Shown here: positions 1-64,000 of the stretch, in pieces | How positions within the stretch are numbered: the stretch's first letter is position 1 | Layout: every line of letters begins with the position of its first letter | Virus record (IMG/VR): IMGVR_UViG_3300025127_000022 | Span: 1-64,000 of that record | DNA: 64,000 nucleotides | Reading direction: 5' to 3' (one strand) | Origin: a virus | Made by a program: the position numbers and the translations under genes | Notes under the pieces: generated by a model | Told to the model about the DNA's origin: nothing | The model's database searches: none | The model's input: the letters and a program-made list of their open reading frames with translations, nothing else

Positions 1-449
1 CCTATAGTAAACACTTAAGTTATATACCTTAACGCAGTTCCTATAATATATAACCATACAGTAAAAGGATACATCCTATATATAATGGTTATACATAAGG
101 AACTTAACAATGACCCTATAGTATAATCCCTAAATTGGAATGTAATTCCTAAGGTAAAGATTAATCCCTCATGGTCCTCGACCATTGGTATCATATTACA
201 AGTGTTATTCGTAAACGTGTACTCACCTCCCAATTGGAATGGACTATGAAATCCTCATTAAATAAGACTAAAATAAAGGTCTAAATAAAAGACCATTGAA
301 GGGTCTTAAACAAGTCCCCCACACTGGTACTTATACATTTTTTTTAATGTCCTTATAGAGGTCCCTAGATACCTTAGAATGTATTATATGGTCTTAGACA
401 CTACCTAAATTAACGTGTTCCTTAATGACCCATAGTTATCGTATACTAT

Positions 450-476
450 TTACCACCTTTTACCACTAATTACCAC
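450..476 (-). repeat. Three TTACCAC (GTGGTAA on minus) direct repeats at exact 10-bp period; MraZ-box-like
   Basis: Copies at 450, 460 and 470. GTGG-N6 triple repeats are the known MraZ operator layout. Confidence 0.6.
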
Positions 477-750
477 ACTATGACACTATGTAAATTCCCT
501 CTAGGGAACTCCTATCTACAAATATACGAATAAATTACGTGTATCACAACACTAGGGGGAATTAGTTAATGGCCGCTAAAGGGATTGTGTCCTCTGCGAC
601 TCACGACTGACATTTTGACAAATCCAAATAATTAGACCACTATTTTAAAAAAGTTTTCAACATGACACCCTGTCAGGGGGAATTTAAAGGGGTACTGCAG
701 TGGGATTTTATATGTACCATAATGGGGACTAAGCATAACCCGCCCTTCCA

Positions 751-923
751 CACCCTAAAGGTACAAAAAATATTTTACATGGCCAAATTTTTATACTGAC
801 AATATGTCCATTGTTAATAACTTTTTTTTTATCAACACCCTATGTTAATAACTCTTAGAGGACCAGACAAATTGTCACCCATTTTATTTGGCCATCTCAA
901 AAAAAAGTGGTACCTTTAGGGTG
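751..923. promoter_or_regulatory. Back-to-back divergent Bacteroidota-type promoters forming an inverted repeat
   Basis: CACCCTAAAGGTAC 751-764 mirrors GTACCTTTAGGGTG 910-923; ATGGCCAAAT 779-788 mirrors ATTTGGCCAT 886-895. Each arm reads TTTG-N20-TACCTTTA. Confidence 0.6.
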
Positions 924-1007
924 GTAGTGGGAGGGAAGTATACTATGGTGAACCCTACACTCTAGGGCAGGTGGTGCCCTCATGGTCTTCCACCACATCT
1001 TATAATA

Positions 1008-1039
1008 TAAAGGTACGAAAAATAAATGAGACTACCAAA
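1008..1039 (-). promoter_or_regulatory. Third TTTG-N20-TACCTTTA promoter-like element
   Basis: TAAAGGTA 1008-1015 and CAAA 1036-1039 on plus, with the same 20-nt spacing. Confidence 0.5.
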
Positions 1040-1323
1040 TTTTAGGACCACTTTCTTACATGACAATATGACAATCCTGCAGGGGGGCTTACATAGGGGT
1101 ATGCTATGGGGATGCAGCCCCTATACTAATACTCTCTCCCTATACCCCCTTATGGGTCCCTGGAGCGGCCCCCTGCCCCCCTGGCTGCTGGCCGTATCCC
1201 CCCTTACTAGCGGCTTTTGAGGGGGTATAATGGGGGGACGGTCCTAAAAAAGAAATGTGCACTAAAAATTTTTTGGGAAATTTTTTTATGAGAATTTGGT
1301 ATTTATTGGGAAACCATATTACT

Positions 1324-1632
1324 ATGTTAAGAGATAAGATAAAAGAAGAACTAAGATTACTATCTGAACAACAATTAGATTATGACAGGTCTGGTGGAGA
1401 AGATACTAGAGACTGGTGGAGAGCAAAACTACAGAGTTATATAATGAGTGCTATAGAAGATGTGGACCAAATGATGTATGATGGTAGTAGGTCAATGGGT
1501 CATTACAATGAAATGGGTGTATATGTACCTTTAGCAGAACTTAAACGATTTAGTAATGCAGAGATAGCTGGGATTCTAGATAAGGTAATGAGAAGATTTC
1601 CCCCAGCATACGGAAACCCATCTGAATATTAG
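1324..1632 (+). CDS. Hypothetical protein with N-terminal leader (MLRDKIKEELRLLSEQ)
   Basis: TATTTAT at 1300-1306 favours the ATG at 1324 over the track start at 1255. Confidence 0.7.
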   Translation: MLRDKIKEELRLLSEQQLDYDRSGGEDTRDWWRAKLQSYIMSAIEDVDQMMYDGSRSMGHYNEMGVYVPLAELKRFSNAEIAGILDKVMRRFPPAYGNPSEY

Positions 1633-1677
1633 TATATAGTGTAAATTTTTCCGGAGAAAATTTTTCGGGAATTTGAC

Positions 1678-1881
1678 CTATAGGTTTCTATCCCTATTAT
1701 ACAGGTCTTTTTCAAGTCGTACAATTTCTGACATTACCTTATCAGCTTCAAAAGTCTTTTCATCACTCTTAGTACGATTCGTCCTAGATAGTTTATAAGA
1801 TTCTTCCATTAGGGAATTATACTTATCATTAAGTTTTTCCAGTTCTGTTTTTCTTTTAAATAATTTCTTTATCCAATTCAT
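1678..1881 (-). CDS. Lacal_2735-like small protein
   Basis: LFKRKTELEKL..KY..LMEESYKLS.TNR.KSDEK..EA pattern typical of the flavobacterial family. Confidence 0.7.
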   Translation of the reverse strand: MNWIKKLFKRKTELEKLNDKYNSLMEESYKLSRTNRTKSDEKTFEADKVMSEIVRLEKDLYNRDRNL

Positions 1882-2620
1882 AATTTCTATTGTTTTCTTT
1901 TTTTAACCCAAATGTAGGCAAGTATCATCAAACCTATTCCCCAACTTATTTCGTAAATCTCAAACATTTCTCTTATTTTTTACCCACATATAAATTACCA
2001 CTATAAACGTTACAGCCCATAATAACTCTAAACAATCAAATATATTCATTTCCTGGACAAAAATAAATAGGTTAAAATACAAGCTATAGTAATAACAGTC
2101 CCTACAATAAACACATCAGGCACTTCAATTATTTTACCATCAGCTGTTTTACCTATTTCAATCATATAATCTTTTACCTTCATTATTTCTTTTTTGTTAT
2201 TTGTCTAATCTTGTAAACAACGTACCCCAACATTGGAGTTCCCATCAATAAGGTTAGTAAACTAGGATGTGGTTCTCCACATAATCCCAACGTGTGTCTT
2301 AACCATTCAATCATTTATTTATCTTTTTTACTTCTTCAATGTTTATCATGGTATTTAACGTTGTTCCTATACTAAAGTTTTGTTTTAGTAATACTTTATT
2401 ACCTACCACCTTCTCAACTGTATATGGGGAATCCATCCACCTTACAGTATCTCCAACTTTAATATTGTTCATCATTTTCTTTTTATTTTAAAAGATAATG
2501 TATCCATCTCATATGATTTTTGGAAAAACCATAATACCATTTTAATTATTTTGTTCATATTGGTTATTTTTACTATATACAATATACGAAAGTTGATAAC
2601 ATTTATGAAGTGTAACCTTA

Positions 2621-2863
2621 TTACTTTTTAAGGCGGCTACCGGAATCCTCCGGAAATTTTTTTTCGTCGGGTTCCCCGTTTTTTTGTAAGGGGTTCTTTT
2701 TATTGGTTTTTCGTGAAGTGTTATTAATCATTAGGGTTAATCTATCTAATTCTTGTTCTAACAACATCTCCGTTTCATTATCTAATGGTTTCCCATTTGC
2801 CATACCCATTTCTAACTGAAGTTCGATTTCAGCAATCTGGTTTAAGATTATCTTATTGTTCAT
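2621..2863 (-). CDS. Hypothetical protein
   Basis: ORF within a run of short minus-strand ORFs. Confidence 0.55.
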   Translation of the reverse strand: MNNKIILNQIAEIELQLEMGMANGKPLDNETEMLLEQELDRLTLMINNTSRKTNKKNPLQKNGEPDEKKFPEDSGSRLKK

Positions 2864-3210
2864 TTTACTTAATTACTTTGTATGTACAATTACTATCAGA
2901 ATTAACGTTTAATAGTTCACAAAATTTTATAGCTTCGGATTTTTCTAATTCCACAACAACCCCTAAACTATCATTTAGTAGAACTGTGATATTTTTTTCT
3001 ATTATTGTTTTTTGAATTTTATATGTTTTTATTTCTTTACTCATATTTGTTTTTATGTTTGCATTTTCGAGTGTATCGTTTTTTATTACGATAGATATTA
3101 GGACGTGTTGCCATTTTTATTTCTTGATATGTTATCTTTATAACTTTCACACTATGAATATAATGCAAGTTTTACATAAACACAAATATTTATAGTAATA
3201 AATTGTTAAA

Positions 3211-3324
3211 ATGAAAAAAATATTTTACATAGTACTTTTATCCTTATTTGTCATTGGTTGTTCTACAACGAAAGAAGTTTGTGAGGAAGAAACTAAAAAA
3301 GAATGTTGTTCTAAAAATAAATAA
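3211..3324 (+). CDS. Small putative lipoprotein (37 aa, not in ORF track)
   Basis: MKKIFYIVLLSLFVIGCSTTKEVCEEETKKECCSKNK with lipobox-like VIGC; TATTTAT at 3187-3193. Confidence 0.6.
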   Translation: MKKIFYIVLLSLFVIGCSTTKEVCEEETKKECCSKNK

Positions 3325-3326
3325 AG

Positions 3327-4238
3327 ATGAAAAATACACTAAAAGAAGAGATTAATAGAATCAATCAATTATTAACTGAACGTGATATGAATGACGCTGC
3401 GATGGACGTTCATGGAGTAATGAGTGACGTTAATGTGAATAAAAGTGAGATAAGTGATATGAGAGGTGAGATAAGTGATATGGATGATATGCTAAACGAT
3501 GTTTTTGGAGATGAGATACGTAATAGGTTTTCTGAAAAAAATGTAGATGATATGTCTGGTGCTATTCACGACCTAGGTGATGCGGCTCAATCTTTAGAAG
3601 ATGCTGAAGATGAATTAGATATTACACATTCACAGTTAGAAGATTTGTATAATAGTTTACACGACATGGGTAAATCAGATTTACGTGATAGTTTAAGTGA
3701 AATGAGATTTGATGGTAAATCTACAGGTTTATTTAGTGATGAAGAAACTACTATGAATGAACTGGAGATTGATGAAAGTCATTGTAGTTCTAAAGATTTA
3801 GATGAAGGACATTGTAGTAGTAAAGGACTAGATGAAGATGAGGAAGAAGAAGTTTCTATGGCAAGAAAAAATAGAGTTCTTAGGAGACCTTATTCTTCTA
3901 GTGCAAAATTTAAAGCTGGTCTTAGTGAACAAGAGAGACCACCACTAGCTTTAGATAGGGAATTAAGTTTCGTTTTAGACGAAATACATGACGATTTATT
4001 TTATACCCTACCTGGACAATTCCAGGAATATAATTTAGGTGAACAAGTACGTCTATATCAAGAATTAAAAAGTAGATTAGATTCGTATCCAGCATCAAAA
4101 TCATTGCCTGAAGTTAAACAAATTCTTGACCGTATGGAATATGACCTAAGTGGTCTAGAAGGATTTAACGAAAGACTAGGTGAATTATTTTATATCTTAA
4201 CTGGTCGATACGAATTTTCTCCTGAAGCTAGAAGATAG
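3327..4238 (+). CDS. Acidic hypothetical protein with leader and internal L-x-E sites (putative internal head protein)
   Basis: Starts MKNTLKEEINRINQLLTE; internal HCSSK-x-LDE duplication. Confidence 0.75.
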   Translation: MKNTLKEEINRINQLLTERDMNDAAMDVHGVMSDVNVNKSEISDMRGEISDMDDMLNDVFGDEIRNRFSEKNVDDMSGAIHDLGDAAQSLEDAEDELDITHSQLEDLYNSLHDMGKSDLRDSLSEMRFDGKSTGLFSDEETTMNELEIDESHCSSKDLDEGHCSSKGLDEDEEEEVSMARKNRVLRRPYSSSAKFKAGLSEQERPPLALDRELSFVLDEIHDDLFYTLPGQFQEYNLGEQVRLYQELKSRLDSYPASKSLPEVKQILDRMEYDLSGLEGFNERLGELFYILTGRYEFSPEARR

Positions 4239-4329
4239 AAAAGATTAAGAAGTTAAGTGAATTAGAGTCGCTATAATTAACCAAACTACAAATGCCTGTA
4301 CGTAATTAAATCTTTTCTTTTTTAATTTT

Positions 4330-4521
4330 TTAATCATTTTTTTCTTTTTCATTTTTTTTTGTTTTTAAAAACGGTATTCCCGTTCGTTCATTAATAATAA
4401 TCTCTTTATCAGAAGGTAAATCTATTTCTTTATAACCTTCTATAAGTTCCTTTCTGAATATACGCATTAGTATATTAGTCTCAGACATTTTTTCTTGAAG
4501 TATATAATCTTTATACTTCAC
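4330..4521 (-). CDS. Hypothetical protein
   Basis: ORF in minus-strand cluster. Confidence 0.5.
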   Translation of the reverse strand: MKYKDYILQEKMSETNILMRIFRKELIEGYKEIDLPSDKEIIINERTGIPFLKTKKNEKEKND

Positions 4522-4675
4522 CTTTTTCTTTTTTTACTAGCTTTACCAGTTTAATTCCTACTATCATATTTTTATAAGTTATTTTATAACCCCCTATAAA
4601 CATTGGGTCCTCTTCTAAGATTCCTTCACATATTTTGCCACCCTCAGAAGAATTATAAAATTTTACTTTTTTCAT

Positions 4676-4972
4676 TTAACCTATTAAGTCGTGATTATTA
4701 ACTTTTACTAATTGGTCTTCATTAAAAATATGAAGTAACCCGTAATTGTCCATTTCTCCCACCACTCTAACATTTCCGTTCTTAGTTTCAAATACCGACA
4801 CTATAGTACAAGGAAATTCATATCCTTTTGGTTTACGGGCCATATCACCTACTTTAAATTTAGGTTTTAATTGTTCACACAGTAAAGGATTTTTCTCACC
4901 AGTTAATTCTTCATAGTAAGGATTTAATTCACCAGTTTGAGGGTCGTATGTTGGTATTTTATTTTTCATCAT
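4676..4972 (-). CDS. Hypothetical protein
   Basis: Overlaps the end of the upstream gene; SH3/KOW-like C-terminal half (FKVGDMARK). Confidence 0.65.
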   Translation of the reverse strand: MMKNKIPTYDPQTGELNPYYEELTGEKNPLLCEQLKPKFKVGDMARKPKGYEFPCTIVSVFETKNGNVRVVGEMDNYGLLHIFNEDQLVKVNNHDLIG

Positions 4973-5420
4973 TTAAATTATTTAATATTTCAGGATTCTG
5001 TTTTAAAGTTTGTAATGTTATTAGATTTTTAATTTTAGTTGTCGACCAATTATGTGACCTAGTAGTGTATATTACCTTAGGTGGTAAATGGTCACCAGTA
5101 AAGGGTTTGCCAATGTAATCATCACCGAGTATTCTAATATCTGGTTGGTAAAAATTAATTAATCTTTCTAATTCTTCTTCAGTTTGATAGGTTTGAACCT
5201 CATCCACATATTTGATAGCCATTAAAGTTTTATACCTTTCGTATAGAGGTACTACAGGTTTATATTTAGTATTTCTCGTAGAAGAAGGGTCTCGTTGTAA
5301 AAAAACAATAAAATAGTCACAGTGTTCTTTTGCTTTTTCAAAAGTATATATGTAACCTGGATGCAGTAAATCGAAATTTCCTGCGGTAAACCCAACTACT
5401 TTTTTATCTCTTTGAATCAT
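4959..5420 (-). CDS. Cytidylyltransferase-family protein (TagD/RfaE-like)
   Basis: GFTAGNFDLLHPGY (HxGH-like), ERY..L.AIKYVDEV, LGDDY, R.H.WSTT. Confidence 0.85.
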   Translation of the reverse strand: MIQRDKKVVGFTAGNFDLLHPGYIYTFEKAKEHCDYFIVFLQRDPSSTRNTKYKPVVPLYERYKTLMAIKYVDEVQTYQTEEELERLINFYQPDIRILGDDYIGKPFTGDHLPPKVIYTTRSHNWSTTKIKNLITLQTLKQNPEILNNLNDEK

Positions 5421-5676
5421 TATTTGTATTTTTAATAAATTTTATTTCATTTCTGGTTTCTATCCACACCCTTGCACCACAAGATAAAGGTTTATCTGGG
5501 GAATAAATTATGGTGGCTACCTCATCCCCATCCTTATCTTTAATAATCACTTTATCTGCATAATCATTAGTGTTATAAGTTTTACATGTAATTACAGGAT
5601 TTCTTTCACCAGTTTTGGTATTACGTCTAATCACATGTTGATTAATGTGGATTATTTTCTTTTTTAAAGTTCCCAT
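5404..5676 (-). CDS. Hypothetical phage protein
   Basis: IHINQHVIRRN...PVIT.K...YSPDKPLSCGARVWIET; coupled to the downstream gene. Confidence 0.7.
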   Translation of the reverse strand: MGTLKKKIIHINQHVIRRNTKTGERNPVITCKTYNTNDYADKVIIKDKDGDEVATIIYSPDKPLSCGARVWIETRNEIKFIKNTNNDSKR

Positions 5677-5836
5677 ATGGATTTACGTTTATTTTTCTTT
5701 GGCCATTTATATGACCACCATAACACTATTTTAGCTATCAGTCTTTTCATCTTTTTCATCTTTATATGCGGATGGTGAGGGTAAATCACTGTAATGGCAA
5801 TAAACATCTGCAGGATACCTTTTTATAGTACTAAAA

Positions 5837-6028
5837 CTATATTTTAAATTTTCTTTTTTTTCCTTTTTTGGTTGGGGGGAATCTTCCCCAGTTTCCGTGT
5901 CCGTCATAATCTATTATGTCATCTTTTAAAGTTATTTTATTTTCTATTTCTTTCTTAGTACTAAACATAAAGAAAAATACATAAGTAGCAAATATAATAA
6001 ATCCAGTTATGAATATTAAGAATCCCAT
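5837..6028 (-). CDS. Small membrane protein
   Basis: N-terminal TM helix similar to 6016..6216. Confidence 0.65.
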   Translation of the reverse strand: MGFLIFITGFIIFATYVFFFMFSTKKEIENKITLKDDIIDYDGHGNWGRFPPTKKGKKRKFKI

Positions 6029-6216
6029 CTATCACTTATTTTATTTCGTGTTTCTTCTTCAAATGTATCTAACAATTTTTTATATGTATTAGTTTTGTAT
6101 TTATATTTACCCTGAGCTCTTTCTTGATGTTTATGTGCTCTATTAATCATTCTCAATAAAAAAAACATATAAGTAACAAAAATTACAAAGCCTATACAAA
6201 ATATTAATATATCCAT
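6016..6216 (-). CDS. Small membrane protein
   Basis: N-terminal TM helix IF.GFVIF.TY.FF. Confidence 0.65.
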   Translation of the reverse strand: MDILIFCIGFVIFVTYMFFLLRMINRAHKHQERAQGKYKYKTNTYKKLLDTFEEETRNKISDRWDS

Positions 6217-6220
6217 AACT

Positions 6221-6385
6221 TTATTTTTTTAATGTGTTAAAAAAACAACCACATGCTAATATTGAGGGTACCCATATACCAACAAACATTCCTTCATCTT
6301 TGTATCCTAGGAACCATAACGTTACAGAAAATAAAAAGCTAATAAAAGCCAGTAGTATAGGGTAATATTTTTCTAAATTTTTCAT
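6221..6385 (-). CDS. Small two-TM membrane protein (54 aa, not in ORF track)
   Basis: MKNLEKYYPILLAFISFLFSVTLWFLGYKDEGMFVGIWVPSILACGCFFNTLKK fills the gap between neighbours. Confidence 0.6.
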   Translation of the reverse strand: MKNLEKYYPILLAFISFLFSVTLWFLGYKDEGMFVGIWVPSILACGCFFNTLKK

Positions 6386-6390
6386 TTTTA

Positions 6391-6786
6391 TTAATTATTT
6401 TTTAATTTATGTTTTTCTTTTACTCTTTGTGAAATGGGTATAGCATCACCCTGTTCGTCTATTCTTACAAAAACCATATCAGTTGAAAGAATAACTGTTT
6501 GATGTCCGTCATAAACACTGTGACTTCTCGCTTCTAAGTTTAGTGTAATACTTGTTTTTCCTATTTTAGAAATTCCACCGTAAATTTTTAATAACTGACC
6601 TTCTTTGGCTGGTTTATTAAAAATACATTGGTCTATAGCTTTTGTTACCATTCTAGGAGTATCACACATTTCTGCAGCGAATCCTGCACCTGCAGCATCC
6701 ATCCACGCTAAAAGTTTACCACCAAAAAGATTTCCATGAAACCCTAAATCGGACTTTTTAATAGGATGTGTTGTGATATGTCTCAT
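6391..6786 (-). CDS. Acyl-CoA thioesterase (hotdog fold, YciA-like)
   Basis: DLGFHGNLFGGKLLAWMDAAG, MVT, G.TSI, MVFVRIDEQG. Confidence 0.85.
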   Translation of the reverse strand: MRHITTHPIKKSDLGFHGNLFGGKLLAWMDAAGAGFAAEMCDTPRMVTKAIDQCIFNKPAKEGQLLKIYGGISKIGKTSITLNLEARSHSVYDGHQTVILSTDMVFVRIDEQGDAIPISQRVKEKHKLKNN

Positions 6787-6915
6787 TTATTTTCATTTTT
6801 TAAAAAGAAATATTCGATTAAGGCATAAAGTGCAGTTCCAGTAAGAATCACACACCAAGATACTGCTACAATCATTGCTATTTTTTCTTCCATATTTATA
6901 TTTTTTTATTCACTA

Positions 6916-6947
6916 CAAATATACACCTAATAATCGATACAATCAAA
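6916..6947 (-). promoter_or_regulatory. Bacteroidota housekeeping-sigma promoter
   Basis: TTTG-N20-TATATTTG on minus, heading the 4.3-6.9 kb minus cluster. Confidence 0.65.
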
Positions 6948-7001
6948 TGAACCGATTCTATTTTTTAGAAAGATTTACTATTTATTATAAAAAACATTAT
7001 T

Positions 7002-7409
7002 ATGAAAAAACAATTTTTAATTTCACAAGAAGAAAAGAATAGGATTTTGGGTTTACATGAGTCTTATCTAGGTAATCACGGGACATCTTTAATTAAAGAA
7101 GAAAGTACTGCAGATAAAATGAGAGGTTGTCAAGATGAAAATGTTGGTAATTTTAATAAAAAGGACGAAGGTTTATTTGGTATTCTTTTTAACTCTATAA
7201 GTGGTCCAGGAACAAATGAAAAAGCAGTTAGAAAAGTTATATCTACAGATAATTTTAAATATTTTACAAAAGAAAAACAAAAACAATTTAGTGAAAGATT
7301 AAAATGTATCGAAGGTGATAAATTTAGTGGGATACTAAATTTTATCATGAACGACTTTTCAGGTAAAGAAAAAGATACTATTCAAAAACTATTATCTAAC
7401 ATAAAGTAG
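7002..7409 (+). CDS. Leader-bearing protein with annexin-like repeat
   Basis: Leader EEKNRILGLHE...LIKE; LFNSISGPGTNEKAVRKVI; TATTTAT 6979-6985. Confidence 0.65.
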   Translation: MKKQFLISQEEKNRILGLHESYLGNHGTSLIKEESTADKMRGCQDENVGNFNKKDEGLFGILFNSISGPGTNEKAVRKVISTDNFKYFTKEKQKQFSERLKCIEGDKFSGILNFIMNDFSGKEKDTIQKLLSNIK

Positions 7410-7415
7410 TGTAGA

Positions 7416-7889
7416 ATGTCAAACAAAATTAGTAAACATATAAGTTGGAAAGAGGGTACCTTTAGTAGGACAGCACTCAGAAGAGGTTTAGATAATACAC
7501 CAGATGAAAAACAACTTCAATGTATGAAAGAGGTTGCTGAAACTGTATTTGAACCATTAAGAGAATGGGTAGGCGGACCTATTAAAATTAATAGTTTTTT
7601 TAGGGGAGAACCTGTCAATACAGCGATTGGTGGTTCTAAAACTTCACAGCATATGAAAGGTCAAGCGATTGATATAGATGACACATTCGGACATAAAACA
7701 AATGCTGAAATGTACCATTATATTAAAGATAATTTAGATTTTGACCAGTTGATTTGGGAATTCGGTGACGATAAAAATCCAAACTGGGTACATGTTAGTT
7801 ATGTTTCTCACAGACCCAACAGAAAAAGACTTACTATAGCTAAAAAAATAAATGGTAGAACAAGATATATACACGAAGCACATTCTTAA
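7416..7889 (+). CDS. Peptidase M15A family Zn peptidase (possible endolysin)
   Basis: IKINSFFR...NTAIGGSKTSQHMKGQAIDI, DQLIWE, WVHVSY. Confidence 0.85.
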   Translation: MSNKISKHISWKEGTFSRTALRRGLDNTPDEKQLQCMKEVAETVFEPLREWVGGPIKINSFFRGEPVNTAIGGSKTSQHMKGQAIDIDDTFGHKTNAEMYHYIKDNLDFDQLIWEFGDDKNPNWVHVSYVSHRPNRKRLTIAKKINGRTRYIHEAHS

Positions 7890-7897
7890 TTTAAAAA

Positions 7898-8608
7898 ATG
7901 CCTAAGTTACTTAACATATTAAAAGAACACATGTTACCATCTGATGTCCCATCAAACTCAGACTTAGATTTTGGTGGATTAGAAAATCTTATGGTTCAAG
8001 CTTTATTTAGACACGAGGGTGGTTGGGGAGTACCACCTAAGGCTTTTTTACTATACATTAGCCCTAGTGGAGTAATTAGAGGAATTAAAAATAGTCAACA
8101 TTCCTCACCTAGTGACCACCAATTTAGGGTAGGACAAAAAGTAAACTTATCTGATTTAATTGAGTTTGAGAATAATAGTAAGTTTGATTTACGTATGAAA
8201 GGTAGGATACGTGAAAGTAGGATGAATGAAGAAAAAAGTAATGTACATCCTATCATCACATATATGGAGAATATAAAACCCCATTATGATTTATTAGATG
8301 ATTACATCAAGTTAAGAGTTTATTTTAAGAATGCTGGATATAGTGAAGAAGATTTGAAATCAGTAAAAAGAGCACCACAGTGGGTATTTCAGATACAAAA
8401 CAGTTTTCCACTTAAGATAGAAAAAATGAAAAGAGACCTTCAAAAAATAGGAATACTTAAATTTAAGGGTTATCCTGACGGTGACGATAAAATATTAATA
8501 GATTACATTAAAAACGAACTAAAGAAGATAGACCAAGAGTTCCCAATGAATCCACCTGAAACTTCATATGTCCCACCCATAATGAAAGACGGTAGTCACC
8601 TTATTTAA
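7898..8608 (+). CDS. Hypothetical protein with leader ([10 protein letters not shown])
   Basis: Long ORF in operon; internal RMNEE junction. Confidence 0.7.
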
Positions 8609-9345
8609 CCTACCATAGATTTTAAGTACTCTCTATTTAATCTAGCTATATTCTCTAAAGAAATGCCCTTAGGACATTCTACTTCACAAGCTCCAGTGTT
8701 TGTACAATTACCAAAACCCTCATTATCCATTTGTTTTACCATACTAACAACTCTTTCCTTAGCTTCTACTTTACCTTGGGGTAATAAAGAAAATTGTGAT
8801 ACTTTCGCCCCAACAAATAACATAGCAGAACTATTTTTACATGTAGCGACACAAGCCCCACAACCTATACAAGTTGCTGCTTCAAAAGATTTGTCAGCGT
8901 CTGTTTTGGGAATAGGTATAGTGTTTGCATCTATAACACTACCAGTATTTATTGAAATATAACCTCCCGCTTGTTGTATTCTATCAAACGCTCCTCTATC
9001 TACAACTAAATCTTTTATAATCGGGAATGCTTTTGCCCTAAATGGCTCAACGTATATTGTATCACCATCTTTAAAACTTCTCATATGTAATTGACAAGTA
9101 GTTACTCCTTTATCGGGGCCATGTGGTTCTCCATTAATATACATTGAGCACATCCCACAAATTCCTTCTCTACAGTCATGGTCAAAAGCGACAGGGCTTT
9201 CACCCCTCTTTATTAGATTGGAATTTAAAACATCCATCATTTCTAAAAATGACATATCACCAGAAATATCTTTTATCTGGTAAGTAACTATTTTACCTTT
9301 AGATTTTCTATTTTTTTGTCTCCAGACTTTTAGGGTTAAATTCAT
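8605..9345 (-). CDS. sdhB: Succinate dehydrogenase/fumarate reductase iron-sulfur subunit
   Basis: [49 protein letters not shown]; Bacteroidota type. Confidence 0.95.
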
Positions 9346-9380
9346 TAAATAATTTTTTCAAAATTTCAGGTCCACCTCAT

Positions 9381-9695
9381 TTAATTAGTGGGGTCGTACA
9401 TTCGATATTTTAAAGTTAATTCTTCACCTTCAGTAATATCATTTAAAGTATATAATTCATATCCATAATTTTTTGACATAAGTTTACAATTAGGTGATTC
9501 GTCGTGATTTATAAATCCACCTAGAGGAGTTCTAATATACTCTTCATTAAAATTTTTATTCATTTCACTACGATGAGTTATACCTAAATTAGTTCCTTTA
9601 GGTATATTTTTTACCGCAAATAAACCTAACCCCTCTATTCCAGATTTTTTAATTGTTACATTATCGGGTAAAGGTCTATAATATTTACTCATCAC
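9381..9695 (-). CDS. SET-domain protein
   Basis: KSGIEGLGLFA..IPKG, GGFINH...PNC, I.EGEELTLKY. Confidence 0.85.
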   Translation of the reverse strand: MMSKYYRPLPDNVTIKKSGIEGLGLFAVKNIPKGTNLGITHRSEMNKNFNEEYIRTPLGGFINHDESPNCKLMSKNYGYELYTLNDITEGEELTLKYRMYDPTN

Positions 9696-10029
9696 TAAAT
9701 TGATTAAATAAATTTTTTAATATTTCATGTCCTCCTGGTTGAGTTTCTATTTCACCTAACATGGAAGTAAAAATACCGTTTTCATCACTTAAACGTTTTA
9801 CTTCCTCATTCATTGCCGATAATTCACTCTCAGTCTCCAGTAAAGAATTTTCCAACTTTAATATTTTAATGTCTTTAATAGAAGATTCATCTTCCAGTTC
9901 CTTAATTTTATCTTTTAAAGACTCACAATATTTTTCTTCTTGGGTACTAACATACATAGGATAAAGAAATACAGCACTAATGAGTAACGCTACAATAATT
10001 AATGTTATTTGTTTAGCTTTCATTTTCAT
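9685..10029 (-). CDS. Membrane-anchored coiled-coil protein
   Basis: N-terminal TM followed by a heptad-rich region. Confidence 0.65.
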   Translation of the reverse strand: MKMKAKQITLIIVALLISAVFLYPMYVSTQEEKYCESLKDKIKELEDESSIKDIKILKLENSLLETESELSAMNEEVKRLSDENGIFTSMLGEIETQPGGHEILKNLFNQFSDE

Positions 10030-10141
10030 TTTTTTTAATAGTTTCTATTTCACCATAAGCGTCACAATGTACTGTAGACGCACAACTTACACATATTGTT
10101 AGTAATAAAGTTATTAGTAAAATTAAATTTATTTTTTTCAT
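10013..10141 (-). CDS. Small putative lipoprotein
   Basis: MKKINLILLITLLLTICVSC signal; start re-called at 10141. Confidence 0.5.
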   Translation of the reverse strand: MKKINLILLITLLLTICVSCASTVHCDAYGEIETIKKNENES

Positions 10142-10474
10142 GTTTTTATTTTTTTTAAGGGGTTTAAAACAAAAATAGTAAAAAAAAATTATAATTACAA
10201 ATTTAAAAGAATCCTCTTCCACAATATTCCATGGCTTTTAATCTTTCTTTTTCAATAAATGTCCACCAGGAGTGCCATTTTTTTAACCTAATACACATTT
10301 TTTTTAAAATATTTTTCATATTATACTTTTTATATAAATAATACTAAGATTTTAAAAAAATATTGTGTACTTATTCTAAAAAGATTCAAATGATAGACCC
10401 TAATGAATGGGATGACGATGATTGGTACCCAGATAACCCAATTGGTTAATAATACTATTTATAAATAAAAACCT

Positions 10475-10678
10475 ATGAAAAAGTTTATGAAAAATAGATG
10501 GGTAAAACTACTTTTCTCACTCTCAATAATGTTATCGGCGGTTCCTTCCATATATCAGGACATTAATTATGGACATTCTGGTACTTGGACACATTACGGA
10601 ATGTTAATTGTTGGTTTACTTTACTTTATAGAGTCCTTATTATGGGTTATAGATATTTGGAAAGATGGCACTAACTAG
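10475..10678 (+). CDS. Small two-TM membrane protein
   Basis: Two hydrophobic segments; TATTTAT 10456-10462. Confidence 0.65.
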   Translation: MKKFMKNRWVKLLFSLSIMLSAVPSIYQDINYGHSGTWTHYGMLIVGLLYFIESLLWVIDIWKDGTN

Positions 10679-11057
10679 AAAAGACATAGAAAAAAGATTG
10701 TACGAGTTCGAAGAAGCAATTTTTGAAGGGAATAGTATAGATATTAAAGAATTTTACTCTTTAAAAAAGATTTTAATAGACTCAAAAGACAAACATAAGG
10801 ATTTATTGGAGTTACATTTGATTTTAGAGGCTATGATAGAGAAATCACATAACGATTTAATGAATAAAAGATTAAATTTACTTACTATCTGGTCAACAAT
10901 CTTCTTACCTCTTTCATTTTACACAGGAATATTTGGGATGAACTTTGATGACGTACCATTTTTAAACAATCACCACGGATTTTGGATATTTTGTGGATTA
11001 ACTGTGTTTACAGCGGTCTTTATGTGGAAATATTTTAAGAAAAATAAGTGGTTATAG
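10665..11057 (+). CDS. Truncated CorA-family protein (stalk plus two TM helices)
   Basis: MNKRLNLLTIWSTIFLPLSFYTGIFGMNF, containing the GMN motif; ends YFKKNKWL. Confidence 0.85.
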   Translation: MALTRKDIEKRLYEFEEAIFEGNSIDIKEFYSLKKILIDSKDKHKDLLELHLILEAMIEKSHNDLMNKRLNLLTIWSTIFLPLSFYTGIFGMNFDDVPFLNNHHGFWIFCGLTVFTAVFMWKYFKKNKWL

Positions 11058-11402
11058 GTCTAACGTGTTTAAAAAGTCCCTTATTTTAGCAGCTTTTTCG
11101 TAATCTTCCTCTAAAAGAGCTATTTTAAGCTCATTTTTAAGATTCTCAACGTCATCCTCACCCCAATTTTTAGGATGTTCATACATAAGTTCATCAACTA
11201 AGTCAAAATCCTCTTTTTTTGTATTTAATTCAGGTTTATTTGAACTAAAATTTATGGGAGGGATGATATGTAATCTTTTTACTATGTTAGACCACACTCT
11301 TTTTTTCATTTTTTCTTCTTGGTGTCTTCTATACGCGTATCCCACTAAAAAACTTAGGATTGAGCTTAAAATTATGACTAATATTGTTAGAATAGTGTTC
11401 AT
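11052..11402 (-). CDS. Membrane-anchored protein with C-terminal UvrB/UvrC (UVR) motif
   Basis: N-terminal TM; LKNELKIALLEEDYEKAAKIRD. Confidence 0.75.
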   Translation of the reverse strand: MNTILTILVIILSSILSFLVGYAYRRHQEEKMKKRVWSNIVKRLHIIPPINFSSNKPELNTKKEDFDLVDELMYEHPKNWGEDDVENLKNELKIALLEEDYEKAAKIRDFLNTLDL

Positions 11403-11481
11403 ATGTATTAATATAACGTAGTGTACTTAAAAAATCAAAAAATATTTGTAATAATTATGATATTTATAAAGAAAAATACCT

Positions 11482-11949
11482 ATGAACTTACTAGAATCAA
11501 ATAAAAACGAAAAAAATAGAATATTAAAACTACATTTAAATGAACAAACCTCATCTTCTTCTGCGGGTGCATATGAAACACCTATGGCTTTCGATGGTGA
11601 AGTTGATGGTAGAAACAATAATTTAGTTGGTGTAGAATTAGTTATGAGTTTACCTGATGAATTTGATATTACTAAAGGTAAGGTTGGTGGTTTTGAAGAG
11701 GTAGATATGGAAACTTGTCCTACATGTGGTATGTGTCACGAGGGACCATGTAATCATGAAGAAATGGACGTAGAATCTTTTGACATGGATGATTTATTAA
11801 TGGAACCTACAGATGATACTCCAGATAGTGATGTTATACCAAATACATTACTTACTTTATTTGGTGATGTCAATGTAGATGGAGATTTAGAAATAGAAAT
11901 GGAGGAAGAGCCAAAAAAACTAAAAGGTTCTAGAAAATTTAGAAGATAG
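11482..11949 (+). CDS. Acidic leader-bearing hypothetical protein
   Basis: EKNRILKLHLNEQ; CPTCGMCH; TATTTAT 11461-11467; paralog of the next gene. Confidence 0.7.
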   Translation: MNLLESNKNEKNRILKLHLNEQTSSSSAGAYETPMAFDGEVDGRNNNLVGVELVMSLPDEFDITKGKVGGFEEVDMETCPTCGMCHEGPCNHEEMDVESFDMDDLLMEPTDDTPDSDVIPNTLLTLFGDVNVDGDLEIEMEEEPKKLKGSRKFRR

Positions 11950-12587
11950 TGGTAGAAAAAGAAAAAAATAGAATATTAAAACTTCATTTACAAGAAAAAA
12001 TAACAAGAGGTGGTAAGGGAGGAACCAATAGTAGTTCTTCAGGTTCTTATATTTCTACAGGAGCTTTTGAACCTGGTGGGATATTAACTACCAGTGGAAG
12101 AGAAAAAGACAAGGGATTACTTCCTGATGAAGTGGATATAACGAAAGGGAGTGAGGAATTCCAACTAGACCCAAAAATTTTTATTATAGATACAGGTGAT
12201 GATGACGACATTGACATTGACATTGATGACGAAGAGATTGATATAATTAAACCGAAGCCTAAACCCAAACCAAAACCTAAACCACCAAAGGAGCCAATTG
12301 AAGATATTATTCCTATAGCACTACCTAGCCCTGGTCCTATTACTAGTCCTATTGTTACACCACCAGCAGCACCAACATCACCCACACCAACACAACCTGA
12401 GGATAATGAAGAGATTAACAGACCTTTAAGTTTGAGTTGTTGTAAAAAATGTGATAACGGGATGTACACTAATAGATGTTTTCCGTTTGATAGTGATGAG
12501 GATGAAGATTGTAGGTTCCCTACTCTAGAAATTTGTGAAGATGAAAGTGACCCTAAACTTCCATCTATGTTAGATATTTTCGCTTAG
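11949..12587 (+). CDS. Leader-bearing Pro-rich hypothetical protein
   Basis: EKNRILKLHLQE, LPDEVDITKG shared with the upstream gene; (KP)n tract; Cys-rich C-terminus. Confidence 0.7.
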   Translation: MVEKEKNRILKLHLQEKITRGGKGGTNSSSSGSYISTGAFEPGGILTTSGREKDKGLLPDEVDITKGSEEFQLDPKIFIIDTGDDDDIDIDIDDEEIDIIKPKPKPKPKPKPPKEPIEDIIPIALPSPGPITSPIVTPPAAPTSPTPTQPEDNEEINRPLSLSCCKKCDNGMYTNRCFPFDSDEDEDCRFPTLEICEDESDPKLPSMLDIFA

Positions 12588-12791
12588 TAAACTAGAAAGT
12601 TTTTCTCTTTCTTCTCTCATCCCATCCAAAGTCCACCCATCATAGTAACGTCCATGAGATATTTCTATAGTTAGTTGATTTATCCTGTTTTTTATTTTGT
12701 TCTTTTCAATAGGACTTAACCCTTCTACCCAGGAAAGTAATTCACTTTTACTAGTAGAACGATATTCATCCCAAAATGTATCTTTATTCAT
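12570..12791 (-). CDS. Hypothetical protein
   Basis: Coupled to the dCMP deaminase gene. Confidence 0.6.
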   Translation of the reverse strand: MNKDTFWDEYRSTSKSELLSWVEGLSPIEKNKIKNRINQLTIEISHGRYYDGWTLDGMREEREKLSSLLSENI

Positions 12792-13239
12792 CTTTTATAA
12801 ATTTAACTTTTACACCACATTCATCAAACATTTGTTTAGAGATTTTCCACGATTCACCCCACTTGTGGTGTTTCCAGTCGGGTTTAGGTGAATAAACTTC
12901 TTTAATTCCAGATTGGATTATAGCTCTTGCACAATCACAACAAGGAAAATATGTGACGTACATTTTACAACCATCTAAAGATACACCATTTCTTCCTGCA
13001 GCATAAATAGCATTTCTTTCAGCATGTTCTACCCACATGTATTTTAATGGTTTTTCGTATCTTTTTTTAATGTCTACATTATCTAAGTCACAATTATTAG
13101 GTAAACCATTATATCCCATAGATTTTTCTCTATTATCTTGACCTACTATTACAGCTCCACATTTCCTATTAGGGTCTCTAGACCATTTAGAAATATGATT
13201 CGCTAAGTCTAAAAATCTTTTATTCCAGTTAGTTGACAT
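12784..13239 (-). CDS. dCMP deaminase
   Basis: SRDP..KCGAVIV, GYNG, HAERNAI, PCCDCARAIIQSGI. Confidence 0.92.
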   Translation of the reverse strand: MSTNWNKRFLDLANHISKWSRDPNRKCGAVIVGQDNREKSMGYNGLPNNCDLDNVDIKKRYEKPLKYMWVEHAERNAIYAAGRNGVSLDGCKMYVTYFPCCDCARAIIQSGIKEVYSPKPDWKHHKWGESWKISKQMFDECGVKVKFIKDE

Positions 13240-13582
13240 TTTGATTATCTAATTTTTCTTCAATACGTTCTATTAAGTTTTTACAGTCTTCTATATCTGT
13301 ATGAGTTTCTAATAGAGTATTAAATAAAGAATCGTTTTCCTCTTCATCTGGAAAACCGTTTTTATTTTTATCTATTGGGTAAAATTTGTAAGGGATTGTA
13401 TCCCAAGTACCATCTGACCATAAAATAATTTCTTCTTCTGTAAGAATTTTACACGTATCTTTTTTTACATTTTTAACTATTTTTTCATGTGTGTTATCTT
13501 TTTTTTGATTTACACTACAAACATAAAAAATACCTATAAAAAATCCCCAGAATAATAAGGAACCTAATCTTTTTTTGTTCAT
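13229..13582 (-). CDS. Membrane-anchored hypothetical protein
   Basis: N-terminal TM; TAACTTTG at 13664-13671 on minus. Confidence 0.65.
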   Translation of the reverse strand: MNKKRLGSLLFWGFFIGIFYVCSVNQKKDNTHEKIVKNVKKDTCKILTEEEIILWSDGTWDTIPYKFYPIDKNKNGFPDEEENDSLFNTLLETHTDIEDCKNLIERIEEKLDNQNVN

Positions 13583-13696
13583 CTCTAATCTTTTTAATAA
13601 CGATAATTAAATGAAGTTAAAAATTCAAGCGTTATCCATACGTTTAACCAGCCAACTTTAATACAAAGTTAAGTATTTATAGTAAAACTTTAATTG

Positions 13697-14194
13697 ATGA
13701 AAAAATTCTTAATTTATTTTAATTTATTAGTATTTGTAACTTTATTTTGGGGTTGTGAAAAGGAAGACTTCGAACCTATAGTTTACGATGCTACTGAAAG
13801 AAATCTAGAAGGTGTATGGGAAATGACTAGTTTTAAATTTAGAGAAATAAATCAATGTGCTGATGTTGAGGACTCCACACTTAATTTAGGTACAGTCGTT
13901 ATTACTGATAAATTAGACTTCAACTCCATATACGGTACTAGAGATGAGGGTTATCCAGCTGAAATGAGATGGGGTAACAATGAAAACTCAGAACTAGAAG
14001 CAAACTCACTACTAGGGTGGGAATGGTGTGAAGAAAAACCTCTATGTAATATCACTTCCTTTGACTATGACTTAGAAGGTGACCAGTTAATAATAGGTAA
14101 TGAAATTTGGTTAGTGACCACTTCATTTGCAGATATATTGGTATTAACCAATAGCCGTGGTACCCAATACAGAGAGTTAGTATTAGAGAAGTAA
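13697..14194 (+). CDS. Putative lipoprotein (lipocalin-like)
   Basis: Signal ending FWGC followed by acidic EKEDFE; LEGVWEMTS; TATTTAT 13674-13680. Confidence 0.7.
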   Translation: MKKFLIYFNLLVFVTLFWGCEKEDFEPIVYDATERNLEGVWEMTSFKFREINQCADVEDSTLNLGTVVITDKLDFNSIYGTRDEGYPAEMRWGNNENSELEANSLLGWEWCEEKPLCNITSFDYDLEGDQLIIGNEIWLVTTSFADILVLTNSRGTQYRELVLEK

Positions 14195-14583
14195 TGGAAA
14201 AGTATATCTATAGAGCTAAATTAGAGAGAGTAATCGATGGTGACACTATTGATGCTCTTATCGATGTTGGTTTCGATATCTGGGTCAAAAAACGAATTAG
14301 ATACAAAGGCATTGATACTTGGGAATCTAGAACCAGAAACCTAGAAGAAAAGAAAAAAGGTTTAGCTGCGAAAACTAGAAATCAACAATTATTGGAAGAG
14401 ATAAGTTCTAAACCAGGATTCTTTAGACTAAAATCTTACGGTGTTGGAAAATACGGTAGGGTGTTAGGTGAAATTTTTATTTTAGATAAAGACGATAAAC
14501 CTATTAGTATAAATGAAACATTAATAAAGGAGGGCCACGCCTATGTTTATGAAGGTGGTAAAAAAAAATTATTTAAAGGATGA
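14194..14583 (+). CDS. Thermonuclease (SNase-like)
   Basis: RVIDGDTID, RIRYKGIDTWE, GKYGRVLG, INETLIKEGHA. Confidence 0.88.
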   Translation: MEKYIYRAKLERVIDGDTIDALIDVGFDIWVKKRIRYKGIDTWESRTRNLEEKKKGLAAKTRNQQLLEEISSKPGFFRLKSYGVGKYGRVLGEIFILDKDDKPISINETLIKEGHAYVYEGGKKKLFKG

Positions 14584-17500
14584 AAAAGTTACTATTCTTA
14601 CTATGTTTAATACCAACTATCGTATTAGGACAAAGCAGTTGGTTTAATTTACAAATACAATATGATTTTTATGCACCGTCAGAGTCTTCAGTTCTGATTA
14701 ATGGTAATGGTGATACCGTACTCACGCATCAACCCACTCAACCATATGAGTTCTTTCAGACAATAGTATATGTAGATTCTGGAGCATTTACCGTAAGTTT
14801 ATATGATTCATTTGGAGATGGTTGGATAGACTTTAACCAAACAGATGTGTGGGTTAAAGTTTCAAATCAATGTCAAGGTTCTATACTAAATTTAGACGCA
14901 GCTTTTAATTTTACACAATTTGATACGGTAATAAACATATTACCTTGTCCCCCACCTATATTGGGGTGTACAGATACCATGGCTACAAATTATGACCCTA
15001 CCGCTTATTTAGATGATGGAAGTTGTTCATATATTTTTGGTTGTACTGACCCCAATGCTGTTAACTACGACCCTAATGCGGCGATAGAGTTAGAAGGTGA
15101 TGTGGAAATATCTTCCTGTAATTCTATATGGACACAAAATTATTTTGGGATAAATTTAAATTTTTACAATTCAAATTCTTCCGCTTTTTCTATAGGTGAT
15201 AAAATTATTGTAGGTGGAATCGACTATTGGATTGACGCTATAGTACTCCCTACCAACTGTAACTCAAATGTAGCTTTAATTTATGTTGCTAATAGTCCAT
15301 ATGCTGTTGATGGTTCATGGACTTCTGTAGGTGGAGTGTTACAAAATCCAGTTGGGTTACAAGATAATTGGTCTATTGGTGGTTGTTATTACAATCCAGG
15401 ATGTACCAACCCTATGTATGTAGAATTTGACCCTAACGCTGATTTTGATGATGGTAGTTGTCAGACACTTGCAGTATTTGGATGTACGGATAGTACCGCA
15501 ATTAATTTTAATCCCTGGGCAGATAACGATAACGGTTCTTGTATTTTACCTCCTTCATGTGGTTTCACTGAGTTTGAATGTCAAGTTTCTCTTACTCTAG
15601 ATAATTACCCAGGTGAGACTGGATGGTTAGTTACTGCGGATAATGGAACTACAGTAGATACTGTATATTATGTACCACCAGGTTCATATAACTTTGGTCA
15701 GTCTGGAACTGTAGTTAATACAAATTTTTGTGTACCAGCGAATCTTAGTACATTTATAACTTTTACTTTAACAGATTCTTACGGTGACGGTTTAGCTGGA
15801 ACTACTACTGGTGGTACTGTTGATGGTGATGTTATAGTTGAAAATATTTCATGTGGTGACACTATATTTGAGTTACCTAACCCGTCTTTTGGTAGTTCAG
15901 TTTCTAGTGATGGGACGTACTCTAGTCCATGGCCTATGTTATGTAACGGGTTGTTAATAGTTCCTGGATGTATGGACCCACAATATCAAGAATATAATCC
16001 TTTAGCTACCAATGACGACGGAAGTTGTCAAACATTACACATTTACGGATGTATGGATACCACATCATTTAACTATGATTCAAACGCTACTTCTCCAGCT
16101 TACATTAGTCCTACACAATATCAAGTAATTTTAGAAGATGACGGAGGTGATGGATGGGGGAATTCCTTTATTGGTTTACGTCAAGGGAATCAATTATGGG
16201 ATTTTAAATTAGACCCAGGAGTTTTCGTAGATACATTCTATATTGATTTAACTGTAGACGTATATCAAACACCTTTAGAGATGTTTTATTTCGAAATACC
16301 TTTACCACAACAAAACCCGTCTCAGCTCCAAATTCAAACTATTCAAAATTCAGTTGTGGTTAAAAATGATTATGGGACAATAATAGAAGAAGGGACTTAC
16401 CCTTGGGCTAATGGAAATAAACTGAAAAATTTTAATGGTCCTCAGGACATATACAACGCTATTCCTTTTGGTGGGTATGATTGTACACCCAAAATTTATG
16501 GTTGTACAGATTCTACCGCACATGTAGATTCTTATAATCCTAACGCTAATACAGATGATGGTTCATGTTTTTATAATCCTGAATGTAACAATGCAGGATT
16601 TGTTGAATTTTGGGAGGCTGATTCTACAGTGGTAGATTATTGGAGCATAGATTACTGTTACACTACTGCTATTTTTGGTTGTACTGACAGTACAATGTTT
16701 AATTATAATTCTTTAGCAAATGTAGATAATGGTTCTTGTATTCCATATATCTACGGTTGTACGGACCCTACAATGTTTAATTATAATTCACAAGCAAATG
16801 TAGATGATAGTAGTTGTGTACCTTTCACTTATGGTTGTACTGACCCTACGATGTTTAATTATGACCCAGTTGCTAATGTAGATGATGGTACTTGTATACC
16901 ATATGTGTATGGTTGTACTGATAGTACAATGTGGAATTACGACCCCTTAGCAAATACCGATAATGGGAGTTGTCAACCATATGTTTACGGGTGTATGGAC
17001 CCTAATGCGTTTAATTATAATCCTTTAGCTAATACTAATCAGGTATCCGCTAACGACTTCTCCAACCCTTGTGTCCCAGTAATTTATGGTTGTACAGATT
17101 CAACAGCATTTAACTACGACTCTAATGCTAATACAGATGATGGTTCATGTATAATAACTGTTTACGGGTGTACAGATGTTACTGCGTATAATTATTTACC
17201 TACCGCTAATACAGATGATGGTAGTTGTTTATATGACGCTGGTTGTATAGATGGTCCTGGTGTACCTTATTGGTTGAATGACACTTGTTACGCTTGGGTT
17301 ATTTCAGTAGACCCTTATTGTTGTAACAATGTGTGGGACTCCTTTTGTCAAGCAGAATATAATTTCTGTCAAGATGGTACTCCATTAAATCTAGATGAAG
17401 TAGAAGATAATGGACGTAAAATTATAGTCTACCCTAACCCAACACAAGAACTTATTAATATAAAACATAACTTAAAAACTAATGTAATAGTAGAAATTAG

Positions 17501-17636
17501 AGATATGATGGGTAAATTAGTTACCACTTCTACTAATCAAAATAAAATTGATGTATCATTTTTATCTAGAGGTTTATATAACCTAACTATTAAATCTGAT
17601 GAAATTATAGTAACTAAAAGAATTATTAAACAATGA
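14580..17636 (+). CDS. Large secreted repeat protein with T9SS type-A sorting domain
   Basis: Signal peptide; about 14 GC(T/M)DxxxxNYxPxAxxDDGSC repeats; C-terminal VYPNP...IRDMMGKLV...GLYNLTI...KRIIKQ. Confidence 0.88.
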   Translation: MKKLLFLLCLIPTIVLGQSSWFNLQIQYDFYAPSESSVLINGNGDTVLTHQPTQPYEFFQTIVYVDSGAFTVSLYDSFGDGWIDFNQTDVWVKVSNQCQGSILNLDAAFNFTQFDTVINILPCPPPILGCTDTMATNYDPTAYLDDGSCSYIFGCTDPNAVNYDPNAAIELEGDVEISSCNSIWTQNYFGINLNFYNSNSSAFSIGDKIIVGGIDYWIDAIVLPTNCNSNVALIYVANSPYAVDGSWTSVGGVLQNPVGLQDNWSIGGCYYNPGCTNPMYVEFDPNADFDDGSCQTLAVFGCTDSTAINFNPWADNDNGSCILPPSCGFTEFECQVSLTLDNYPGETGWLVTADNGTTVDTVYYVPPGSYNFGQSGTVVNTNFCVPANLSTFITFTLTDSYGDGLAGTTTGGTVDGDVIVENISCGDTIFELPNPSFGSSVSSDGTYSSPWPMLCNGLLIVPGCMDPQYQEYNPLATNDDGSCQTLHIYGCMDTTSFNYDSNATSPAYISPTQYQVILEDDGGDGWGNSFIGLRQGNQLWDFKLDPGVFVDTFYIDLTVDVYQTPLEMFYFEIPLPQQNPSQLQIQTIQNSVVVKNDYGTIIEEGTYPWANGNKLKNFNGPQDIYNAIPFGGYDCTPKIYGCTDSTAHVDSYNPNANTDDGSCFYNPECNNAGFVEFWEADSTVVDYWSIDYCYTTAIFGCTDSTMFNYNSLANVDNGSCIPYIYGCTDPTMFNYNSQANVDDSSCVPFTYGCTDPTMFNYDPVANVDDGTCIPYVYGCTDSTMWNYDPLANTDNGSCQPYVYGCMDPNAFNYNPLANTNQVSANDFSNPCVPVIYGCTDSTAFNYDSNANTDDGSCIITVYGCTDVTAYNYLPTANTDDGSCLYDAGCIDGPGVPYWLNDTCYAWVISVDPYCCNNVWDSFCQAEYNFCQDGTPLNLDEVEDNGRKIIVYPNPTQELINIKHNLKTNVIVEIRDMMGKLVTTSTNQNKIDVSFLSRGLYNLTIKSDEIIVTKRIIKQ
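16677..17228 (+). repeat. Tandem coding repeats, about 78-bp period (GCTD...DDGSC)
   Basis: Seven consecutive units visible at DNA and protein level. Confidence 0.85.
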
Positions 17637-18718
17637 AAAAATTATTAGTAATCTTATTATTAACTCCGATTGTTTTATTGGGGCAAACAGAAAAAAACTC
17701 TGTTAAAAAAGAACCTTCTAAATTTTCAAAAGAAGTAAAACGTGTATTTAAGTACTCAACATTTTACGCCGCGATGAATGGTAGTAATTCGATTTCAGAT
17801 GGGGACTTATATACGATTACCCCACAAGGTCAACTATCTTATGATAGAGAACAAACACCTTTTGACTTTTCTATTGCTTTAGGAATTAGAAAACGTGCAA
17901 GATTCGGATATGAAAATAGAGCTAATACATTTTATGATGGGACTGAAAAATCATTAAGTGACGCATCTACCATAGGTAAGGTTAAAGGATTTGAATACCT
18001 AGCTGAAATAGACTATAGAAGATTGTTAGGTGAAAATTACCTAAATCAACATTATTTTTTAAGATATGTAGCTAAACACTGGTTAGCCAAAGTGGAATAT
18101 TTAGAAAATAATTTTACTGATATCAGTTTTTATGAAGCATCACAAAGATATAGATACAACGTAAATAATAAATTATCTTTTAATCTTGGTTTAGTACAAA
18201 GAATTTCTGCCCCTTATGGTTATGACCCAGTAGAAGAATGGTTAATAGAAAATGATTACGCCGACTACACCTATCTAGCACAAGAAGAAGGTTATAGTTT
18301 TGACCCTAACAATGGTAATTATTACAATGCTGATGGTACTTTAGTTGCCACTAGTAGTGCAGTTTTTGAAAATACAGTAATACCTACAGTGATTAGTGAC
18401 TATAGTAGACGTAAAAGGGGTGAAATACCATCACAGTGGTCTCACTCTTTAATTATAGGTGGTGATTACTACCACTTTACAGATGATTTTTGGACCCACG
18501 CTTGGATTAACGTATTACCATATCATTTAGATATTGGGAAAGATTACTCTTACCACCGTTTTAATGAAAATAAAAATTGGATAGATTATGGTGGAGGTTT
18601 AATTTTTGGTTGGAGAATAACTAAAAGTTTAGGAATCTTCCTTGAAGGAAACTACACGAAGTATTGGAATCGTGAGTGGCATGATTTTAAGGTGGGTGCT
18701 AACTATATTATATTTTAA
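17633..18718 (+). CDS. Putative outer-membrane beta-barrel protein
   Basis: Signal peptide; aromatic alternating strands; C-terminal FKVGANYIIF beta-signal-like end. Confidence 0.6.
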   Translation: MKKLLVILLLTPIVLLGQTEKNSVKKEPSKFSKEVKRVFKYSTFYAAMNGSNSISDGDLYTITPQGQLSYDREQTPFDFSIALGIRKRARFGYENRANTFYDGTEKSLSDASTIGKVKGFEYLAEIDYRRLLGENYLNQHYFLRYVAKHWLAKVEYLENNFTDISFYEASQRYRYNVNNKLSFNLGLVQRISAPYGYDPVEEWLIENDYADYTYLAQEEGYSFDPNNGNYYNADGTLVATSSAVFENTVIPTVISDYSRRKRGEIPSQWSHSLIIGGDYYHFTDDFWTHAWINVLPYHLDIGKDYSYHRFNENKNWIDYGGGLIFGWRITKSLGIFLEGNYTKYWNREWHDFKVGANYIIF

Positions 18719-18732
18719 TACATAATTTAACA

Positions 18733-19023
18733 ATGACAAAAGAATTAAATGAAGACACATCGTTTAAAGTCAGTATTAAGACTTTAATTGCGATTGCAGC
18801 AGGAATAGCAACTGTGGTGGGAATGTGGTTTGCACTACAAGCTGATATAGAAGAAGCTAAAAAATTACCTGTACTAGAAATACCAGAACCCGAAGTTACT
18901 AGAATGGAATTTGACATGAAAGACCAATTAATTAGACAAACTATCATGACAACCCAACAAGATGTTGAAGAAATAAAGGAGGATTTAAAACGAATCGAGG
19001 AAAAACTGGATAAACTTAGATAA
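18733..19023 (+). CDS. Single-TM coiled-coil protein
   Basis: LIAIAAGIATVVGMWFAL then heptads. Confidence 0.7.
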   Translation: MTKELNEDTSFKVSIKTLIAIAAGIATVVGMWFALQADIEEAKKLPVLEIPEPEVTRMEFDMKDQLIRQTIMTTQQDVEEIKEDLKRIEEKLDKLR

Positions 19024-19035
19024 CCTAACTAATTA

Positions 19036-19401
19036 ATGAAAACTTTTAAAATCTTATCTGCTTTAATATTAACATTAATGTGTTTTACCGCACAAGCACA
19101 AAGTAAAATGAATAAAATTCCTCAGTATGGGGTAGTGGTGGTAGAATTTAACGCTGGATGGAATTCCTCTAAAAATGTTACTTGGATTAACAAGTTAAAA
19201 GAGGCAGAAGTGGGGAGACTCTTGATAGACGAAAATCCTAAATTCCAATCAAAATATAAAATAGTGGTTGTGCCGACTCTAATAGTCTTTAAAGATGGTG
19301 TGGAAGTGCAAAGATTCCAAGCTAATATTATGATGGACATGGAAGCTACTTTAGAAGATGTTCAAGAGGGTGTGGATGATGCACACATGGAAGGATTTTA
19401 A
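19036..19401 (+). CDS. Secreted thioredoxin-fold protein lacking CxxC
   Basis: Signal peptide; VVVEFNAGWN, KYKIVVVPTLIVFKDG.EV.R. Confidence 0.75.
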   Translation: MKTFKILSALILTLMCFTAQAQSKMNKIPQYGVVVVEFNAGWNSSKNVTWINKLKEAEVGRLLIDENPKFQSKYKIVVVPTLIVFKDGVEVQRFQANIMMDMEATLEDVQEGVDDAHMEGF

Positions 19402-19640
19402 CGTCTAAAACCTTTTATTTCAGTTCTAGTTCCCATTCCAATCATAGTATTAATAAAATTAATCCTTTCTTCTATTTTGTTCTTAGCGATTTGTAAAATT
19501 TCTAAATCAAATTCTGAGTCTACCCAATTTACAAAATCCTCACTACTAAAAGAAGCTTCATAATTTGTCAAATCGACCTCTTCTTCTATTTTATTTAGAA
19601 GTTTTTGATACTGGTGTTCTGTTAAAATAACTTTAGACAT
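19398..19640 (-). CDS. Leader-bearing hypothetical protein
   Basis: MSKVILTEHQYQKLL; TATTTAT on minus at 19658-19664. Confidence 0.7.
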   Translation of the reverse strand: MSKVILTEHQYQKLLNKIEEEVDLTNYEASFSSEDFVNWVDSEFDLEILQIAKNKIEERINFINTMIGMGTRTEIKGFRR

Positions 19641-19771
19641 GTACTATTCTTTTTATTATAAATACTTATAAGTTAGGCAAGTTACTCCACCGAATAAACT
19701 TAATTTATTTATAGGACACGTTACACTTTTAAGATAATTTTTCCTATATTTGTATCACAAAAAAAAATGTT

Positions 19772-19981
19772 ATGGGAAAAATGAAAGAAGTTTTTATGAA
19801 AGAAAGAGAATCAGAAAATGATAAATATGTAGATGAATCCTATTTTTATAATAAATGGAAAGAGGAACAACAAGAACCAAAAAATTACATCGGTGGTGAT
19901 GAAGATTTTGTAGACTTTGTTGATGAATTACCTCCTGTAGTTCGAGAATATAAACCTGTGGACGATTCTAACGAATACTGA
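19772..19981 (+). CDS. Hypothetical acidic protein
   Basis: TATATTTG at 19745-19752 upstream. Confidence 0.65.
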   Translation: MGKMKEVFMKERESENDKYVDESYFYNKWKEEQQEPKNYIGGDEDFVDFVDELPPVVREYKPVDDSNEY

Positions 19982-20144
19982 TATCTTTTCTTTAAAAATT
20001 TTCTTCTTTTATACCTGGGTGGGTTAACCGCTAACTTAAATTGAATCACCATATTTGTCTTTTAAGTATTTGTGCCATTCTTCTTGTTTTCTTCCGTTTA
20101 CAAACATCCAACCTATTCTAAGGTCAAACCATCTTCTTAATTTT

Positions 20145-20393
20145 TTAATCATATTTAGTTTTTTTAATGTTTACAGTTATACCAGCTTTTCCTACCGATA
20201 AATCGTAAGTGTTACTTCTATTGTCATTTATGAATCCATAATCTTTAAAATAAAAAATAATTACTTCTTCATCATTTAACCATCCATGGATAGCGTTAGT
20301 AGCGTAGTCAATTGAGGGGTGTTTTATATATTCCATCTTCCAAGACTCACGGTATTCCTCAACTAGTTCATCAGGGGTTATATGTATTATCAT
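20145..20393 (-). CDS. Hypothetical protein
   Basis: Directly downstream of thyA. Confidence 0.65.
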   Translation of the reverse strand: MIIHITPDELVEEYRESWKMEYIKHPSIDYATNAIHGWLNDEEVIIFYFKDYGFINDNRSNTYDLSVGKAGITVNIKKTKYD

Positions 20394-20395
20394 TT

Positions 20396-21403
20396 TTAAT
20401 TACTAAGAGGTGCTTTAATCGGTGAGTGTGGGTTATAGTTTTCGAGAGACACTTCAGCGTATCCTAGTAACAAATCTAGATTACCTACCTTAACGTTTGG
20501 TAACTCCATAGGTTCTCTACTTAATTGTTCCTTAGCTTGTTCAAGATGATTGTTATATAAATGTACATCACCTAAATTTCCTATTAATTCACCTGGTACC
20601 ATATTAACTTCTTTAGCGATTAATTTTAAAAGTAACCCATAAGATGCTATGTTGAATGGTAAACCTAAAAAGGTATCTACAGAACGTTGGTTCCACATTA
20701 ATGATAATATTCTTTTAGGTACTCTTAAAGAATCTAATTTAATGTGTGAATCTACATCATGTTCACAAAATTCCTGTCTTTCTTTTAGACTTAACTCTCT
20801 TGTATAAACTTGAAATCCATAATGACATGGTGGGAGAGTCATTTTATCTAGTTCACTCACATTCCATGCGTTAACCATTAATCGTCTACTGTCTGGATTT
20901 GTTTGAAGTTCCTTTATAAGATTTTTGATTTGGTCAACAGAAGATTTGACATTAGGAAATGAGCCTTCATCAATTAATTGGTTATCGTATTTATCCCAAT
21001 TCCTCCATTGTTTACCATACACTGGACCTAAATCACCCCACTTCTTTGCGAACTCACCATCTGTTTTTATTGCATCAATGAATTCTGGTTGTGTCATCGT
21101 AGGGTAGGGATATGGAGATTCTTGACAATAAGCCTTATATGCGTCACCATCCCAAATATGACAATTGTTATCAACAAGATATTTGATGTTTGTATCACCA
21201 CGTAAGAACCATAATAATTCTGTCACAATTCCTTTCCAATACATTTTCTTTGTTGTTAGTAATGGAAAACCATTTTTCATATTATGTCTCACCGTGTAAC
21301 CAAATATAGATTTGGTTCCTGTGCCTGTTCTGTCTTCTTTATCCACACCATACTCCAGTATAGTTTTAAGTAATTCTTGATATTGTTTATCTAAGTTGTT
21401 CAT
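20396..21403 (-). CDS. thyA: Thymidylate synthase
   Basis: DRTGTGT, FPLLTTKK, ELLWFL.G.TN, LPPCH, QRSVDTFLGLPFNIASY, HLYNNH. Confidence 0.97.
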   Translation of the reverse strand: MNNLDKQYQELLKTILEYGVDKEDRTGTGTKSIFGYTVRHNMKNGFPLLTTKKMYWKGIVTELLWFLRGDTNIKYLVDNNCHIWDGDAYKAYCQESPYPYPTMTQPEFIDAIKTDGEFAKKWGDLGPVYGKQWRNWDKYDNQLIDEGSFPNVKSSVDQIKNLIKELQTNPDSRRLMVNAWNVSELDKMTLPPCHYGFQVYTRELSLKERQEFCEHDVDSHIKLDSLRVPKRILSLMWNQRSVDTFLGLPFNIASYGLLLKLIAKEVNMVPGELIGNLGDVHLYNNHLEQAKEQLSREPMELPNVKVGNLDLLLGYAEVSLENYNPHSPIKAPLSN

Positions 21404-21777
21404 TTTATTATTTTAACCTCTTTGTTTTTTAATTCATCATAAATAAATTCAATTAATTCGTCAATACCGTATTCACTTAAAAAGTCATCCCAGTCCATAG
21501 TAGAGTAGGTTTGATAGACAGTTTCTCTAGCGTAGTCCCAGTGGTCCTCAAAAGTTTCCAGGTCTCTTGTGTCCATAAAACTATTAAAAGAATCTGTATC
21601 TAAGAATTCTTCTACATCCCCATCTTCAGTGTATTTCACAATAATAATTTCATCATAATCACCATAATAATAGACATCATATAAATTACCATCATATTCT
21701 ACACATTCCTCCTTTTCTAAAGAATAGATATTTTTTTCAACGAAGGTTTTAAGTTGATTAAATTTAGATTTTTCCAT
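21400..21777 (-). CDS. Hypothetical acidic protein
   Basis: Coupled to thyA. Confidence 0.65.
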   Translation of the reverse strand: MEKSKFNQLKTFVEKNIYSLEKEECVEYDGNLYDVYYYGDYDEIIIVKYTEDGDVEEFLDTDSFNSFMDTRDLETFEDHWDYARETVYQTYSTMDWDDFLSEYGIDELIEFIYDELKNKEVKIIK

Positions 21778-21836
21778 AATACTCCAATAATAAGAATTAG
21801 GTGGTAAAGTATCAAGTATATGATATTTATAAAATA

Positions 21837-22550
21837 ATGAAAACAGGTTTATTAGACATATTAAAAGAATCTATAAATGAAGGTGGGGTCAAAAAAGACC
21901 TTTACACTAATTTAAAATTATCTAAACGTAATGAATTTTACGAAGAAGATGATTTAACACAGATACCACTAAGCCCACAAGAAAAATATGATAGAGAGGT
22001 AACTGAACTAAGAGTTAAAAATGATAAACTATTCGAAAAAAAATTAAGGCATTATTTTACTTATTTACAACGTTTAGGTGGGATGGACGAAGTAAAAAAT
22101 TCATTAGAAACTCATCCTGATGGCACAAGAAATGTCCCCGCTTATAAAGATGCGATAGGTGGATTAAAATTAGTTGGATTTAATCCTGAATATTATAGAC
22201 CCTTATCTATGGACTTAATGGATAAAATTTACGTGTTAGTCGTTAATTATATACACAATGGTGGAGACAGTAGAAATTTTATGGAAGGACCTTTAGACAT
22301 TATACCCGCTAAACAGTGGGACGTAGATACCGATTACTCAGAAGACGTGATTGAATATGGAACGTCTTTTGGTTCCGCGTATGGTGATAATGAAGAGCGT
22401 GTTAAAGAACTGGTGTTAGCTCATCCATGGCATTTCGAACAAGATAGAGAGACTCACGACCATGATTATGTGGGGGACTACAAAAGCAAAAAAATAACAA
22501 ATCTATCAGTTAAGGACATTAAATTAGTAAGACAAGCATTTGAACGATGA
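21837..22550 (+). CDS. Leader-bearing hypothetical protein
   Basis: MKTGLLDILKESINE; TATTTAT 21824-21830 supports this start. Confidence 0.7.
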   Translation: MKTGLLDILKESINEGGVKKDLYTNLKLSKRNEFYEEDDLTQIPLSPQEKYDREVTELRVKNDKLFEKKLRHYFTYLQRLGGMDEVKNSLETHPDGTRNVPAYKDAIGGLKLVGFNPEYYRPLSMDLMDKIYVLVVNYIHNGGDSRNFMEGPLDIIPAKQWDVDTDYSEDVIEYGTSFGSAYGDNEERVKELVLAHPWHFEQDRETHDHDYVGDYKSKKITNLSVKDIKLVRQAFER

Positions 22551-22738
22551 AAAATATAGAAAACAAAATTAAAAGAATGAGGAAATTAATGTTGGAGTCT
22601 GAAGGTAGCCCTGAAGAAAACGACTTTATAGATGGTGTCAGAGACATATTAAAAAAACAGAAAGAGAACAAGGATGAGAACGCTTATTACGATGATTTCC
22701 AAAAACTATTCAAAAAATTAGACATACCTTTTCATTAA
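22547..22738 (+). CDS. Small leader-bearing protein
   Basis: MKNIENKIKRMRKLMLE. Confidence 0.6.
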   Translation: MKNIENKIKRMRKLMLESEGSPEENDFIDGVRDILKKQKENKDENAYYDDFQKLFKKLDIPFH

Positions 22739-22776
22739 ATTTGATTTTTAAGTTAAAGTTACTTATATTTTAAGTA

Positions 22777-22950
22777 ATGAAGTTAAGTAAAAAAAATAAA
22801 AAAATCTTGGGGGTCTGTGGTGGTATCGCTAAAAAACTAAATGCCGACCCAGGACTCACAAGATTTGTATTTATAATATTATTTTTATATCCAGGAACAC
22901 CAGCTATATTAATTTATTTAATATTCTGGTTAATAATGGAAAAAAATTAA
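22777..22950 (+). CDS. pspC: PspC-domain protein (57 aa, not in ORF track)
   Basis: MKLSKKNKKILGVCGGIAKKLNADPGLTRFVFIILFLYPGTPAILIYLIFWLIMEKN matches the PspC GVCGG(I/L)A...D...R...YL..W pattern. Confidence 0.8.
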   Translation: MKLSKKNKKILGVCGGIAKKLNADPGLTRFVFIILFLYPGTPAILIYLIFWLIMEKN

Positions 22951-23417
22951 AAATCACCAGGAGCAACTTGCATACAAGTTAAACCATTTTTTCTCCACAT
23001 ATCCACAACCTTTTGACGGTCATCGAAAACAGCTACAATTCTATCTCTTATATCACCAGGAAATAAGTCGTCTAACCAGTGTTGTTTTAATTCATCATCT
23101 GGCATGTACATCCACTCCTTACTTGTAGGTCTCATTTTAATAATGTGGTAAGGTACGTTATTTCTATTTAACCAAGATTTAGTAGTTAATTGTGTTCCTT
23201 TACTTCTCCCAGATAAAATTGCAATCATATGACCAGACTCTGCTAAGACTTGTGCCATTTTAATTACTGCAGGGTTAGGTTTATCTAATTTAATGTTTTC
23301 AGGGTCAAAAAATTTATCCCAATCCATTTTACCATTATCTTTTGTAGATAATTTTCTTCTCTCTTCGATGTTAGCGAGAGTACCGTCCAAATCAAATATT
23401 ACCCAAGAATCTTTCAT
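22947..23417 (-). CDS. HAD-family phosphatase (polynucleotide kinase 3'-phosphatase-like)
   Basis: IFDLDGTLA, LSGR, MRP, K, VFDDR..VV.MWR..GL; TATATTTG 23452-23459 on minus. Confidence 0.85.
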   Translation of the reverse strand: MKDSWVIFDLDGTLANIEERRKLSTKDNGKMDWDKFFDPENIKLDKPNPAVIKMAQVLAESGHMIAILSGRSKGTQLTTKSWLNRNNVPYHIIKMRPTSKEWMYMPDDELKQHWLDDLFPGDIRDRIVAVFDDRQKVVDMWRKNGLTCMQVAPGDF

Positions 23418-23622
23418 TTTTTGTTTTTGTTTTAAAAATTATTAATCAATACAAATATAAAAAAAAATTATCATTTGACCTAATTTATCTTAAAAAAACT
23501 TAATAAGTCTACCCTACCCCCTATTTATATAATATATAAGTAGAAATACGTACACCTTCCTTACGTGTTTATAAGGGACATTTATCTACTATAAGTGTCT
23601 ATAAAGTTAAAAAAAATATATT

Positions 23623-24474
23623 ATGAAAAAGTTACTCCTCGTACTACTATTGTTAGTACCATTTCTAGCTAAAACTCAATGTAATAACGGAACAAATTAT
23701 TATCCATCTTCAATATACACCCCAACACCTGATACTTGGGGGTATGCCTCTACATGTAACTGGGCAGGAGAAGTAATGAGAATGAATATTGTATCAGGAG
23801 ACTCATATCAATTTTCTACTTGTGATAATTATGGAGGTGTGCTTGCAAGCTATGATACACAAATCACTTTACGTGATGGTAGTGGTACATTATTAGCATA
23901 TAATGATGACTTTTCTGGTTGTTCTGGGTTTTCATCTTACTTGAATTGGACAGCAACTTATACAGGTGTATTATATGTTCATTTGAATGAATACAATTGT
24001 GCAACAAATATGGTATGTACAAGAATAATGGTATACCGAACAGAACCTATATCATTACCTATTACATTACATTACTTTGATGCATTTCACATAGACAATA
24101 TCGATAATACAATTCAAATAGAATGGATAACATATTCTGAACAAAACAATGATTATTTCACCGTATTAAAATCTTATGATGGATATGAATGGTCTGAATT
24201 ATGTAAGGTACCTGGTGCTGGAAATTCTAATATGGAATTATCATATTCAGTAAGAGATACAAATCCTCGACCAGGTGTACAATATTACAAATTACGACAA
24301 ACCGATTATGATGGGCAGTGGGAAGAATTCGATGTTGTATCAGTAATAATCAAAACAGAACGTAAAGAAATTGTAAGAGCTTACAATCAAATGGGTCAAG
24401 AAGTTGGTATAGATACTAAAGGCCTCTTATTTCTAGTGTGGGATAATGGTGATGTAACAAAAATTATAAACTAA
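23623..24474 (+). CDS. Secreted Bacteroidota-type protein, probable T9SS substrate
   Basis: Signal peptide; LPITL..F...W.T.SE.NNDYF.V.KS.DG...YYKLRQTDYDG Ig-like module; short CTD YNQMGQEV...G...KII. Confidence 0.75.
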   Translation: MKKLLLVLLLLVPFLAKTQCNNGTNYYPSSIYTPTPDTWGYASTCNWAGEVMRMNIVSGDSYQFSTCDNYGGVLASYDTQITLRDGSGTLLAYNDDFSGCSGFSSYLNWTATYTGVLYVHLNEYNCATNMVCTRIMVYRTEPISLPITLHYFDAFHIDNIDNTIQIEWITYSEQNNDYFTVLKSYDGYEWSELCKVPGAGNSNMELSYSVRDTNPRPGVQYYKLRQTDYDGQWEEFDVVSVIIKTERKEIVRAYNQMGQEVGIDTKGLLFLVWDNGDVTKIIN

Positions 24475-24851
24475 TGAAAAATTTAATTTTAACTATAATT
24501 TTATTGGTCTGTGGCGTATCTTATGGACAATACCACGGTGTTGACTGGAATACCCAGGATAATTGCCAACATCAAACAATAATATATTACGATAACGGAC
24601 ATATAAAAGAAGTAGGTTGTCATAATAATGATTTAAAAAAAACAGGACAATGGCATATGTACGCACCGAACGGTGAAAGAATTGCACTTGCAGGATTTGA
24701 CCATCATGGTAAAAAACACGGTGAGTGGATGATATGGGATGACCAAGGTAAACTTAAAGCTCATATGATTTACGAACACGGAAAAAGAACTGGTGTGTGG
24801 AAAGCCTATTTAAGTGATGGTACTGTCCAAAAAAGAAAATATAAAGATTAA
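24474..24851 (+). CDS. MORN-repeat (YwqK-like) secreted protein
   Basis: Signal peptide; YYDNG, KTGQW..Y.PNG, KKHGEW, KRTGVW repeats. Confidence 0.8.
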   Translation: MKNLILTIILLVCGVSYGQYHGVDWNTQDNCQHQTIIYYDNGHIKEVGCHNNDLKKTGQWHMYAPNGERIALAGFDHHGKKHGEWMIWDDQGKLKAHMIYEHGKRTGVWKAYLSDGTVQKRKYKD

Positions 24852-24925
24852 TTTTTTTAGGTCCAACCCAGACTTTTGCGAAAAAATCCTATATATATTA
24901 TAGCAGCATGCGTTAAAGCAAAAAG

Positions 24926-24958
24926 AAAAAAAGCAAGTTTTAAATAGCTTGCTTTTTT
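24926..24958. terminator. Intrinsic terminator
   Basis: A-tract-AAGCAAG...CTTGCTT-T-tract hairpin. Confidence 0.65.
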
Positions 24959-25021
24959 AATGCTTGGAAAATCCAAAATTAATTTTTCATTTTATATGTT
25001 TAATAGAACTATTTATAAGAT

Positions 25022-25831
25022 ATGAAAAACGACATCCGTAAAGTTTTAAGAGAATACTGGGACAACCAACCAGATAAATGGGGGTTGTTAGAAATGGATG
25101 TTCGTGCTCTTACCGATAGAATTATTGAACGTCACAAAGATAACTGGGACGGGGACCAATACGCTGTTATTGATGCAATACAACAAGTATTTGAAGGTAT
25201 GTTCGAAAAAGTACCAATTAATGAAGTCGTAGATACTGTTGGTGGTGGAGAAGAAAAGTTAAAAGACTCTGGTAATACTCTTATCGGGTCACAACACTAT
25301 AGAGGTTATGGTGAGAATACGGGTTATTACGCTGAAACTATAAATAAAGATATGTTTTTTAACCTAATAAAAGCAATCGTCCAGTATACCCCTTGGGAAA
25401 AAATAGAAGAACTTAATGATGATGAAGCGTGGCGTTGGTCGGAAGTTATAAACCCCATAGTTAAAGTATTTGGTATTAAAGATATAAACTATTCACCAGA
25501 CGGATTAGGTACAAGAATTTGGTTTACAATTAAAAACCCTAAAAATTATGATGGTATAAAAGATGGTACCATCACTAACGTTAATGGATTAGAAATACCT
25601 GAAAGAAAAACTTTTGAAGTTTATATGGAACAAACTGAGAGGGAAAATGTAAGTTATAGATATACTGTAACTGTTGAAGGTTATGATGAAGACGCTGTTT
25701 ATAGTGCAGTAGAATACGATGAAGATGGTGAATATAATTGGTATGACTATGAAGACAGTAAAGGTTTTGATAGGGAAGTGTATGATGGAGAGTCAATGGA
25801 AAAAGAAGTTATATCCATAAAAGAAGTATAA
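25022..25831 (+). CDS. Leader-bearing hypothetical protein
   Basis: MKNDIRKVLRE; internal PINE; TATTTAT 25010-25016. Confidence 0.72.
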   Translation: MKNDIRKVLREYWDNQPDKWGLLEMDVRALTDRIIERHKDNWDGDQYAVIDAIQQVFEGMFEKVPINEVVDTVGGGEEKLKDSGNTLIGSQHYRGYGENTGYYAETINKDMFFNLIKAIVQYTPWEKIEELNDDEAWRWSEVINPIVKVFGIKDINYSPDGLGTRIWFTIKNPKNYDGIKDGTITNVNGLEIPERKTFEVYMEQTERENVSYRYTVTVEGYDEDAVYSAVEYDEDGEYNWYDYEDSKGFDREVYDGESMEKEVISIKEV

Positions 25832-25855
25832 AGATTTTAAAAGTATTTATATAAT

Positions 25856-26458
25856 ATGAAAAGAAAAGTCACAAATAACGACATTAGAAAAGCCATTAGG
25901 GGAGTTATAAATGAAGGACATAGTTCGTATATGGCTAAGTCTCAGTTATACAACATCGCTAGAAAAGCACAAAGTATGTACGACCAATTAGAAAAGGGTG
26001 AACCTTTGGAAGATTGGATGGAATCTAATATTGCAAAAATGGACAATATGATGGACAGTGTTAGTGACGCTTTCTCATATGACCAACACCAGGAGAGAAG
26101 TTGTCCAGATGGAATGTACTGGTGTAATGAAGACCAAATTTGTAAACCTGACTCACAAGATATGAGTATTATGGTTTCTACACAGGAAATGAATGAAGCT
26201 ATAGGTTTTACTAAAAGTTATGAGGGTGAGTTAAAGACTCATATGGATGCTTTTATTAACATTGTATGTGGTTATATAAAAGAACAAGTAAGTAAAAAAT
26301 CTATGTATGGGGATGAAGTGATAGTACAAAGATTATATCAGTTATTAGCTGAGGGAGGAGAACTACATTCTCCAGTACAAGAACTTATAGATATAATAGA
26401 TAACTTACCTAATAAAGACCAAGGACCGATGGGTTTTAGAATAGGACAAAATTATTAA
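25856..26458 (+). CDS. Leader-bearing modular hypothetical protein
   Basis: Leader ending VINE; CPDGMYWC; second module after EMNE; TATTTAT 25844-25850. Confidence 0.72.
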   Translation: MKRKVTNNDIRKAIRGVINEGHSSYMAKSQLYNIARKAQSMYDQLEKGEPLEDWMESNIAKMDNMMDSVSDAFSYDQHQERSCPDGMYWCNEDQICKPDSQDMSIMVSTQEMNEAIGFTKSYEGELKTHMDAFINIVCGYIKEQVSKKSMYGDEVIVQRLYQLLAEGGELHSPVQELIDIIDNLPNKDQGPMGFRIGQNY

Positions 26459-26460
26459 AA

Positions 26461-27741
26461 ATGACAAAAATTTTAATCTCAGAAAAACAATTAGAAAGAC
26501 TAAGTAAAATAGTTTTAAAAGAACAGAATAGACCTGTTACTGTAAGTCCAGGAGAATTGGTTCAGATGTATATGACAAACGACTTAAATAAAATTCTTTT
26601 AAGTAAACAAGATGAACTCGCGGGACAATATTTTATAGCTATTGTTGGGAATGATGAACAAATACAATTAAGATATGGTGAAAATGGTAGTGAAGGAGCT
26701 GAATTTGAAATGGAAGATTTTGGTACGAGAGGAAAAAGATTTAGACTACCCATTGGTAGATGGTCTATAACAGTACCTACTAACGATATTGATTTAATAG
26801 CTGAATTAGAAAATTCAGAACCTTATGGGAAAGATTATAAAGCGTTTTTTGCTGTTAATGACGATTTAACTAATTACGTTAAAAGAGAAATAAATAGAGT
26901 TAAAGTTAAATTTTTATTCTATATAGATAGACAAGCATCTAGTGACGGTTTCGGAGGTTTTACATTTTACCAATTACCAGGGAGGAAAAAACCTAAAGGG
27001 GTACCCATAGTTAATTTAGGGCAATCTTTCCCTATAACTGAAATTACTCCACTAGGAAGTAAAAGAGGTTCGAGAGCTAATACGATGGGACTCAAACTTG
27101 GTAAAAGAATTTACGGTGAGGTTTATGGTTCAGGACTACAAGCAAAACTCGAAAGATTACAATTAACTATCCCAGCTGAATTATTACCCCAAAAACCAGG
27201 AGGCGACCCAATAACAACACCAGATATACCAGAAGAAGATATCATCATACCTATATTTTCAGTTGTGGGTGCTAATTTACCATATGCGGATAATATGATT
27301 ATGCCTTACTTTAACAAATATCCACAAGCTGAAGAACATTTTGGTAAAATAGTTGAAGCTTTTGTAAAATATATAAATGCGGGTGGTGGTGACAAACTTA
27401 CTAATGTAACTATTAAAGGTAGTGCAGATTCAGCAGCACCAAATGAAAAGGTTCCTAGTGGCTATAATAAATTAGACCATCCAGGAGGTAAACTTTTCGG
27501 TGGAATTCCAAAAACTGACTTAAAAGGAAGAAACCAATGGTTGGCAGATAATAGAGCAAAACAATACGCTAATGCTTTAATTACAGCCATTAAGGATAGA
27601 ACTGGATTTGATTTGAAGATAGAAGTATTACCTGGAGATAACTACTATGGTCAAGGAAGTAGTAAACGAGGTCAGGAATATAGAAAAATTACATTAACAC
27701 CAAACGCTCCAACACACAAGGGTCCATCACAGAAAAAATAA
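26461..27741 (+). CDS. Leader-bearing protein with C-terminal OmpA-like domain
   Basis: MTKILISEKQLERL...LKEQ; VTIKGSAD...NQWLADNRA...R.ITL. Confidence 0.65.
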   Translation: MTKILISEKQLERLSKIVLKEQNRPVTVSPGELVQMYMTNDLNKILLSKQDELAGQYFIAIVGNDEQIQLRYGENGSEGAEFEMEDFGTRGKRFRLPIGRWSITVPTNDIDLIAELENSEPYGKDYKAFFAVNDDLTNYVKREINRVKVKFLFYIDRQASSDGFGGFTFYQLPGRKKPKGVPIVNLGQSFPITEITPLGSKRGSRANTMGLKLGKRIYGEVYGSGLQAKLERLQLTIPAELLPQKPGGDPITTPDIPEEDIIIPIFSVVGANLPYADNMIMPYFNKYPQAEEHFGKIVEAFVKYINAGGGDKLTNVTIKGSADSAAPNEKVPSGYNKLDHPGGKLFGGIPKTDLKGRNQWLADNRAKQYANALITAIKDRTGFDLKIEVLPGDNYYGQGSSKRGQEYRKITLTPNAPTHKGPSQKK

Positions 27742-28275
27742 CTACTTGTTAAAATTTTCGGTTGGGAACATCTGAACAGCTATTATTAAATTTAATTTTT
27801 GATTATAAGTAATGTAGTGTCCATAATAAGATGTGAATGTTTTTCCTTTATTAAAAACGTCATGAACTTCTGTTAGAACATTCATTCTGTGATAGGTAGA
27901 ACTCATAAAATTATTATGGATTCTTTGAGCGATTTCTAAACTTGTTTGAGTACTATCATAATTAAAGGCTGTGATATTCTCTGAAGAGATAATATATTTT
28001 AAATCACTACTAATTTTAATTCTGTCATCTGGAAACTCATATAATGGATTTTCATTTGTGTGTGCGATTTTTTTACGGGTATCAACATTACTTAAATATA
28101 CCGCTTGAATTTTTGCCCCGTTATTAATCAACGTATCGGTTGCAAATGCACTTAATCCCCTACTAGACCTTTCTTTATTTATTACATTTAATAAATGTGT
28201 TTCTATCTCAGTAAAATTTTGAGAGTAACTTAAATTACAAACAAATGTTAATATGATTATTAGTATATTTTTCAT
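27742..28275 (-). CDS. CAP/SCP-domain secreted protein
   Basis: INKERSSRGL, AH, SENI, FMSSTYHRMNVL; TATATTTG 28280-28287 on minus. Confidence 0.8.
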   Translation of the reverse strand: MKNILIIILTFVCNLSYSQNFTEIETHLLNVINKERSSRGLSAFATDTLINNGAKIQAVYLSNVDTRKKIAHTNENPLYEFPDDRIKISSDLKYIISSENITAFNYDSTQTSLEIAQRIHNNFMSSTYHRMNVLTEVHDVFNKGKTFTSYYGHYITYNQKLNLIIAVQMFPTENFNK

Positions 28276-28349
28276 ACTACAAATATAAAAAAAATTTTGA
28301 TATAAACCAAGGAATTGGAGGATACTTATAAAAATTTGGTAAGTTAATA

Positions 28350-29687
28350 TTAAGATATTGACTTACAAGGGTTAAACGCTTTTCCTAGAGGTCTTTCATT
28401 TCCAGAAACATCTCCACTAATTTTTCCGTAAGGTTCTTTCGGACCATAAATTATTTTTTCTAATTTTCCATTTCTATCTACAGTGTACGCACATATCATA
28501 GGTGCATCACCATGGTATCCTTTTGTTTGACCTTTATCACTTCTTGTTAAACTACCTTGTTTACCCTCTATACTTAATTGTAATAAACCTGTAGGTGATT
28601 TTTCTATCATTTGTTTTAATAATTTGTCGTTAACTGCAAATACATTAACAGCTGACTCTCCCTCACCACCTCTTCCTGGTTCTGTTGGGGGTGGTTTACT
28701 AGGGGAAATTCTTTTGATTAAATTAGGATTATCTGATTTAGAAATACCCAGTCTAGTTCCACTCTTTTTCTTAAAGTACCCCTGACCGTTATTCATATTA
28801 GCAATACCGACTTCCACCCCATTACATTTAATATTAAAGGTAGCAAAATCACAACCATGTTCTCTACTACTTGCTGGTACAGTAATCCCATCAATAGTCT
28901 CACCACCACCACCTTTTTTAAAATAACCTACAATTATTCTTAGTCCACTAGCACATTTAAATAATTTTTCTTTTTGACCCGCACTAATTGAAAACCCGGC
29001 AAAAAAAGTAATGTCAACATATTGTCCAGGGTTGGGATACTTTGAAACATCTCTTTTTTCATCAATACAACCTCCAGTATCAGTAATTTTTGCGGTTATG
29101 TTTTGAGGAGTAATTTCATTCTTTACTGCAAATCCTATATCTTTACCTTTCTTTTTAATTGTACTAATTAATTTTTTCCATCTGTTTTCTGCATAACCCA
29201 GATTTTGGTCCCATCTTGTATTACCCGCTTTAGGTAAAGTTTCAAATGGGGGTTGGGAAAGCTCTACATCTGTATATTCCTTTCCTACATTATTATAAGT
29301 GGGTTGTAAAGCATATTCATTGTAGTTACTAGCGGACCCCACAACTCGTTGAACAGTGAGTACATCTATACTATGAGTATCTAAAAAATTTTTATTTTTA
29401 GGGAGTTGTTCTATCAATTTTTGTTTTACCATTAACAATGCTTTTTCATAAACTTTTTCACTAGATATGGTAGCTCCAAAGTAAGCTGTAAATCTAATTT
29501 TACACCTTTCTGGCTTACCATCATCACCTTTACTAACGGCTACGGTACGGAGCTTAGGGTCTGGAATATTATTACTTCCACTACAATTACCATATTTTTC
29601 TTCTTGCTCAGTAATGGTTTCACCTATATTATAATCTATAAGTGATTTCATTTTTCTGATTTCGTTCTCTACTAAATGTCTTTTCAT
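28350..29687 (-). CDS. Leader-bearing protein, possible OmpA-like domain
   Basis: MKRHLVENEIRKMKSLIDYNIGETITEQ; VVGSASN...NLGYAENR. Confidence 0.65.
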   Translation of the reverse strand: MKRHLVENEIRKMKSLIDYNIGETITEQEEKYGNCSGSNNIPDPKLRTVAVSKGDDGKPERCKIRFTAYFGATISSEKVYEKALLMVKQKLIEQLPKNKNFLDTHSIDVLTVQRVVGSASNYNEYALQPTYNNVGKEYTDVELSQPPFETLPKAGNTRWDQNLGYAENRWKKLISTIKKKGKDIGFAVKNEITPQNITAKITDTGGCIDEKRDVSKYPNPGQYVDITFFAGFSISAGQKEKLFKCASGLRIIVGYFKKGGGGETIDGITVPASSREHGCDFATFNIKCNGVEVGIANMNNGQGYFKKKSGTRLGISKSDNPNLIKRISPSKPPPTEPGRGGEGESAVNVFAVNDKLLKQMIEKSPTGLLQLSIEGKQGSLTRSDKGQTKGYHGDAPMICAYTVDRNGKLEKIIYGPKEPYGKISGDVSGNERPLGKAFNPCKSIS

Positions 29688-29689
29688 AA

Positions 29690-30295
29690 TTAATCAAATA
29701 ATCCCATAGCCTTATAAACTTCGTATGCTGAAACTGGACTATTACCACCTACTGACCAGTAATCTATATCTTGTGGGTGAACACCATATTGTTTGTAGTC
29801 ATATATAGAAGCTCTAACACCATTGTCAAATTCAATGTCCCATTCCACCTGTGTTTTACCATCTGGGGAAGACTGGTCCCAGGTTGGTGGTCCGAATACT
29901 CTGACAATATCATCCATGTAAATACCTTCCAGTTCACCTTGTCTACTACCACCCACAAAAGGTAACCCTCTTTGGGGAGTACCAACTATAAAACCTCTAG
30001 GTTGTAATTCAAATTCCAAGTCTTCTAAATCCCAATCTGAAGACATAGGGTCGTAAGATTCAATAAATAACGAAAATAACATATCTATTACCTTACGGTC
30101 ATTACTAAAACCAAATAACTTAGCCTCATCCTCTATTAACTTATGTAGTGAAGAACTAAATCTATAAGTGTGTGCTTGACCTGGATGGGTTAACCTACCA
30201 TCTTCATGTATGGAATCTAGGTCTTCCGCCATTTCTATATTCATTTTAGGTCTAATGTGCCTAAATAATTGTTGTATAGTTTTAATATTGTTCAT
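29690..30295 (-). CDS. Hypothetical protein
   Basis: C-terminal QGEL...FGPP...DGKTQVEWDIEF...ASIYDYK domain; TATTTAT on minus 30302-30308. Confidence 0.7.
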   Translation of the reverse strand: MNNIKTIQQLFRHIRPKMNIEMAEDLDSIHEDGRLTHPGQAHTYRFSSSLHKLIEDEAKLFGFSNDRKVIDMLFSLFIESYDPMSSDWDLEDLEFELQPRGFIVGTPQRGLPFVGGSRQGELEGIYMDDIVRVFGPPTWDQSSPDGKTQVEWDIEFDNGVRASIYDYKQYGVHPQDIDYWSVGGNSPVSAYEVYKAMGLFD

Positions 30296-30380
30296 TTAAA
30301 TATAAATACCCTAACTCTTTATTAAAATTTTTCCTTTGTGAGGTATATTTATAGTAAAATAAAATCATTAACCAAATATA

Positions 30381-32021
30381 ATGAAAAAAATGAAAAAGAA
30401 TTTAATTAACGAAGACATCAGAAAAATGATGGGTCTTATCGATTATGATAGGGGTAAAACTTTAACAGAAAATAAAGAATCTAATAAATCACAATTATTA
30501 AATGAAATTTTTCCCGCATTAGTAGCCTACGGTGCTGTAGCTGCAGGTCTATATAAAGCATGGGAATGGGGAGTAGACGCTTGGGGTTCTAAAAGTATAG
30601 ATGCAAGAATAACTGACGCTTTAGACCAGACAACTTGGCCAAAAATCGAGAAGGCTATTAGAGAGACTGAGAAAGCAACGGGAGAAGATATTGAAGGAAA
30701 GTTTGATGTGGCAAGTGCATCAGAAGCTAAAAGAATGGCTAACGATTTAAATGCAGCATTTGATTATACATTCGGAACAGATGAGGACAAAATAGGTGAT
30801 ACATTTGCTGATATGGGTTCATTTATGGATTTAGCACGTGTTTCTTATGAATATGGTGACCGTCCTGACGGTGATTTAGCTTATGAATTAGACGACGAAT
30901 TGAGTCAATCTGATTTTAAAACTTACGTAAGTAATAATATGAAAAGTAAACCTTTAGCTGTTTTTAATGGTAAATCTTACGATAGTCTAGAGAAATTATT
31001 AGCTGCTATAGCAGAAATGGCTAAACCAGCTGAGGAAGAAAAAACACCTAAATCAATCATTAAAGAAAAATTTGAAAATTTCCCATGTGTTCAGGTAGAA
31101 ATTGAAAACGCAAAAGAAATTAAATACCCTTATAAAGGAAAAGAGGACCGAGTATATATTATCGCAGAAAATGGCGACCTAATGTTAGTAACAGTAGATG
31201 GAAGGTATAAAGCTAAAGTGGGTGGAGAAGTATCTTCAGGTAATATTGAATGTCCAGATGATTTTAGTATTGAAGATGAAGGAGAATTAACATTATCAGA
31301 AGGTAGATATATTTTTGAACAAAACTTTGGTGGTATTAAATTAAATCCTAAAGGTAAACCTGCTGATGATGCCTCTGGTGAAGAAGAAGGTGGTGGAAGT
31401 TCATCTGGTGGAGGAAGTTCATCTGGTGGGGGAAGTAGATATACTAGAACCGATTTAGATTATATGGATGTTGTATCTTGTAATGGTGAAGTAAAAAAAG
31501 GTGATAGAGGACAAGTAGTGAAAGACATTCAATCAAAATTAAATGAATCTCCTAAAGTAAATCCTAAATTAAAAGTAGATGGTATATTCGGTTCAAAAAC
31601 TGAAGCAGCCATTAAACAAGCGGGGGGGACAAATGTATTTAACTGTGAACTTGCTAAAGCATTAGACGCTGAATCTAATAAACCTGAAGATAATGTAGCG
31701 GGTAAAGAAGAAAAAGATGGTGGTGAAAAAATAAGCCAAGCAGAAGCTAACGAACTAGATAAAGTTACAATAGAAAAAGAAGGTACTGATAAAGTGACCA
31801 TTAAAGACCAGATAGCTGATTTAAATCAAGCGATTAGTCAACAACCTACTAAAGATGATTGTAAAGATTTAATTGCAAGTGCAGCCGCAGGAATAAAGAT
31901 GGGTGTTCGAGTGAATGACCTTGGTTCATTAAAACAATGTTTTAATTCATATAATTTTTTCCCTTCTATTTCAGCGGGGAAAGTTAAAAAAACTTACGGA
32001 ATAAAAGGAAAAGGTAATTAA
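30381..32021 (+). CDS. Leader-bearing annexin-repeat and peptidoglycan-binding-domain protein
   Basis: ANDLNAAFDYTFGTDEDKI...Y...L..EL.DELS; KGDRGQVVKDIQSKLN...LKVDGIFGSKTEAA; TATTTAT 30346-30352. Confidence 0.75.
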   Translation: MKKMKKNLINEDIRKMMGLIDYDRGKTLTENKESNKSQLLNEIFPALVAYGAVAAGLYKAWEWGVDAWGSKSIDARITDALDQTTWPKIEKAIRETEKATGEDIEGKFDVASASEAKRMANDLNAAFDYTFGTDEDKIGDTFADMGSFMDLARVSYEYGDRPDGDLAYELDDELSQSDFKTYVSNNMKSKPLAVFNGKSYDSLEKLLAAIAEMAKPAEEEKTPKSIIKEKFENFPCVQVEIENAKEIKYPYKGKEDRVYIIAENGDLMLVTVDGRYKAKVGGEVSSGNIECPDDFSIEDEGELTLSEGRYIFEQNFGGIKLNPKGKPADDASGEEEGGGSSSGGGSSSGGGSRYTRTDLDYMDVVSCNGEVKKGDRGQVVKDIQSKLNESPKVNPKLKVDGIFGSKTEAAIKQAGGTNVFNCELAKALDAESNKPEDNVAGKEEKDGGEKISQAEANELDKVTIEKEGTDKVTIKDQIADLNQAISQQPTKDDCKDLIASAAAGIKMGVRVNDLGSLKQCFNSYNFFPSISAGKVKKTYGIKGKGN

Positions 32022-32022
32022 T

Positions 32023-32217
32023 ATGAATAAGTTAAAAGAAATATTCTCAAAGGTAACAAGTTGGGTGGACTCGAAAGGGTTCTCCGCTTTAGCATCTCTA
32101 GGAATTGGTATTGGTTTATGGATATTTGGATACAAAATTTATGCTGGAATTGCATTTGGTGTATTCTTAACCAGGAACTGGGACATTCTCCGAGGATGGT
32201 TAAAAAAAATAAATTAA
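32023..32217 (+). CDS. Small membrane protein
   Basis: Central hydrophobic hairpin with basic termini. Confidence 0.65.
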   Translation: MNKLKEIFSKVTSWVDSKGFSALASLGIGIGLWIFGYKIYAGIAFGVFLTRNWDILRGWLKKIN

Positions 32218-32220
32218 AGA

Positions 32221-32243
32221 AAAAGGACTTCGGTCCTTTTTTT
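32221..32243 (+). terminator. Intrinsic terminator
   Basis: AAAAGGAC-TTCG-GTCC-T-tract. Confidence 0.85.
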
Positions 32244-32271
32244 TATGCTCTAACGTAATATATTTATAGAT

Positions 32272-33276
32272 ATGTTAGAACTTCTTGAGTCAAAAAATAA
32301 AACACATATATTATCTAAAAAACTACCTCTAGAGTTAGATAATCGACTTTATAGTATGATTCACCTAATAGGTGGAATGGACTTTAGAGACGTGATAAGA
32401 TTTGCAAATAATGCAAGTTTTGACCAGGTAACAGAACTACAACAGAAGGTAGAACAATTCCCATCAACCATAGAAGAAATAATGCCTTATGTAGGTGGTT
32501 TTCAGTACCTAAAGGACTCAAAAGAATACAATGAAATTTTAGATTTAATCTTTAGTCCTAACCCAGAAAACTTATATGAAGATGTGGAAGTAGGACCTGA
32601 CGGCCTATACAATACAGACACTAACCCCTATTTTACCAGATACATCACACCAGAATTAAAAAAGATATTATTTAAAATGTGGGACAAAAAAGGGAGACCT
32701 AGTTACACAGATTTAAAATTATTGGGTGTTGATTCTGAAGAGTTATTCAAAGACGAACCGTTTGCGAATGTTCCCGATATTATAATGCCTGTCTTAATGA
32801 TAGAATGGGTAGGGGGTATTCAAAATACAGAATTTGCTAAAGATAAGAGTTTTATTACATGGGAAGGTAATACACAAGGAAGAGGAGATGGATTAATAAG
32901 ATTTAGATTAGAACCTACAGGTTTTGATTATTCATTTGATGAACAAGAAAATTTTGGTGACGCGGGTTATTCATGTTGGTTTCTGAAAATATACATAGAT
33001 AAAAATTCTATAGTTCCACGTAGTTACATCACCAGTAATGACAAGTTAGAATGGGAAGGGAGCAAGTGGAAAAGTGGTAAAGGTTATGGGGTGACGGAAG
33101 ACGGATTTATAAAAATAACTAACTTATTCCCACCAGAGTATCTTAATAAAGAAATGTCATATAGAGACTACACCAACCCACAAATGGACCTCATCGAAGG
33201 AATGTGGGAAAGTTACACAGAGTTAGCTTGTGAGTACTTCTGTAGTTTTTGTAGAGTGGAAGTAGTCTTAGTTTAA
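32272..33276 (+). CDS. Hypothetical protein
   Basis: 334-aa ORF; TATTTAT 32261-32267; starts MLELLE. Confidence 0.72.
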   Translation: MLELLESKNKTHILSKKLPLELDNRLYSMIHLIGGMDFRDVIRFANNASFDQVTELQQKVEQFPSTIEEIMPYVGGFQYLKDSKEYNEILDLIFSPNPENLYEDVEVGPDGLYNTDTNPYFTRYITPELKKILFKMWDKKGRPSYTDLKLLGVDSEELFKDEPFANVPDIIMPVLMIEWVGGIQNTEFAKDKSFITWEGNTQGRGDGLIRFRLEPTGFDYSFDEQENFGDAGYSCWFLKIYIDKNSIVPRSYITSNDKLEWEGSKWKSGKGYGVTEDGFIKITNLFPPEYLNKEMSYRDYTNPQMDLIEGMWESYTELACEYFCSFCRVEVVLV

Positions 33277-33679
33277 AGACTTACTTTATCCTCACTGTAT
33301 TTTTTACCCTCCTTTATAGATTCTAAATAAGCTCTAACTTTAGTACCAAGAGTAAAATTATTAGGGTTTTCTTTTCTTAAATTTTGTAGTTTTTCCAAGA
33401 TTTCTATGTAATCATGGATTGTCATTATTTTTTCTTCCATTTTAAATTGTTTGAGTGAACCCACTTAAATCCAATGATAGTTGGTTAGGGTTATTGTTTT
33501 TAATTTTTCTTATATACGTATTTCGTTCTTTTCTTTTTTTAATAGTTCTGGTATGAGCCTTTACAAAAGTACCGTCTTTTCTTCTATATTCTTTTATATG
33601 AACTTCAATATACGTTTCCATAACCATAATTTTAAACAATTTTTTATACTTTGTCACTATTTATTATAAAAAAAGTATT

Positions 33680-34027
33680 ATGAATTTAAATCATCCACGT
33701 TGGGAAGGACATCAGTTTAATTATAGAAGGTCAAATCCTGTTCACTATAATAACTCAGCTGGTGAAACTTCTAGAATTAGAAACTTGCACTCCACTAACA
33801 CTGAATCAAGTAAGAATCAATTAAATGAATGGGCTAGTTTAAGTTCAGATAAGGGACAACTTAACATGGAACCAGAAAACCACGCCTTATCTGATGATAG
33901 ACATGGTTTGGTGGTTAACCATTTAAATGAAGTTAGTCGATATGTTGACCAAGAGTCACTACATGAATTTGTAGAAGAGGTTAATAAAGTCGAGGAAAGA
34001 TTAGGGTACGTTAAGAAAAATCGTTAA
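33680..34027 (+). CDS. Hypothetical protein
   Basis: TATTTAT 33658-33664; internal QLNE and HLNE. Confidence 0.65.
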   Translation: MNLNHPRWEGHQFNYRRSNPVHYNNSAGETSRIRNLHSTNTESSKNQLNEWASLSSDKGQLNMEPENHALSDDRHGLVVNHLNEVSRYVDQESLHEFVEEVNKVEERLGYVKKNR

Positions 34028-34491
34028 GCGTTACCCCAAGTAATTTTTTTAATATCAATCCTTCTTCCTCCCCATGCTCTTATATCTTCACAAATACCAA
34101 ATAATTTAAGATAATTAGCAATTTTTTTCTGGGAAATACTACGAATATGCTCTCTAATTCGTTTGTGGTGTTCGTGACCCCAAGCTCTATCATAACGGTA
34201 ATAGTCATTTCTTCCCACTTTAGCTACTTCTTCGATAGGTTTTAAGTTATTACCATCATCATTCCAAGAACCTCTAGTGGTTGCAGTTCCAGATACAACT
34301 ATATTAACATATAACTTACTCCAAGAAGTAGGATTAAGTGGCGTTTCGTCTTCATACCAGCGTTCTTCTGTAGTTCCGATGGTCTGAATTCGAACAGTAA
34401 TGTCCACACCAGTATCACGGTCTTCTAAACTGTTAAACTTAAATCTTTCTTTCTTAATAATCTGTTGTATTTTTTTCGGTAATCTTTTCAT
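34024..34491 (-). CDS. Hypothetical protein
   Basis: TTTG-N19-TATCTTTG on minus (34496-34526). Confidence 0.7.
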   Translation of the reverse strand: MKRLPKKIQQIIKKERFKFNSLEDRDTGVDITVRIQTIGTTEERWYEDETPLNPTSWSKLYVNIVVSGTATTRGSWNDDGNNLKPIEEVAKVGRNDYYRYDRAWGHEHHKRIREHIRSISQKKIANYLKLFGICEDIRAWGGRRIDIKKITWGNA

Positions 34492-34556
34492 ACTACAAAG
34501 ATAATAAAAAAATCCTAACCACCAAACTAAATGTGAAATAAAATATATTTATTGGT

Positions 34557-35966
34557 ATGAAAATTAAATTATCTGAAGAACAGTATAAAAAATTGATGAA
34601 CGAAATAGGTGGGTATGATGACCCAGCTACAGGTATGAGAGATGAACAAGCTATGATGGATAGAGTAATCGAAGCTTATAAAAATCTCACAAACGGAATG
34701 AATATACTTAGTGATTTAATTCCAGGTGTCATAGTACAAGACCGTCTGAGAAACCAACTGATGGAAATTAGAGAATCTTTAGTTAATCCGTTAAATGGAT
34801 TTAGTGCACTATTGAGGGATATCCATGGTCAACAAGATGAAGGACATATGGAAGATACAGATATCGAATTAGATGAAGGAAGAAAAAAGAAAAGAAAATC
34901 TAAAAAGAAAAAATCTAAAAAGAAAAAATCTAAAAAAGGTGATAGGTGTACTAGAATAGCTAAAAGAAAATATGATGTATGGCCTTCAGCTTATGCGTCA
35001 GGTGCGGTAGTTAGATGTAGGAGAGGAGAGATTTGGAAAGGACTTAACGAAGAAGATATTTCAAATGTTAATGAAGGTTGGTCTGACGAATATAAAAAAT
35101 CCATAGATTGTAATAACCCAAAAGGATTCTCACAAAAAGCTCACTGTGACGGTAAAAAAAAAGCGTCACTAGAAGAAGCTAAAAGAAAAAAAAGAAAATC
35201 AAAAAAAAGAAAGTTAACTTCTAAACCTAGTTCTGAAGGCAGTTTACGTGATTGGTTTAAAAGAAAAGGTGCTAAAGGTAGTACTGGAGGTTGGGTAGAT
35301 TGTAACGCACCCGATGGTGATGGTGGTTATAAATCCTGTGGTAGACAAAAAGGCGAAAAAAGAAGTAAGTATCCCGCTTGTAGACCAACACCGTCCGCGT
35401 GTAAAAGTAAGGGCAAAGGTAAAAAATGGGGAAAAAAAGCTTCACGTAACGAATCTTTAATGTACCACCTAAAAAATAATATTCCTTTAAATGAAAGTGT
35501 TTTTAGATATGGGAGTGACTCTCACTTTAACTTAATTAATGACGCTAGAAATTTATTTAAAGAAAATGAGTTACAATTAAATCCTGTAGAAAAAGATTTG
35601 GTGGAAAGTGATATGGGTAGATTTGGTTATTACCAAAATGAGTTAGTCCCGTTAGACTTACCAATGGAACTTAATGAAGCTGAATATAGAGGTAAAAAAG
35701 TTACATTAAACAAACCTAAAAGAGGTGGGTCTAAAGCGTATTACGTTTACGTTAAAAATCCAAAAACAGGGAATGTTAAAAAAGTGGCTTTTGGTTCTTC
35801 AGGTCTTAGAGCAAAAATTAATAATCGAGGTGCTGTTAAGAGTTTTGTAGCACGTCATAGATGTAAAGAAAAAAACGATAAAACTAAACCAGGTTATTGG
35901 TCCTGTAGATTACCTAGATATGCTAAATCTTTAGGATTATCTGGTGGAGGTGGACAATGGTGGTAA
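34557..35966 (+). CDS. Modular basic, Cys-containing protein (putative polyprotein)
   Basis: Leader MKIKLSEEQYKKLMNE; modules WPSAYASG, IDCNNPKGFSQKAHC, LRDWF..GWV.C, AEYRG.KV.LNKP..ARH.C..YWSC, separated by L/V-x-E. Confidence 0.78.
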   Translation: MKIKLSEEQYKKLMNEIGGYDDPATGMRDEQAMMDRVIEAYKNLTNGMNILSDLIPGVIVQDRLRNQLMEIRESLVNPLNGFSALLRDIHGQQDEGHMEDTDIELDEGRKKKRKSKKKKSKKKKSKKGDRCTRIAKRKYDVWPSAYASGAVVRCRRGEIWKGLNEEDISNVNEGWSDEYKKSIDCNNPKGFSQKAHCDGKKKASLEEAKRKKRKSKKRKLTSKPSSEGSLRDWFKRKGAKGSTGGWVDCNAPDGDGGYKSCGRQKGEKRSKYPACRPTPSACKSKGKGKKWGKKASRNESLMYHLKNNIPLNESVFRYGSDSHFNLINDARNLFKENELQLNPVEKDLVESDMGRFGYYQNELVPLDLPMELNEAEYRGKKVTLNKPKRGGSKAYYVYVKNPKTGNVKKVAFGSSGLRAKINNRGAVKSFVARHRCKEKNDKTKPGYWSCRLPRYAKSLGLSGGGGQWW

Positions 35967-35970
35967 TAAC

Positions 35971-36231
35971 ATGAATTTTCCATTTAAAGAACATACCCAA
36001 GATGGGTACCACATTAGAACTTTTTCACAAAAAGTAGATAGTGAAGAATTAATGTGGCATAGAGACAAAGAAGATAGAATAGTGGAATCTGTTGGTGACA
36101 CTAACTGGATGATTCAACTAGATGACAAATTACCACAACCACTAACAGAAAAAGTATTTATACCCAAAGAGGTGTATCACAGAGTAATAAAAGGAAATGG
36201 TGATTTAACAGTAAAAGTTAAAAAATTATGA
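35971..36231 (+). CDS. Small cupin-like protein
   Basis: ELMWHRDKEDR, W.IQLD, IPKEVYHRVIKG. Confidence 0.7.
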   Translation: MNFPFKEHTQDGYHIRTFSQKVDSEELMWHRDKEDRIVESVGDTNWMIQLDDKLPQPLTEKVFIPKEVYHRVIKGNGDLTVKVKKL

Positions 36232-36875
36232 AAATTAGAATAACAGAGTCACAATATAATTTAATTCTAGAAGGTAAAGAAGATAACTTTAAAAGAGTTA
36301 AACTTCCTTATGACTATTCTGATTTAGAAAAATTTGTCGGTAGAGAAACCATGTGGGAGCACTATAATCGTCATTATAAAGGTTACACCACCAAACTTAA
36401 TGAAGCGTTTTCCCATAGAAAAAATCCACCTAAAGATATTGTAGGTATTATTAAAAACATTGGTAGGTACGATAAATTTACCAGAGATAATGCGGGTGGT
36501 TATTATAATCATAGTTTATTCTGGAATTACTTAAGTCCTAAACCTACTAAACCCTCACCAGAATTAAGTAAAAAAATAAATGAGGATTTTGGGAGTATGT
36601 CTAAATTTAAAAAGAAATTTGACGAAGAGTCTGCTAAAGTTTTTGGTTCAGGTTGGTGCTGGTTAGTATTTAAAAGTGGTAAACTCAAAGTTATTACTAC
36701 ACCAAACCAAGATAACCCTCTTATGGATAATTTAGGTAAACCTCTTTTAGGGTTAGATGTGTGGGAACACGCTTACTATTTAAATTACATGGCAGACCGT
36801 AAAAAATACATTAAAAATTTCTGGAAAGTAGTTAACTGGGATACAGTTTCTAAAGAATTTAATTTGGTAGTTTAA
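36228..36875 (+). CDS. sod: Fe/Mn superoxide dismutase with N-terminal leader
   Basis: LPYDYSDLE, HYNRHYKGY, NAGGYYNHSLFW, FGSGWCWL, NQDNP, DVWEHAYY. Confidence 0.95.
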   Translation: MKIRITESQYNLILEGKEDNFKRVKLPYDYSDLEKFVGRETMWEHYNRHYKGYTTKLNEAFSHRKNPPKDIVGIIKNIGRYDKFTRDNAGGYYNHSLFWNYLSPKPTKPSPELSKKINEDFGSMSKFKKKFDEESAKVFGSGWCWLVFKSGKLKVITTPNQDNPLMDNLGKPLLGLDVWEHAYYLNYMADRKKYIKNFWKVVNWDTVSKEFNLVV

Positions 36876-36894
36876 AAAATTTTACTTATATTTG
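36863..36894 (+). promoter_or_regulatory. Bacteroidota housekeeping-sigma promoter
   Basis: TTTG-N20-TATATTTG. Confidence 0.65.
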
Positions 36895-36919
36895 TATTAT
36901 AATATTTAAACCGATACAA

Positions 36920-37201
36920 ATGACAGTAAAAGAATTAAAAGAAAAATGTAGAGAACAAGGTCTGAAAGTTTCAGGTACTAAACAACAACTACTTGACCGA
37001 TTAAATAATCCTGACAGTGAAGATGTCATGACTCTACCTAACTCTAATAAAGTAATCGTAGGATTTGCACTAAAAGACCCCAACAAAATTAAACTTAATC
37101 CCTTACTTCTTAAAGGATTCGCTCATTTCAAGTATTATTCTTGCGATAAATGGTATTATGAAGTTAATAAAGAAAAATGGGCTGAAGCGTTAAAATCTTA
37201 A
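36920..37201 (+). CDS. SAP-domain protein
   Basis: MTVKELKEKCREQGLKVSGTKQQLLDRL. Confidence 0.8.
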   Translation: MTVKELKEKCREQGLKVSGTKQQLLDRLNNPDSEDVMTLPNSNKVIVGFALKDPNKIKLNPLLLKGFAHFKYYSCDKWYYEVNKEKWAEALKS

Positions 37202-37293
37202 AAAAAAAAGATAAAAAAAGTGACTTATCGTAATTTTTGATATATTTATCTTTGTATTACCTTAACAGGTAAAACTTTTACTTTCCTCATCAT

Positions 37294-37322
37294 AAAAAAA
37301 AGGGACCCTCGGGTCCCTTTTT
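37294..37322. terminator. Bidirectional intrinsic terminator
   Basis: A-tract-GGGACC-CTCG-GGTCCC-T-tract. Confidence 0.85.
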
Positions 37323-37416
37323 GTTTTAGATACTTTCTCTCCTTTTTAAAATTTTTAGTAATGTTTATTTAACTAGTTACATCTATAAATATCATGTAAA
37401 AAGCGTAAAATAACCG

Positions 37417-37761
37417 TTACCTCCAAAAAATCTGTATCATTACTAACACTAAAGCAAGTGATAAAGAAACAAATGTTTTGGTGGTGATACCCTCACCCAT
37501 AAAAAACCAAGTACACGCAGCAAATATAAAAATTCCTAAACCAAAGCCTAAAAGTCTTTGAGCCCATAGAACATTATTAAATCCCTGATAACCAAGTTTA
37601 GTGGCTACTATAAAAAAATAACTAACTGGTGCACCCATTAAAGAAAGTACCAGTGGGTTTTTATCAAACCATTTCCAAATAAATTGGCCATTTAACTGAA
37701 ACCAAACACATATTTGCCCTACCATGAGGAGTAACATACAAAGTAATATATCTTTATTCAT
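37417..37761 (-). CDS. Four-TM membrane protein (DMT/SMR-like)
   Basis: Four hydrophobic helices; FMGEGIT.K pattern. Confidence 0.7.
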   Translation of the reverse strand: MNKDILLCMLLLMVGQICVWFQLNGQFIWKWFDKNPLVLSLMGAPVSYFFIVATKLGYQGFNNVLWAQRLLGFGLGIFIFAACTWFFMGEGITTKTFVSLSLALVLVMIQIFWR

Positions 37762-37812
37762 AATTAAAATATAGTATTTTTATTTAAACAAGTCCACGAT
37801 ATTTATTATTAT

Positions 37813-40482
37813 ATGGAAAAATACAATCCTAAAATACAAAAAGAGTTAGTACAAATTTACCTAGAAAAATTCTGGCCTAAGTGGCGTAGAGAAATTTTTG
37901 GTGAATTATATCGTACTTTCCATCCTAGTACTTATGAAGAGAGTTTTTCGAAGCCTACAGACAACTTTATCGACATGTTAGATATTCTAGAAGATAAGGC
38001 GGTACGAGAAGGTGTAAAATTAGGTTTAATTAATCCAGATACTTTTAATAGTTTTCCTAGATTAGATGGTGAATTAATTATAGATGAAGGGGCTAATTTA
38101 GATTGGGTACATGGTATGTTACTTTATTCAGTAGTATATGATTTGGTGATGGACTTCAGATGTTACGAAGGTGCAAATGGTATTGACCCTAATTGTGAAG
38201 GAAAATATATGAATGATTTTTACTGTCTTAAACAAGTCTACGAAAAGTTATACGATTATATGTTAATGTTAGAAGATTTTAATATACCTGTCGGGGAATT
38301 AATTGGTCAAGAAAAATTAAAAAAAATTCCACTGGTGGATTTACCAGTAGAAGAAGAATGTAGTGGTCACAAACATTCGTGGAAAAGAATAGATAGAGAA
38401 ACTGAAGAATGTAGAGGAAGAGGTGGTTGTGGTCTTTTAAGAACTAACGCACTGGAACCAGGAGTTATGTGGAGAGGAACTGATGGTATTAATGATGAAG
38501 AAACTGAAGTTGTGGATACATTATATGGTGTAGATAATAACCAAGGTTTTGATGAAGATGATGTAATTCAGGATTACCAAGACCCTAACGAATTATTACA
38601 AGAAGCTTTAAAGGATGATACTGAGGTACAATACCTTTTAGATAATATAGACCTCGTTAAAGTAATGAAGGGACCAGACTCAATTCTTATCTCTGATTAT
38701 GTGGAAGGACTACGCGAGTGGGGAAGATATAATACGATTATGACAGATTTATCTCCATTTCTAACTGACCCAGAGACTGTACTTAAAGGAGAATTATCTT
38801 CAGAGATAATGCAGTGGGCAACCGAAAACGAATCTTGGCCCCCAAACTATGAAGAATTCTTCAACCAACAGGAAGACCCTTTACCTTACTTATGGGCTAT
38901 GAGACAAAAGATTAGAGACGCTATGACCAGATTAACCATGAGGTCTATGGAACAAACTGGCGAACCTATGGATATGGATAATGTAAATAAAATATTCAAA
39001 GAGTTAGCTAGAAGAATTTATGTTTTCGTATTACGTGGACCTCATCTTAAAAGAGCACAGGATAGAAAAAGAAGATTAGATGAAGCTGATGAACTTAATC
39101 CACCAGTACAAATAGGTGACGTAATAGAGTTACTACACTTAGAAGACCCATACAGTCCTATTCCACTTTTAACTAAAGGGATTGTTGTTGGATTCGATAA
39201 AGACCCGTGGGAAAATAGATTATTAGTTAGATGGATTATAGACCCTGATGGTCCAGAGTTTAAGAATATGCCTTTATATCCATCCATAGACGCTTATAGA
39301 CTCGTTAGAAGTGAAGAACTACTAGAAGAATCAATAATATTAAATGAACAATCCACACAAACAATTGATTACACCAGTATAAGTGAACCTAAATTCTATG
39401 GTGGTAAAGGGTTTGTATTTTTAAAAACTAATGATAAAATACGTCCTGGAGTTGAACAACTTGTCCTAGTGGGTCCCACATCCAACCACCCAACCATATC
39501 TATAGATTCTTTTGAAGCACGTCCAGGAAAATATGGAGGACTACAAGTAAATTACAATGTGGATACAAGAGGAGATTTTGATTTACTATTTAAAAAATTA
39601 GAAAGAACACAACCTAAAGAAAAAACTTGTAACTTTAATTGGGTCACTAACCCCAAATATTGGACAAGAAGTTCTTGGAGAAAAAAGTTAGCTAAAGTAA
39701 TTCAAGATAGTCTTAATGAAATGTATGCTCAATATAAGGCTCCAGATGGATTACCAACACCTAATCATATTAAAAATGGTTTTATTAATGTCCCTGGTAC
39801 TGAAGCTCATGGAACTAATCATGGATGGTCTATTTTAAACTTTTTTCAAACTAACCCGTTAGTTAGACAAATTTTAATTAAAGAGTATGAAAAATTTGTT
39901 AATAACCAAGACGGAAATGATATAAAATATGCGGTAGGTTGTAAATTTAATATAGATGAGTTTATAAACTGGATTGGTACTAACAAACAATCTCTTTTCG
40001 GTATGAATAGTTCCACGTTCAAAGAAATGGTGAGAAGAAATCAGTCTTCTTGGAAGAAGGGGAACGAAAACGAACAGAAAGCCGCTCAAGAACTAATGAA
40101 ATTATATGATGGGTGGGATGTTATATATGGTGGTGAACCAGGTATTTTTAGAGATGCTTTAGAAGGTTCTGATATTAGAATTACTAATAAAGAAACGGGT
40201 GAAAGTATGGAAATACAAGTTAAACCCTTACAAAAATCCAGTGATGTTTATCAACAAGATGGTAAATGGTGGGTTAAGTCTGGATGGTTAAAACAATACC
40301 CACTTAGTGTAACACACTATTTATTCGGACCTTCAAAAGATTCTGATGAAAAGGTAGTTATTTTTAAAAATGAAGGACAGGGACCCACACACACTAAAGA
40401 AGGTGAATTTATGATATTTAACTCACCACCATTAAATAAAGGTGTTGTTAATGAATCAGTTTATAGTTCTTTTTGGAGTTAA
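37813..40482 (+). CDS. Large modular hypothetical protein
   Basis: 889 aa; modules bounded by LLQE, RLDE, LLEE and ILNE; C-terminal DI...IQVK PD-(D/E)xK-like motif; TATTTAT 37800-37806. Confidence 0.75.
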   Translation: MEKYNPKIQKELVQIYLEKFWPKWRREIFGELYRTFHPSTYEESFSKPTDNFIDMLDILEDKAVREGVKLGLINPDTFNSFPRLDGELIIDEGANLDWVHGMLLYSVVYDLVMDFRCYEGANGIDPNCEGKYMNDFYCLKQVYEKLYDYMLMLEDFNIPVGELIGQEKLKKIPLVDLPVEEECSGHKHSWKRIDRETEECRGRGGCGLLRTNALEPGVMWRGTDGINDEETEVVDTLYGVDNNQGFDEDDVIQDYQDPNELLQEALKDDTEVQYLLDNIDLVKVMKGPDSILISDYVEGLREWGRYNTIMTDLSPFLTDPETVLKGELSSEIMQWATENESWPPNYEEFFNQQEDPLPYLWAMRQKIRDAMTRLTMRSMEQTGEPMDMDNVNKIFKELARRIYVFVLRGPHLKRAQDRKRRLDEADELNPPVQIGDVIELLHLEDPYSPIPLLTKGIVVGFDKDPWENRLLVRWIIDPDGPEFKNMPLYPSIDAYRLVRSEELLEESIILNEQSTQTIDYTSISEPKFYGGKGFVFLKTNDKIRPGVEQLVLVGPTSNHPTISIDSFEARPGKYGGLQVNYNVDTRGDFDLLFKKLERTQPKEKTCNFNWVTNPKYWTRSSWRKKLAKVIQDSLNEMYAQYKAPDGLPTPNHIKNGFINVPGTEAHGTNHGWSILNFFQTNPLVRQILIKEYEKFVNNQDGNDIKYAVGCKFNIDEFINWIGTNKQSLFGMNSSTFKEMVRRNQSSWKKGNENEQKAAQELMKLYDGWDVIYGGEPGIFRDALEGSDIRITNKETGESMEIQVKPLQKSSDVYQQDGKWWVKSGWLKQYPLSVTHYLFGPSKDSDEKVVIFKNEGQGPTHTKEGEFMIFNSPPLNKGVVNESVYSSFWS

Positions 40483-41426
40483 TCATCTAGGTCTTCTAAA
40501 CTTTTTTTCATGGCTTGTGCCATATAAGTATACTCTAAACTTTTAGTCACTAGACTATCTACATCCAGTGTTGTTGTAGTGTTATCTTCATATAATGTCC
40601 ATTGAGGTTCTACAGTTGTTTGTGTTGTTGGTGTTGGATTTCCATCATATACGTCTGCTCTTACCCCAAAATCTATAGGTATTACATTACAATTATCAGC
40701 ACTTTTTTTTAGTTGTTGTGCTCTTTCTTTGTCCCTACCTTTAAAGTAATCTGAATTAGGTTGTTTAATGGTTAAATAATGGTCTAAAACAATTTGTGTA
40801 ATTTTAGAAGGTACATCAAGTGTAAGAGAGTCTACTTTCCTATCTTCAACATCCCACCAACTCATCTCTATACTTTTATTTTTTTCAAAATACCAATGAA
40901 CACCAAATTTTTCATCTGTACCTAATTTTATGACGTATAGTAATACCCCGTCATTTGAATAATTGTAAAAGGCTTTGTCATCTTCTCTACTACTCGTACA
41001 CCACTTAGTTCCCGCACCATAAATTTTAGAAGACTCATAACTTAATGGTTTTATTATTAACCATTCTTTGTCTTTATATAAAATAGAGATTTCTTTTTTT
41101 AAATCTTTTTTCTTTAGTTTTAATTCAGCATAAACTAATTGTTCATGTAAATCTCTAAAATCTTTAATTAGTGATATATCCTTAATATTAGTTCTATTAT
41201 TATTTAAGTGTTCATTAAAATCTCTTAATGCACGTAAATTTTCTATACCAATCAAATGAGTTATTTCAGATGTGACATATTTTTTAAACTCAGAAGATTC
41301 TTCTTTAAATCGTTTAAGTAATAATGTTAGAAACTTATTAGTTTTTGAAGGGTCTAGTTCTGCTAGGATATCAATAATATTAATAACCAAGCCCTTATGT
41401 TGGTTTTTTAAATCTTTTTTTCCCAT
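40479..41426 (-). CDS. Hypothetical phage protein
   Basis: KPLSYESS..YGAGTKWCT domain. Confidence 0.72.
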   Translation of the reverse strand: MGKKDLKNQHKGLVINIIDILAELDPSKTNKFLTLLLKRFKEESSEFKKYVTSEITHLIGIENLRALRDFNEHLNNNRTNIKDISLIKDFRDLHEQLVYAELKLKKKDLKKEISILYKDKEWLIIKPLSYESSKIYGAGTKWCTSSREDDKAFYNYSNDGVLLYVIKLGTDEKFGVHWYFEKNKSIEMSWWDVEDRKVDSLTLDVPSKITQIVLDHYLTIKQPNSDYFKGRDKERAQQLKKSADNCNVIPIDFGVRADVYDGNPTPTTQTTVEPQWTLYEDNTTTTLDVDSLVTKSLEYTYMAQAMKKSLEDLDD

Positions 41427-41509
41427 AACATAATTGTATTAATTTTTTTTAGTAAAGGAAATGTCTTTTGCTTACATTATAAATACTTATTCTCAAAAAT
41501 AATATCATT

Positions 41510-41656
41510 ATGGAATTGTACGACATTATAGAATTACTAAATGAAGCCATTCAAGACGAGGATTGGGATTTAGTAGAAACATGTAAGAACAAGTTAGAGG
41601 AGGCTTATGATTTAAACGACGGTAGTCTAGACAATTATTTTGAAATAGAGGACTAG
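41510..41656 (+). CDS. Small acidic protein (48 aa, not in ORF track)
   Basis: MELYDIIELLNEAIQDEDWDLVE... Confidence 0.5.
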   Translation: MELYDIIELLNEAIQDEDWDLVETCKNKLEEAYDLNDGSLDNYFEIED

Positions 41657-42564
41657 TTAATTCTTTCCATCCACACACTTATAGAACCCGAGGTTCCAAA
41701 AATACCATTCATTGTAAGGTTATTTAATTCTCCTTCATCGATGAAAGACAACCCTACTTGCCCTGAATAGTTACCACCAAAAGTCACACATTCGTATAAT
41801 GTAAGATTATAAAGATTATTACCAGTATTGTTAGAGAAAGAGTAAGTATTAGGATTGGAACCGTTTATATCATAGGAAACACCACTTACAAAGTTAATAG
41901 TATCATTAGGATAAACTGGTGTCATACCATCATCATATCTAGTGATAACCCAAGAAGTACCATTTAATTGTAAATGTCCAGGAACTGTACCAGTCACTAA
42001 ATCTACGGTTCCACCGTATTCATAGTCAAATTGACTGTCGTAAGTACAAGAGGGACAACTATAGCCACTTCTTACAAAAGTTAAAACACTGTAGTAGTGG
42101 TAATTATCACCATGATTAGATTCATTAGATTCGTATACTTTAACATTTAAAACATCATCAGTGAAATTTAAAATTCCTAAACTTCTCGCAGACCCATAGG
42201 GAGGTATACCTAAAAGTCTATACTGTGTCCTACTTCCACTACCATGAGTACTATACTCATAAGTGTTACCATTATCTAAAGTAAAAATTCCATCCTCAAA
42301 ATACCAAGTAGTAACATTTTGTTCTATGTTGTCTACATCCACTAAAGAACCTCCGAATATATCTAAATTAGATACTGTCTGATTACCATCAAAATGGTCA
42401 TAATAAATCAAATCTCCTGTAGTTAAATTTTCAGTATAAACTTTTGCATTAACTAAAACCCACTCAGTACCTTCAATGGTCGGTATGTCTACCTCAAATT
42501 CATATTTTTCACAACTCGTGAAAACTAAACTCAATAAAGTAAGATATAAAAAAATTCTGTTCAT
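41653..42564 (-). CDS. Putative lipoprotein
   Basis: FTSC-EKYEFE lipoprotein signal; two GT.W beta domains; TTTG-N20-TATCTTTG on minus (42606-42637). Confidence 0.72.
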   Translation of the reverse strand: MNRIFLYLTLLSLVFTSCEKYEFEVDIPTIEGTEWVLVNAKVYTENLTTGDLIYYDHFDGNQTVSNLDIFGGSLVDVDNIEQNVTTWYFEDGIFTLDNGNTYEYSTHGSGSRTQYRLLGIPPYGSARSLGILNFTDDVLNVKVYESNESNHGDNYHYYSVLTFVRSGYSCPSCTYDSQFDYEYGGTVDLVTGTVPGHLQLNGTSWVITRYDDGMTPVYPNDTINFVSGVSYDINGSNPNTYSFSNNTGNNLYNLTLYECVTFGGNYSGQVGLSFIDEGELNNLTMNGIFGTSGSISVWMERIN

Positions 42565-42660
42565 AGATAAATGTTTTAAATGTGTGTATTTTGTCTTTAA
42601 TAGTACAAAGATAAATAATTATTCTTTAATAACCAAATATTTATAGGAAAAAAGTATAAA

Positions 42661-42984
42661 ATGGGAAACGCATTTAAATTAAGTCTTCATCTTGAACATA
42701 TTGTAAAAGATATAGTTAACAAGAAAAAAGTGCACTACACTGAAGAAGGTTTAAGAGAAAACATATTTACCTTTCTTGATACTATTTATGATAATAGGAA
42801 GAAGTTTAAATTGACCGAAGCAACAAAATTAATTAAGGGAGGTTTTAGGGACCAATTAATTGAAGAAGCTGTATGTGAAATGTCAGATGATGAAGATTAT
42901 CTTACTTCTACTATTAATAAAAAAATTAATAACCTTTCAAAACACTACATAAGAGAGTGGATAAATAAAAAAATAAGCAAATGA
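42661..42984 (+). CDS. Hypothetical protein
   Basis: TATTTAT 42638-42644. Confidence 0.65.
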   Translation: MGNAFKLSLHLEHIVKDIVNKKKVHYTEEGLRENIFTFLDTIYDNRKKFKLTEATKLIKGGFRDQLIEEAVCEMSDDEDYLTSTINKKINNLSKHYIREWINKKISK

Positions 42985-43301
42985 AAAAAGTAATAAGACT
43001 TACTGAATCTGAATTAGTTAGAATTATAGAGAATTTAACCTTAGGTCATGAATTAGAAGAAAAAAAAGAAACCTCTAAAACAAAAAGTGAACCATTACCT
43101 AAAAGTGCTAATCCCGTAGCTAAAGATATTTTTAAAAAAATTGAAGGACATTTAAATGCAACTAAAGGAGCTTTCAGCTTAAAAGATAAAAATGTAACTG
43201 AAAATTTTGAAGACGATAAGTTGTATAAGAAATGGAATTGGAAAACCAATAATGGTAAAGTTAATGTAACTGTTACTGTTGATGTTAAAATGAATGATTA
43301 A
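42981..43301 (+). CDS. Leader-bearing hypothetical protein
   Basis: MKKVIRLTESELVRIIE. Confidence 0.7.
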   Translation: MKKVIRLTESELVRIIENLTLGHELEEKKETSKTKSEPLPKSANPVAKDIFKKIEGHLNATKGAFSLKDKNVTENFEDDKLYKKWNWKTNNGKVNVTVTVDVKMND

Positions 43302-43303
43302 TA

Positions 43304-44395
43304 ATGAATAAGGTAACAGTAAATGAAACTGAATTAATTACAATCATTAAAACAATGATTAGTGAACAAGAAGGTACTGCTGGAGGTGGTGTTGAAGCTG
43401 GAACTTCAGATGCTGGTGGTACTGGTGCAAAAACGTGGGAAACTGGTTTAACCAGAGGTTCAGCTAATCCTGCTGGTGGTGGTGTAAGTCACTGGGCAGA
43501 CTCTTATTCTATTAGTAGAGGTAAAGCAAATCCTTTATGGGAAGATAGTGATGAAGAAGGTATGTTTGATATGGAGGTAGAAGATGATGGGTTTACTACA
43601 GCAGATAGAGATATTAGGTCTTATTATAACAAACCTTCATTTGATGAGATGAAAAGAAAACATTCATTAGATTATGATACAGAGTTTGATGTGGACTTAC
43701 TAAATGAAAGTAAGTGGTACAATACTTTTTTAGATTTTGTGGGGATTGTAGACCCAACAGGTATCGCTGATGGTATTAACGCCATGTCTTACTTTAGACA
43801 AGGTGATATTCTATATGGAATGTTAAGTTTGATATCTCTAGTACCATATGTTGGAGACGCTATAGCTAAACCATTTATTGGTTTAATGAAAGCAGGAAAA
43901 ATAAATGCTAAAGCTATTAACGCTGGACTTAAAAGTGGTAATGCTGCTAAAGTAGCTTCGGAGATGGGTAAAACAAAGGCTGGTAAAGCTGTTCTTGAAA
44001 GTATGAAAAATCCATCAACACAAGGATTCTTAGGTAAGATAATATCTAAAATAGGGAAATTACCAGGATTTAGGGCTTTCTCTAAAGACGCAAAGACATA
44101 TGTTAGAGTATTCACTCAAGCAGCAAAACAAACAGGAAAAGTTAAAATATTCCGTAAGAGTGGTGGATTACTAACTAGAATGCAAAGAAAAGGATTATTA
44201 AACAGAACAAAATTATATTCTAAATTTATAAACTACCTTACAGGAACTGGTGTAGGAGCAGCAGCAATAGAAGGTATGGATGAAGGAACATTAAATGGCA
44301 AATTTGAGGAATTTTTAAAGTCAGACGAGGGAACCAGTTTCTTTAACGACTTAAATAAACAAGACCAAGGAGATTTTGTGGATGCCTTAAAGTAA
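43304..44395 (+). CDS. Leader-bearing protein with pre-toxin-TG-like hydrophobic hairpin
   Basis: LLNE followed by LDFVGIVDPTGIADGINA..Y...GD...G.LSLISLVPYVGD. Confidence 0.68.
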   Translation: MNKVTVNETELITIIKTMISEQEGTAGGGVEAGTSDAGGTGAKTWETGLTRGSANPAGGGVSHWADSYSISRGKANPLWEDSDEEGMFDMEVEDDGFTTADRDIRSYYNKPSFDEMKRKHSLDYDTEFDVDLLNESKWYNTFLDFVGIVDPTGIADGINAMSYFRQGDILYGMLSLISLVPYVGDAIAKPFIGLMKAGKINAKAINAGLKSGNAAKVASEMGKTKAGKAVLESMKNPSTQGFLGKIISKIGKLPGFRAFSKDAKTYVRVFTQAAKQTGKVKIFRKSGGLLTRMQRKGLLNRTKLYSKFINYLTGTGVGAAAIEGMDEGTLNGKFEEFLKSDEGTSFFNDLNKQDQGDFVDALK

Positions 44396-44445
44396 TAAAC
44401 AATAAATTTTAATAGATAACTAAATATTTATAAAAAAAAACAAAA

Positions 44446-46803
44446 ATGGAAAAACCTAAAATGTCATTGACCGAAGAACTAAGAAAAATAGACCATTTAA
44501 ATGGCTATGATAAAGAATTTACCTTAGAAGAGTCAAAAAAATACAGTGAAGAAACTAAAAATCGTACTTACGATTTAAACATATTAACAGAAGAAGAAGC
44601 TAAAATCAAATATAAAGATTTTTTAAATGAGGGAAAAAAACCTGAACTACTTCTAGAATTTTTACCTGCTATTGCTAGTGGTATCGTTAGACTTTTACCT
44701 TTTGCTGGAAGAGCTCTTGCAAGTGTAGGTAGGTTCGGAGCTAGAGGGGGTAAACTATTTAAAAAGTTTCCTAAAATGGGAAAAGCTTTAGGTTTTGGTA
44801 AAATTTCAACAAAAGGATTAAACCTTGGTAAGGCAACTCCATTAGCTGCTAGAGGTTTTACAGGTGCGGGTGGTAAAATGGGTGGTAAAGTAGTACCAGG
44901 TTTACTTAATGCACAAGCTACTAGAGGATTAGGTTCTTTACTTACATGGGGAACTGGAGCGTGGTTGGTTAACTCTTTTGCAAGTGGTAGTAGTACCCCT
45001 TTACCAGGAGACGCGGTAGCGGGTCAAGAAGATTGGGCAAATGGTGAACAACCATCAAAAGAAGATTGGATGTCTATGTGTTTTGCACCCGAGTACTATG
45101 AAAGTTTAGTACAAATGGATAATGATGATAGTAATGTAACCGTAACTTTTCAGTCAGAAGCAGATATTGTACAAATCGCAACAGCTATTAATGACGCTAC
45201 TGAAGGTGGTGAAAAATATTTTGGTAAAGGTATTGTTGATTTTTTAACTTTTGATGTAGCCGCGGGAGCAGGTACTGACGAAGACACTATTTTTAGAGCC
45301 TTCCAACAAATTAATACTGTTGGGGACTGTTCACATCTAGCTAAAATGTATCAACTTAAATTTGATGTTCCTTTAATAGAGGAATTATATGATGAATTAG
45401 ATGAAGCTGACTTAAATCAAATTTACAATATTCTAAAAGGAAAACCATTAGCAATTATTAATGGTAAAAGAATATTCACTAATGATGATTTAGATGAGTT
45501 ATTAGAAAAAGAAGCTAAAGAGGTAATTGAAAGACCTGAAGGTTTACCAGCTTATAGATTAAAATTTAATAGTTTATTTGGAGGAGCACTGGTAGATGTA
45601 TTTGTAGGTGTGGATGACGCGGGAACTTCAGCATTAGCAGCTGTATTTAAATCTGGTAGTAAAGATTATTTGGGACAATTCCAATATGTAGAAAACTCTG
45701 AAGAAAAATACTTTTTCCAAACACCAACAGGTGAAGTAGGTGCAGTTACTGATGAAGACGACAAAGCAAAACTTGCAAAAATATTCGGTAAAGCAGATGA
45801 TGAATCAGACGCGGAAAAAGATATATTAATTTTAACTAAAGATATTGAAGTTGATGGTACAATATATGATGTAGACGAAAATTTGGCAGACATCGAAGGA
45901 CCAGAAGGTACTGCTGATGAATATATAGATGAGTTAGTTAGAGATAACCCTACTACAGCTAAAAGAAAACCTACCGCACTCCAAGGAGCTGCTATCGCAT
46001 TAGCGATGGGTGTTAAAGATTTTGAGGTTTTAACAGAATCAATCACAGGATTAGCTGAAGTTTTAGGTGAAAGTAAATTAGTCGTAGAACAAAAATACAC
46101 CGTTAACTTTGATAAAGATGATGACAAATACTCAATTCGAAGAGTAAGAAGAACAAGTGGAAATACTGAAGAAAAACCAGAAACTACAAAAGATGATAGT
46201 AGTAGTAGTTCATCTTATGGTGTAGCACCAACGTTAACTGCAGTTGCAGCTGGTAATGGGATAATCAAGAAAGGTATGAGAGGAGATTCAGTAGCAGCAA
46301 TACAAAGAATGTTAAATATGAGTCCTATAACTGGTATATTTAATTCAGCTACAGAAAAAGAAGTGAGAGATTACCAATCTTCAAATAGACTTAAAGTAGA
46401 TGGTATAGTTGGTCCAGAAACTGCTGGTTTAATGGTTAAAGGAATGGATTTTAAAGGAAATGAAAAACCTACACCAGAAAGAGAAGTCGCTTCTTCGGAA
46501 ACCAAATCTACTGAAGAAGAAATAAAAAATACTTCTGGAAGATTTAGTAGTAAAGATGCCGCTGAACAAAGTTTAAAGAATCTAGAAAAGATAAACGATA
46601 CCAAAGCTACAAAAAGTGAATGTGTAATGGTTATAGCTGCAGCATCTAAAGCACTACCAACAATAGGAGGACCTAACACTTATAAAGTATTACAATACTG
46701 TTACGCAGCGTACAACTTTGGTTTAGGAAAAGAAACTAGACGTGTTAAAAGAGCGTATGGAATTAAAGGTGACGGTGATTTAAGAAATAAAAGAAGAAGA
46801 TAA
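44446..46803 (+). CDS. Leader-bearing annexin-repeat and peptidoglycan-binding-domain protein; paralog of 30381..32021
   Basis: GAGTDEDTIF...Y...F...LIEELYDEL; KGMRGDSVAAIQRML...TGIF...YQ....LKVDGIVGPET; shared C-terminus; TATTTAT 44425-44431. Confidence 0.75.
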   Translation: MEKPKMSLTEELRKIDHLNGYDKEFTLEESKKYSEETKNRTYDLNILTEEEAKIKYKDFLNEGKKPELLLEFLPAIASGIVRLLPFAGRALASVGRFGARGGKLFKKFPKMGKALGFGKISTKGLNLGKATPLAARGFTGAGGKMGGKVVPGLLNAQATRGLGSLLTWGTGAWLVNSFASGSSTPLPGDAVAGQEDWANGEQPSKEDWMSMCFAPEYYESLVQMDNDDSNVTVTFQSEADIVQIATAINDATEGGEKYFGKGIVDFLTFDVAAGAGTDEDTIFRAFQQINTVGDCSHLAKMYQLKFDVPLIEELYDELDEADLNQIYNILKGKPLAIINGKRIFTNDDLDELLEKEAKEVIERPEGLPAYRLKFNSLFGGALVDVFVGVDDAGTSALAAVFKSGSKDYLGQFQYVENSEEKYFFQTPTGEVGAVTDEDDKAKLAKIFGKADDESDAEKDILILTKDIEVDGTIYDVDENLADIEGPEGTADEYIDELVRDNPTTAKRKPTALQGAAIALAMGVKDFEVLTESITGLAEVLGESKLVVEQKYTVNFDKDDDKYSIRRVRRTSGNTEEKPETTKDDSSSSSSYGVAPTLTAVAAGNGIIKKGMRGDSVAAIQRMLNMSPITGIFNSATEKEVRDYQSSNRLKVDGIVGPETAGLMVKGMDFKGNEKPTPEREVASSETKSTEEEIKNTSGRFSSKDAAEQSLKNLEKINDTKATKSECVMVIAAASKALPTIGGPNTYKVLQYCYAAYNFGLGKETRRVKRAYGIKGDGDLRNKRRR

Positions 46804-46816
46804 AATATAATAGATA

Positions 46817-47665
46817 ATGTCTAAAATACAATTTAAAGAATCAGAATTAGTATCATTTATTGAAGATTTAGTAAATGAAGAAAAAGTAAAACAACAAAAA
46901 CCAGTTCTTTCAGAATCAAAAGAAAGAAAAATAGGTATATGGATGGATAGATTTTCCAGAAGAAATCAAGGTAAATCACCAGACACTATATTTGAAAACT
47001 ATGTACAAGAAATCCATAGATTAAATAGAAATGGGATTACTACTGACGACTTATCTAACTATCTTGTAAAACATGAAAATATACTTAGTGAACAAGCTGC
47101 ATTTACAATGTCTCAAAACCAAGGAGTTATGGGTACATTGTGGGAAACAATTCGTGAAAAATTATATAGATGGATTTTAGGTTTTATGGGCATTAAAGAC
47201 GGTGAATTAAAAGAAATACTTGCAACATCTCTAGGTAACGTACCATTTACCCAGTTACCTAAATTAATGAATTGTGAATACTTAACTCCTATATTAACTA
47301 AAGGTGTTTTAGAATATGGTGTAAGAAGAGTTAACAGACAATTAACTGGTATGGGTGGAACAGTAGAACAAATATTTGGTAACTCACTGACTAACTTAGG
47401 TGATAACATGGAATTCTATAAAGAATTAGAAAAACAAGTAAGAGACTATCTATGTGGAGCTTTAGGTAAAAAGAAAGACCAAGTACAGGATGCTTTAAAG
47501 GATGTAGAAGAAAAGAAAAACCAACAATTTAAAGGGCAAGACCTTGGTGGTGGTGGAGAAGTACCACCTGAAACATCAGGTCAAGGTACCGCATCTTCTG
47601 GTGGCGGACTTAGTGATATAGCTCAAAAGTATTTCCAACAGTTTATGCAAAATCTCGGAAGATAA
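46817..47665 (+). CDS. Leader-bearing hypothetical protein
   Basis: MSKIQFKESELVSFIEDLVNE; internal VLSE and ILSE. Confidence 0.72.
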   Translation: MSKIQFKESELVSFIEDLVNEEKVKQQKPVLSESKERKIGIWMDRFSRRNQGKSPDTIFENYVQEIHRLNRNGITTDDLSNYLVKHENILSEQAAFTMSQNQGVMGTLWETIREKLYRWILGFMGIKDGELKEILATSLGNVPFTQLPKLMNCEYLTPILTKGVLEYGVRRVNRQLTGMGGTVEQIFGNSLTNLGDNMEFYKELEKQVRDYLCGALGKKKDQVQDALKDVEEKKNQQFKGQDLGGGGEVPPETSGQGTASSGGGLSDIAQKYFQQFMQNLGR

Positions 47666-47689
47666 TTATTAAATAATACATAAAAACAG

Positions 47690-47715
47690 AAAAGGTCCCA
47701 ATCGGGACCTTTTTT
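47690..47715. terminator. Bidirectional intrinsic terminator
   Basis: AAAAGGTCCC-AATC-GGGACCTTTT between convergent units. Confidence 0.85.
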
Positions 47716-47718
47716 AAT

Positions 47719-48127
47719 TGGTGGAGATGGGGGGATTCGAACCCCCGTCTTGTCCACTGTCTATTGTACCTATCCTACACGCTTAGTTTATTCTTTTATT
47801 CTCGGACTTACCCTTCTAGAATAAACAACCATCCAGAAGCCCCAACCATAATGTTGTTTAACCACCTTAATGGTATTGGTGCGGTCGATTTGTAGGATGA
47901 CACCTCATATACTATAGAAACAAATCTTAAATTCTATAGAAGAGATGGAGCTTTAGTCGTAATTTAATTACGCTACAGCTACAGTTGACTCCTCACGGAT
48001 AAGACCGAGAGTTGCCATGGTATCTAATACGTCGCCGATTAGAAGTATAAACCAGTTTTACAAGGTTAGTTTAGCCTCGACGTGCTGATATCAATCAAAC
48101 TAATGTCAATCAATTCCAGTCATCCCC
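47719..48127 (-). ncRNA. ssrA: tmRNA
   Basis: 5' GGGGATG pairs with CATCTCC-ACCA 3' (G3-U wobble); T arm GGGGG-TTCGAAT-CCCCC; 409 nt; internal tag ORF 48036-47968. Confidence 0.92.
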
Positions 48128-48183
48128 ATAATTCAAAGAACTTATATAAATACACCCGATAAATTAAAAAATTTATCTTAGGG

Positions 48184-48260
48184 TAGACGGAATGGGACTT
48201 GAACCCACATGTAACCAGTTACCCTTTCTACAAGGTATAAGCTTGAGGGGATACCCGTCT
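48184..48260 (-). ncRNA. Atypical tRNA-like RNA, anticodon TAT (Ile), with rearranged arms
   Basis: Acceptor AGACGGG/TCCGTCT-A; T arm GTGGG-TTCAAGT-CCCAT; CAAG-CTTATAC-CTTG arm; no D arm at the canonical position. Confidence 0.65.
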
Positions 48261-48268
48261 ATATCTAG

Positions 48269-48342
48269 TACACCCGATAGGATTCGAACCTATGACCTAC
48301 TGCTTAGAAGGCAGTTGCTCTATCCAGCTGAGCTACGGGTGC
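48269..48342 (-). tRNA. tRNA-Arg(TCT)
   Basis: GCACCCG TAGCTCAGCTGGATAGAGC A ACTGC CTTCTAA GCAGT ... GGTTCGAATCC; canonical cloverleaf. Confidence 0.95.
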
Positions 48343-48350
48343 ATGTTGGG

Positions 48351-48436
48351 TACTCGGGGCGGGAATCGAACCCGCACGGACCTCACGGTCCAACAGATTT
48401 TAAGTCTGTCGTGTCTACCTATTCCACCACCCGAGC
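48351..48436 (-). tRNA. tRNA-Leu(TAA)
   Basis: GCTCGGG TGGTGGAATAGGTAGACAC G ACAGA CTTAAAA TCTGT, long variable arm, GGTTCGATTCC. Confidence 0.95.
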
Positions 48437-48459
48437 ATGTTTGTGTGATGATTACAGGA

Positions 48460-48491
48460 CAAATATAGAATATAATTTCAATTAAACCAAA
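48460..48491 (-). promoter_or_regulatory. Bacteroidota housekeeping-sigma promoter for the tRNA cluster
   Basis: TTTG-N20-TATATTTG. Confidence 0.65.
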
Positions 48492-48547
48492 TTAAAAAAG
48501 TTTAAATTTTATTTTTTTGTTTAAAATATTATTTGTATATTTGTAGT

Positions 48548-49369
48548 ATGAATAGAGAAACACTAAATAAATTAAAAAACTTACTTTCCGTCCCTACCCA
48601 TACTTGGGAAGAGGATAGACTCATAGAACATGTTATTAATTATATTAGTTCTCTAGACTCGGTTAATTATTATCAAGATAAGTTGGGGAGTCTCTATATT
48701 ACTAAAGGAGATTCTTCGACCTATCCTTGTTTAGTAGCTCATCTAGATAGTGTGCATAGTATTACTGAAATGGAGGTTATGGAGGAACAACTACCTAACG
48801 CACAGGGTGAACTTAAATTAGCCCTAAAAGCTTACGACAAAGAAGAAGGTTTGCCCACTGGTATCGGTGGGGACGATAAAGCAGGTGTATTTATCTGTTT
48901 ACAATTACTAGAAAAATTAGACTCATGTAAAGTATTTCTACCCGTAGCGGAAGAAACAGGATGTAATGGTTCAAAAGAAGCTGACCCTAAATTCTTTAAA
49001 GATGTGGGTTATGCAATCCAATTCGACTCTACAGAAAATGATACGATGAGTAAAACTTTAATGGGTGTTAAATTATATGAAGAAGAAAGTAAATTTTTTG
49101 GTTCTGTAAAAGATATAATTTTAGAACACGGTTTCACTAAATGGTTAAATCACCCATATACTGATACAATGATGTTAAAGAAAAAATTTAACTTCCCATG
49201 TTTAAATTTTGCTGCGGGTTATTATCGTTATCATACCTCTAATGAATATGTGGTGGTTGAGGATGTTCAAAACGCTATTAATTTAGGTTTTAAAGTAGTT
49301 AATCAACTAGGGAACAAAAAATACGAGTTTATCCACGTACCTCAAACCTATCCCTATAATCTTTTATAA
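48548..49369 (+). CDS. Zn metallopeptidase (M20/M28/M42 clan)
   Basis: LVAHLDSV, GGDDKAG, AEETGC.GS, QFD, YH; TATATTTG 48536-48543. Confidence 0.85.
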   Translation: MNRETLNKLKNLLSVPTHTWEEDRLIEHVINYISSLDSVNYYQDKLGSLYITKGDSSTYPCLVAHLDSVHSITEMEVMEEQLPNAQGELKLALKAYDKEEGLPTGIGGDDKAGVFICLQLLEKLDSCKVFLPVAEETGCNGSKEADPKFFKDVGYAIQFDSTENDTMSKTLMGVKLYEEESKFFGSVKDIILEHGFTKWLNHPYTDTMMLKKKFNFPCLNFAAGYYRYHTSNEYVVVEDVQNAINLGFKVVNQLGNKKYEFIHVPQTYPYNLL

Positions 49370-49411
49370 TCTTATTTTATTATCGGTAATATTTATTATA
49401 AAACAATAGAT

Positions 49412-51124
49412 ATGCCATTACCAATACCTTTTTATTTAAGAACAAGTCAAAACACAGCACTAACACATGCTCAGTTAGATGGAAACCTTAGTATTTTAAG
49501 TACTAAAATAGATAATACAACCTGTGGGAATATAGGTACAGGGATTGGTATTTTCCAAACTAAAGAAATAGGTAATAATGACGGTTTAATGAATTTACGT
49601 TCATTATCTGGTACTGGAGGTATTCTTATAGGAATAACGGGAGATAGTATCGTAATTGATGGTTCTGGTACAGGTGGTGGTTCTAATTTTTGGGCAGAAT
49701 TCGGGACATTTAATAAAGCTTTAAAAGACGTTAAAGGAACTTATAATACAAGTGGTACTTCCACTAATACATTAATCGCTGGTGGAAGTGGACACACATC
49801 TCACAATACCCTTACAAGTTTTTTCGGTGGTGGTCAAGTTAATAGAATAATTTCTGGTAATACTTCAGCAATAGTTGGGGGTAAATACAATACTATAAAA
49901 GAGGGAGACGGTAATGTTATTATAGGTGGGTCAGGAAATACAATGGGTGACATTAGTTCATGGAATGTAGTTACGGGTCTAGGAAATGAATGTTCTGGGT
50001 CCACCTCTGTAGTTTTTGGAGGACTCCAAAAAAACGGTATTTCAGGAAATACAGTCATCGGTCATGGAAACTTTGTTGAGGGGTCAGGAAATAATATACA
50101 AGCAAATTTTAATTTCGTTTCAGGTACATTTATAGACTCTAAAGCTAACAACATATCTTCATTTGGTTCTAATCATAGAATAAATAATACGGGTGTTCAG
50201 TACACCGATTTTGTGCAAAGTTTTGTTACTGGATTAAATCATATTGTGGGTAGTGATGTACAAACTACTACTCTTTTCGGACAAGCACACCAAATAGGTA
50301 CTATAGTGGGTGAAGAAGGCAAAGAATCTCCAGTAAAAACTTTAATAGCTGGACTATCCAATATGGTTACTGGAGCCACATCAGCATCTTCTATTTTATC
50401 AGGTCAAGATAATAGAATAGGATATGGTTCTGGAACGGTAGTAAATAACTCAGCAATCTTAGCAGCAAAAAACAGTTGTTTAGGTGCTGGAGGAAGAGTA
50501 AGACAGAGTAGTATATTAGCTGGACAAAGTATGTCAGCTTATACTGATGATACCGCTTATGTACAAAAATTACAACCAACAGAAAAAGTTAGAGTTTCAA
50601 GTTATGATTATATATTATCTAATAGTATTACTACAACAGATAGCCCCACTATACATAATGTAGTTCACGACACTAATCACATAGATGCAATTCCTATAAA
50701 TGATGGTGGTGGAGAAATTGTTAGATATGGTTTATGTGCTTCCGAAGAAGTAGTGTACACTGCAGGTCAATTTGTAAATTTAGAAGGTAATGGGTGTTGG
50801 AAAAGAACTGATGTCTCTACAAGTGGTAGAACAGACGGAAGAATGGTAGGTTTCGCCTTATCTAATAGTCCTACTGTTGCGGGAGCAGGTAAAGGTATAT
50901 TAATTAGAGGTCATTTAAAATTACCTAGTTTACCAGAAGGAGCACTACCTGGAGAACCACTCTATTTAGATGCTAGTGTTACAGGAGCTGTTACAAAAAC
51001 ACCACCTGCAAGTTCAGGAAATATAGTAAGAGCGGTAGGTCATTTAGTGGGTGGGCCATCTTTAGACCCAGAACAAGGTTATATGTTCCTTAATCCAGAT
51101 ATAACTTATTTACAAGTTACTTAA
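49412..51124 (+). CDS. Putative tail fibre or virion structural protein
   Basis: N-terminal LTHAQLDGNL; Gly/Ser/Asn beta-helix-like repeats; C-terminal GEPLYL...G.....P...G..VR.VG; TATTTAT 49390-49396. Confidence 0.6.
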   Translation: MPLPIPFYLRTSQNTALTHAQLDGNLSILSTKIDNTTCGNIGTGIGIFQTKEIGNNDGLMNLRSLSGTGGILIGITGDSIVIDGSGTGGGSNFWAEFGTFNKALKDVKGTYNTSGTSTNTLIAGGSGHTSHNTLTSFFGGGQVNRIISGNTSAIVGGKYNTIKEGDGNVIIGGSGNTMGDISSWNVVTGLGNECSGSTSVVFGGLQKNGISGNTVIGHGNFVEGSGNNIQANFNFVSGTFIDSKANNISSFGSNHRINNTGVQYTDFVQSFVTGLNHIVGSDVQTTTLFGQAHQIGTIVGEEGKESPVKTLIAGLSNMVTGATSASSILSGQDNRIGYGSGTVVNNSAILAAKNSCLGAGGRVRQSSILAGQSMSAYTDDTAYVQKLQPTEKVRVSSYDYILSNSITTTDSPTIHNVVHDTNHIDAIPINDGGGEIVRYGLCASEEVVYTAGQFVNLEGNGCWKRTDVSTSGRTDGRMVGFALSNSPTVAGAGKGILIRGHLKLPSLPEGALPGEPLYLDASVTGAVTKTPPASSGNIVRAVGHLVGGPSLDPEQGYMFLNPDITYLQVT

Positions 51125-51125
51125 A

Positions 51126-51569
51126 ATGGCAATCAGAGCAATATATGGTATAGAATGGTGTACCAAAGTAGAAAAGGTTTTTAGTCGACGAGCAAAAAAT
51201 GGAGCTCATCATGTAAGAAGTTTTATGGGTAATCAATTAGAGACTTGTAGTGAAGGTGGTAGTTGTAACGCCATCTTATTAAAATCCAGTAAAGCTAATT
51301 GTGTTGCAAAGGATGGTCCTTGTAATATTGGCCTTCCCTGTAAAACTTTTTATAGTAATAAATCCAACCCATGTCTACTAACCACAGGTGACTACATATA
51401 CGAAACCAGTGAATGTGTGTGTACAGAAACTACATCAGCTTTTCCATTATACTTTTCCAATGGAACTGGTGAAGGTTGTACGACCTGTGAGGAAGGACAA
51501 ATAAAGTGTTTTACTAGAGACGCAGAAACTTGTCAAATTAAAGCCACAGACTGTGGTTCTAAAAAGTAG
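51126..51569 (+). CDS. Cys-rich hypothetical protein
   Basis: Many cysteines; follows the fibre gene. Confidence 0.65.
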   Translation: MAIRAIYGIEWCTKVEKVFSRRAKNGAHHVRSFMGNQLETCSEGGSCNAILLKSSKANCVAKDGPCNIGLPCKTFYSNKSNPCLLTTGDYIYETSECVCTETTSAFPLYFSNGTGEGCTTCEEGQIKCFTRDAETCQIKATDCGSKK

Positions 51570-53595
51570 ATACCACAACTTTATTATCTTTATCTACACT
51601 TAAAGAATAATGTACATCTTCTAGAATGTCACCTTTTAATATATTTTCAGAAATAAAATCTTCTATCTTATTTTGAATTGCTCTTTTGATTGGTCTAGCA
51701 CCGAACTTTTCATCATACCCCTCTTCAACAATATACTTTGTAATTGAATTATCAAAAGATACGTTATAATTCTTTTCAACTAACCTATCCTGTAGTGATT
51801 TTAATTCTAATTTAACAATTTTAGATATTACTCTTTTTTGTAATGGTTTAAATACGACAGTTTGGTCTATTCTATTTAAGAACTCTGGTCTAAATGTGTT
51901 TTTTAAAGCTTTTTTAATAATAGCTTCCTTTTTTTCTTCCATTCTAGACTCGGTATCTTTGGTAGAAAAACCTAAGGGTTTATTAAATTCTGAAACTTGT
52001 TTAGCTCCCACGTTCGAGGTCATAATAAGTAGAGTATTTTTAAAATTAATTTTTCTACCTAAACCATCAGTTATGTGTCCATCATCAAATATTTGGAGTA
52101 ACAAGTCATATATGTCCGAGTGAGCTTTTTCTATTTCATCTAAAAGAATTACAGAATAAGGTTTTTTTCTAACTGCTTCCGTTAGCTGCCCACCTTCATT
52201 ATAACCAACATAACCTGGAGGAGAACCTATTAGTCTGGTAGAATTAAATTTTTCTTTATATTCTGACATATCTAATCTAATTAAAGCATCTTCACTACCG
52301 AATATCTCTTTTGCGATTGCTTTAGCTAGATGAGTTTTACCTACACCAGTAGAACCTAAAAACATAAAAGAACCGATAGGTTTTTTAACTTCACGTATAC
52401 CCACCCTATTTCTACGAATTGCTTTTGCTATTTTTTTAATAGCTTCATCCTGGCCTATTACTAGTTTTTGTAAAGACTTTTCTAAATTTAGTAAACTTTT
52501 TGTTTCATTACTATCTAGTTTAGTTAAAGGAATTTTAGTTATTTGAGATACTACTTTATATATGTCCTCTTCAGTGATGTCTATCCTACTTTCTTCCATT
52601 TGGATTTCCCATTCTAATTTTTTATCCTCAAGTAAACCTATAACTTTTCTTTCTTCATCTCTAAGTTCAGCAGCTTTTTCATATTTTTGTGACTTAACGA
52701 CATCCACTTTTTCCAACTTTAAATTAGATAATTTATTTCTAAGGTCTTCTATTTCTTGTGGAAAAGCTACGTCTACTTGTACTTTAGCTCCCACTTCATC
52801 CATAATATCTATAGCTTTATCGGGGAACTCTCTATTGGTAATATATCGTTCTGCTAACATGACACAGGTTGATAAAGAATCTTCTGTAAACCTAACTTTG
52901 TGATGGTCCTCATATCTTTCCTTAAGATTTTTAAGAATTTGTAATGTTTCTTCCATAGTGGTTGGCTCAACCATTACTTTTTGAAATCTTCTTTCTAACG
53001 CTCCATCCTTTTCGATGTTTTCTCTATATTCATCTATAGTTGTAGCACCAATACACTGAACTTCTCCTCTAGCTAAAGCTGGTTTAAAAATATTAGCAGC
53101 ATCTAGAGAACCTGAAGCATTACCAGTCCCTACTACAGTGTGAATTTCGTCTATAAAAATTATAATGTCTTCATTTTCTTTTAACTCATCAATTATAGCT
53201 TTCATTCTTTCCTCGAACTGACCTCGATACTTTGTTCCCGCAACAATAGAAGTTAAATCTAGACCTATAATTTTTTTATCTAAAAGATTACGAGGGCATC
53301 TACCTTCACTAATTTTAATAGCTAGTCCTTCTACTAGAGCAGTTTTACCACATCCTGGTTCCCCAATTAAAACTGGATTATTCTTTTTTCTTCTAGAAAG
53401 TATTTGAGCTATCCTATTTATTTCCGCTTCTCTACCAACAACTGGGTCTAATTTACCTTCTTCGGCGTATTGTATTAAATCTCTAGAAAAGTTATCGAGA
53501 ACTGGAGTCCTACTTTTAATACTACTTTTTTCTTTTCTTGGTTTACTTTTAGAATCGTCCGACTCAAAATCTGCGTAATTTCCTTCTAATCTCAT
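51559..53595 (-). CDS. clpC: ClpC-like Hsp100 AAA+ ATPase lacking the Clp N-domain
   Basis: [18 protein letters not shown] middle domain [32 protein letters not shown] loop, [14 protein letters not shown]. Confidence 0.9.
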
Positions 53596-53659
53596 TGATA
53601 TATTTTTTAATTTTTAATTCACTATAATATTACTCATAATTGTACCAATAATCAACCAT

Positions 53660-53720
53660 TGTATTTATGTCATACATAACTGACAAAATGTCAGTATTTT
53701 TCTTATGGTATGTTATTTGA
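53660..53720 (+). promoter_or_regulatory. TGACA-AAA-TGTCA palindrome plus sigma54-like TGGTATG-N4-TTGA upstream of dnaK
   Basis: Palindrome 53681-53693; -24/-12-like element 53706-53720. Confidence 0.45.
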
Positions 53721-53793
53721 CTACTTGATTTAATGAAAAGTATTAATATATTTTTCATAAATAAACAAATAACCATAAATAAAAAAAACAAAA

Positions 53794-55659
53794 ATGGGAA
53801 AAGTAATTGGTATAGATTTAGGAACGACAAATTCCTGTGTTGCCGTAATTGAGGGTAACGAACCTAAAGTTATTGTTAATGGTGAAGGTCAACGAACCAC
53901 ACCATCTGTAGTAGCTTTTAAAAATAAAGGAGAAAGAGTAGTGGGTGACCCTGCTAAACGACAAGCGGTCACTAATCCTGAAAAAACTATCTACTCAGTA
54001 AAAAGATTTATGGGTAGTACATACTCAGAAATTAAAAAAGAGGCAAGTAAGATGCCATATAAAGTATCACAAATATATAATAATGGTGTGGGTATAGAAA
54101 TAGATGATACGGATTATATTCCACAAGAAATTTCAGCTGTGGTATTACAAAACCTTAAAAAAACAGCAGAAGAATACCTTGGTGAAACCGTAACAGATGC
54201 GGTTATTACAGTACCAGCTTATTTTAATGATTCACAAAGAAACGCAACTAAAGAAGCTGGAGAAATTGCTGGTCTAAATGTTTTAAGAATTATAAACGAA
54301 CCAACCGCAGCTTCATTAGCTTATGGTCTGGACGATAACAAAGATAAAAAAGTTGTGGTATACGATTTAGGTGGTGGTACTTTTGATGTCTCTATTTTGG
54401 AAATGGGTGACGGTGTTTTCGAAGTACTATCTACAAATGGTGATACACATTTGGGAGGTGATAATTTTGACGAAGTAATTATGGATTGGATAATTACTGA
54501 ATTTAAAAAAGAAAACGGAGTTGACATTAGTAAGGACCCTATGGCTTTACAAAGAATTAAAGAAGCCGCGGAAAAAGCAAAAGTAGAATTATCTTCATCT
54601 AGTAATACTGAAATTAACCTACCTTATTTAACAGCTGATTCTACAGGACCTAAACATTTAGTGGTTTCATTATCACGTTCTAAGTTTGAAACAATGGTGG
54701 GTGAACTAGTAAATAGAAGTATTAAACCTTGTGAAAAAGCTCTTAAGGATGCTAAAGTTAAAGTAGATGATATCGATGAAGTATTATTAGTTGGGGGCTC
54801 AACTAGAATTCCTGTTATTCAAGAATCGGTAGAAAAGTTCTTTAAACGTAAACCGTCTAAAGGTGTTAACCCTGATGAGGTAGTAGCTATGGGAGCAGCT
54901 ATCCAAGGAGGAGTATTATCTGGAGAAGTTAACGATGTTTTATTATTAGATGTCACACCACTTTCACTGGGTATTGAAACTATGGGTGGGGTAATGACTA
55001 CATTAATTGAATCTAATAGTACTATCCCTACCTCTAAATCCCAAGTTTTCTCTACAGCAGTAGATAATCAACCAACTGTAGATATACATGTATTACAAGG
55101 TGAAAGACCTATGGCTGCGGACAATAGAAGTTTAGGTAGATTCCAATTAACCGATATTCCACCAGCTCCAAGAGGGATTCCTCAAGTTGAGGTTACTTTT
55201 GATATTGACGCTAACGGTATCATTAATGTAAACGCTAAAGACAAAGGTACTGGTAAGTCCCAGAATATAAAAATTGAATCTGGTACTACTTTGTCTGATG
55301 AAGAAATCGAAAGAATGAAAATGGAAGCTGAACAAAATCAAGCTAAAGACCAAGAAAAAAAGGAAAAAGTGGAAAAACTAAATGAAGCTGACACTATGAT
55401 TTTTCAAACTGAAAAACAAATGAAGGAATATGGTGATAAATTAAGTGAAGAAGATAAAAATAGATTAACACAGACTTTAGATAAACTTAAAGAATCTCAT
55501 AAGAGTGAAGATTTAGAGTCTATAGAAGAATCTCTTAAAAATCTTAATGAAGAGTGGCAATCCATATCTACAAAGATGTACCAACAAACAGAACAACCAT
55601 CAGAAGGTACTGATAAAGAAGAGGAAACAACTGACGTTGAATACGAAGAAGTAAAATAA
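53794..55659 (+). CDS. dnaK: Chaperone DnaK (Hsp70)
   Basis: [43 protein letters not shown]; ends DVEYEEVK. Confidence 0.97.
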
Positions 55660-55660
55660 T

Positions 55661-55906
55661 ATGGGAGTTTTATCTGAAATTTACAGCGGAGATAGAATTA
55701 TTAATCAATATAAATCTTCTAACATTAAAGGGTCAATCTACAATAGGTCCACTAAAAAACTTATAGTTGAATTCAACGCGGGACGTAAATACGAATATGA
55801 AGATGTGCCTGATAATGTAGCAGCTGGGCTAAGAATAGCTAAAAGCCAAGGTAGTTACTTTAATAAACAAATAGCTAAAAAGTACAAATATAAATTACTT
55901 GACTAA
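55661..55906 (+). CDS. KTSC-domain protein
   Basis: SSNI....Y.....L.VEF..G..YEY.DVP......L..A.SQGSYFN..I. Confidence 0.85.
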   Translation: MGVLSEIYSGDRIINQYKSSNIKGSIYNRSTKKLIVEFNAGRKYEYEDVPDNVAAGLRIAKSQGSYFNKQIAKKYKYKLLD

Positions 55907-55934
55907 CTTACGTTAATATGAAGTATTTATAGGT

Positions 55935-56699
55935 ATGAACTTAGCAGATAGAATTTTACAAAGTTTCGACCAAAAGAAAAGTTTGAATCCCGAAATCTGG
56001 ACCTTAGATAAAAACAAACGTTATCGTCTAAGAAAAGAGGTTCGGGATAAACTTTTGCTTAGTGCTAATGATTTTTTAGATTTTGTCGATATAGAAAATT
56101 TAGATTGTGATACTAACACCCAAGATTGTGATATTGCAGATATAACTATTACTGGAAGTATCTGTAACTATAATTGGTCCCAGTATTCAGATATAGATTT
56201 ACATATTCTTTTTGATTTTGAATTAATAGATGAAAATGTAGATTTAGTTAAAAATATATTGAACACTAAAAAAAATCTGTGGAACGCTTCACACGATGTC
56301 CAAGTTAAAGGATATGAAGTAGAAGTGTACGCGCAAGATGTAGATGAAGTTCACCATTCTAGTGGAGTTTATTCAGTTCTTTTTGATAAATGGTTAATAC
56401 CACCTAAAAGAACTAACGTAGATATCGACATGGGTAAAATATTAGAAAAAGCTCAAGGATGGATGGAAATAATAGATACCATCCAACACGAAGCGTATCA
56501 AAAATCACCAGAAGAAATACTAGATTTAATAGAAAAAATTAAAACTAGATTAAAAAAATTCAGAGCTACTGGGTTAGAAAAAGGTGGTGAATATTCTTAC
56601 GAAAATTTAACCTTTAAATTTTTAAGAAGAAGTGGATACATAAAAAAATTATTTGATTTAAAAAATAAAGTGGTAGATTTAACTCTAAGTTTAGATTAG
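55935..56699 (+). CDS. Nucleotidyltransferase-fold protein
   Basis: ITITGSICNYNWSQYSDIDLHI (GS...DxD) and later VEVY; TATTTAT 55924-55930. Confidence 0.7.
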   Translation: MNLADRILQSFDQKKSLNPEIWTLDKNKRYRLRKEVRDKLLLSANDFLDFVDIENLDCDTNTQDCDIADITITGSICNYNWSQYSDIDLHILFDFELIDENVDLVKNILNTKKNLWNASHDVQVKGYEVEVYAQDVDEVHHSSGVYSVLFDKWLIPPKRTNVDIDMGKILEKAQGWMEIIDTIQHEAYQKSPEEILDLIEKIKTRLKKFRATGLEKGGEYSYENLTFKFLRRSGYIKKLFDLKNKVVDLTLSLD

Positions 56700-56751
56700 A
56701 AAGGTTTTTTTTCTACTAGAGTTAATATTTATATAAAAAAATAAACTTATT

Positions 56752-57105
56752 ATGGCAAATTACGCTGGACTATCATATGGAGAAGAATTGTACTGTGGAA
56801 CTGGGATACAACCATTTCTAACAGCTGCTGGTGATTTAACAGGTAAAACTTGTACTTCTATCCGTGCTACTGGTGCTGTATCTGGTTTAGTTATAAACGG
56901 TGCTACAGTTAATATTAGTGACGGTAATTCTTTAGATATTGTTATAAAGAATGTGAGTGGTACACTAACCAACGCTTGTTTCTTATGTGATTGTAGAACC
57001 TGTTTAGACCCAGATGGTAACGCTCAAAGAGCCACATTCAGTGGGCAAACAATAAACCCAGCAAGTCCTTACACTTTAATAGGTATGGGATTTTTACAAA
57101 GTTAA
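56752..57105 (+). CDS. Hypothetical (possibly structural) protein
   Basis: TATTTAT 56726-56732; Gly/Thr/Cys-rich. Confidence 0.65.
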   Translation: MANYAGLSYGEELYCGTGIQPFLTAAGDLTGKTCTSIRATGAVSGLVINGATVNISDGNSLDIVIKNVSGTLTNACFLCDCRTCLDPDGNAQRATFSGQTINPASPYTLIGMGFLQS

Positions 57106-57132
57106 ATAAAAAAAGAAATTAAATAACAAAAA

Positions 57133-58644
57133 ATGGCAGATTTAAAACCAGTAGGGAGTGAAAAACTTCCATTAGATAAAAAACTCCAAAGAATAATGGA
57201 GATAGCTAACTATGGAATGACACCTAAAGTTAAAACCCATAAGACAGCTTCTTTAGAATATACAATTAAAGCAGCTGATGGTAACAAATATGGTATTGTT
57301 AGAGAAAATGCACAATACATGATATTGAAAGAGGGTACTGATGGATACACTTACATGTCAGGAATGAGAAATAATTCTAGATATACTTTTAATTCATATT
57401 CCGAAGCTCTAAAAAAGCTTAATCTACTTATGAAACCTTTAAATGAAAATTATAATGGTGGAAAACAATTAAATCTAATTGGTGAACAAGAGGAAGAAGA
57501 AACAAAATTTGTACTTAAACAACCAGAATCAGAAGATGCTGGTGAAGAAACTGAAGATTTTGGATTTGACGATGCTATGGATATGGGTGGTGAAGAAGAA
57601 ACTACAGACATGGACTTAGATATGGAAGATGATTTAGGTGGTGAAGAGATTGAAGCTGATGTTGATGTTGAAGTTACAGATGATGAAGATGCTACAAAAG
57701 CCATTCAAAAACTAACTGGTAAATTGGGTCAAAAACTTAGAGACTTACCTGAACCAGAAATGACTGCAGATATCATTAAGTATGTTCTTAATTCTGTTAT
57801 TTCAGCTGTTGATTTAGAAAAGTTAAGTTCTGACGACAAAGACGAAATTGTAGAAAAGTTCGAAGATGAAGATATTGAATATACTGAAGAAGGAGAATTT
57901 GATGTTGAATTATCTGGTGATGAAGAAATGGATTTAGGTGATAATGATTTAGGTGGTGATGACCTAGATATGGATTTAGAAACTGAATTAGCTGAAGGTA
58001 TGGTTATGGGTGACGACGAAGAAATGGATGAAAATCTAGGAGCGTTAGCAAGAATGGCAGTAGGAGCTGCAGCAGCAGGGTTTGGTGAAAGAGCCGCAGA
58101 CAAGGTTTTCAGTGAAGAAGAAGATATGGAAGAAAGTTTTGTTTTAGCAGCAGATGAAGCAAGAGATAAAGGTAAAAAAGAATTTGAATATCCTAAAGGT
58201 AGTGGAAAAATGCATCCAGTAACAATTAAAACTGACATTGATGTTAATGAAGAAGACACAATAAATTTTGCGGGTGATGAAGAAGACGTAGATGCTGTAT
58301 CAGCAATCGCTGATGTATTCAACGAGAGTACAGTAAACAGAACTTTATCTAAATACTTTCAGTTAACACCACAAGAAAAGAAACAACAAAAAATTAAACA
58401 ACAAAGAAGAATAGAAGAACAAAAAAGAAGAAAAGAAAACTTTTTAAATGAAAGTATAAAACAAGTAAAAAGAAAAAGACTAGTAGAATCTTCTTTTAGT
58501 TCTTACGAACAAGAAAGAACAACTAAACAATTTTTAAGAGAAAACAGAAACTTTAACTTTATTGGAAAAAATAAAAGAGGTGGTTTAGTTTTTAAAGAAA
58601 ATAAAAATTTAGTAGAAATAACGACAACAGGAAAAGTTCTTTAA
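57133..58644 (+). CDS. Highly acidic protein, possible prohead core or scaffold component
   Basis: Long D/E tracts; many L-x-E sites; upstream of terL. Confidence 0.65.
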   Translation: MADLKPVGSEKLPLDKKLQRIMEIANYGMTPKVKTHKTASLEYTIKAADGNKYGIVRENAQYMILKEGTDGYTYMSGMRNNSRYTFNSYSEALKKLNLLMKPLNENYNGGKQLNLIGEQEEEETKFVLKQPESEDAGEETEDFGFDDAMDMGGEEETTDMDLDMEDDLGGEEIEADVDVEVTDDEDATKAIQKLTGKLGQKLRDLPEPEMTADIIKYVLNSVISAVDLEKLSSDDKDEIVEKFEDEDIEYTEEGEFDVELSGDEEMDLGDNDLGGDDLDMDLETELAEGMVMGDDEEMDENLGALARMAVGAAAAGFGERAADKVFSEEEDMEESFVLAADEARDKGKKEFEYPKGSGKMHPVTIKTDIDVNEEDTINFAGDEEDVDAVSAIADVFNESTVNRTLSKYFQLTPQEKKQQKIKQQRRIEEQKRRKENFLNESIKQVKRKRLVESSFSSYEQERTTKQFLRENRNFNFIGKNKRGGLVFKENKNLVEITTTGKVL

Positions 58645-58645
58645 A

Positions 58646-59053
58646 ATGAAGTTAGTATACATCAATGGATTAGGTTCTAATTTCAGAGGTAATTATGTAT
58701 ACGAATTCATCTTTTCTTCTGAACTTGTAGACATATGGGGACCAGACTGGGATTCAACTCCAGCACTCGGAAAACCATTACCTCCCGACATTGAGTATAT
58801 TGAAAAAGTGGGGACACTTTCAAAAGAAGGTCTGGAATTTGAATTAGTTCAAAATTCAGACTATTTTTCATTTACTGACTCAATTGATGATGTTATAGCG
58901 TTAGGGTGGGAAAAGTACGATGAAGAAGAAGACATAAAAGATACTAGGTTGGTATTTAGGTTTGGAGAAACTATGGAATCTGTAACAGATAAACTATACT
59001 CAAGAGATTTAATTTTAACCTCAAATGAAACAGAAAAACATGAAAAAATTTAG
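58646..59053 (+). CDS. Hypothetical protein
   Basis: Coupled ORF in the late operon. Confidence 0.7.
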   Translation: MKLVYINGLGSNFRGNYVYEFIFSSELVDIWGPDWDSTPALGKPLPPDIEYIEKVGTLSKEGLEFELVQNSDYFSFTDSIDDVIALGWEKYDEEEDIKDTRLVFRFGETMESVTDKLYSRDLILTSNETEKHEKI

Positions 59054-60467
59054 TAAAATAGATACATTATCCAAACTAGTAAAAGAAGGTTTTAACATTG
59101 ATACACTTTTAAAGTTTGACAATAATCAACTTCAAGCTCTTAGAGAAAGAGTTTTAAATGAACAAACTACAACACAATCGACTACCACAACTTACGATTT
59201 AAAAAATCCTGGACAAAAAGAATCATTTATAGATAAAGTTACTTCTGATGTTGATGATTCTGAAAATGTAGATATAGACACTACGGGAGACACAGCTAAA
59301 GTAACTGAAATGAATGAGGACCAAGAACTTACACCTACAAACACACCAATTCAAAAATATCAAAAAGGTGGTAAAGAAGTGGAAGTGTTAGAAAAAGAAG
59401 ATTTAGATGAAGTCATAATGGATATGGGAGCTGGTGATTTTGATGAGACTTCTTTTGAAAATCCAGACGATGGAGGATTTCATACTTCCCAAGGACCTAT
59501 GGATTCTTATTACTCAACAGACAATAAAGGAACTTTAATAGGTGCAGGTACAAAACAAAATAAAGGACAATATAGTGGAAACGCAAAATATTTAGACACA
59601 CCATCATTCCATAATCCAGACGCTGAAGGTTTTGATTCAGACGGACCAATGGATTCTTATGGTGGAAACGGATGGGACGAAGAAGGTTTCGCTGGTGAAT
59701 TAAATGAATTTGCACCAGAACCAAAATACTCATTTATGAATCCTGTCGCAAAGGGACATCAATCCGATGGACCAAGAGGACACAGTAGTGGTTTACACGA
59801 AGATGCTGAACAGGAGTTAGTACGTACCCAAAAAGATAAAGCGGGGTATGATACAGACCAAGACGCACCACAGAAAGGACCAGATAATGATGATAACTCT
59901 GATGATGGTATGGGTATGTTTGAAAGACATATAACAAAAAAAGATTTAATGGAAGTAGCTAAATCTAAATCACAATATAATTTTCATAAATTAGTTTTAG
60001 CTTGTAAAAAAAGTAAGTATAAAGATTGTGGTGATGGAAGAAACGATAATGCAGTTCTTAAAGCAGCTAAAGAGATGTCTTTAGAATCTATAAAGGATTA
60101 TACTGACACACCTAATCCAGAAAATTTACCCGAAAAAGTTGATGAACAAAAATTAACTGAAAATTGGTTACTAGGATTAGTAGAAAAATATGAAAGACCT
60201 TCTATGACAAAATCACAATTTTTACAAACTTTAAATGAGATTGCTGTGGAAACACAAGATGTGGAAGTTGTTGATAATGACGTTGATGATGCTAAATATG
60301 AATTACCAGCTTGGATGGATTTCGATACTTTATTTATGAACGCACCGTCTCCGACAACTAAACCAGCACCAACCAAGACTCCTTCTCCTACTAAAAGACC
60401 AGGTAGAAAGTCACCTTACCAACCTAAACACAAACCAAGACCAAAAGCGAGAAGAGATGAAAAGTAA
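59040..60467 (+). CDS. Acidic modular hypothetical protein with internal repeats
   Basis: Three SF.NP...G..S.GP motifs; VLNE, DLDE, ELNE and TLNE; Pro/Lys tail. Confidence 0.72.
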   Translation: MKKFSKIDTLSKLVKEGFNIDTLLKFDNNQLQALRERVLNEQTTTQSTTTTYDLKNPGQKESFIDKVTSDVDDSENVDIDTTGDTAKVTEMNEDQELTPTNTPIQKYQKGGKEVEVLEKEDLDEVIMDMGAGDFDETSFENPDDGGFHTSQGPMDSYYSTDNKGTLIGAGTKQNKGQYSGNAKYLDTPSFHNPDAEGFDSDGPMDSYGGNGWDEEGFAGELNEFAPEPKYSFMNPVAKGHQSDGPRGHSSGLHEDAEQELVRTQKDKAGYDTDQDAPQKGPDNDDNSDDGMGMFERHITKKDLMEVAKSKSQYNFHKLVLACKKSKYKDCGDGRNDNAVLKAAKEMSLESIKDYTDTPNPENLPEKVDEQKLTENWLLGLVEKYERPSMTKSQFLQTLNEIAVETQDVEVVDNDVDDAKYELPAWMDFDTLFMNAPSPTTKPAPTKTPSPTKRPGRKSPYQPKHKPRPKARRDEK

Positions 60468-61860
60468 AAGAACATTAAAAGAATTTAAACGACAGTTATT
60501 TGAAGCACCTATTGATTATGGTGATAGACCAGAAAGAATGGACCCTTCCTTACAAAGAAAAATAGAAACTGGAGATTTTCCAGGTGCAGATTCTGACGCT
60601 TATCCTTCAGTAGACCCTTCAGGTATCCCAAGTAATTTTGAAGAGTTGGTAGCTTCAGAAAGATTTAAATCAGTAGTAGATAAGGTTAAAAATTACACGG
60701 GCTTAAGAAACGTTACCCCACAATCGTTTATGCAATTACAACAAATGTTAATGGGTGCAACACAAAGAATATTACAACTAGAATCTCAACACAAACAAGA
60801 ATTAGAAGAACTCGCTGTAAAAATAGTAAGAGAAGAAATGGCTATTCCACCAGACGCTCTACAGTTTGATGCAAAAATTGTCGGTATGGGTGAAATTAGT
60901 ATGGAAGGAATGCAAGGCCAATCTCAAGAACAACAAACTCCACAACAACAAACTCCACAACAACAGATGGACTCTGAAGAAGAAGCAATGGAAGAGTTTG
61001 AGGACTTCGATATAGAAAAACAAAAAAGAAGATTTTTAAATCAATTAATCCAAGGAGCTTCTAAAAAAGGACATTATATGTTTCATTTAGTCGAAGAAGA
61101 ATTAAATAACATTAGTCCTGATTTAATTAATTTATATGGGGTAATGATGTCTATTAATGATTTGGTGTACTGGATTATGCCTGACCAAACAACTATGATG
61201 ATGGCTCAAAGTGGTCAAGGTATGGCTGGTAAAGAAGAAGTAGACCCCGATACAGACCCACCTACTGTTAAAGCTCAAGGAATAACTTTTCCTGTATTAG
61301 TTCACGAATTAGTTAAAGGTGTTATGGAAGTACTTGCCACTCAAGGTTTACCCGACGACCCAAATAAAGCACAACGAGTAATGGATTCAGAAGATACATT
61401 AGTTGCGGAAGTTTGGGATTTAAGATTAGGTCCAGTGATTTGGGAAAAATTTAGAGAATCTTATCCAGAAGACTTACTTCAGGATGATAAAAGAGAAATT
61501 CAAAATTACTTATTTAGTGAGTTTGCTAGTATGGAAGCGACTGACATGTTTGCATTAGCTAAGAAAATTTTAAGTGGTGGTGATGAAGGTAGAAAAGAAT
61601 TAGAAAGAATCGTTAAAGGAATTATAGCTCAATTAAATGAAGAAGCTTACGAAGACTCTACTGGTGACTATGAAGATGATGGTGATACTGCAGTTGCGGG
61701 TTCTGATACAGCAGATATACTAGGAACTCTCGATGTACCTAAACCTGACACAGGTCAAGAATATGACGTTGACGATATTTTAGATAAAATAGGTAGAAGT
61801 GGTATGGCCTCTTTAACTAAAGGTGAATTAGAATTTCTGAGAAATCAATCCAAGTCTTAA
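60457..61860 (+). CDS. Hypothetical protein
   Basis: 467 aa; VLVHELVKG; C-terminal VDDILDKIGRSGMASLT..E..FL (DUF6576-like). Confidence 0.72.
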   Translation: MKSKRTLKEFKRQLFEAPIDYGDRPERMDPSLQRKIETGDFPGADSDAYPSVDPSGIPSNFEELVASERFKSVVDKVKNYTGLRNVTPQSFMQLQQMLMGATQRILQLESQHKQELEELAVKIVREEMAIPPDALQFDAKIVGMGEISMEGMQGQSQEQQTPQQQTPQQQMDSEEEAMEEFEDFDIEKQKRRFLNQLIQGASKKGHYMFHLVEEELNNISPDLINLYGVMMSINDLVYWIMPDQTTMMMAQSGQGMAGKEEVDPDTDPPTVKAQGITFPVLVHELVKGVMEVLATQGLPDDPNKAQRVMDSEDTLVAEVWDLRLGPVIWEKFRESYPEDLLQDDKREIQNYLFSEFASMEATDMFALAKKILSGGDEGRKELERIVKGIIAQLNEEAYEDSTGDYEDDGDTAVAGSDTADILGTLDVPKPDTGQEYDVDDILDKIGRSGMASLTKGELEFLRNQSKS

Positions 61861-61888
61861 TAAAGACTAAAATCAAGTATTTATTGGT

Positions 61889-63613
61889 ATGGGAATGACT
61901 AAACAAGAACTCATACAAGAATATGTTAAGTGCCATGGTAACACACCATATGCACTTAAAACTTATTTGCAAACTTACGATAATACACAACAAAAACATG
62001 TACCATTTGAATTGTTTCCAGAACAAAAGGAGATGATAAATGATTTTGAAAATCATGCTGACAATATAGTACTAAAATATAGACAAGCTGGAGTTTCAAC
62101 AGCAACAGCTGGATGGATTTCTAAAAAACTACAATTTGCTTCAAAAGAGTCACCAGAAAAAATTCTTATACTTGCTAATAAATTAGATACTGCCACAGAA
62201 ATGGCAAACAAGATAAAAGGTTTTTTAAGACAATGGCCTGATTGGATAAATGTAGGATTTGATAAAGACAAAAATTCACAAAAACATTACAAACTTAATA
62301 ATGGGTCTGAGGTAAAAGCAGTTGCGACTTCAGTAGATGCACTTAGAGGTTATACCCCAACCATATTAGTATTTGATGAGGCGGCTTATATAGAATCTGG
62401 TGCGGATTTATGGGCGGCATGTATGGCGTCTTTAGCTACTGGAGGTAAAGTAGTTGTAATTTCTACACCTAATGGATTTGACCAAATATACTATGAAGTT
62501 TTTGACCAGTCAGTTAGGGGATTAAATAATTTTAAAATAAGTTATTTAAGTTGGTATCACGACCCTAGATTTACACAAGACCTAAGATGGGTCAAAACTA
62601 AAGATATTGTACATTTCCTTTTAAATAGAGATGAATATAAGGAAGAAGATATATTAGTAGATATAGATAAAGATAACTATCAAACTTATTTAGATAAGGG
62701 TTACAAACCATTTTCAGATTGGTTTGAAGCTATGTGTAAAAAATTAAAATTTGATAGACGAAAAATATCACAAGAGTTAGAGTGTGCTTTTTTAGGTTCT
62801 GGAGATAATGTAATTAACAGTACAACCATGGACCAACTACAGGAACATATTTGTGAACCTACAGAAAAATGGGTAGGTAATGGTTTATGGGTTTGGAAAG
62901 AACCAATACCGGGTCACAAATATATTATGGGTATTGATGTTTCTAGAGGTGATAGTGAAGATTCTAGTGGTTTTGTTATAATAGATTTTGATGACCGAGA
63001 AGAAGTTGTAGAATATTTAGGTAAAATCCCTCCTGATATTGTAGCAGATTTAGCTAATAAATGGGCTACAAAATACAGTTGTTTTGTTGTTATAGACATT
63101 ACAGGTGGAATGGGTGTAGCTACCTCTAGAAAAATGTTAGAACTGGGGTATAAAGATTTTTACTACGATGGGGTAAAACCAGATGAGATGTGGAAATTTA
63201 ATCCTGACACTAAAACTCCAGGTATAAACTTTAATAGTAAAAGAGCTCAGTTGGTACAAGCTTTAGAAGAACAATTAAGAACAGGCTTTAAAATAAGGTC
63301 ACAAAGATTGATGAATGAATTAAAAACATTTGTTTATATTAATGGTAGACCTGACCACATGAAAGGTCATCATGATGATTTAATTATGTCTTTAGCTATG
63401 GCACTTTATGTAGCACAAAACTCATTCACACAATTAAAAAAGAATGTAGCTCAAGCAAAAGCAATGATAGATGCGTGGGTTACAGATGAACGTAAATTTA
63501 ATACAACCAAGGGAGAACCAGTTTTTAAACCTGGAAAAGTGAGTGGTAGAGCTTTACCACCATCTTCTAATGACCCTAAAGACTATTTATGGATGTATAC
63601 AGGATTAAAATAA
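61889..63613 (+). CDS. terL: Terminase large subunit
   Basis: FELFPEQ, LKYRQAGVST, RG...ILVFDEAA, ISTPNG, QELEC.F, IMGIDVSRG, HDDLIMS; TATTTAT 61878-61884. Confidence 0.92.
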   Translation: MGMTKQELIQEYVKCHGNTPYALKTYLQTYDNTQQKHVPFELFPEQKEMINDFENHADNIVLKYRQAGVSTATAGWISKKLQFASKESPEKILILANKLDTATEMANKIKGFLRQWPDWINVGFDKDKNSQKHYKLNNGSEVKAVATSVDALRGYTPTILVFDEAAYIESGADLWAACMASLATGGKVVVISTPNGFDQIYYEVFDQSVRGLNNFKISYLSWYHDPRFTQDLRWVKTKDIVHFLLNRDEYKEEDILVDIDKDNYQTYLDKGYKPFSDWFEAMCKKLKFDRRKISQELECAFLGSGDNVINSTTMDQLQEHICEPTEKWVGNGLWVWKEPIPGHKYIMGIDVSRGDSEDSSGFVIIDFDDREEVVEYLGKIPPDIVADLANKWATKYSCFVVIDITGGMGVATSRKMLELGYKDFYYDGVKPDEMWKFNPDTKTPGINFNSKRAQLVQALEEQLRTGFKIRSQRLMNELKTFVYINGRPDHMKGHHDDLIMSLAMALYVAQNSFTQLKKNVAQAKAMIDAWVTDERKFNTTKGEPVFKPGKVSGRALPPSSNDPKDYLWMYTGLK

Positions 63614-63622
63614 AAAACTAAA

Positions 63623-63910
63623 ATGGCAATAATTAAAAAACCTGGATTTGGTTCGGGAGGTAGATACAGAAGTGGTAAGTTACTAAGACAAGTTTTAGGG
63701 ACTACAGTATACTCATGGAAACCTACACCACCAGATTATGTGGTTAAAAATAGTGGTACAATAGAATCTTCTCCAGAGAAGGAATGTTGTGAGATTTGTA
63801 ATGGACTAACAATAGATAATTGTGTCACATATGTTAATGGTGGAAGTTGTAATGACGGACTAGGTTCCCCACCAACAGCCGCTTATGTAAAGTGTGATTA
63901 TGTTGTTTAA
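63623..63910 (+). CDS. Hypothetical Cys-containing protein
   Basis: Directly after terL. Confidence 0.6.
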   Translation: MAIIKKPGFGSGGRYRSGKLLRQVLGTTVYSWKPTPPDYVVKNSGTIESSPEKECCEICNGLTIDNCVTYVNGGSCNDGLGSPPTAAYVKCDYVV

Positions 63911-63950
63911 GTGTTGACTAGACCAAAAAATTGTGTAAAATTATAAAGTT

Positions 63951-64000
63951 ATGGCAGAACAAAATAGAATGACAATTTTCCAAAGGTTAAATAACCTTTT
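63951..64000 (+). CDS. 5' end of a gene running off the window (possibly portal)
   Basis: MAEQNRMTIFQRLNNL; the portal guess rests only on position after terL. Confidence 0.35.
   Translation, partial: MAEQNRMTIFQRLNNL

Follow-up and report, generated by a model that had tools for sequence, protein, structure and literature searches.

Several phages place sites for host master regulators beside their early promoters or their origin, so that the viral programme follows the state of the host: phi29 carries Spo0A boxes, P1 has DnaA boxes in its oriR, and lambda contains IHF and DnaA sites. In T4 oriF/oriG and in origins of the ColE1 type replication is primed by R-loops. In bacteria themselves, the datA locus of E. 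coli titrates DnaA.

Three kinds of host control element are described that bear on the present work. The published MraZ consensus consists of three GTG(G/T) boxes with 6-nt spacing (PMC12957436). The sigma-A consensus of Bacteroidota combines a -33 TTG with a -7 TAnnTTTG, 19-21 nt apart (PMC9723704). The sigma-54 heat-shock regulon has been mapped in Flavobacterium psychrophilum (PMC9723704), and has also been treated in a comparative study (PMC12316311); the literature covered (PMC9723704) does not name the host regulator that would recognize the dyad of this regulon.

Here we describe a locus from a window of 64,000 nucleotides, that is, positions 1 to 64,000 of the IMG/VR record IMGVR_UViG_3300025127_000022 (76,275 bp, classed as linear by IMG/VR). 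Positions 1-1288 of the window are a conserved, single-copy, non-coding and cis-acting island built from host-type parts. Like the control or origin regions of phi29, P1 and lambda, it appears to set host master-regulator sites beside promoters or an origin, which would let the programme follow the host state; unlike them it unites three different host systems in one gene-free island. Judged by its sequence, such a combination of an MraZ operator, its companion element and a heat-shock dyad is not described in the literature that we searched. The island most likely works as DNA that recruits host proteins, and we infer both the actual binding of these proteins and the nature of the output.

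The phage and its relatives

CheckV estimates the completeness of the 76,275-bp record at 23%, so that the record covers part of a genome some 300 kb long. The GC content, as measured in the window, is about 0.30-0.32, and the phage genes include those for DnaK, a Clp ATPase, a T4-type large terminase and a 1018-aa protein with a T9SS C-terminal sorting domain; taken together these features indicate a host from the Bacteroidota. The phage is a jumbo phage, probably a 'moraphage' of Flavobacteriia, since its traits match the description of that group published in 2025: aquatic phages of up to 307 kb that infect Flavobacteriia, carry chaperone genes and lack an RNA polymerase (PMC12619734). The same paper says nothing of the island region. 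Most phage genes, in the window as in the related genomes G009 and G010, belong to no known family.

A query with the large terminase gave 301 related IMG/VR contigs. No relatives were found with the flanking ORFs 1324-1629 and 3327-4238 as queries, blastn of 1-1300 against the phage database gave no match, and an exact search with the CCAC triplet returned nothing. The 17-nt core GACTGACATTNTGACAA (605-621) matched 71 IMG/VR loci. Some 50 of these are genuinely homologous, and many of them belong to contigs of 150-320 kb. At least 36 non-redundant contigs carry a homologous island, and the counts over these 36 modules are biased upward, towards conservation of the core, because the family was gathered by a pattern taken from that core. 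Short matches in genome G002 (at 18-20 kb) were rejected as chance matches in coding DNA.

Five relatives, G006 to G010, each have a single copy of the core, and in all of them the module is internal. The closest comparison is with locus L107, whose genome is G006: the island matches it over 9-207, 299-969 and 976-1287 at 79-86% identity, and is the sole match between the first 16 kb of the window and that genome, the flanks being unrelated. Relative G004 (297,623 bp, terminase identity 74%) has the homologous region divided across its contig ends; across the junction these show a seamless alignment with both this phage and L107, so that the contig is a circle cut in a C-run. Together with L112/G007, this phage, L107 and G004 form a sub-lineage in which four CCAC boxes stand at about -150 and the core has no adjoining GTGG set.

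Extent and architecture of the island

The earlier note had singled out 450-1075 as a non-coding array. This stretch is indeed gene-free, its longest ORF being of 45 aa and interrupted in L107 by an 11-nt deletion, but its extent was set too small: it is the centre of the island 1-1288, which is itself cut by the contig end. The GC content of the island, at 0.36-0.38, stands above the approximately 0.30 of the genome. Its features, together with one outside it, are as follows.

1-1288, no strand: whole non-coding island; left edge is the contig end; no ORF longer than 72 aa
278-307, minus: two overlapping terminator-like hairpins, which would stop leftward transcripts
453-476, minus: three GTGG boxes with 6-nt spacers, an MraZ-operator look-alike; one found against 0.00 expected
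481-493, plus: weak dyad TGACACTATGTAA with 1 mismatch; not kept in L107 or G004
519-549, minus: promoter e, TTG-N20-TATATTTG, of host sigma-A type; points left
578-592, plus: family-conserved block AAAGGGATTGTGTCC (family consensus aAaGGGATTgTccc in 36 modules); no known binder
605-621, plus: core block GACTGACATTTTGACAA, the most conserved; includes dyad TGACATTTTGACA (608-620)
650-662, plus: AAAGTTTTCAACA, identical to the host element just before MraZ boxes in dcw promoters; includes the first 'DnaA box'
663-675, plus: perfect dyad TGACACCCTGTCA, then GGGGG; second dyad in 20/36 modules
756-787, minus: promoter a, TTTG-N20-TACCTTTA; points left; G-cluster leader
797-877, no strand: spacer between promoters a and b, with dyads at 797-809 and 865-877, DnaA-like boxes at 812-820 (minus), 829-837 (plus) and 843-851 (minus), and a T9 tract
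887-918, plus: promoter b, TTTG-N20-TACCTTTA; points right; G-cluster leader GGGTGGTAGTGGGAGGG
1008-1039, minus: promoter c, TTTG-N20-TACCTTTA; facing b head-on at a distance of about 100 nt
1061-1073, plus: dyad TGACAATATGACA; identical in L107
1076-1250, no strand: segment rich in G-runs and C-runs; kept at about 86% in L107 and, in part, in G004
53681-53719, plus, outside the island: perfect dyad TGACAAAATGTCA and, after a 12-nt gap, TGGTATGTTATTTG, which is a -24/-12 promoter of sigma-54 type upstream of the phage dnaK

All four motif classes that the earlier note had listed, namely GTGG boxes, dyads, DnaA-box-like 9-mers and promoters, are present where it placed them and are locally far above chance, and motifs of the island are conserved in the relatives. 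In the 36 modules the parts recur at fixed places: GTGG pairs lie at about -77 and -43 in 32/36 modules and an upstream CCAC pair is present in 27/36, along with the block GGGATTGTCCC, the core and a C5 run, while a DnaA-like box is seen in 33/36. In five phage genomes no GTGG[GT]A pair lies farther than 1.5 kb from the module. G5 and C5 runs are enriched 8-25-fold near the module (5 genomes). In 32 of the 36 relatives the module is followed by an ORF of about 100 aa that belongs to no Pfam family and is absent from this phage, G004 and L107.

No sign of a structured RNA was recovered. Rfam gave zero matches in the window and five relatives; the folding of candidate transcripts gave z-scores of -0.8 to +1.6 against shuffled sequence, and that of the segment 1076-1250 was about 0; RNAalifold found 0 consensus pairs in the extra 'middle piece' of the relatives; and the spacers of the upstream CCAC and downstream GTGG sets in the relatives showed no covariation. 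The lack of an Rfam match, of a folding signal and of spacer covariation implies that the sites behave as protein-binding DNA. The hairpins at 278-307 are not kept in L107, which has two ORFs inserted there instead.

An MraZ-type operator and its companion element

The GTGG-N6 triplet is the only match in 64 kb (453-476, minus strand: GTGGTAATTA GTGGTAAAAG GTGG), and 100 shuffles produced none; L107, G004 and L112 have four boxes. For comparison with hosts, GTDB Bacteroidia genomes were evenly sampled, with 30 loci per gene; no locus of the unpublished genome G106 was used. Upstream of mraZ, GTGG-N6-GTGG occurs in 26/30 of these host-class loci against 1.3 in shuffles, and GTGG triples in 18/30 against 0.01. 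The profile of the 10-nt unit is GTGG[T68/G30]A94 A63 A80 A74 A62 in the phages and GTGG[T50/G38]A73 A61 A76 A63 A59 in the hosts, that is, nearly identical and with A-rich spacers in both.

Thus, three direct GTGG boxes, 6-nt spacers and the unit profile liken the phage element to the MraZ operator of dcw promoters (PMC12957436), a match made at the level of sequence. In contrast to the host operator, the phage copy stands neither before mraZ or other dcw genes nor over a -33/-7 promoter; its boxes follow the start predicted for promoter e at a distance of 36-60 nt. Another difference is that in most relatives the sets number two, roughly 300 nt from each other and oppositely oriented. Nothing relevant on MraZ boxes carried by phages, or on decoy arrays in phages, came out of a literature search.

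The four DnaA-box-like 9-mers are present as reported earlier, with TTTTCAACA at 654, TTATCAACA at 829 and TTATTAACA on the minus strand at 812 and 843. Their agreement with the DnaA consensus TTATCCACA / TTATNCACA extends to just 7-8 of 9 positions, and across the window the relaxed pattern TTWTYMACA is no commoner than chance (18 found, 18.7 expected); yet four within 200 bp make a local cluster, where about 0.06 would be expected. The first of them is part of the 13-mer AAAGTTTTCAACA, which stands beside the MraZ boxes in 8-9 of the 30 host loci. Directly before those boxes the hosts have GTTTTCAACAA, GTTATTAACAA, TTATCAACA, TTATCCACAA or TTTTCCACAA. The identity with this host element indicates that what looked like 'DnaA boxes' reproduces the upstream element of dcw promoters, and on account of the 13-nt match they may belong to a factor other than DnaA. 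The sequence AAAGTTWTYAACA has two copies in the 76-kb record, both in the island. The 11-mer AGTTTTCAACA shows no clustering along host genomes, so that it is no recognizable oriC repeat.

In hosts and relatives alike, the dcw upstream element alternates with perfect DnaA boxes: where this phage has 843-851, L107 has the perfect box TGTGGATAA, and four of the six perfect DnaA boxes in the whole G008 genome lie within about 1.1 kb of the module. The island resembles datA in being a cluster of DnaA-box-like sites that would act without coding, but differs from it in the imperfection of the boxes and in that another factor may bind them.

A dyad shared with heat-shock genes

Six TGACA-N3-TGTCA-like sites with at most one mismatch, as the earlier note had counted, start at 481, 608, 663, 797, 865 and 1061; the whole 64 kb holds 8, against 1.8 expected. 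The same 13-bp element, TGWCA-N3-TGWCA, is common to the island, to host dnaK genes in the heat-shock (dnaK) regulon of Bacteroidota and to the phage dnaK and clpC. A TGGCA-N6-TTG sequence, the sigma-54 -24/-12 promoter, precedes 26/30 host dnaK genes, and a TGWC-N-N3-TGWCA dyad precedes 17/30 of them at -90 to -155, with 34 matches against 0.49 in shuffles. These counts agree with the published sigma-54 heat-shock regulon (PMC9723704, PMC12316311). The phage dnaK has the same layout as in hosts, with the dyad at 53681 and TGGTAT-N5-TTG at 53706.

In 5/5 phage genomes a dyad TGACATTTTGTCA precedes dnaK and/or the Clp gene (clpC); a DnaK-based locus search of genome contigs yielded three loci only. 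The dyad is mostly absent from the host-class homologues of the phage Clp ATPase, and its binder could therefore be a phage protein. Unlike the heat-shock regulon, the island has six dyads with no -24/-12 promoter: none was detected in 1-1300 or in the modules of 10 relatives.

The genes for the corresponding regulators were sought in five phage genomes, which have no MraZ gene or family member, no DnaA gene and no sigma-54 activator gene, the last search giving Clp cross-hits only. That the phages do without MraZ, DnaA and a sigma-54 activator of their own supports host-type binders.

Host-type promoters

The four promoters with identical 20-nt spacing proposed earlier were recovered with the pattern TTG-N20-TAnnTTT[GA] at 549 (minus), 786 (minus), 888 (plus) and 1038 (minus), against 0.05 in shuffles. 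The TTTGG...GTACCTTTA units are to be parsed with TTTG as the -33 element and TACCTTTA as the -7 box. By the sigma-A criteria, three promoters have TACCTTTA (7/8) and one has TATATTTG (8/8), and the promoter density in the 1.3-kb region is 14 times the genome average. The same promoter type is found elsewhere before minus-strand genes and a tRNA cluster (for example at 48490, 42636 and 28310), so the promoters of the island are likely to be functional.

Promoters a and b diverge from a 97-nt spacer. Promoter e reads through the MraZ-type boxes towards the hairpins at 278-307, and L107 keeps its -7 box (TATCTTTG) without its -33 element. Promoter b and its first 35 nt or so are kept in L107, G004 and G007, that is, in four genomes with this phage; a conserved coding target is lacking, however, and in L107 no gene follows on that strand. 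The promoter cluster is limited to this sub-lineage, with other relatives having 0-1 such promoters near the module.

Functional interpretation and alternative explanations

The proposal that this stretch works through bound proteins of host type, and not through a gene product, is borne out insofar as the motifs are conserved and resemble host operators and no ORF or RNA signal is seen; its binding side is sequence mimicry. We favor, at a probability of about 0.45, a transcription control hub that senses the state of the host. Host RNA polymerase would start transcription at the island, with transcripts that in this phage may be largely non-coding, and host regulators of division, replication and protein stress would occupy their operator copies and thereby gate transcription. 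The parts available for such a hub would be the four putative sigma-A promoters in divergent and convergent pairs, the three-box MraZ-type operator, four copies of the DnaA-box-like dcw element and the six TGWCA-N3-TGWCA dyads. Counting against it, the dyads of the island have no sigma-54 promoter to serve, the promoter cluster is specific to one sub-lineage and promoter b lacks a conserved coding target; likewise, the 9-mers are imperfect as DnaA boxes and the binder of the Clp dyad may be a phage protein.

Most of the same features could be accommodated by a replication origin, a role that the earlier note had also considered and that is the main rival, although we regard it as less probable. 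In such an origin, R-loops formed at the divergent promoters a/b and their G-clusters would prime DNA synthesis by analogy with T4 oriF/oriG and ColE1, DnaA-like boxes and T9/A8 tracts would aid opening of the duplex, and the other host sites would tie firing to the host state. Promoter, G-rich leader, A/T tracts and predicted non-coding transcripts are in common with those origins, although R-loops in the island are hypothetical and the T4 origins are not conserved single-copy islands. A single-copy island more conserved than its flanks, box architecture at fixed spacing, promoters without conserved coding targets and G-rich leaders kept in 4 genomes all fit this role, as do the perfect DnaA boxes of L107 and G008. 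However, GC skew follows the gene strand with no change of sign at the module in G008, G009 and G010, a test that is weak in both directions because T4-like phages replicate mostly by recombination. Neighboring genes lend no support either: those on both sides of the module run the same way, and there are no replication genes within 9 kb of it in G009/G010 or in positions 1-14 kb of the window, though in a T4-like phage such negatives carry little weight. Moreover, the DnaA-like boxes of this phage are weak matches and, apart from this phage, only L107 has the a/b promoter pair.

It is improbable that phage-encoded proteins (for example an unrecognized regulator of the AbrB fold or with a helix-turn-helix, or the conserved product of about 100 aa encoded beside the module in most relatives) are the binders and that the likeness to hosts is convergent or incidental. 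The many phage genes of no known family would leave room for such proteins, the dyad before the phage clpC was not inherited with the gene, and no host counterpart was found for the block GGGATTGTCCC and the C5 runs; but three independent motif classes each match a host operator, down to spacer preferences and a 13-nt identity, no MraZ family member is encoded in the five genomes, and the small ORF is missing from this phage, G004 and L107, which retain the module. Still more improbable is a decoy, whose amplified copies would drain MraZ, the heat-shock regulator and whatever binds the dcw element (DnaA?), with the effect that division, replication and stress genes (chaperones) of the host are controlled differently. 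Bacterial examples of titration by decoy sites have been documented (PMC8599769), the operator look-alikes have no cognate gene behind them (neither a sigma-54 promoter nor a dcw gene), and hundreds of phage copies could matter since the host MraZ operator is essentially unique in each host genome. Yet each phage genome has few sites and one MraZ operator, the sites are interleaved with promoters, and no phage precedent was found in the literature searched. A transcription-factor sponge, which the earlier note had listed among its possibilities, is conceivable, but the fixed offsets of the boxes from the core in at least 30 relatives point to an ordered assembly rather than a loose sponge. 

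Genes for small non-coding RNAs, with sense and antisense transcripts from b/c and a leftward RNA of about 230 nt from e ending at 278-307, are very unlikely. The convergent promoters about 100 nt apart, the terminator-like hairpins, the raised GC content in an AT-rich genome and the promoters devoid of coding targets would suit them, but the Rfam, folding and covariation results given above are negative, and L107 has a 144-nt insertion within the b/c overlap as well as a replaced terminator region. A first-injected end, where promoters or bound host proteins would pull the DNA in as in T7 and T5, had also been suggested; the clustered host-type promoters would suit it, and both this contig and that of G004 break inside the island. 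This has hardly any probability left: the module is internal in G006-G010, three of these relatives being near-complete, G004 closes into a circle across the island with a seamless junction, and IMG/VR lists no terminal repeats for these records. These are results from assemblies, which do not show physical genome ends such as those of the T5 first-step-transfer region and of T7. Short locus lengths, which had suggested that many contigs of relatives stop at the module, reflect truncated loci only. Furthermore, the large terminase is T4-like, and a terminase of this type usually means headful packaging.

Were the island a control hub of the kind that we favor, it would offer a concrete, conserved and testable piece of programme timing in a lineage whose phages have no RNA polymerase of their own (PMC12619734). 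In copying the host MraZ operator, which it joins to heat-shock and DnaA-like sites, the island would be without precedent among phage loci. Should it instead prove to be an origin, it would be the first for this phage group, and as a decoy it would represent a protein-free way of host takeover. The host comparison has two by-products: a motif to which the regulator of the sigma-54 heat-shock regulon of Bacteroidota may bind, and a conserved composite architecture of the dcw promoters in Bacteroidia.

Chaperone gene upstream regions in phages and hosts

In 17 of the 30 Bacteroidia genomes that represent the host class (loci L255-L284), the dnaK upstream region carries the motif TGWC-N-N3-TGWCA between -90 and -155. 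This motif is a candidate for the site bound by the regulator that controls the sigma-54 heat-shock regulon. A host-style arrangement of a TGACA-N3-TGTCA-like dyad and a sigma-54 promoter is also seen upstream of the phage dnaK:

53681-53719: dyad and sigma-54 promoter (TGGTAT-N5-TTG) upstream of phage dnaK

Here, and in the chaperone upstream regions of the related phages G004, G008, G009 and G010, the dyad lies on the upstream side of the promoter, at a distance of just 12-13 nt. The phage dnaK dyad, TGACATTTTGTCA, recurs as an identical copy upstream of the phage Clp ATPase in relatives, whereas the Clp ATPase homologues of hosts mostly lack it.

Host dcw promoters (host-class mraZ loci L288-L317) have a composite layout, in which a DnaA-box-like element, with forms ranging from TTATCCACA to TTTTCAACA, directly adjoins 2-4 MraZ boxes that are followed by a TAnnTTT -7 box.

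Elements in and near the conserved non-coding island

The leftmost part of the island in this record contains four CCTATA(G/A)TA-type repeats spaced by 33-41 nt, some of which overlap TATAAT-like hexamers:

1, 42, 75 and 115 (within 1-130): CCTATA(G/A)TA-type repeats

Similar CCTATAG-like words are again present in the island of G004, and L107, the closest relative, shares 82% identity with this phage over positions 9-207. Runs of at least five G or C are enriched 8-25-fold near the module (1-1300 in this phage; modules of G004, G008, G009 and G010), with 15 of the 44 runs in this record located there. The L107 island has two inserted plus-strand ORFs of 158 and 116 aa (L107:2445-3255) replacing positions 207-395 of this phage, and a 144-nt insertion at 965 that adds a fifth TTG-N20-TATATTTG promoter.

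Relatives possess a middle piece comprising the conserved blocks TCGCTGGAA, AAAAAAGTGGTC, CAGAGGGGATTTTTT and ATAGCAACAGGACCAAT (alignment A1), which lies upstream of the core block at a distance of about 80-350 nt and is missing from the sub-lineage of this phage. RNAalifold recovered no overall structure for it; the arms of one small hairpin within it appear to covary (GTCC/GGAC, GACA/TGTC, CACAC/GTGTG). Additionally, 32 of 36 relatives have a conserved ORF of ~95-110 aa starting 60-170 nt past the core block, which matches no Pfam family and is missing in this phage, G004 and L107. Examples include:

L132:9848-10129, plus strand
L137:2878-3171, plus strand
G010:34929-35288

Promoters elsewhere in the record

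The following elements were detected outside the island:

49404-49426, minus strand: GTAATGGCATATCTATTGTTTTA, top sigma-54-type match in the record (host dnaK profile, score 16)
48460-48490, minus strand: perfect host-type promoter, TTG-N20-TATATTTG
48182-48437, minus strand: three-tRNA cluster

The sigma-54-type match points leftward and is situated at the start of the ORF 49412-51124, and the host-type promoter is directly upstream of the tRNA cluster.

Follow-up and report, generated by a model that had tools for sequence, protein, structure and literature searches.

The internal proteins of phage T4 are diverse, and the targeting sequence is the only part that they have in common (PMC3012670); the gp21 protease of T4 cuts according to the rule L/I-X-E, and Alt carries propeptides at both of its ends (PMC9026906). 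In the large phages phiKZ, 201phi2-1 and SPN3US, which have dozens of head proteins, propeptides of head and ejection proteins are likewise removed after Glu, by the action of gp175/gp245-type proteases that are distant relatives of gp21; redundancy is common, with several sites in one propeptide (PMC9026906). Encapsulins, bacterial compartments that hold no DNA, are not processed by a protease and deliver nothing, take up unrelated cargo through a short conserved peptide that binds the inside of an HK97-fold shell and may stand at either end of the cargo. The Dar antirestriction proteins of phage P1 are loaded into the head during morphogenesis, injected, and protect the incoming phage (PMC9024508, PMC12810830).

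Here we describe an N-terminal module found on many proteins of a giant phage of Flavobacteria-type hosts, whose clade is probably that of the jumbo phages of Bacteroidota called moraphages. The window is the whole stretch of 64,000 nucleotides that was analysed, positions 1 to 64,000 of IMG/VR record IMGVR_UViG_3300025127_000022. The sequence-only reading had listed leaders of three families (A, B and C) on about 20 of its genes and proposed that they form a virion cargo-loading system; this proposal is partly supported, in that each sequence-level prediction tested held. Searches found no paper describing the tag, no cultured close relative and no proteome.

Profiles built from the window copies of A and B were run against the six-frame translation, where members scored 14-27 bits and anything else at most 8-10 bits, every match sitting at the start of an open reading frame. 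A leave-one-out test within the window alone was weaker, about 4 of 7 A members standing clearly above background. Iterated profiles, applied to the first 45 residues of 980 genes from four related genomes (G000, G001, G002 and G005), yielded 61 A and 14 B leaders, with no match in same-size internal windows or reversed N-termini of these genes, and inside the window they returned precisely the seven A and eight B genes listed before, all at their original coordinates. Altogether 73 of the 980 genes carry an A or B leader. Family C is looser, its helix-only pattern occurring in 22 of the 980 N-termini where each set of internal windows gave 1-7, and about 19 further genes carry it. The leader load amounts to 7-9% of all genes, about one in twelve, or tens per genome.

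Leaders lie on the + strand unless marked otherwise. The A leaders of the window are found at 19581..19640 (- strand; 20 aa, MSKVILTE...KIEE; gene 19398-19640, 80 aa), 26461..26523 (21 aa, ending LKE; gene 26461-27741, an ORFan of 426 aa), 34557..34604 (16 aa, ending MNE; gene 34557-35966, 469 aa), 36228..36272 (15 aa, ending ILE), 42981..43031 (17 aa, MKKVIRLTESELVRIIE; gene 42981-43301, 106 aa), 43304..43366 (21 aa, ending ISE before a Gly-rich linker; gene 43304-44395, 363 aa) and 46817..46879 (21 aa, ending VNE; gene 46817-47665, 282 aa). The leader at 36228 precedes a complete Fe/Mn superoxide dismutase (SOD; gene 36228-36875), and the body of gene 34557-35966 is a Lys-rich multi-module protein whose modules occur as stand-alone leader proteins in G001 and G002. 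The B leaders are located at 3327..3380 (18 aa, ending LTE; gene 3327-4238, 303 aa), 7002..7061 (20 aa, ending LHE; gene 7002-7409, 135 aa), 11482..11544 (21 aa, ending LNE before a Ser-rich linker; gene 11482-11949, 155 aa), 11949..11996 (GTG start, 16 aa, ending LQE; gene 11949-12587, 212 aa), 22547..22597 (17 aa, ending MLE; gene 22547-22738, 63 aa), 29607..29687 (- strand; 27 aa, ending ITE; gene 28350-29687, 445 aa), 30381..30470 (30 aa, ending LTE; gene 30381-32021, 546 aa) and 44446..44532 (29 aa, ending LEE; gene 44446-46803, 785 aa). The last two genes are paralogues encoding a peptidoglycan-binding domain, and theirs is the only body similarity among the leader-bearing proteins, whose earlier description as unrelated is otherwise borne out.

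For family C, the earlier assignment stood for four of five genes. The helix-only leader at 7898..7927 (10 aa; gene 7898-8608, 236 aa) and the leaders at 21837..21881 (MKTGLLDILKESINE; gene 21837-22550, 237 aa) and 25022..25054 (MKNDIRKVLRE; gene 25022-25831, 269 aa) fit the clade-wide pattern; the G005 orthologue of the second gene begins MKDLIEKILRE, and that of the third carries a full A leader. The element at 25856..25915 (20 aa, ending INE; gene 25856-26458, 200 aa), formerly listed as C, is a diverged leader, supported by A leaders at the same place on the G002 and G003 orthologues. The fifth, at 1324..1368 (MLRDKIKEELRLLSE), remains a candidate, ORF 1324-1632 being an uncertain gene for which an orthologue was looked for and not found. 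Two head-module genes absent from the earlier list are also leader-like. The conserved gene 59025-60467 begins with a two-helix peptide of 46 aa (59025..59162, + strand) that ends VLNE and is followed by a Thr/Gln linker. Gene 60457-61860, which adjoins the terminase gene, begins with a 16-aa peptide (60457..60504, + strand) ending LFE before a conserved APIDY; its orthologues have peptides of 9-19 aa with sequences of their own, yet each of these closes with [LIF]-x-E before an A. One G002 orthologue begins MKTYKKRINE followed by A, a likeness to the T4 tag that may be due to chance.

The recurrence of the leaders is as first described, but their division into three separate families is not: A, B and C represent a single module in different versions, one superfamily. 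Its core is an amphipathic helix with a coiled-coil-like pattern (consensus D-L-x-R-I-V-K-R-V-I-x-E) and [ILV]-x-E at its end. A and B carry an extra short strand ahead of the helix (MKK-h-x-L-T-E) and C is helix-only; the whole module spans 10-30 residues, with the strand part optional. The logo from 170 leader copies reads K83 R85 V83 I91 x E98 (percent), with x variable and drift thereafter, which bears out the claim that the leaders end in (L/I)-x-E and agrees with the T4 gp21 rule. Similarity extends over 22 conserved columns and collapses directly past the Glu, where the next residue varies (N, Q, E, S, M). Leaders hold two candidate cut sites, L-T-E and the terminal [LI]-x-E, except for about 12% of A/B leaders, which have the first L/I-T-E site alone. 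Among non-leader genes, 45% also have a simple [LIVMF]-x-E whose last residue falls within residues 10-30, and the tripeptide by itself therefore proves little. No Pfam or PHROG model covers the leader, and metagenome matches have no Pfam domain on it.

A gp21-like protease was sought and located in a T4-like head module. The module is marked by a T4-type, gp17-like large terminase gene (61889..63613, + strand) and continues past the window end on the same contig with the portal (63951-65774), the protease (67358-68074), an acidic, coiled scaffold (68179-69888) and a gp23-like capsid protein (69926-71749), in a T4-like order of gp20 portal, three small genes, protease, gp22-like scaffold and capsid protein. 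The protease is a serine protease of the gp21 family (phrog_207 match at 7.5e-43) and matches T4 gp21 (PDB 5JBL, 8.5e-14) in an alignment that includes the motifs ELNHP and SRGxGS. Conserved [LI]-x-E sites are found in the capsid protein, the protease and the scaffold. In the capsid protein, LYE51 and INE60, the latter followed by Ala, are conserved just ahead of the segment aligning to the start of mature T4 gp23, and K-V-I-K-E, resembling the leader end, occurs near the N-termini of capsid protein and protease. The element TATTTAT stands 0-19 nt upstream of the ATG in head genes and in 62% of leader genes, compared to 22.5% of other genes (p = 1.5e-11). A host-type promoter precedes 0 of 69 leader genes against 85 of 910 others, as expected from the earlier statement that host-promoter genes lack leaders. 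The first codons of leader genes are very AT-rich.

With modest confidence, we lean towards reading the leaders as capsid-targeting propeptides of a T4-type head-assembly system, in a new and much expanded variant. Late genes would be transcribed from TATTTAT elements, each product starting with the 10-30-residue module of optional strand and amphipathic helix. This module would dock the protein inside the prohead during assembly, on its scaffold core or inner shell, the gp21-like protease would cut after [LI]-x-E at the helix end and perhaps after L-T-E too, and the cut would free cargo within the head, to be delivered together with the DNA when the next cell is infected. The module itself, its N-terminal place, its exchange between bodies, the association with the promoter element, the protease gene and the conserved sites are observed; we infer that the proteins dock, are cleaved and packaged, and are ejected.

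As in T4 IPI, IPII, IPIII and Alt, a short N-terminal tag is the sole common part of diverse, here putatively late, proteins, starting with M-K, keeping key hydrophobic positions and ending in (L/I)-x-E. A protease of the gp21 family and head genes in the T4-like order are likewise common to both phages, and in both the cargo genes are variable accessory genes. With the T4 ipI, ipII and ipIII N-termini taken from NC_000866, no sequence homology to the T4 tag MKTYQEFIAE was detectable, only the M-K start and I-x-E end being common. The present tag is longer (15-30 residues versus 10-19) and, unlike that of T4, is bipartite, a strand being joined to a conserved helix, and offers two candidate cut sites. 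It comes in three interchangeable types and is carried by 7-9% of genes, tens per genome where T4 has about four, and the residue past the Glu is variable where that of T4 is mostly Ala. Unlike the T4 system, relatives of the present phage include multi-module proteins, extra internal copies (in about 30% of the top metagenome matches) and, in a few, C-terminal copies. The T4 proteins are processed by gp21, and for the present ones cleavage and packaging are predicted. The phiKZ-type phages differ further, in that their cut motif is S/A/G-x-E instead of [LI]-x-E and no common leader consensus has been reported for them, whereas the present candidates share a single conserved tag; the protease and capsid protein described here are much closer to those of T4. 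The placement of encapsulin peptides at either cargo end fits the rare C-terminal and internal copies in relatives, but peptide sequence and shell family are different, and the likeness is only a working analogy, not membership. P1 also loads accessory proteins into the head, as proposed here, although Dar loading is ordered via partner proteins (Hdf, DarA) and not by one common cleavable tag.

A strictly N-terminal propeptide does not predict internal or C-terminal copies, although T4 Alt does have one at either end, and these copies, together with the two candidate cut sites, make the picture of a leader followed by a cleavage site less tidy. Such copies would be explained more readily, as binding units, by a helix that docks onto some other assembly or hub (capsid surface decoration, neck or tail, an intracellular phage scaffold) and stays on the mature protein, with the Glu as a contact residue. 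Strong conservation would then imply one specific partner, and both the amphipathic, coiled-coil-like pattern and the variable residue past the Glu agree with this. However, I-x-E is near-invariant and conservation stops precisely at it, as would suit a boundary of processing; capsid protein, protease and scaffold have conserved sites of the same type; tail or fibre annotations are absent from the leader proteins; and a SOD-type enzyme would be an odd surface part. We regard such a helix as unlikely.

It is highly improbable that chaperones encoded by the phage itself recognise the module as a tag for unfolding, folding or timed removal. The genes for a ClpA/ClpB-like AAA+ protein (51559-53595) and DnaK (53794-55659) do adjoin the head module, and basic, hydrophobic N-termini such as MKKVIRL resemble known chaperone-binding peptides. 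In addition, the moraphages, the probable clade, have a ClpA-like gene in their core set (PMC12619734). Such a tag leaves both the I-x-E boundary and the connection with head-type sites unexplained. DnaK occurs in only some moraphages (PMC12619734), whereas leaders are present in every related record searched; with leaders and chaperones both clade-wide, there is no co-variation to compare.

The leader-bearing proteins comprise SOD, peptidoglycan-binding, LysM and lysozyme-type proteins, Lys-rich Cys modules and many ORFans, and their bodies are no more basic than other proteins. In keeping with head cargo, no signal peptide or replication annotation was found on any of them. Several are annotated to bind or cut the cell wall, which, with an amphipathic and basic helix, would suit an export or membrane-targeting signal that sends wall-binding proteins out of the cytoplasm. 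Yet most cargo lacks an envelope link, a hydrophobic core occurs in 0 of 73 leaders but 66 of 907 other genes, lipid-binding helices do not show such high sequence conservation, and the phage has ordinary signal peptides on other proteins, with the T9SS C-terminal domain confined to 14580-17636, which has no leader. Sec, Tat and T9SS signals were rejected, the leaders having no hydrophobic core, twin-arginine or T9SS C-terminal domain; export of this kind strikes us as very improbable.

The leaders are exchanged between bodies. Leader types differ between orthologous bodies and similarity stops directly past the Glu. SOD orthologues carry an A, B-like or C leader ahead of the same SOD start, while the bacterial SODs compared have none or an export signal instead. 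A gene close to that of the capsid protein has an A leader in 12 and a C leader in 10 of its 22 orthologues, right-aligned at the Glu. Two leaders 136 kb apart, on unrelated bodies, are 97% identical in DNA. In the AlphaFold2 model of the SOD, the leader is a low-confidence helix appended to a confident core, and is thus modelled as a flexible add-on. Synonymous sites in leaders are nearly randomised (40.8% of codons differ, 49.4% expected) and the residues are kept, so selection acts at the protein level. That the leaders are no functional protein tag, but reflect translation starts or RNA in AT-rich late genes or are what is left of a single large paralogue family, is scarcely credible and largely refuted by these synonymous sites and by the leader-type swaps on the SOD and near-capsid-gene orthologues, as well as opposed by internal copies and bodies of unrelated known folds, despite the AT-rich first codons and tandem paralogue arrays such as five 149-aa genes in G001.

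The tag is present in 8,257 metagenome protein clusters, and a scan of five other T4-like-head phages, 1.6 Mb in all, gave none. Taking the leaders as capsid-targeting propeptides, we further suggest, tentatively, that one interchangeable, sequence-defined tag on thousands of protein families may load, clade-wide, a very large and fast-changing head payload, which may include enzymes and multi-module polyproteins with internal tags. If so, this would be the largest virion cargo system known, and the tag would offer a ready-made means to package foreign proteins.

The leaders, N-terminal peptides that end in [ILV]-x-E, constitute a real and clade-wide tag for which searches turned up no database family and no publication. 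All gene starts listed by the sequence-only reading were as described there. Profiles built from the window copies scored members at 14-27 bits in the six-frame translation and everything else at 8-10 bits at most, and every match fell at an ORF start. Leave-one-out testing restricted to the window gave marginal results for 3 of the 7 family A members and was only partly convincing, so the case rests on related genomes. In five related records the family A profile found 27, 12, 9, 1 and 7 copies, nearly all beginning at residue 1-3. Three related records were retrieved whole, and leader profiles of the kind that the sequence-only reading had proposed were iterated over the N-terminal 45 residues encoded by 980 genes from four related genomes; they converged to sets of 61 A and 14 B leaders, with two leaders in both. 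The same profiles gave 0 matches in same-size internal windows and in reversed N-termini. The helix-only pattern of family C occurred at 22 of the 980 N-termini against 1-7 per internal-window set. Nothing significant was detected in 1.6 Mb from five further phages that have T4-like heads, their single match being weak (E = 0.04), and nothing was found in cultured phage records searched with leader proteins at the nucleotide and protein levels or in an IMG/VR scan with the product of gene 26461.

Three leader families had been proposed; the leaders stand but their separation does not, since A, B and C are one module. Residue by residue, the A ending (D-L-T-R-I-V-K-R-V-I-K-E) aligns with the B core (E-K-N-R-I-L-K-L-H-L-N-E); in relatives, the B members have a hybrid make-up (e.g., MKLIITE followed by EEKNRILGMH), and C is the helix without the strand. 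One gene near the capsid gene carries an A leader in 12 and a C leader in 10 of its 22 orthologues, all of which right-align at [ILV]-x-E, followed by a few variable residues and then the conserved body. An alignment of 29 sequences revealed 22 conserved columns, after which similarity ends. Among 170 non-redundant copies, the leader ends in K83 R85 V83 I91 x E98 (percent), with polar, variable residues thereafter. Cleavage could occur at two candidate sites, one behind L-T-E and one behind I-x-E, of which 12% of leaders possess only the first. Given that bare [LIVMF]-x-E has a base rate of 45%, the L-x-E tripeptide is not diagnostic by itself.

The virus record is 76,275 bp long, with 32% G+C, and the window is its first 64 kb. 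A T4-type large terminase is encoded in the window, and directly past its end lie genes for a gp20-like portal, a gp21-like prohead protease (contig 67358-68074), an acidic scaffold (68179-69888) and a gp23-like capsid protein (69926-71749). Sequence comparison confirmed the resemblance of the protease to T4 gp21, the enzyme that the sequence-only reading had proposed to look for. More than 597 relatives of the capsid protein, at about 65-74% identity, were detected in IMG/VR on records of up to 296 kb; the closest cultured phages, Microcystis phage Mel-JY01 (43%) and Flavobacterium phage immuto (40%), are far off. A T9SS sorting-domain protein and TAnnTTTG promoters speak for a host among the Bacteroidota. 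The protein in question (1018 aa; 14580-17636) bears a signal peptide together with a C-terminal T9SS sorting domain, and its operon encodes exported proteins, so host secretion is apparently used for some phage products. The genes for a full-length DnaK (621 aa) and a ClpB/ClpA-like double AAA+ ATPase (678 aa, minus strand) stand back to back at 51559-55659, immediately upstream of the head module. ARAGORN called tRNA genes for Ile-UAU, Arg-UCU and Leu-UAA side by side on the minus strand (48182-48437), with odd lengths (94 and 91 nt) and ends that overlap. In size, host, chaperones and core genes the contig fits the 'moraphages', a group described from metagenomes in 2025 (PMC12619734); that paper describes no shared leader and does not contain the term 'N-terminal'.

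In T4, L/I-X-E is the motif behind which gp21 cleaves, the N-terminal 10 residues of IPIII are enough for head targeting, and this tag is the sole part common to the internal proteins (PMC9026906, PMC3012670). Read directly, the T4 tags begin MKTYQEFIAE then A in ipII and ipIII, and MKTFKEF...ITE then A in ipI. A Glu-to-Asp substitution prevents cleavage in T4. Comparable sites are found in the head proteins studied here. The N-terminal 60 residues are conserved among 81 capsid proteins, with LYE51 and INE60 then Ala just before the segment aligned to the start region of mature gp23, and LVKESL-x-E is kept in scaffold orthologues. The pentapeptide [KR][VI][IL]xE occurs 87 times against 13.7 expected, 61 of the 87 within the first 45 residues; outside leaders, it is a feature of the capsid protein N-terminus (LKHLKVIKE23) and of the protease N-terminus (KKVIKE35). 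Two conserved genes beside the terminase (59025-60467 and 60457-61860) have N-terminal peptides that vary by genome and always place [LIF]-x-E before the conserved start, such as APIDY in one of them. In one relative the orthologue of the latter gene (G002:57928; peptide 60457-60504 in the window) begins MKTYKKRINE then A, sharing with T4 MKTYQEFIAE its length, first four residues and I-x-E-then-Ala ending, a likeness that may be due to chance.

Taken together, these sequence comparisons lead us to favour, by a modest degree, a capsid-targeting and processing system like that of T4, which would differ from that of the T4 internal proteins by a longer, two-part tag and by its use on a far larger scale. 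The main rival, a docking helix that is not cleaved, seems to us unlikely. About 30% of the top metagenome matches carry a second or third copy within the protein, mostly from K-L-T-E-S-D-L, and a few carry a C-terminal copy; in the four genomes, A-type internal copies are rare and three internal C-type copies occur, in G001 and G002. Gene fusions or polyproteins could account for such internal copies, as could a plain binding helix. In T4, Alt carries a propeptide at either end (PMC9026906).

Descent from a single paralogue family was rejected because the bodies are unrelated, their annotations vary and superoxide dismutase (SOD) occurs under differing leaders. BLAST upheld the claim of unrelated proteins, the only similar bodies being those of genes 30381 and 44446. 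Homology of the phage SOD (36228-36875) to other SODs begins at residue 20-26. Bacterial SODs either lack an extension (MAFELPKLPY...) or begin with an export signal; phage-type SODs carry an A, B-like or C leader, each ending in [LIV]-x-E then A or G, before the same SOD start. In an AlphaFold2 model of the leader-SOD the core is confident (pLDDT above 90) and residues 7-16 form a low-confidence appended helix. At least 8 paralogues (~149 aa) starting MKIIITE(S/N)QYKLIKEN are found at G001:238754-242671 and in dispersed copies; five form one tandem array, in the middle of which stands a 507-aa SOD fusion gene. One pair of leader DNAs is 97% identical at 136 kb apart with unrelated downstream sequences, which shows recent copying. 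Reuse of identical leader cassettes was confirmed in G001 only. At identical leader residues, codons differ in 40.8% of pairs, nearly as codon usage predicts (49.4%), so selection acts on the peptide and an RNA or translation signal was rejected. An export signal was likewise rejected, as no signal peptides were found on leader proteins.

The sequence TATTTAT is most frequent 0-19 nt before start codons and is found ahead of the genes for the terminase, protease, scaffold and further head proteins. Among leader genes 62% have it in the 45 nt upstream, versus 22.5% of others (Fisher p = 1.5e-11), from which late expression of leader genes may be inferred. Host-type TAnnTTTG precedes 0/69 leader genes versus 85/910 others (p = 0.003), in agreement with the claim that host-promoter genes lack leaders. 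Over the whole contig and the four genomes, TATTTAT occupies the 0-19 nt position at about a quarter of all start codons, head genes included, and TAnnTTTG marks a separate gene set. This position and gene split suggest a late promoter specific to the phage, with 5' leaders that are very short. To judge by their N-terminal sequences, a dCMP deaminase-like gene (12784-13239) and a thymidylate synthase-like gene (20396-21403) probably serve nucleotide metabolism; both lack a leader, in line with early function.

Most of the 55 leader proteins scanned for annotation are ORFans. The others include peptidoglycan-binding (3), LysM, phage lysozyme, SOD, M78 peptidase and L5 gp82-like proteins, and none of the 55 is a replication or tail protein. 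Basic cargo bodies such as those of T4 internal proteins were sought and found no support. The product of 34557-35966 is Lys-rich and multi-modular; in G001 and G002 its modules each form a leader protein of their own. Leader proteins, namely this one and those of L026, L135 and other loci, share a recurrent small, basic Cys module (..LCARGK.AAKAK.DVYPSAYANG.AVQVCKG..; alignment A7). In a conserved gene near the capsid gene, a nearly invariant h-x-E then G-RKK precedes it and looks like a second processing site that would free a basic peptide of roughly 50 aa.

An exhaustive profile search of 1.84 billion cluster representatives returned 8,257 at E up to 0.001, the match being mostly at residue 1. 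A word-based search gave more than 1,204 tag-bearing metagenome matches, named 'hypothetical' and showing no Pfam domain on the tag, and a literature search on leader motif strings yielded only noise.

Whatever its mechanism, a conserved module of 17-22 residues that has no database family and is carried by some 8% of the genes in a phage genome merits a name. Should the tag indeed load the head, a single short motif would predict which proteins are injected by an abundant, uncultured group of aquatic jumbo phages (tens in each genome, no fewer than 8,257 protein clusters across public data), and would provide a simple annotation rule for thousands of 'hypothetical' proteins. It would also represent a second, independent system for addressing cargo to T4-type heads. 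The host would then encounter the tagged proteins before any other phage product, and they would consequently be a rich source of anti-defence and take-over candidates.
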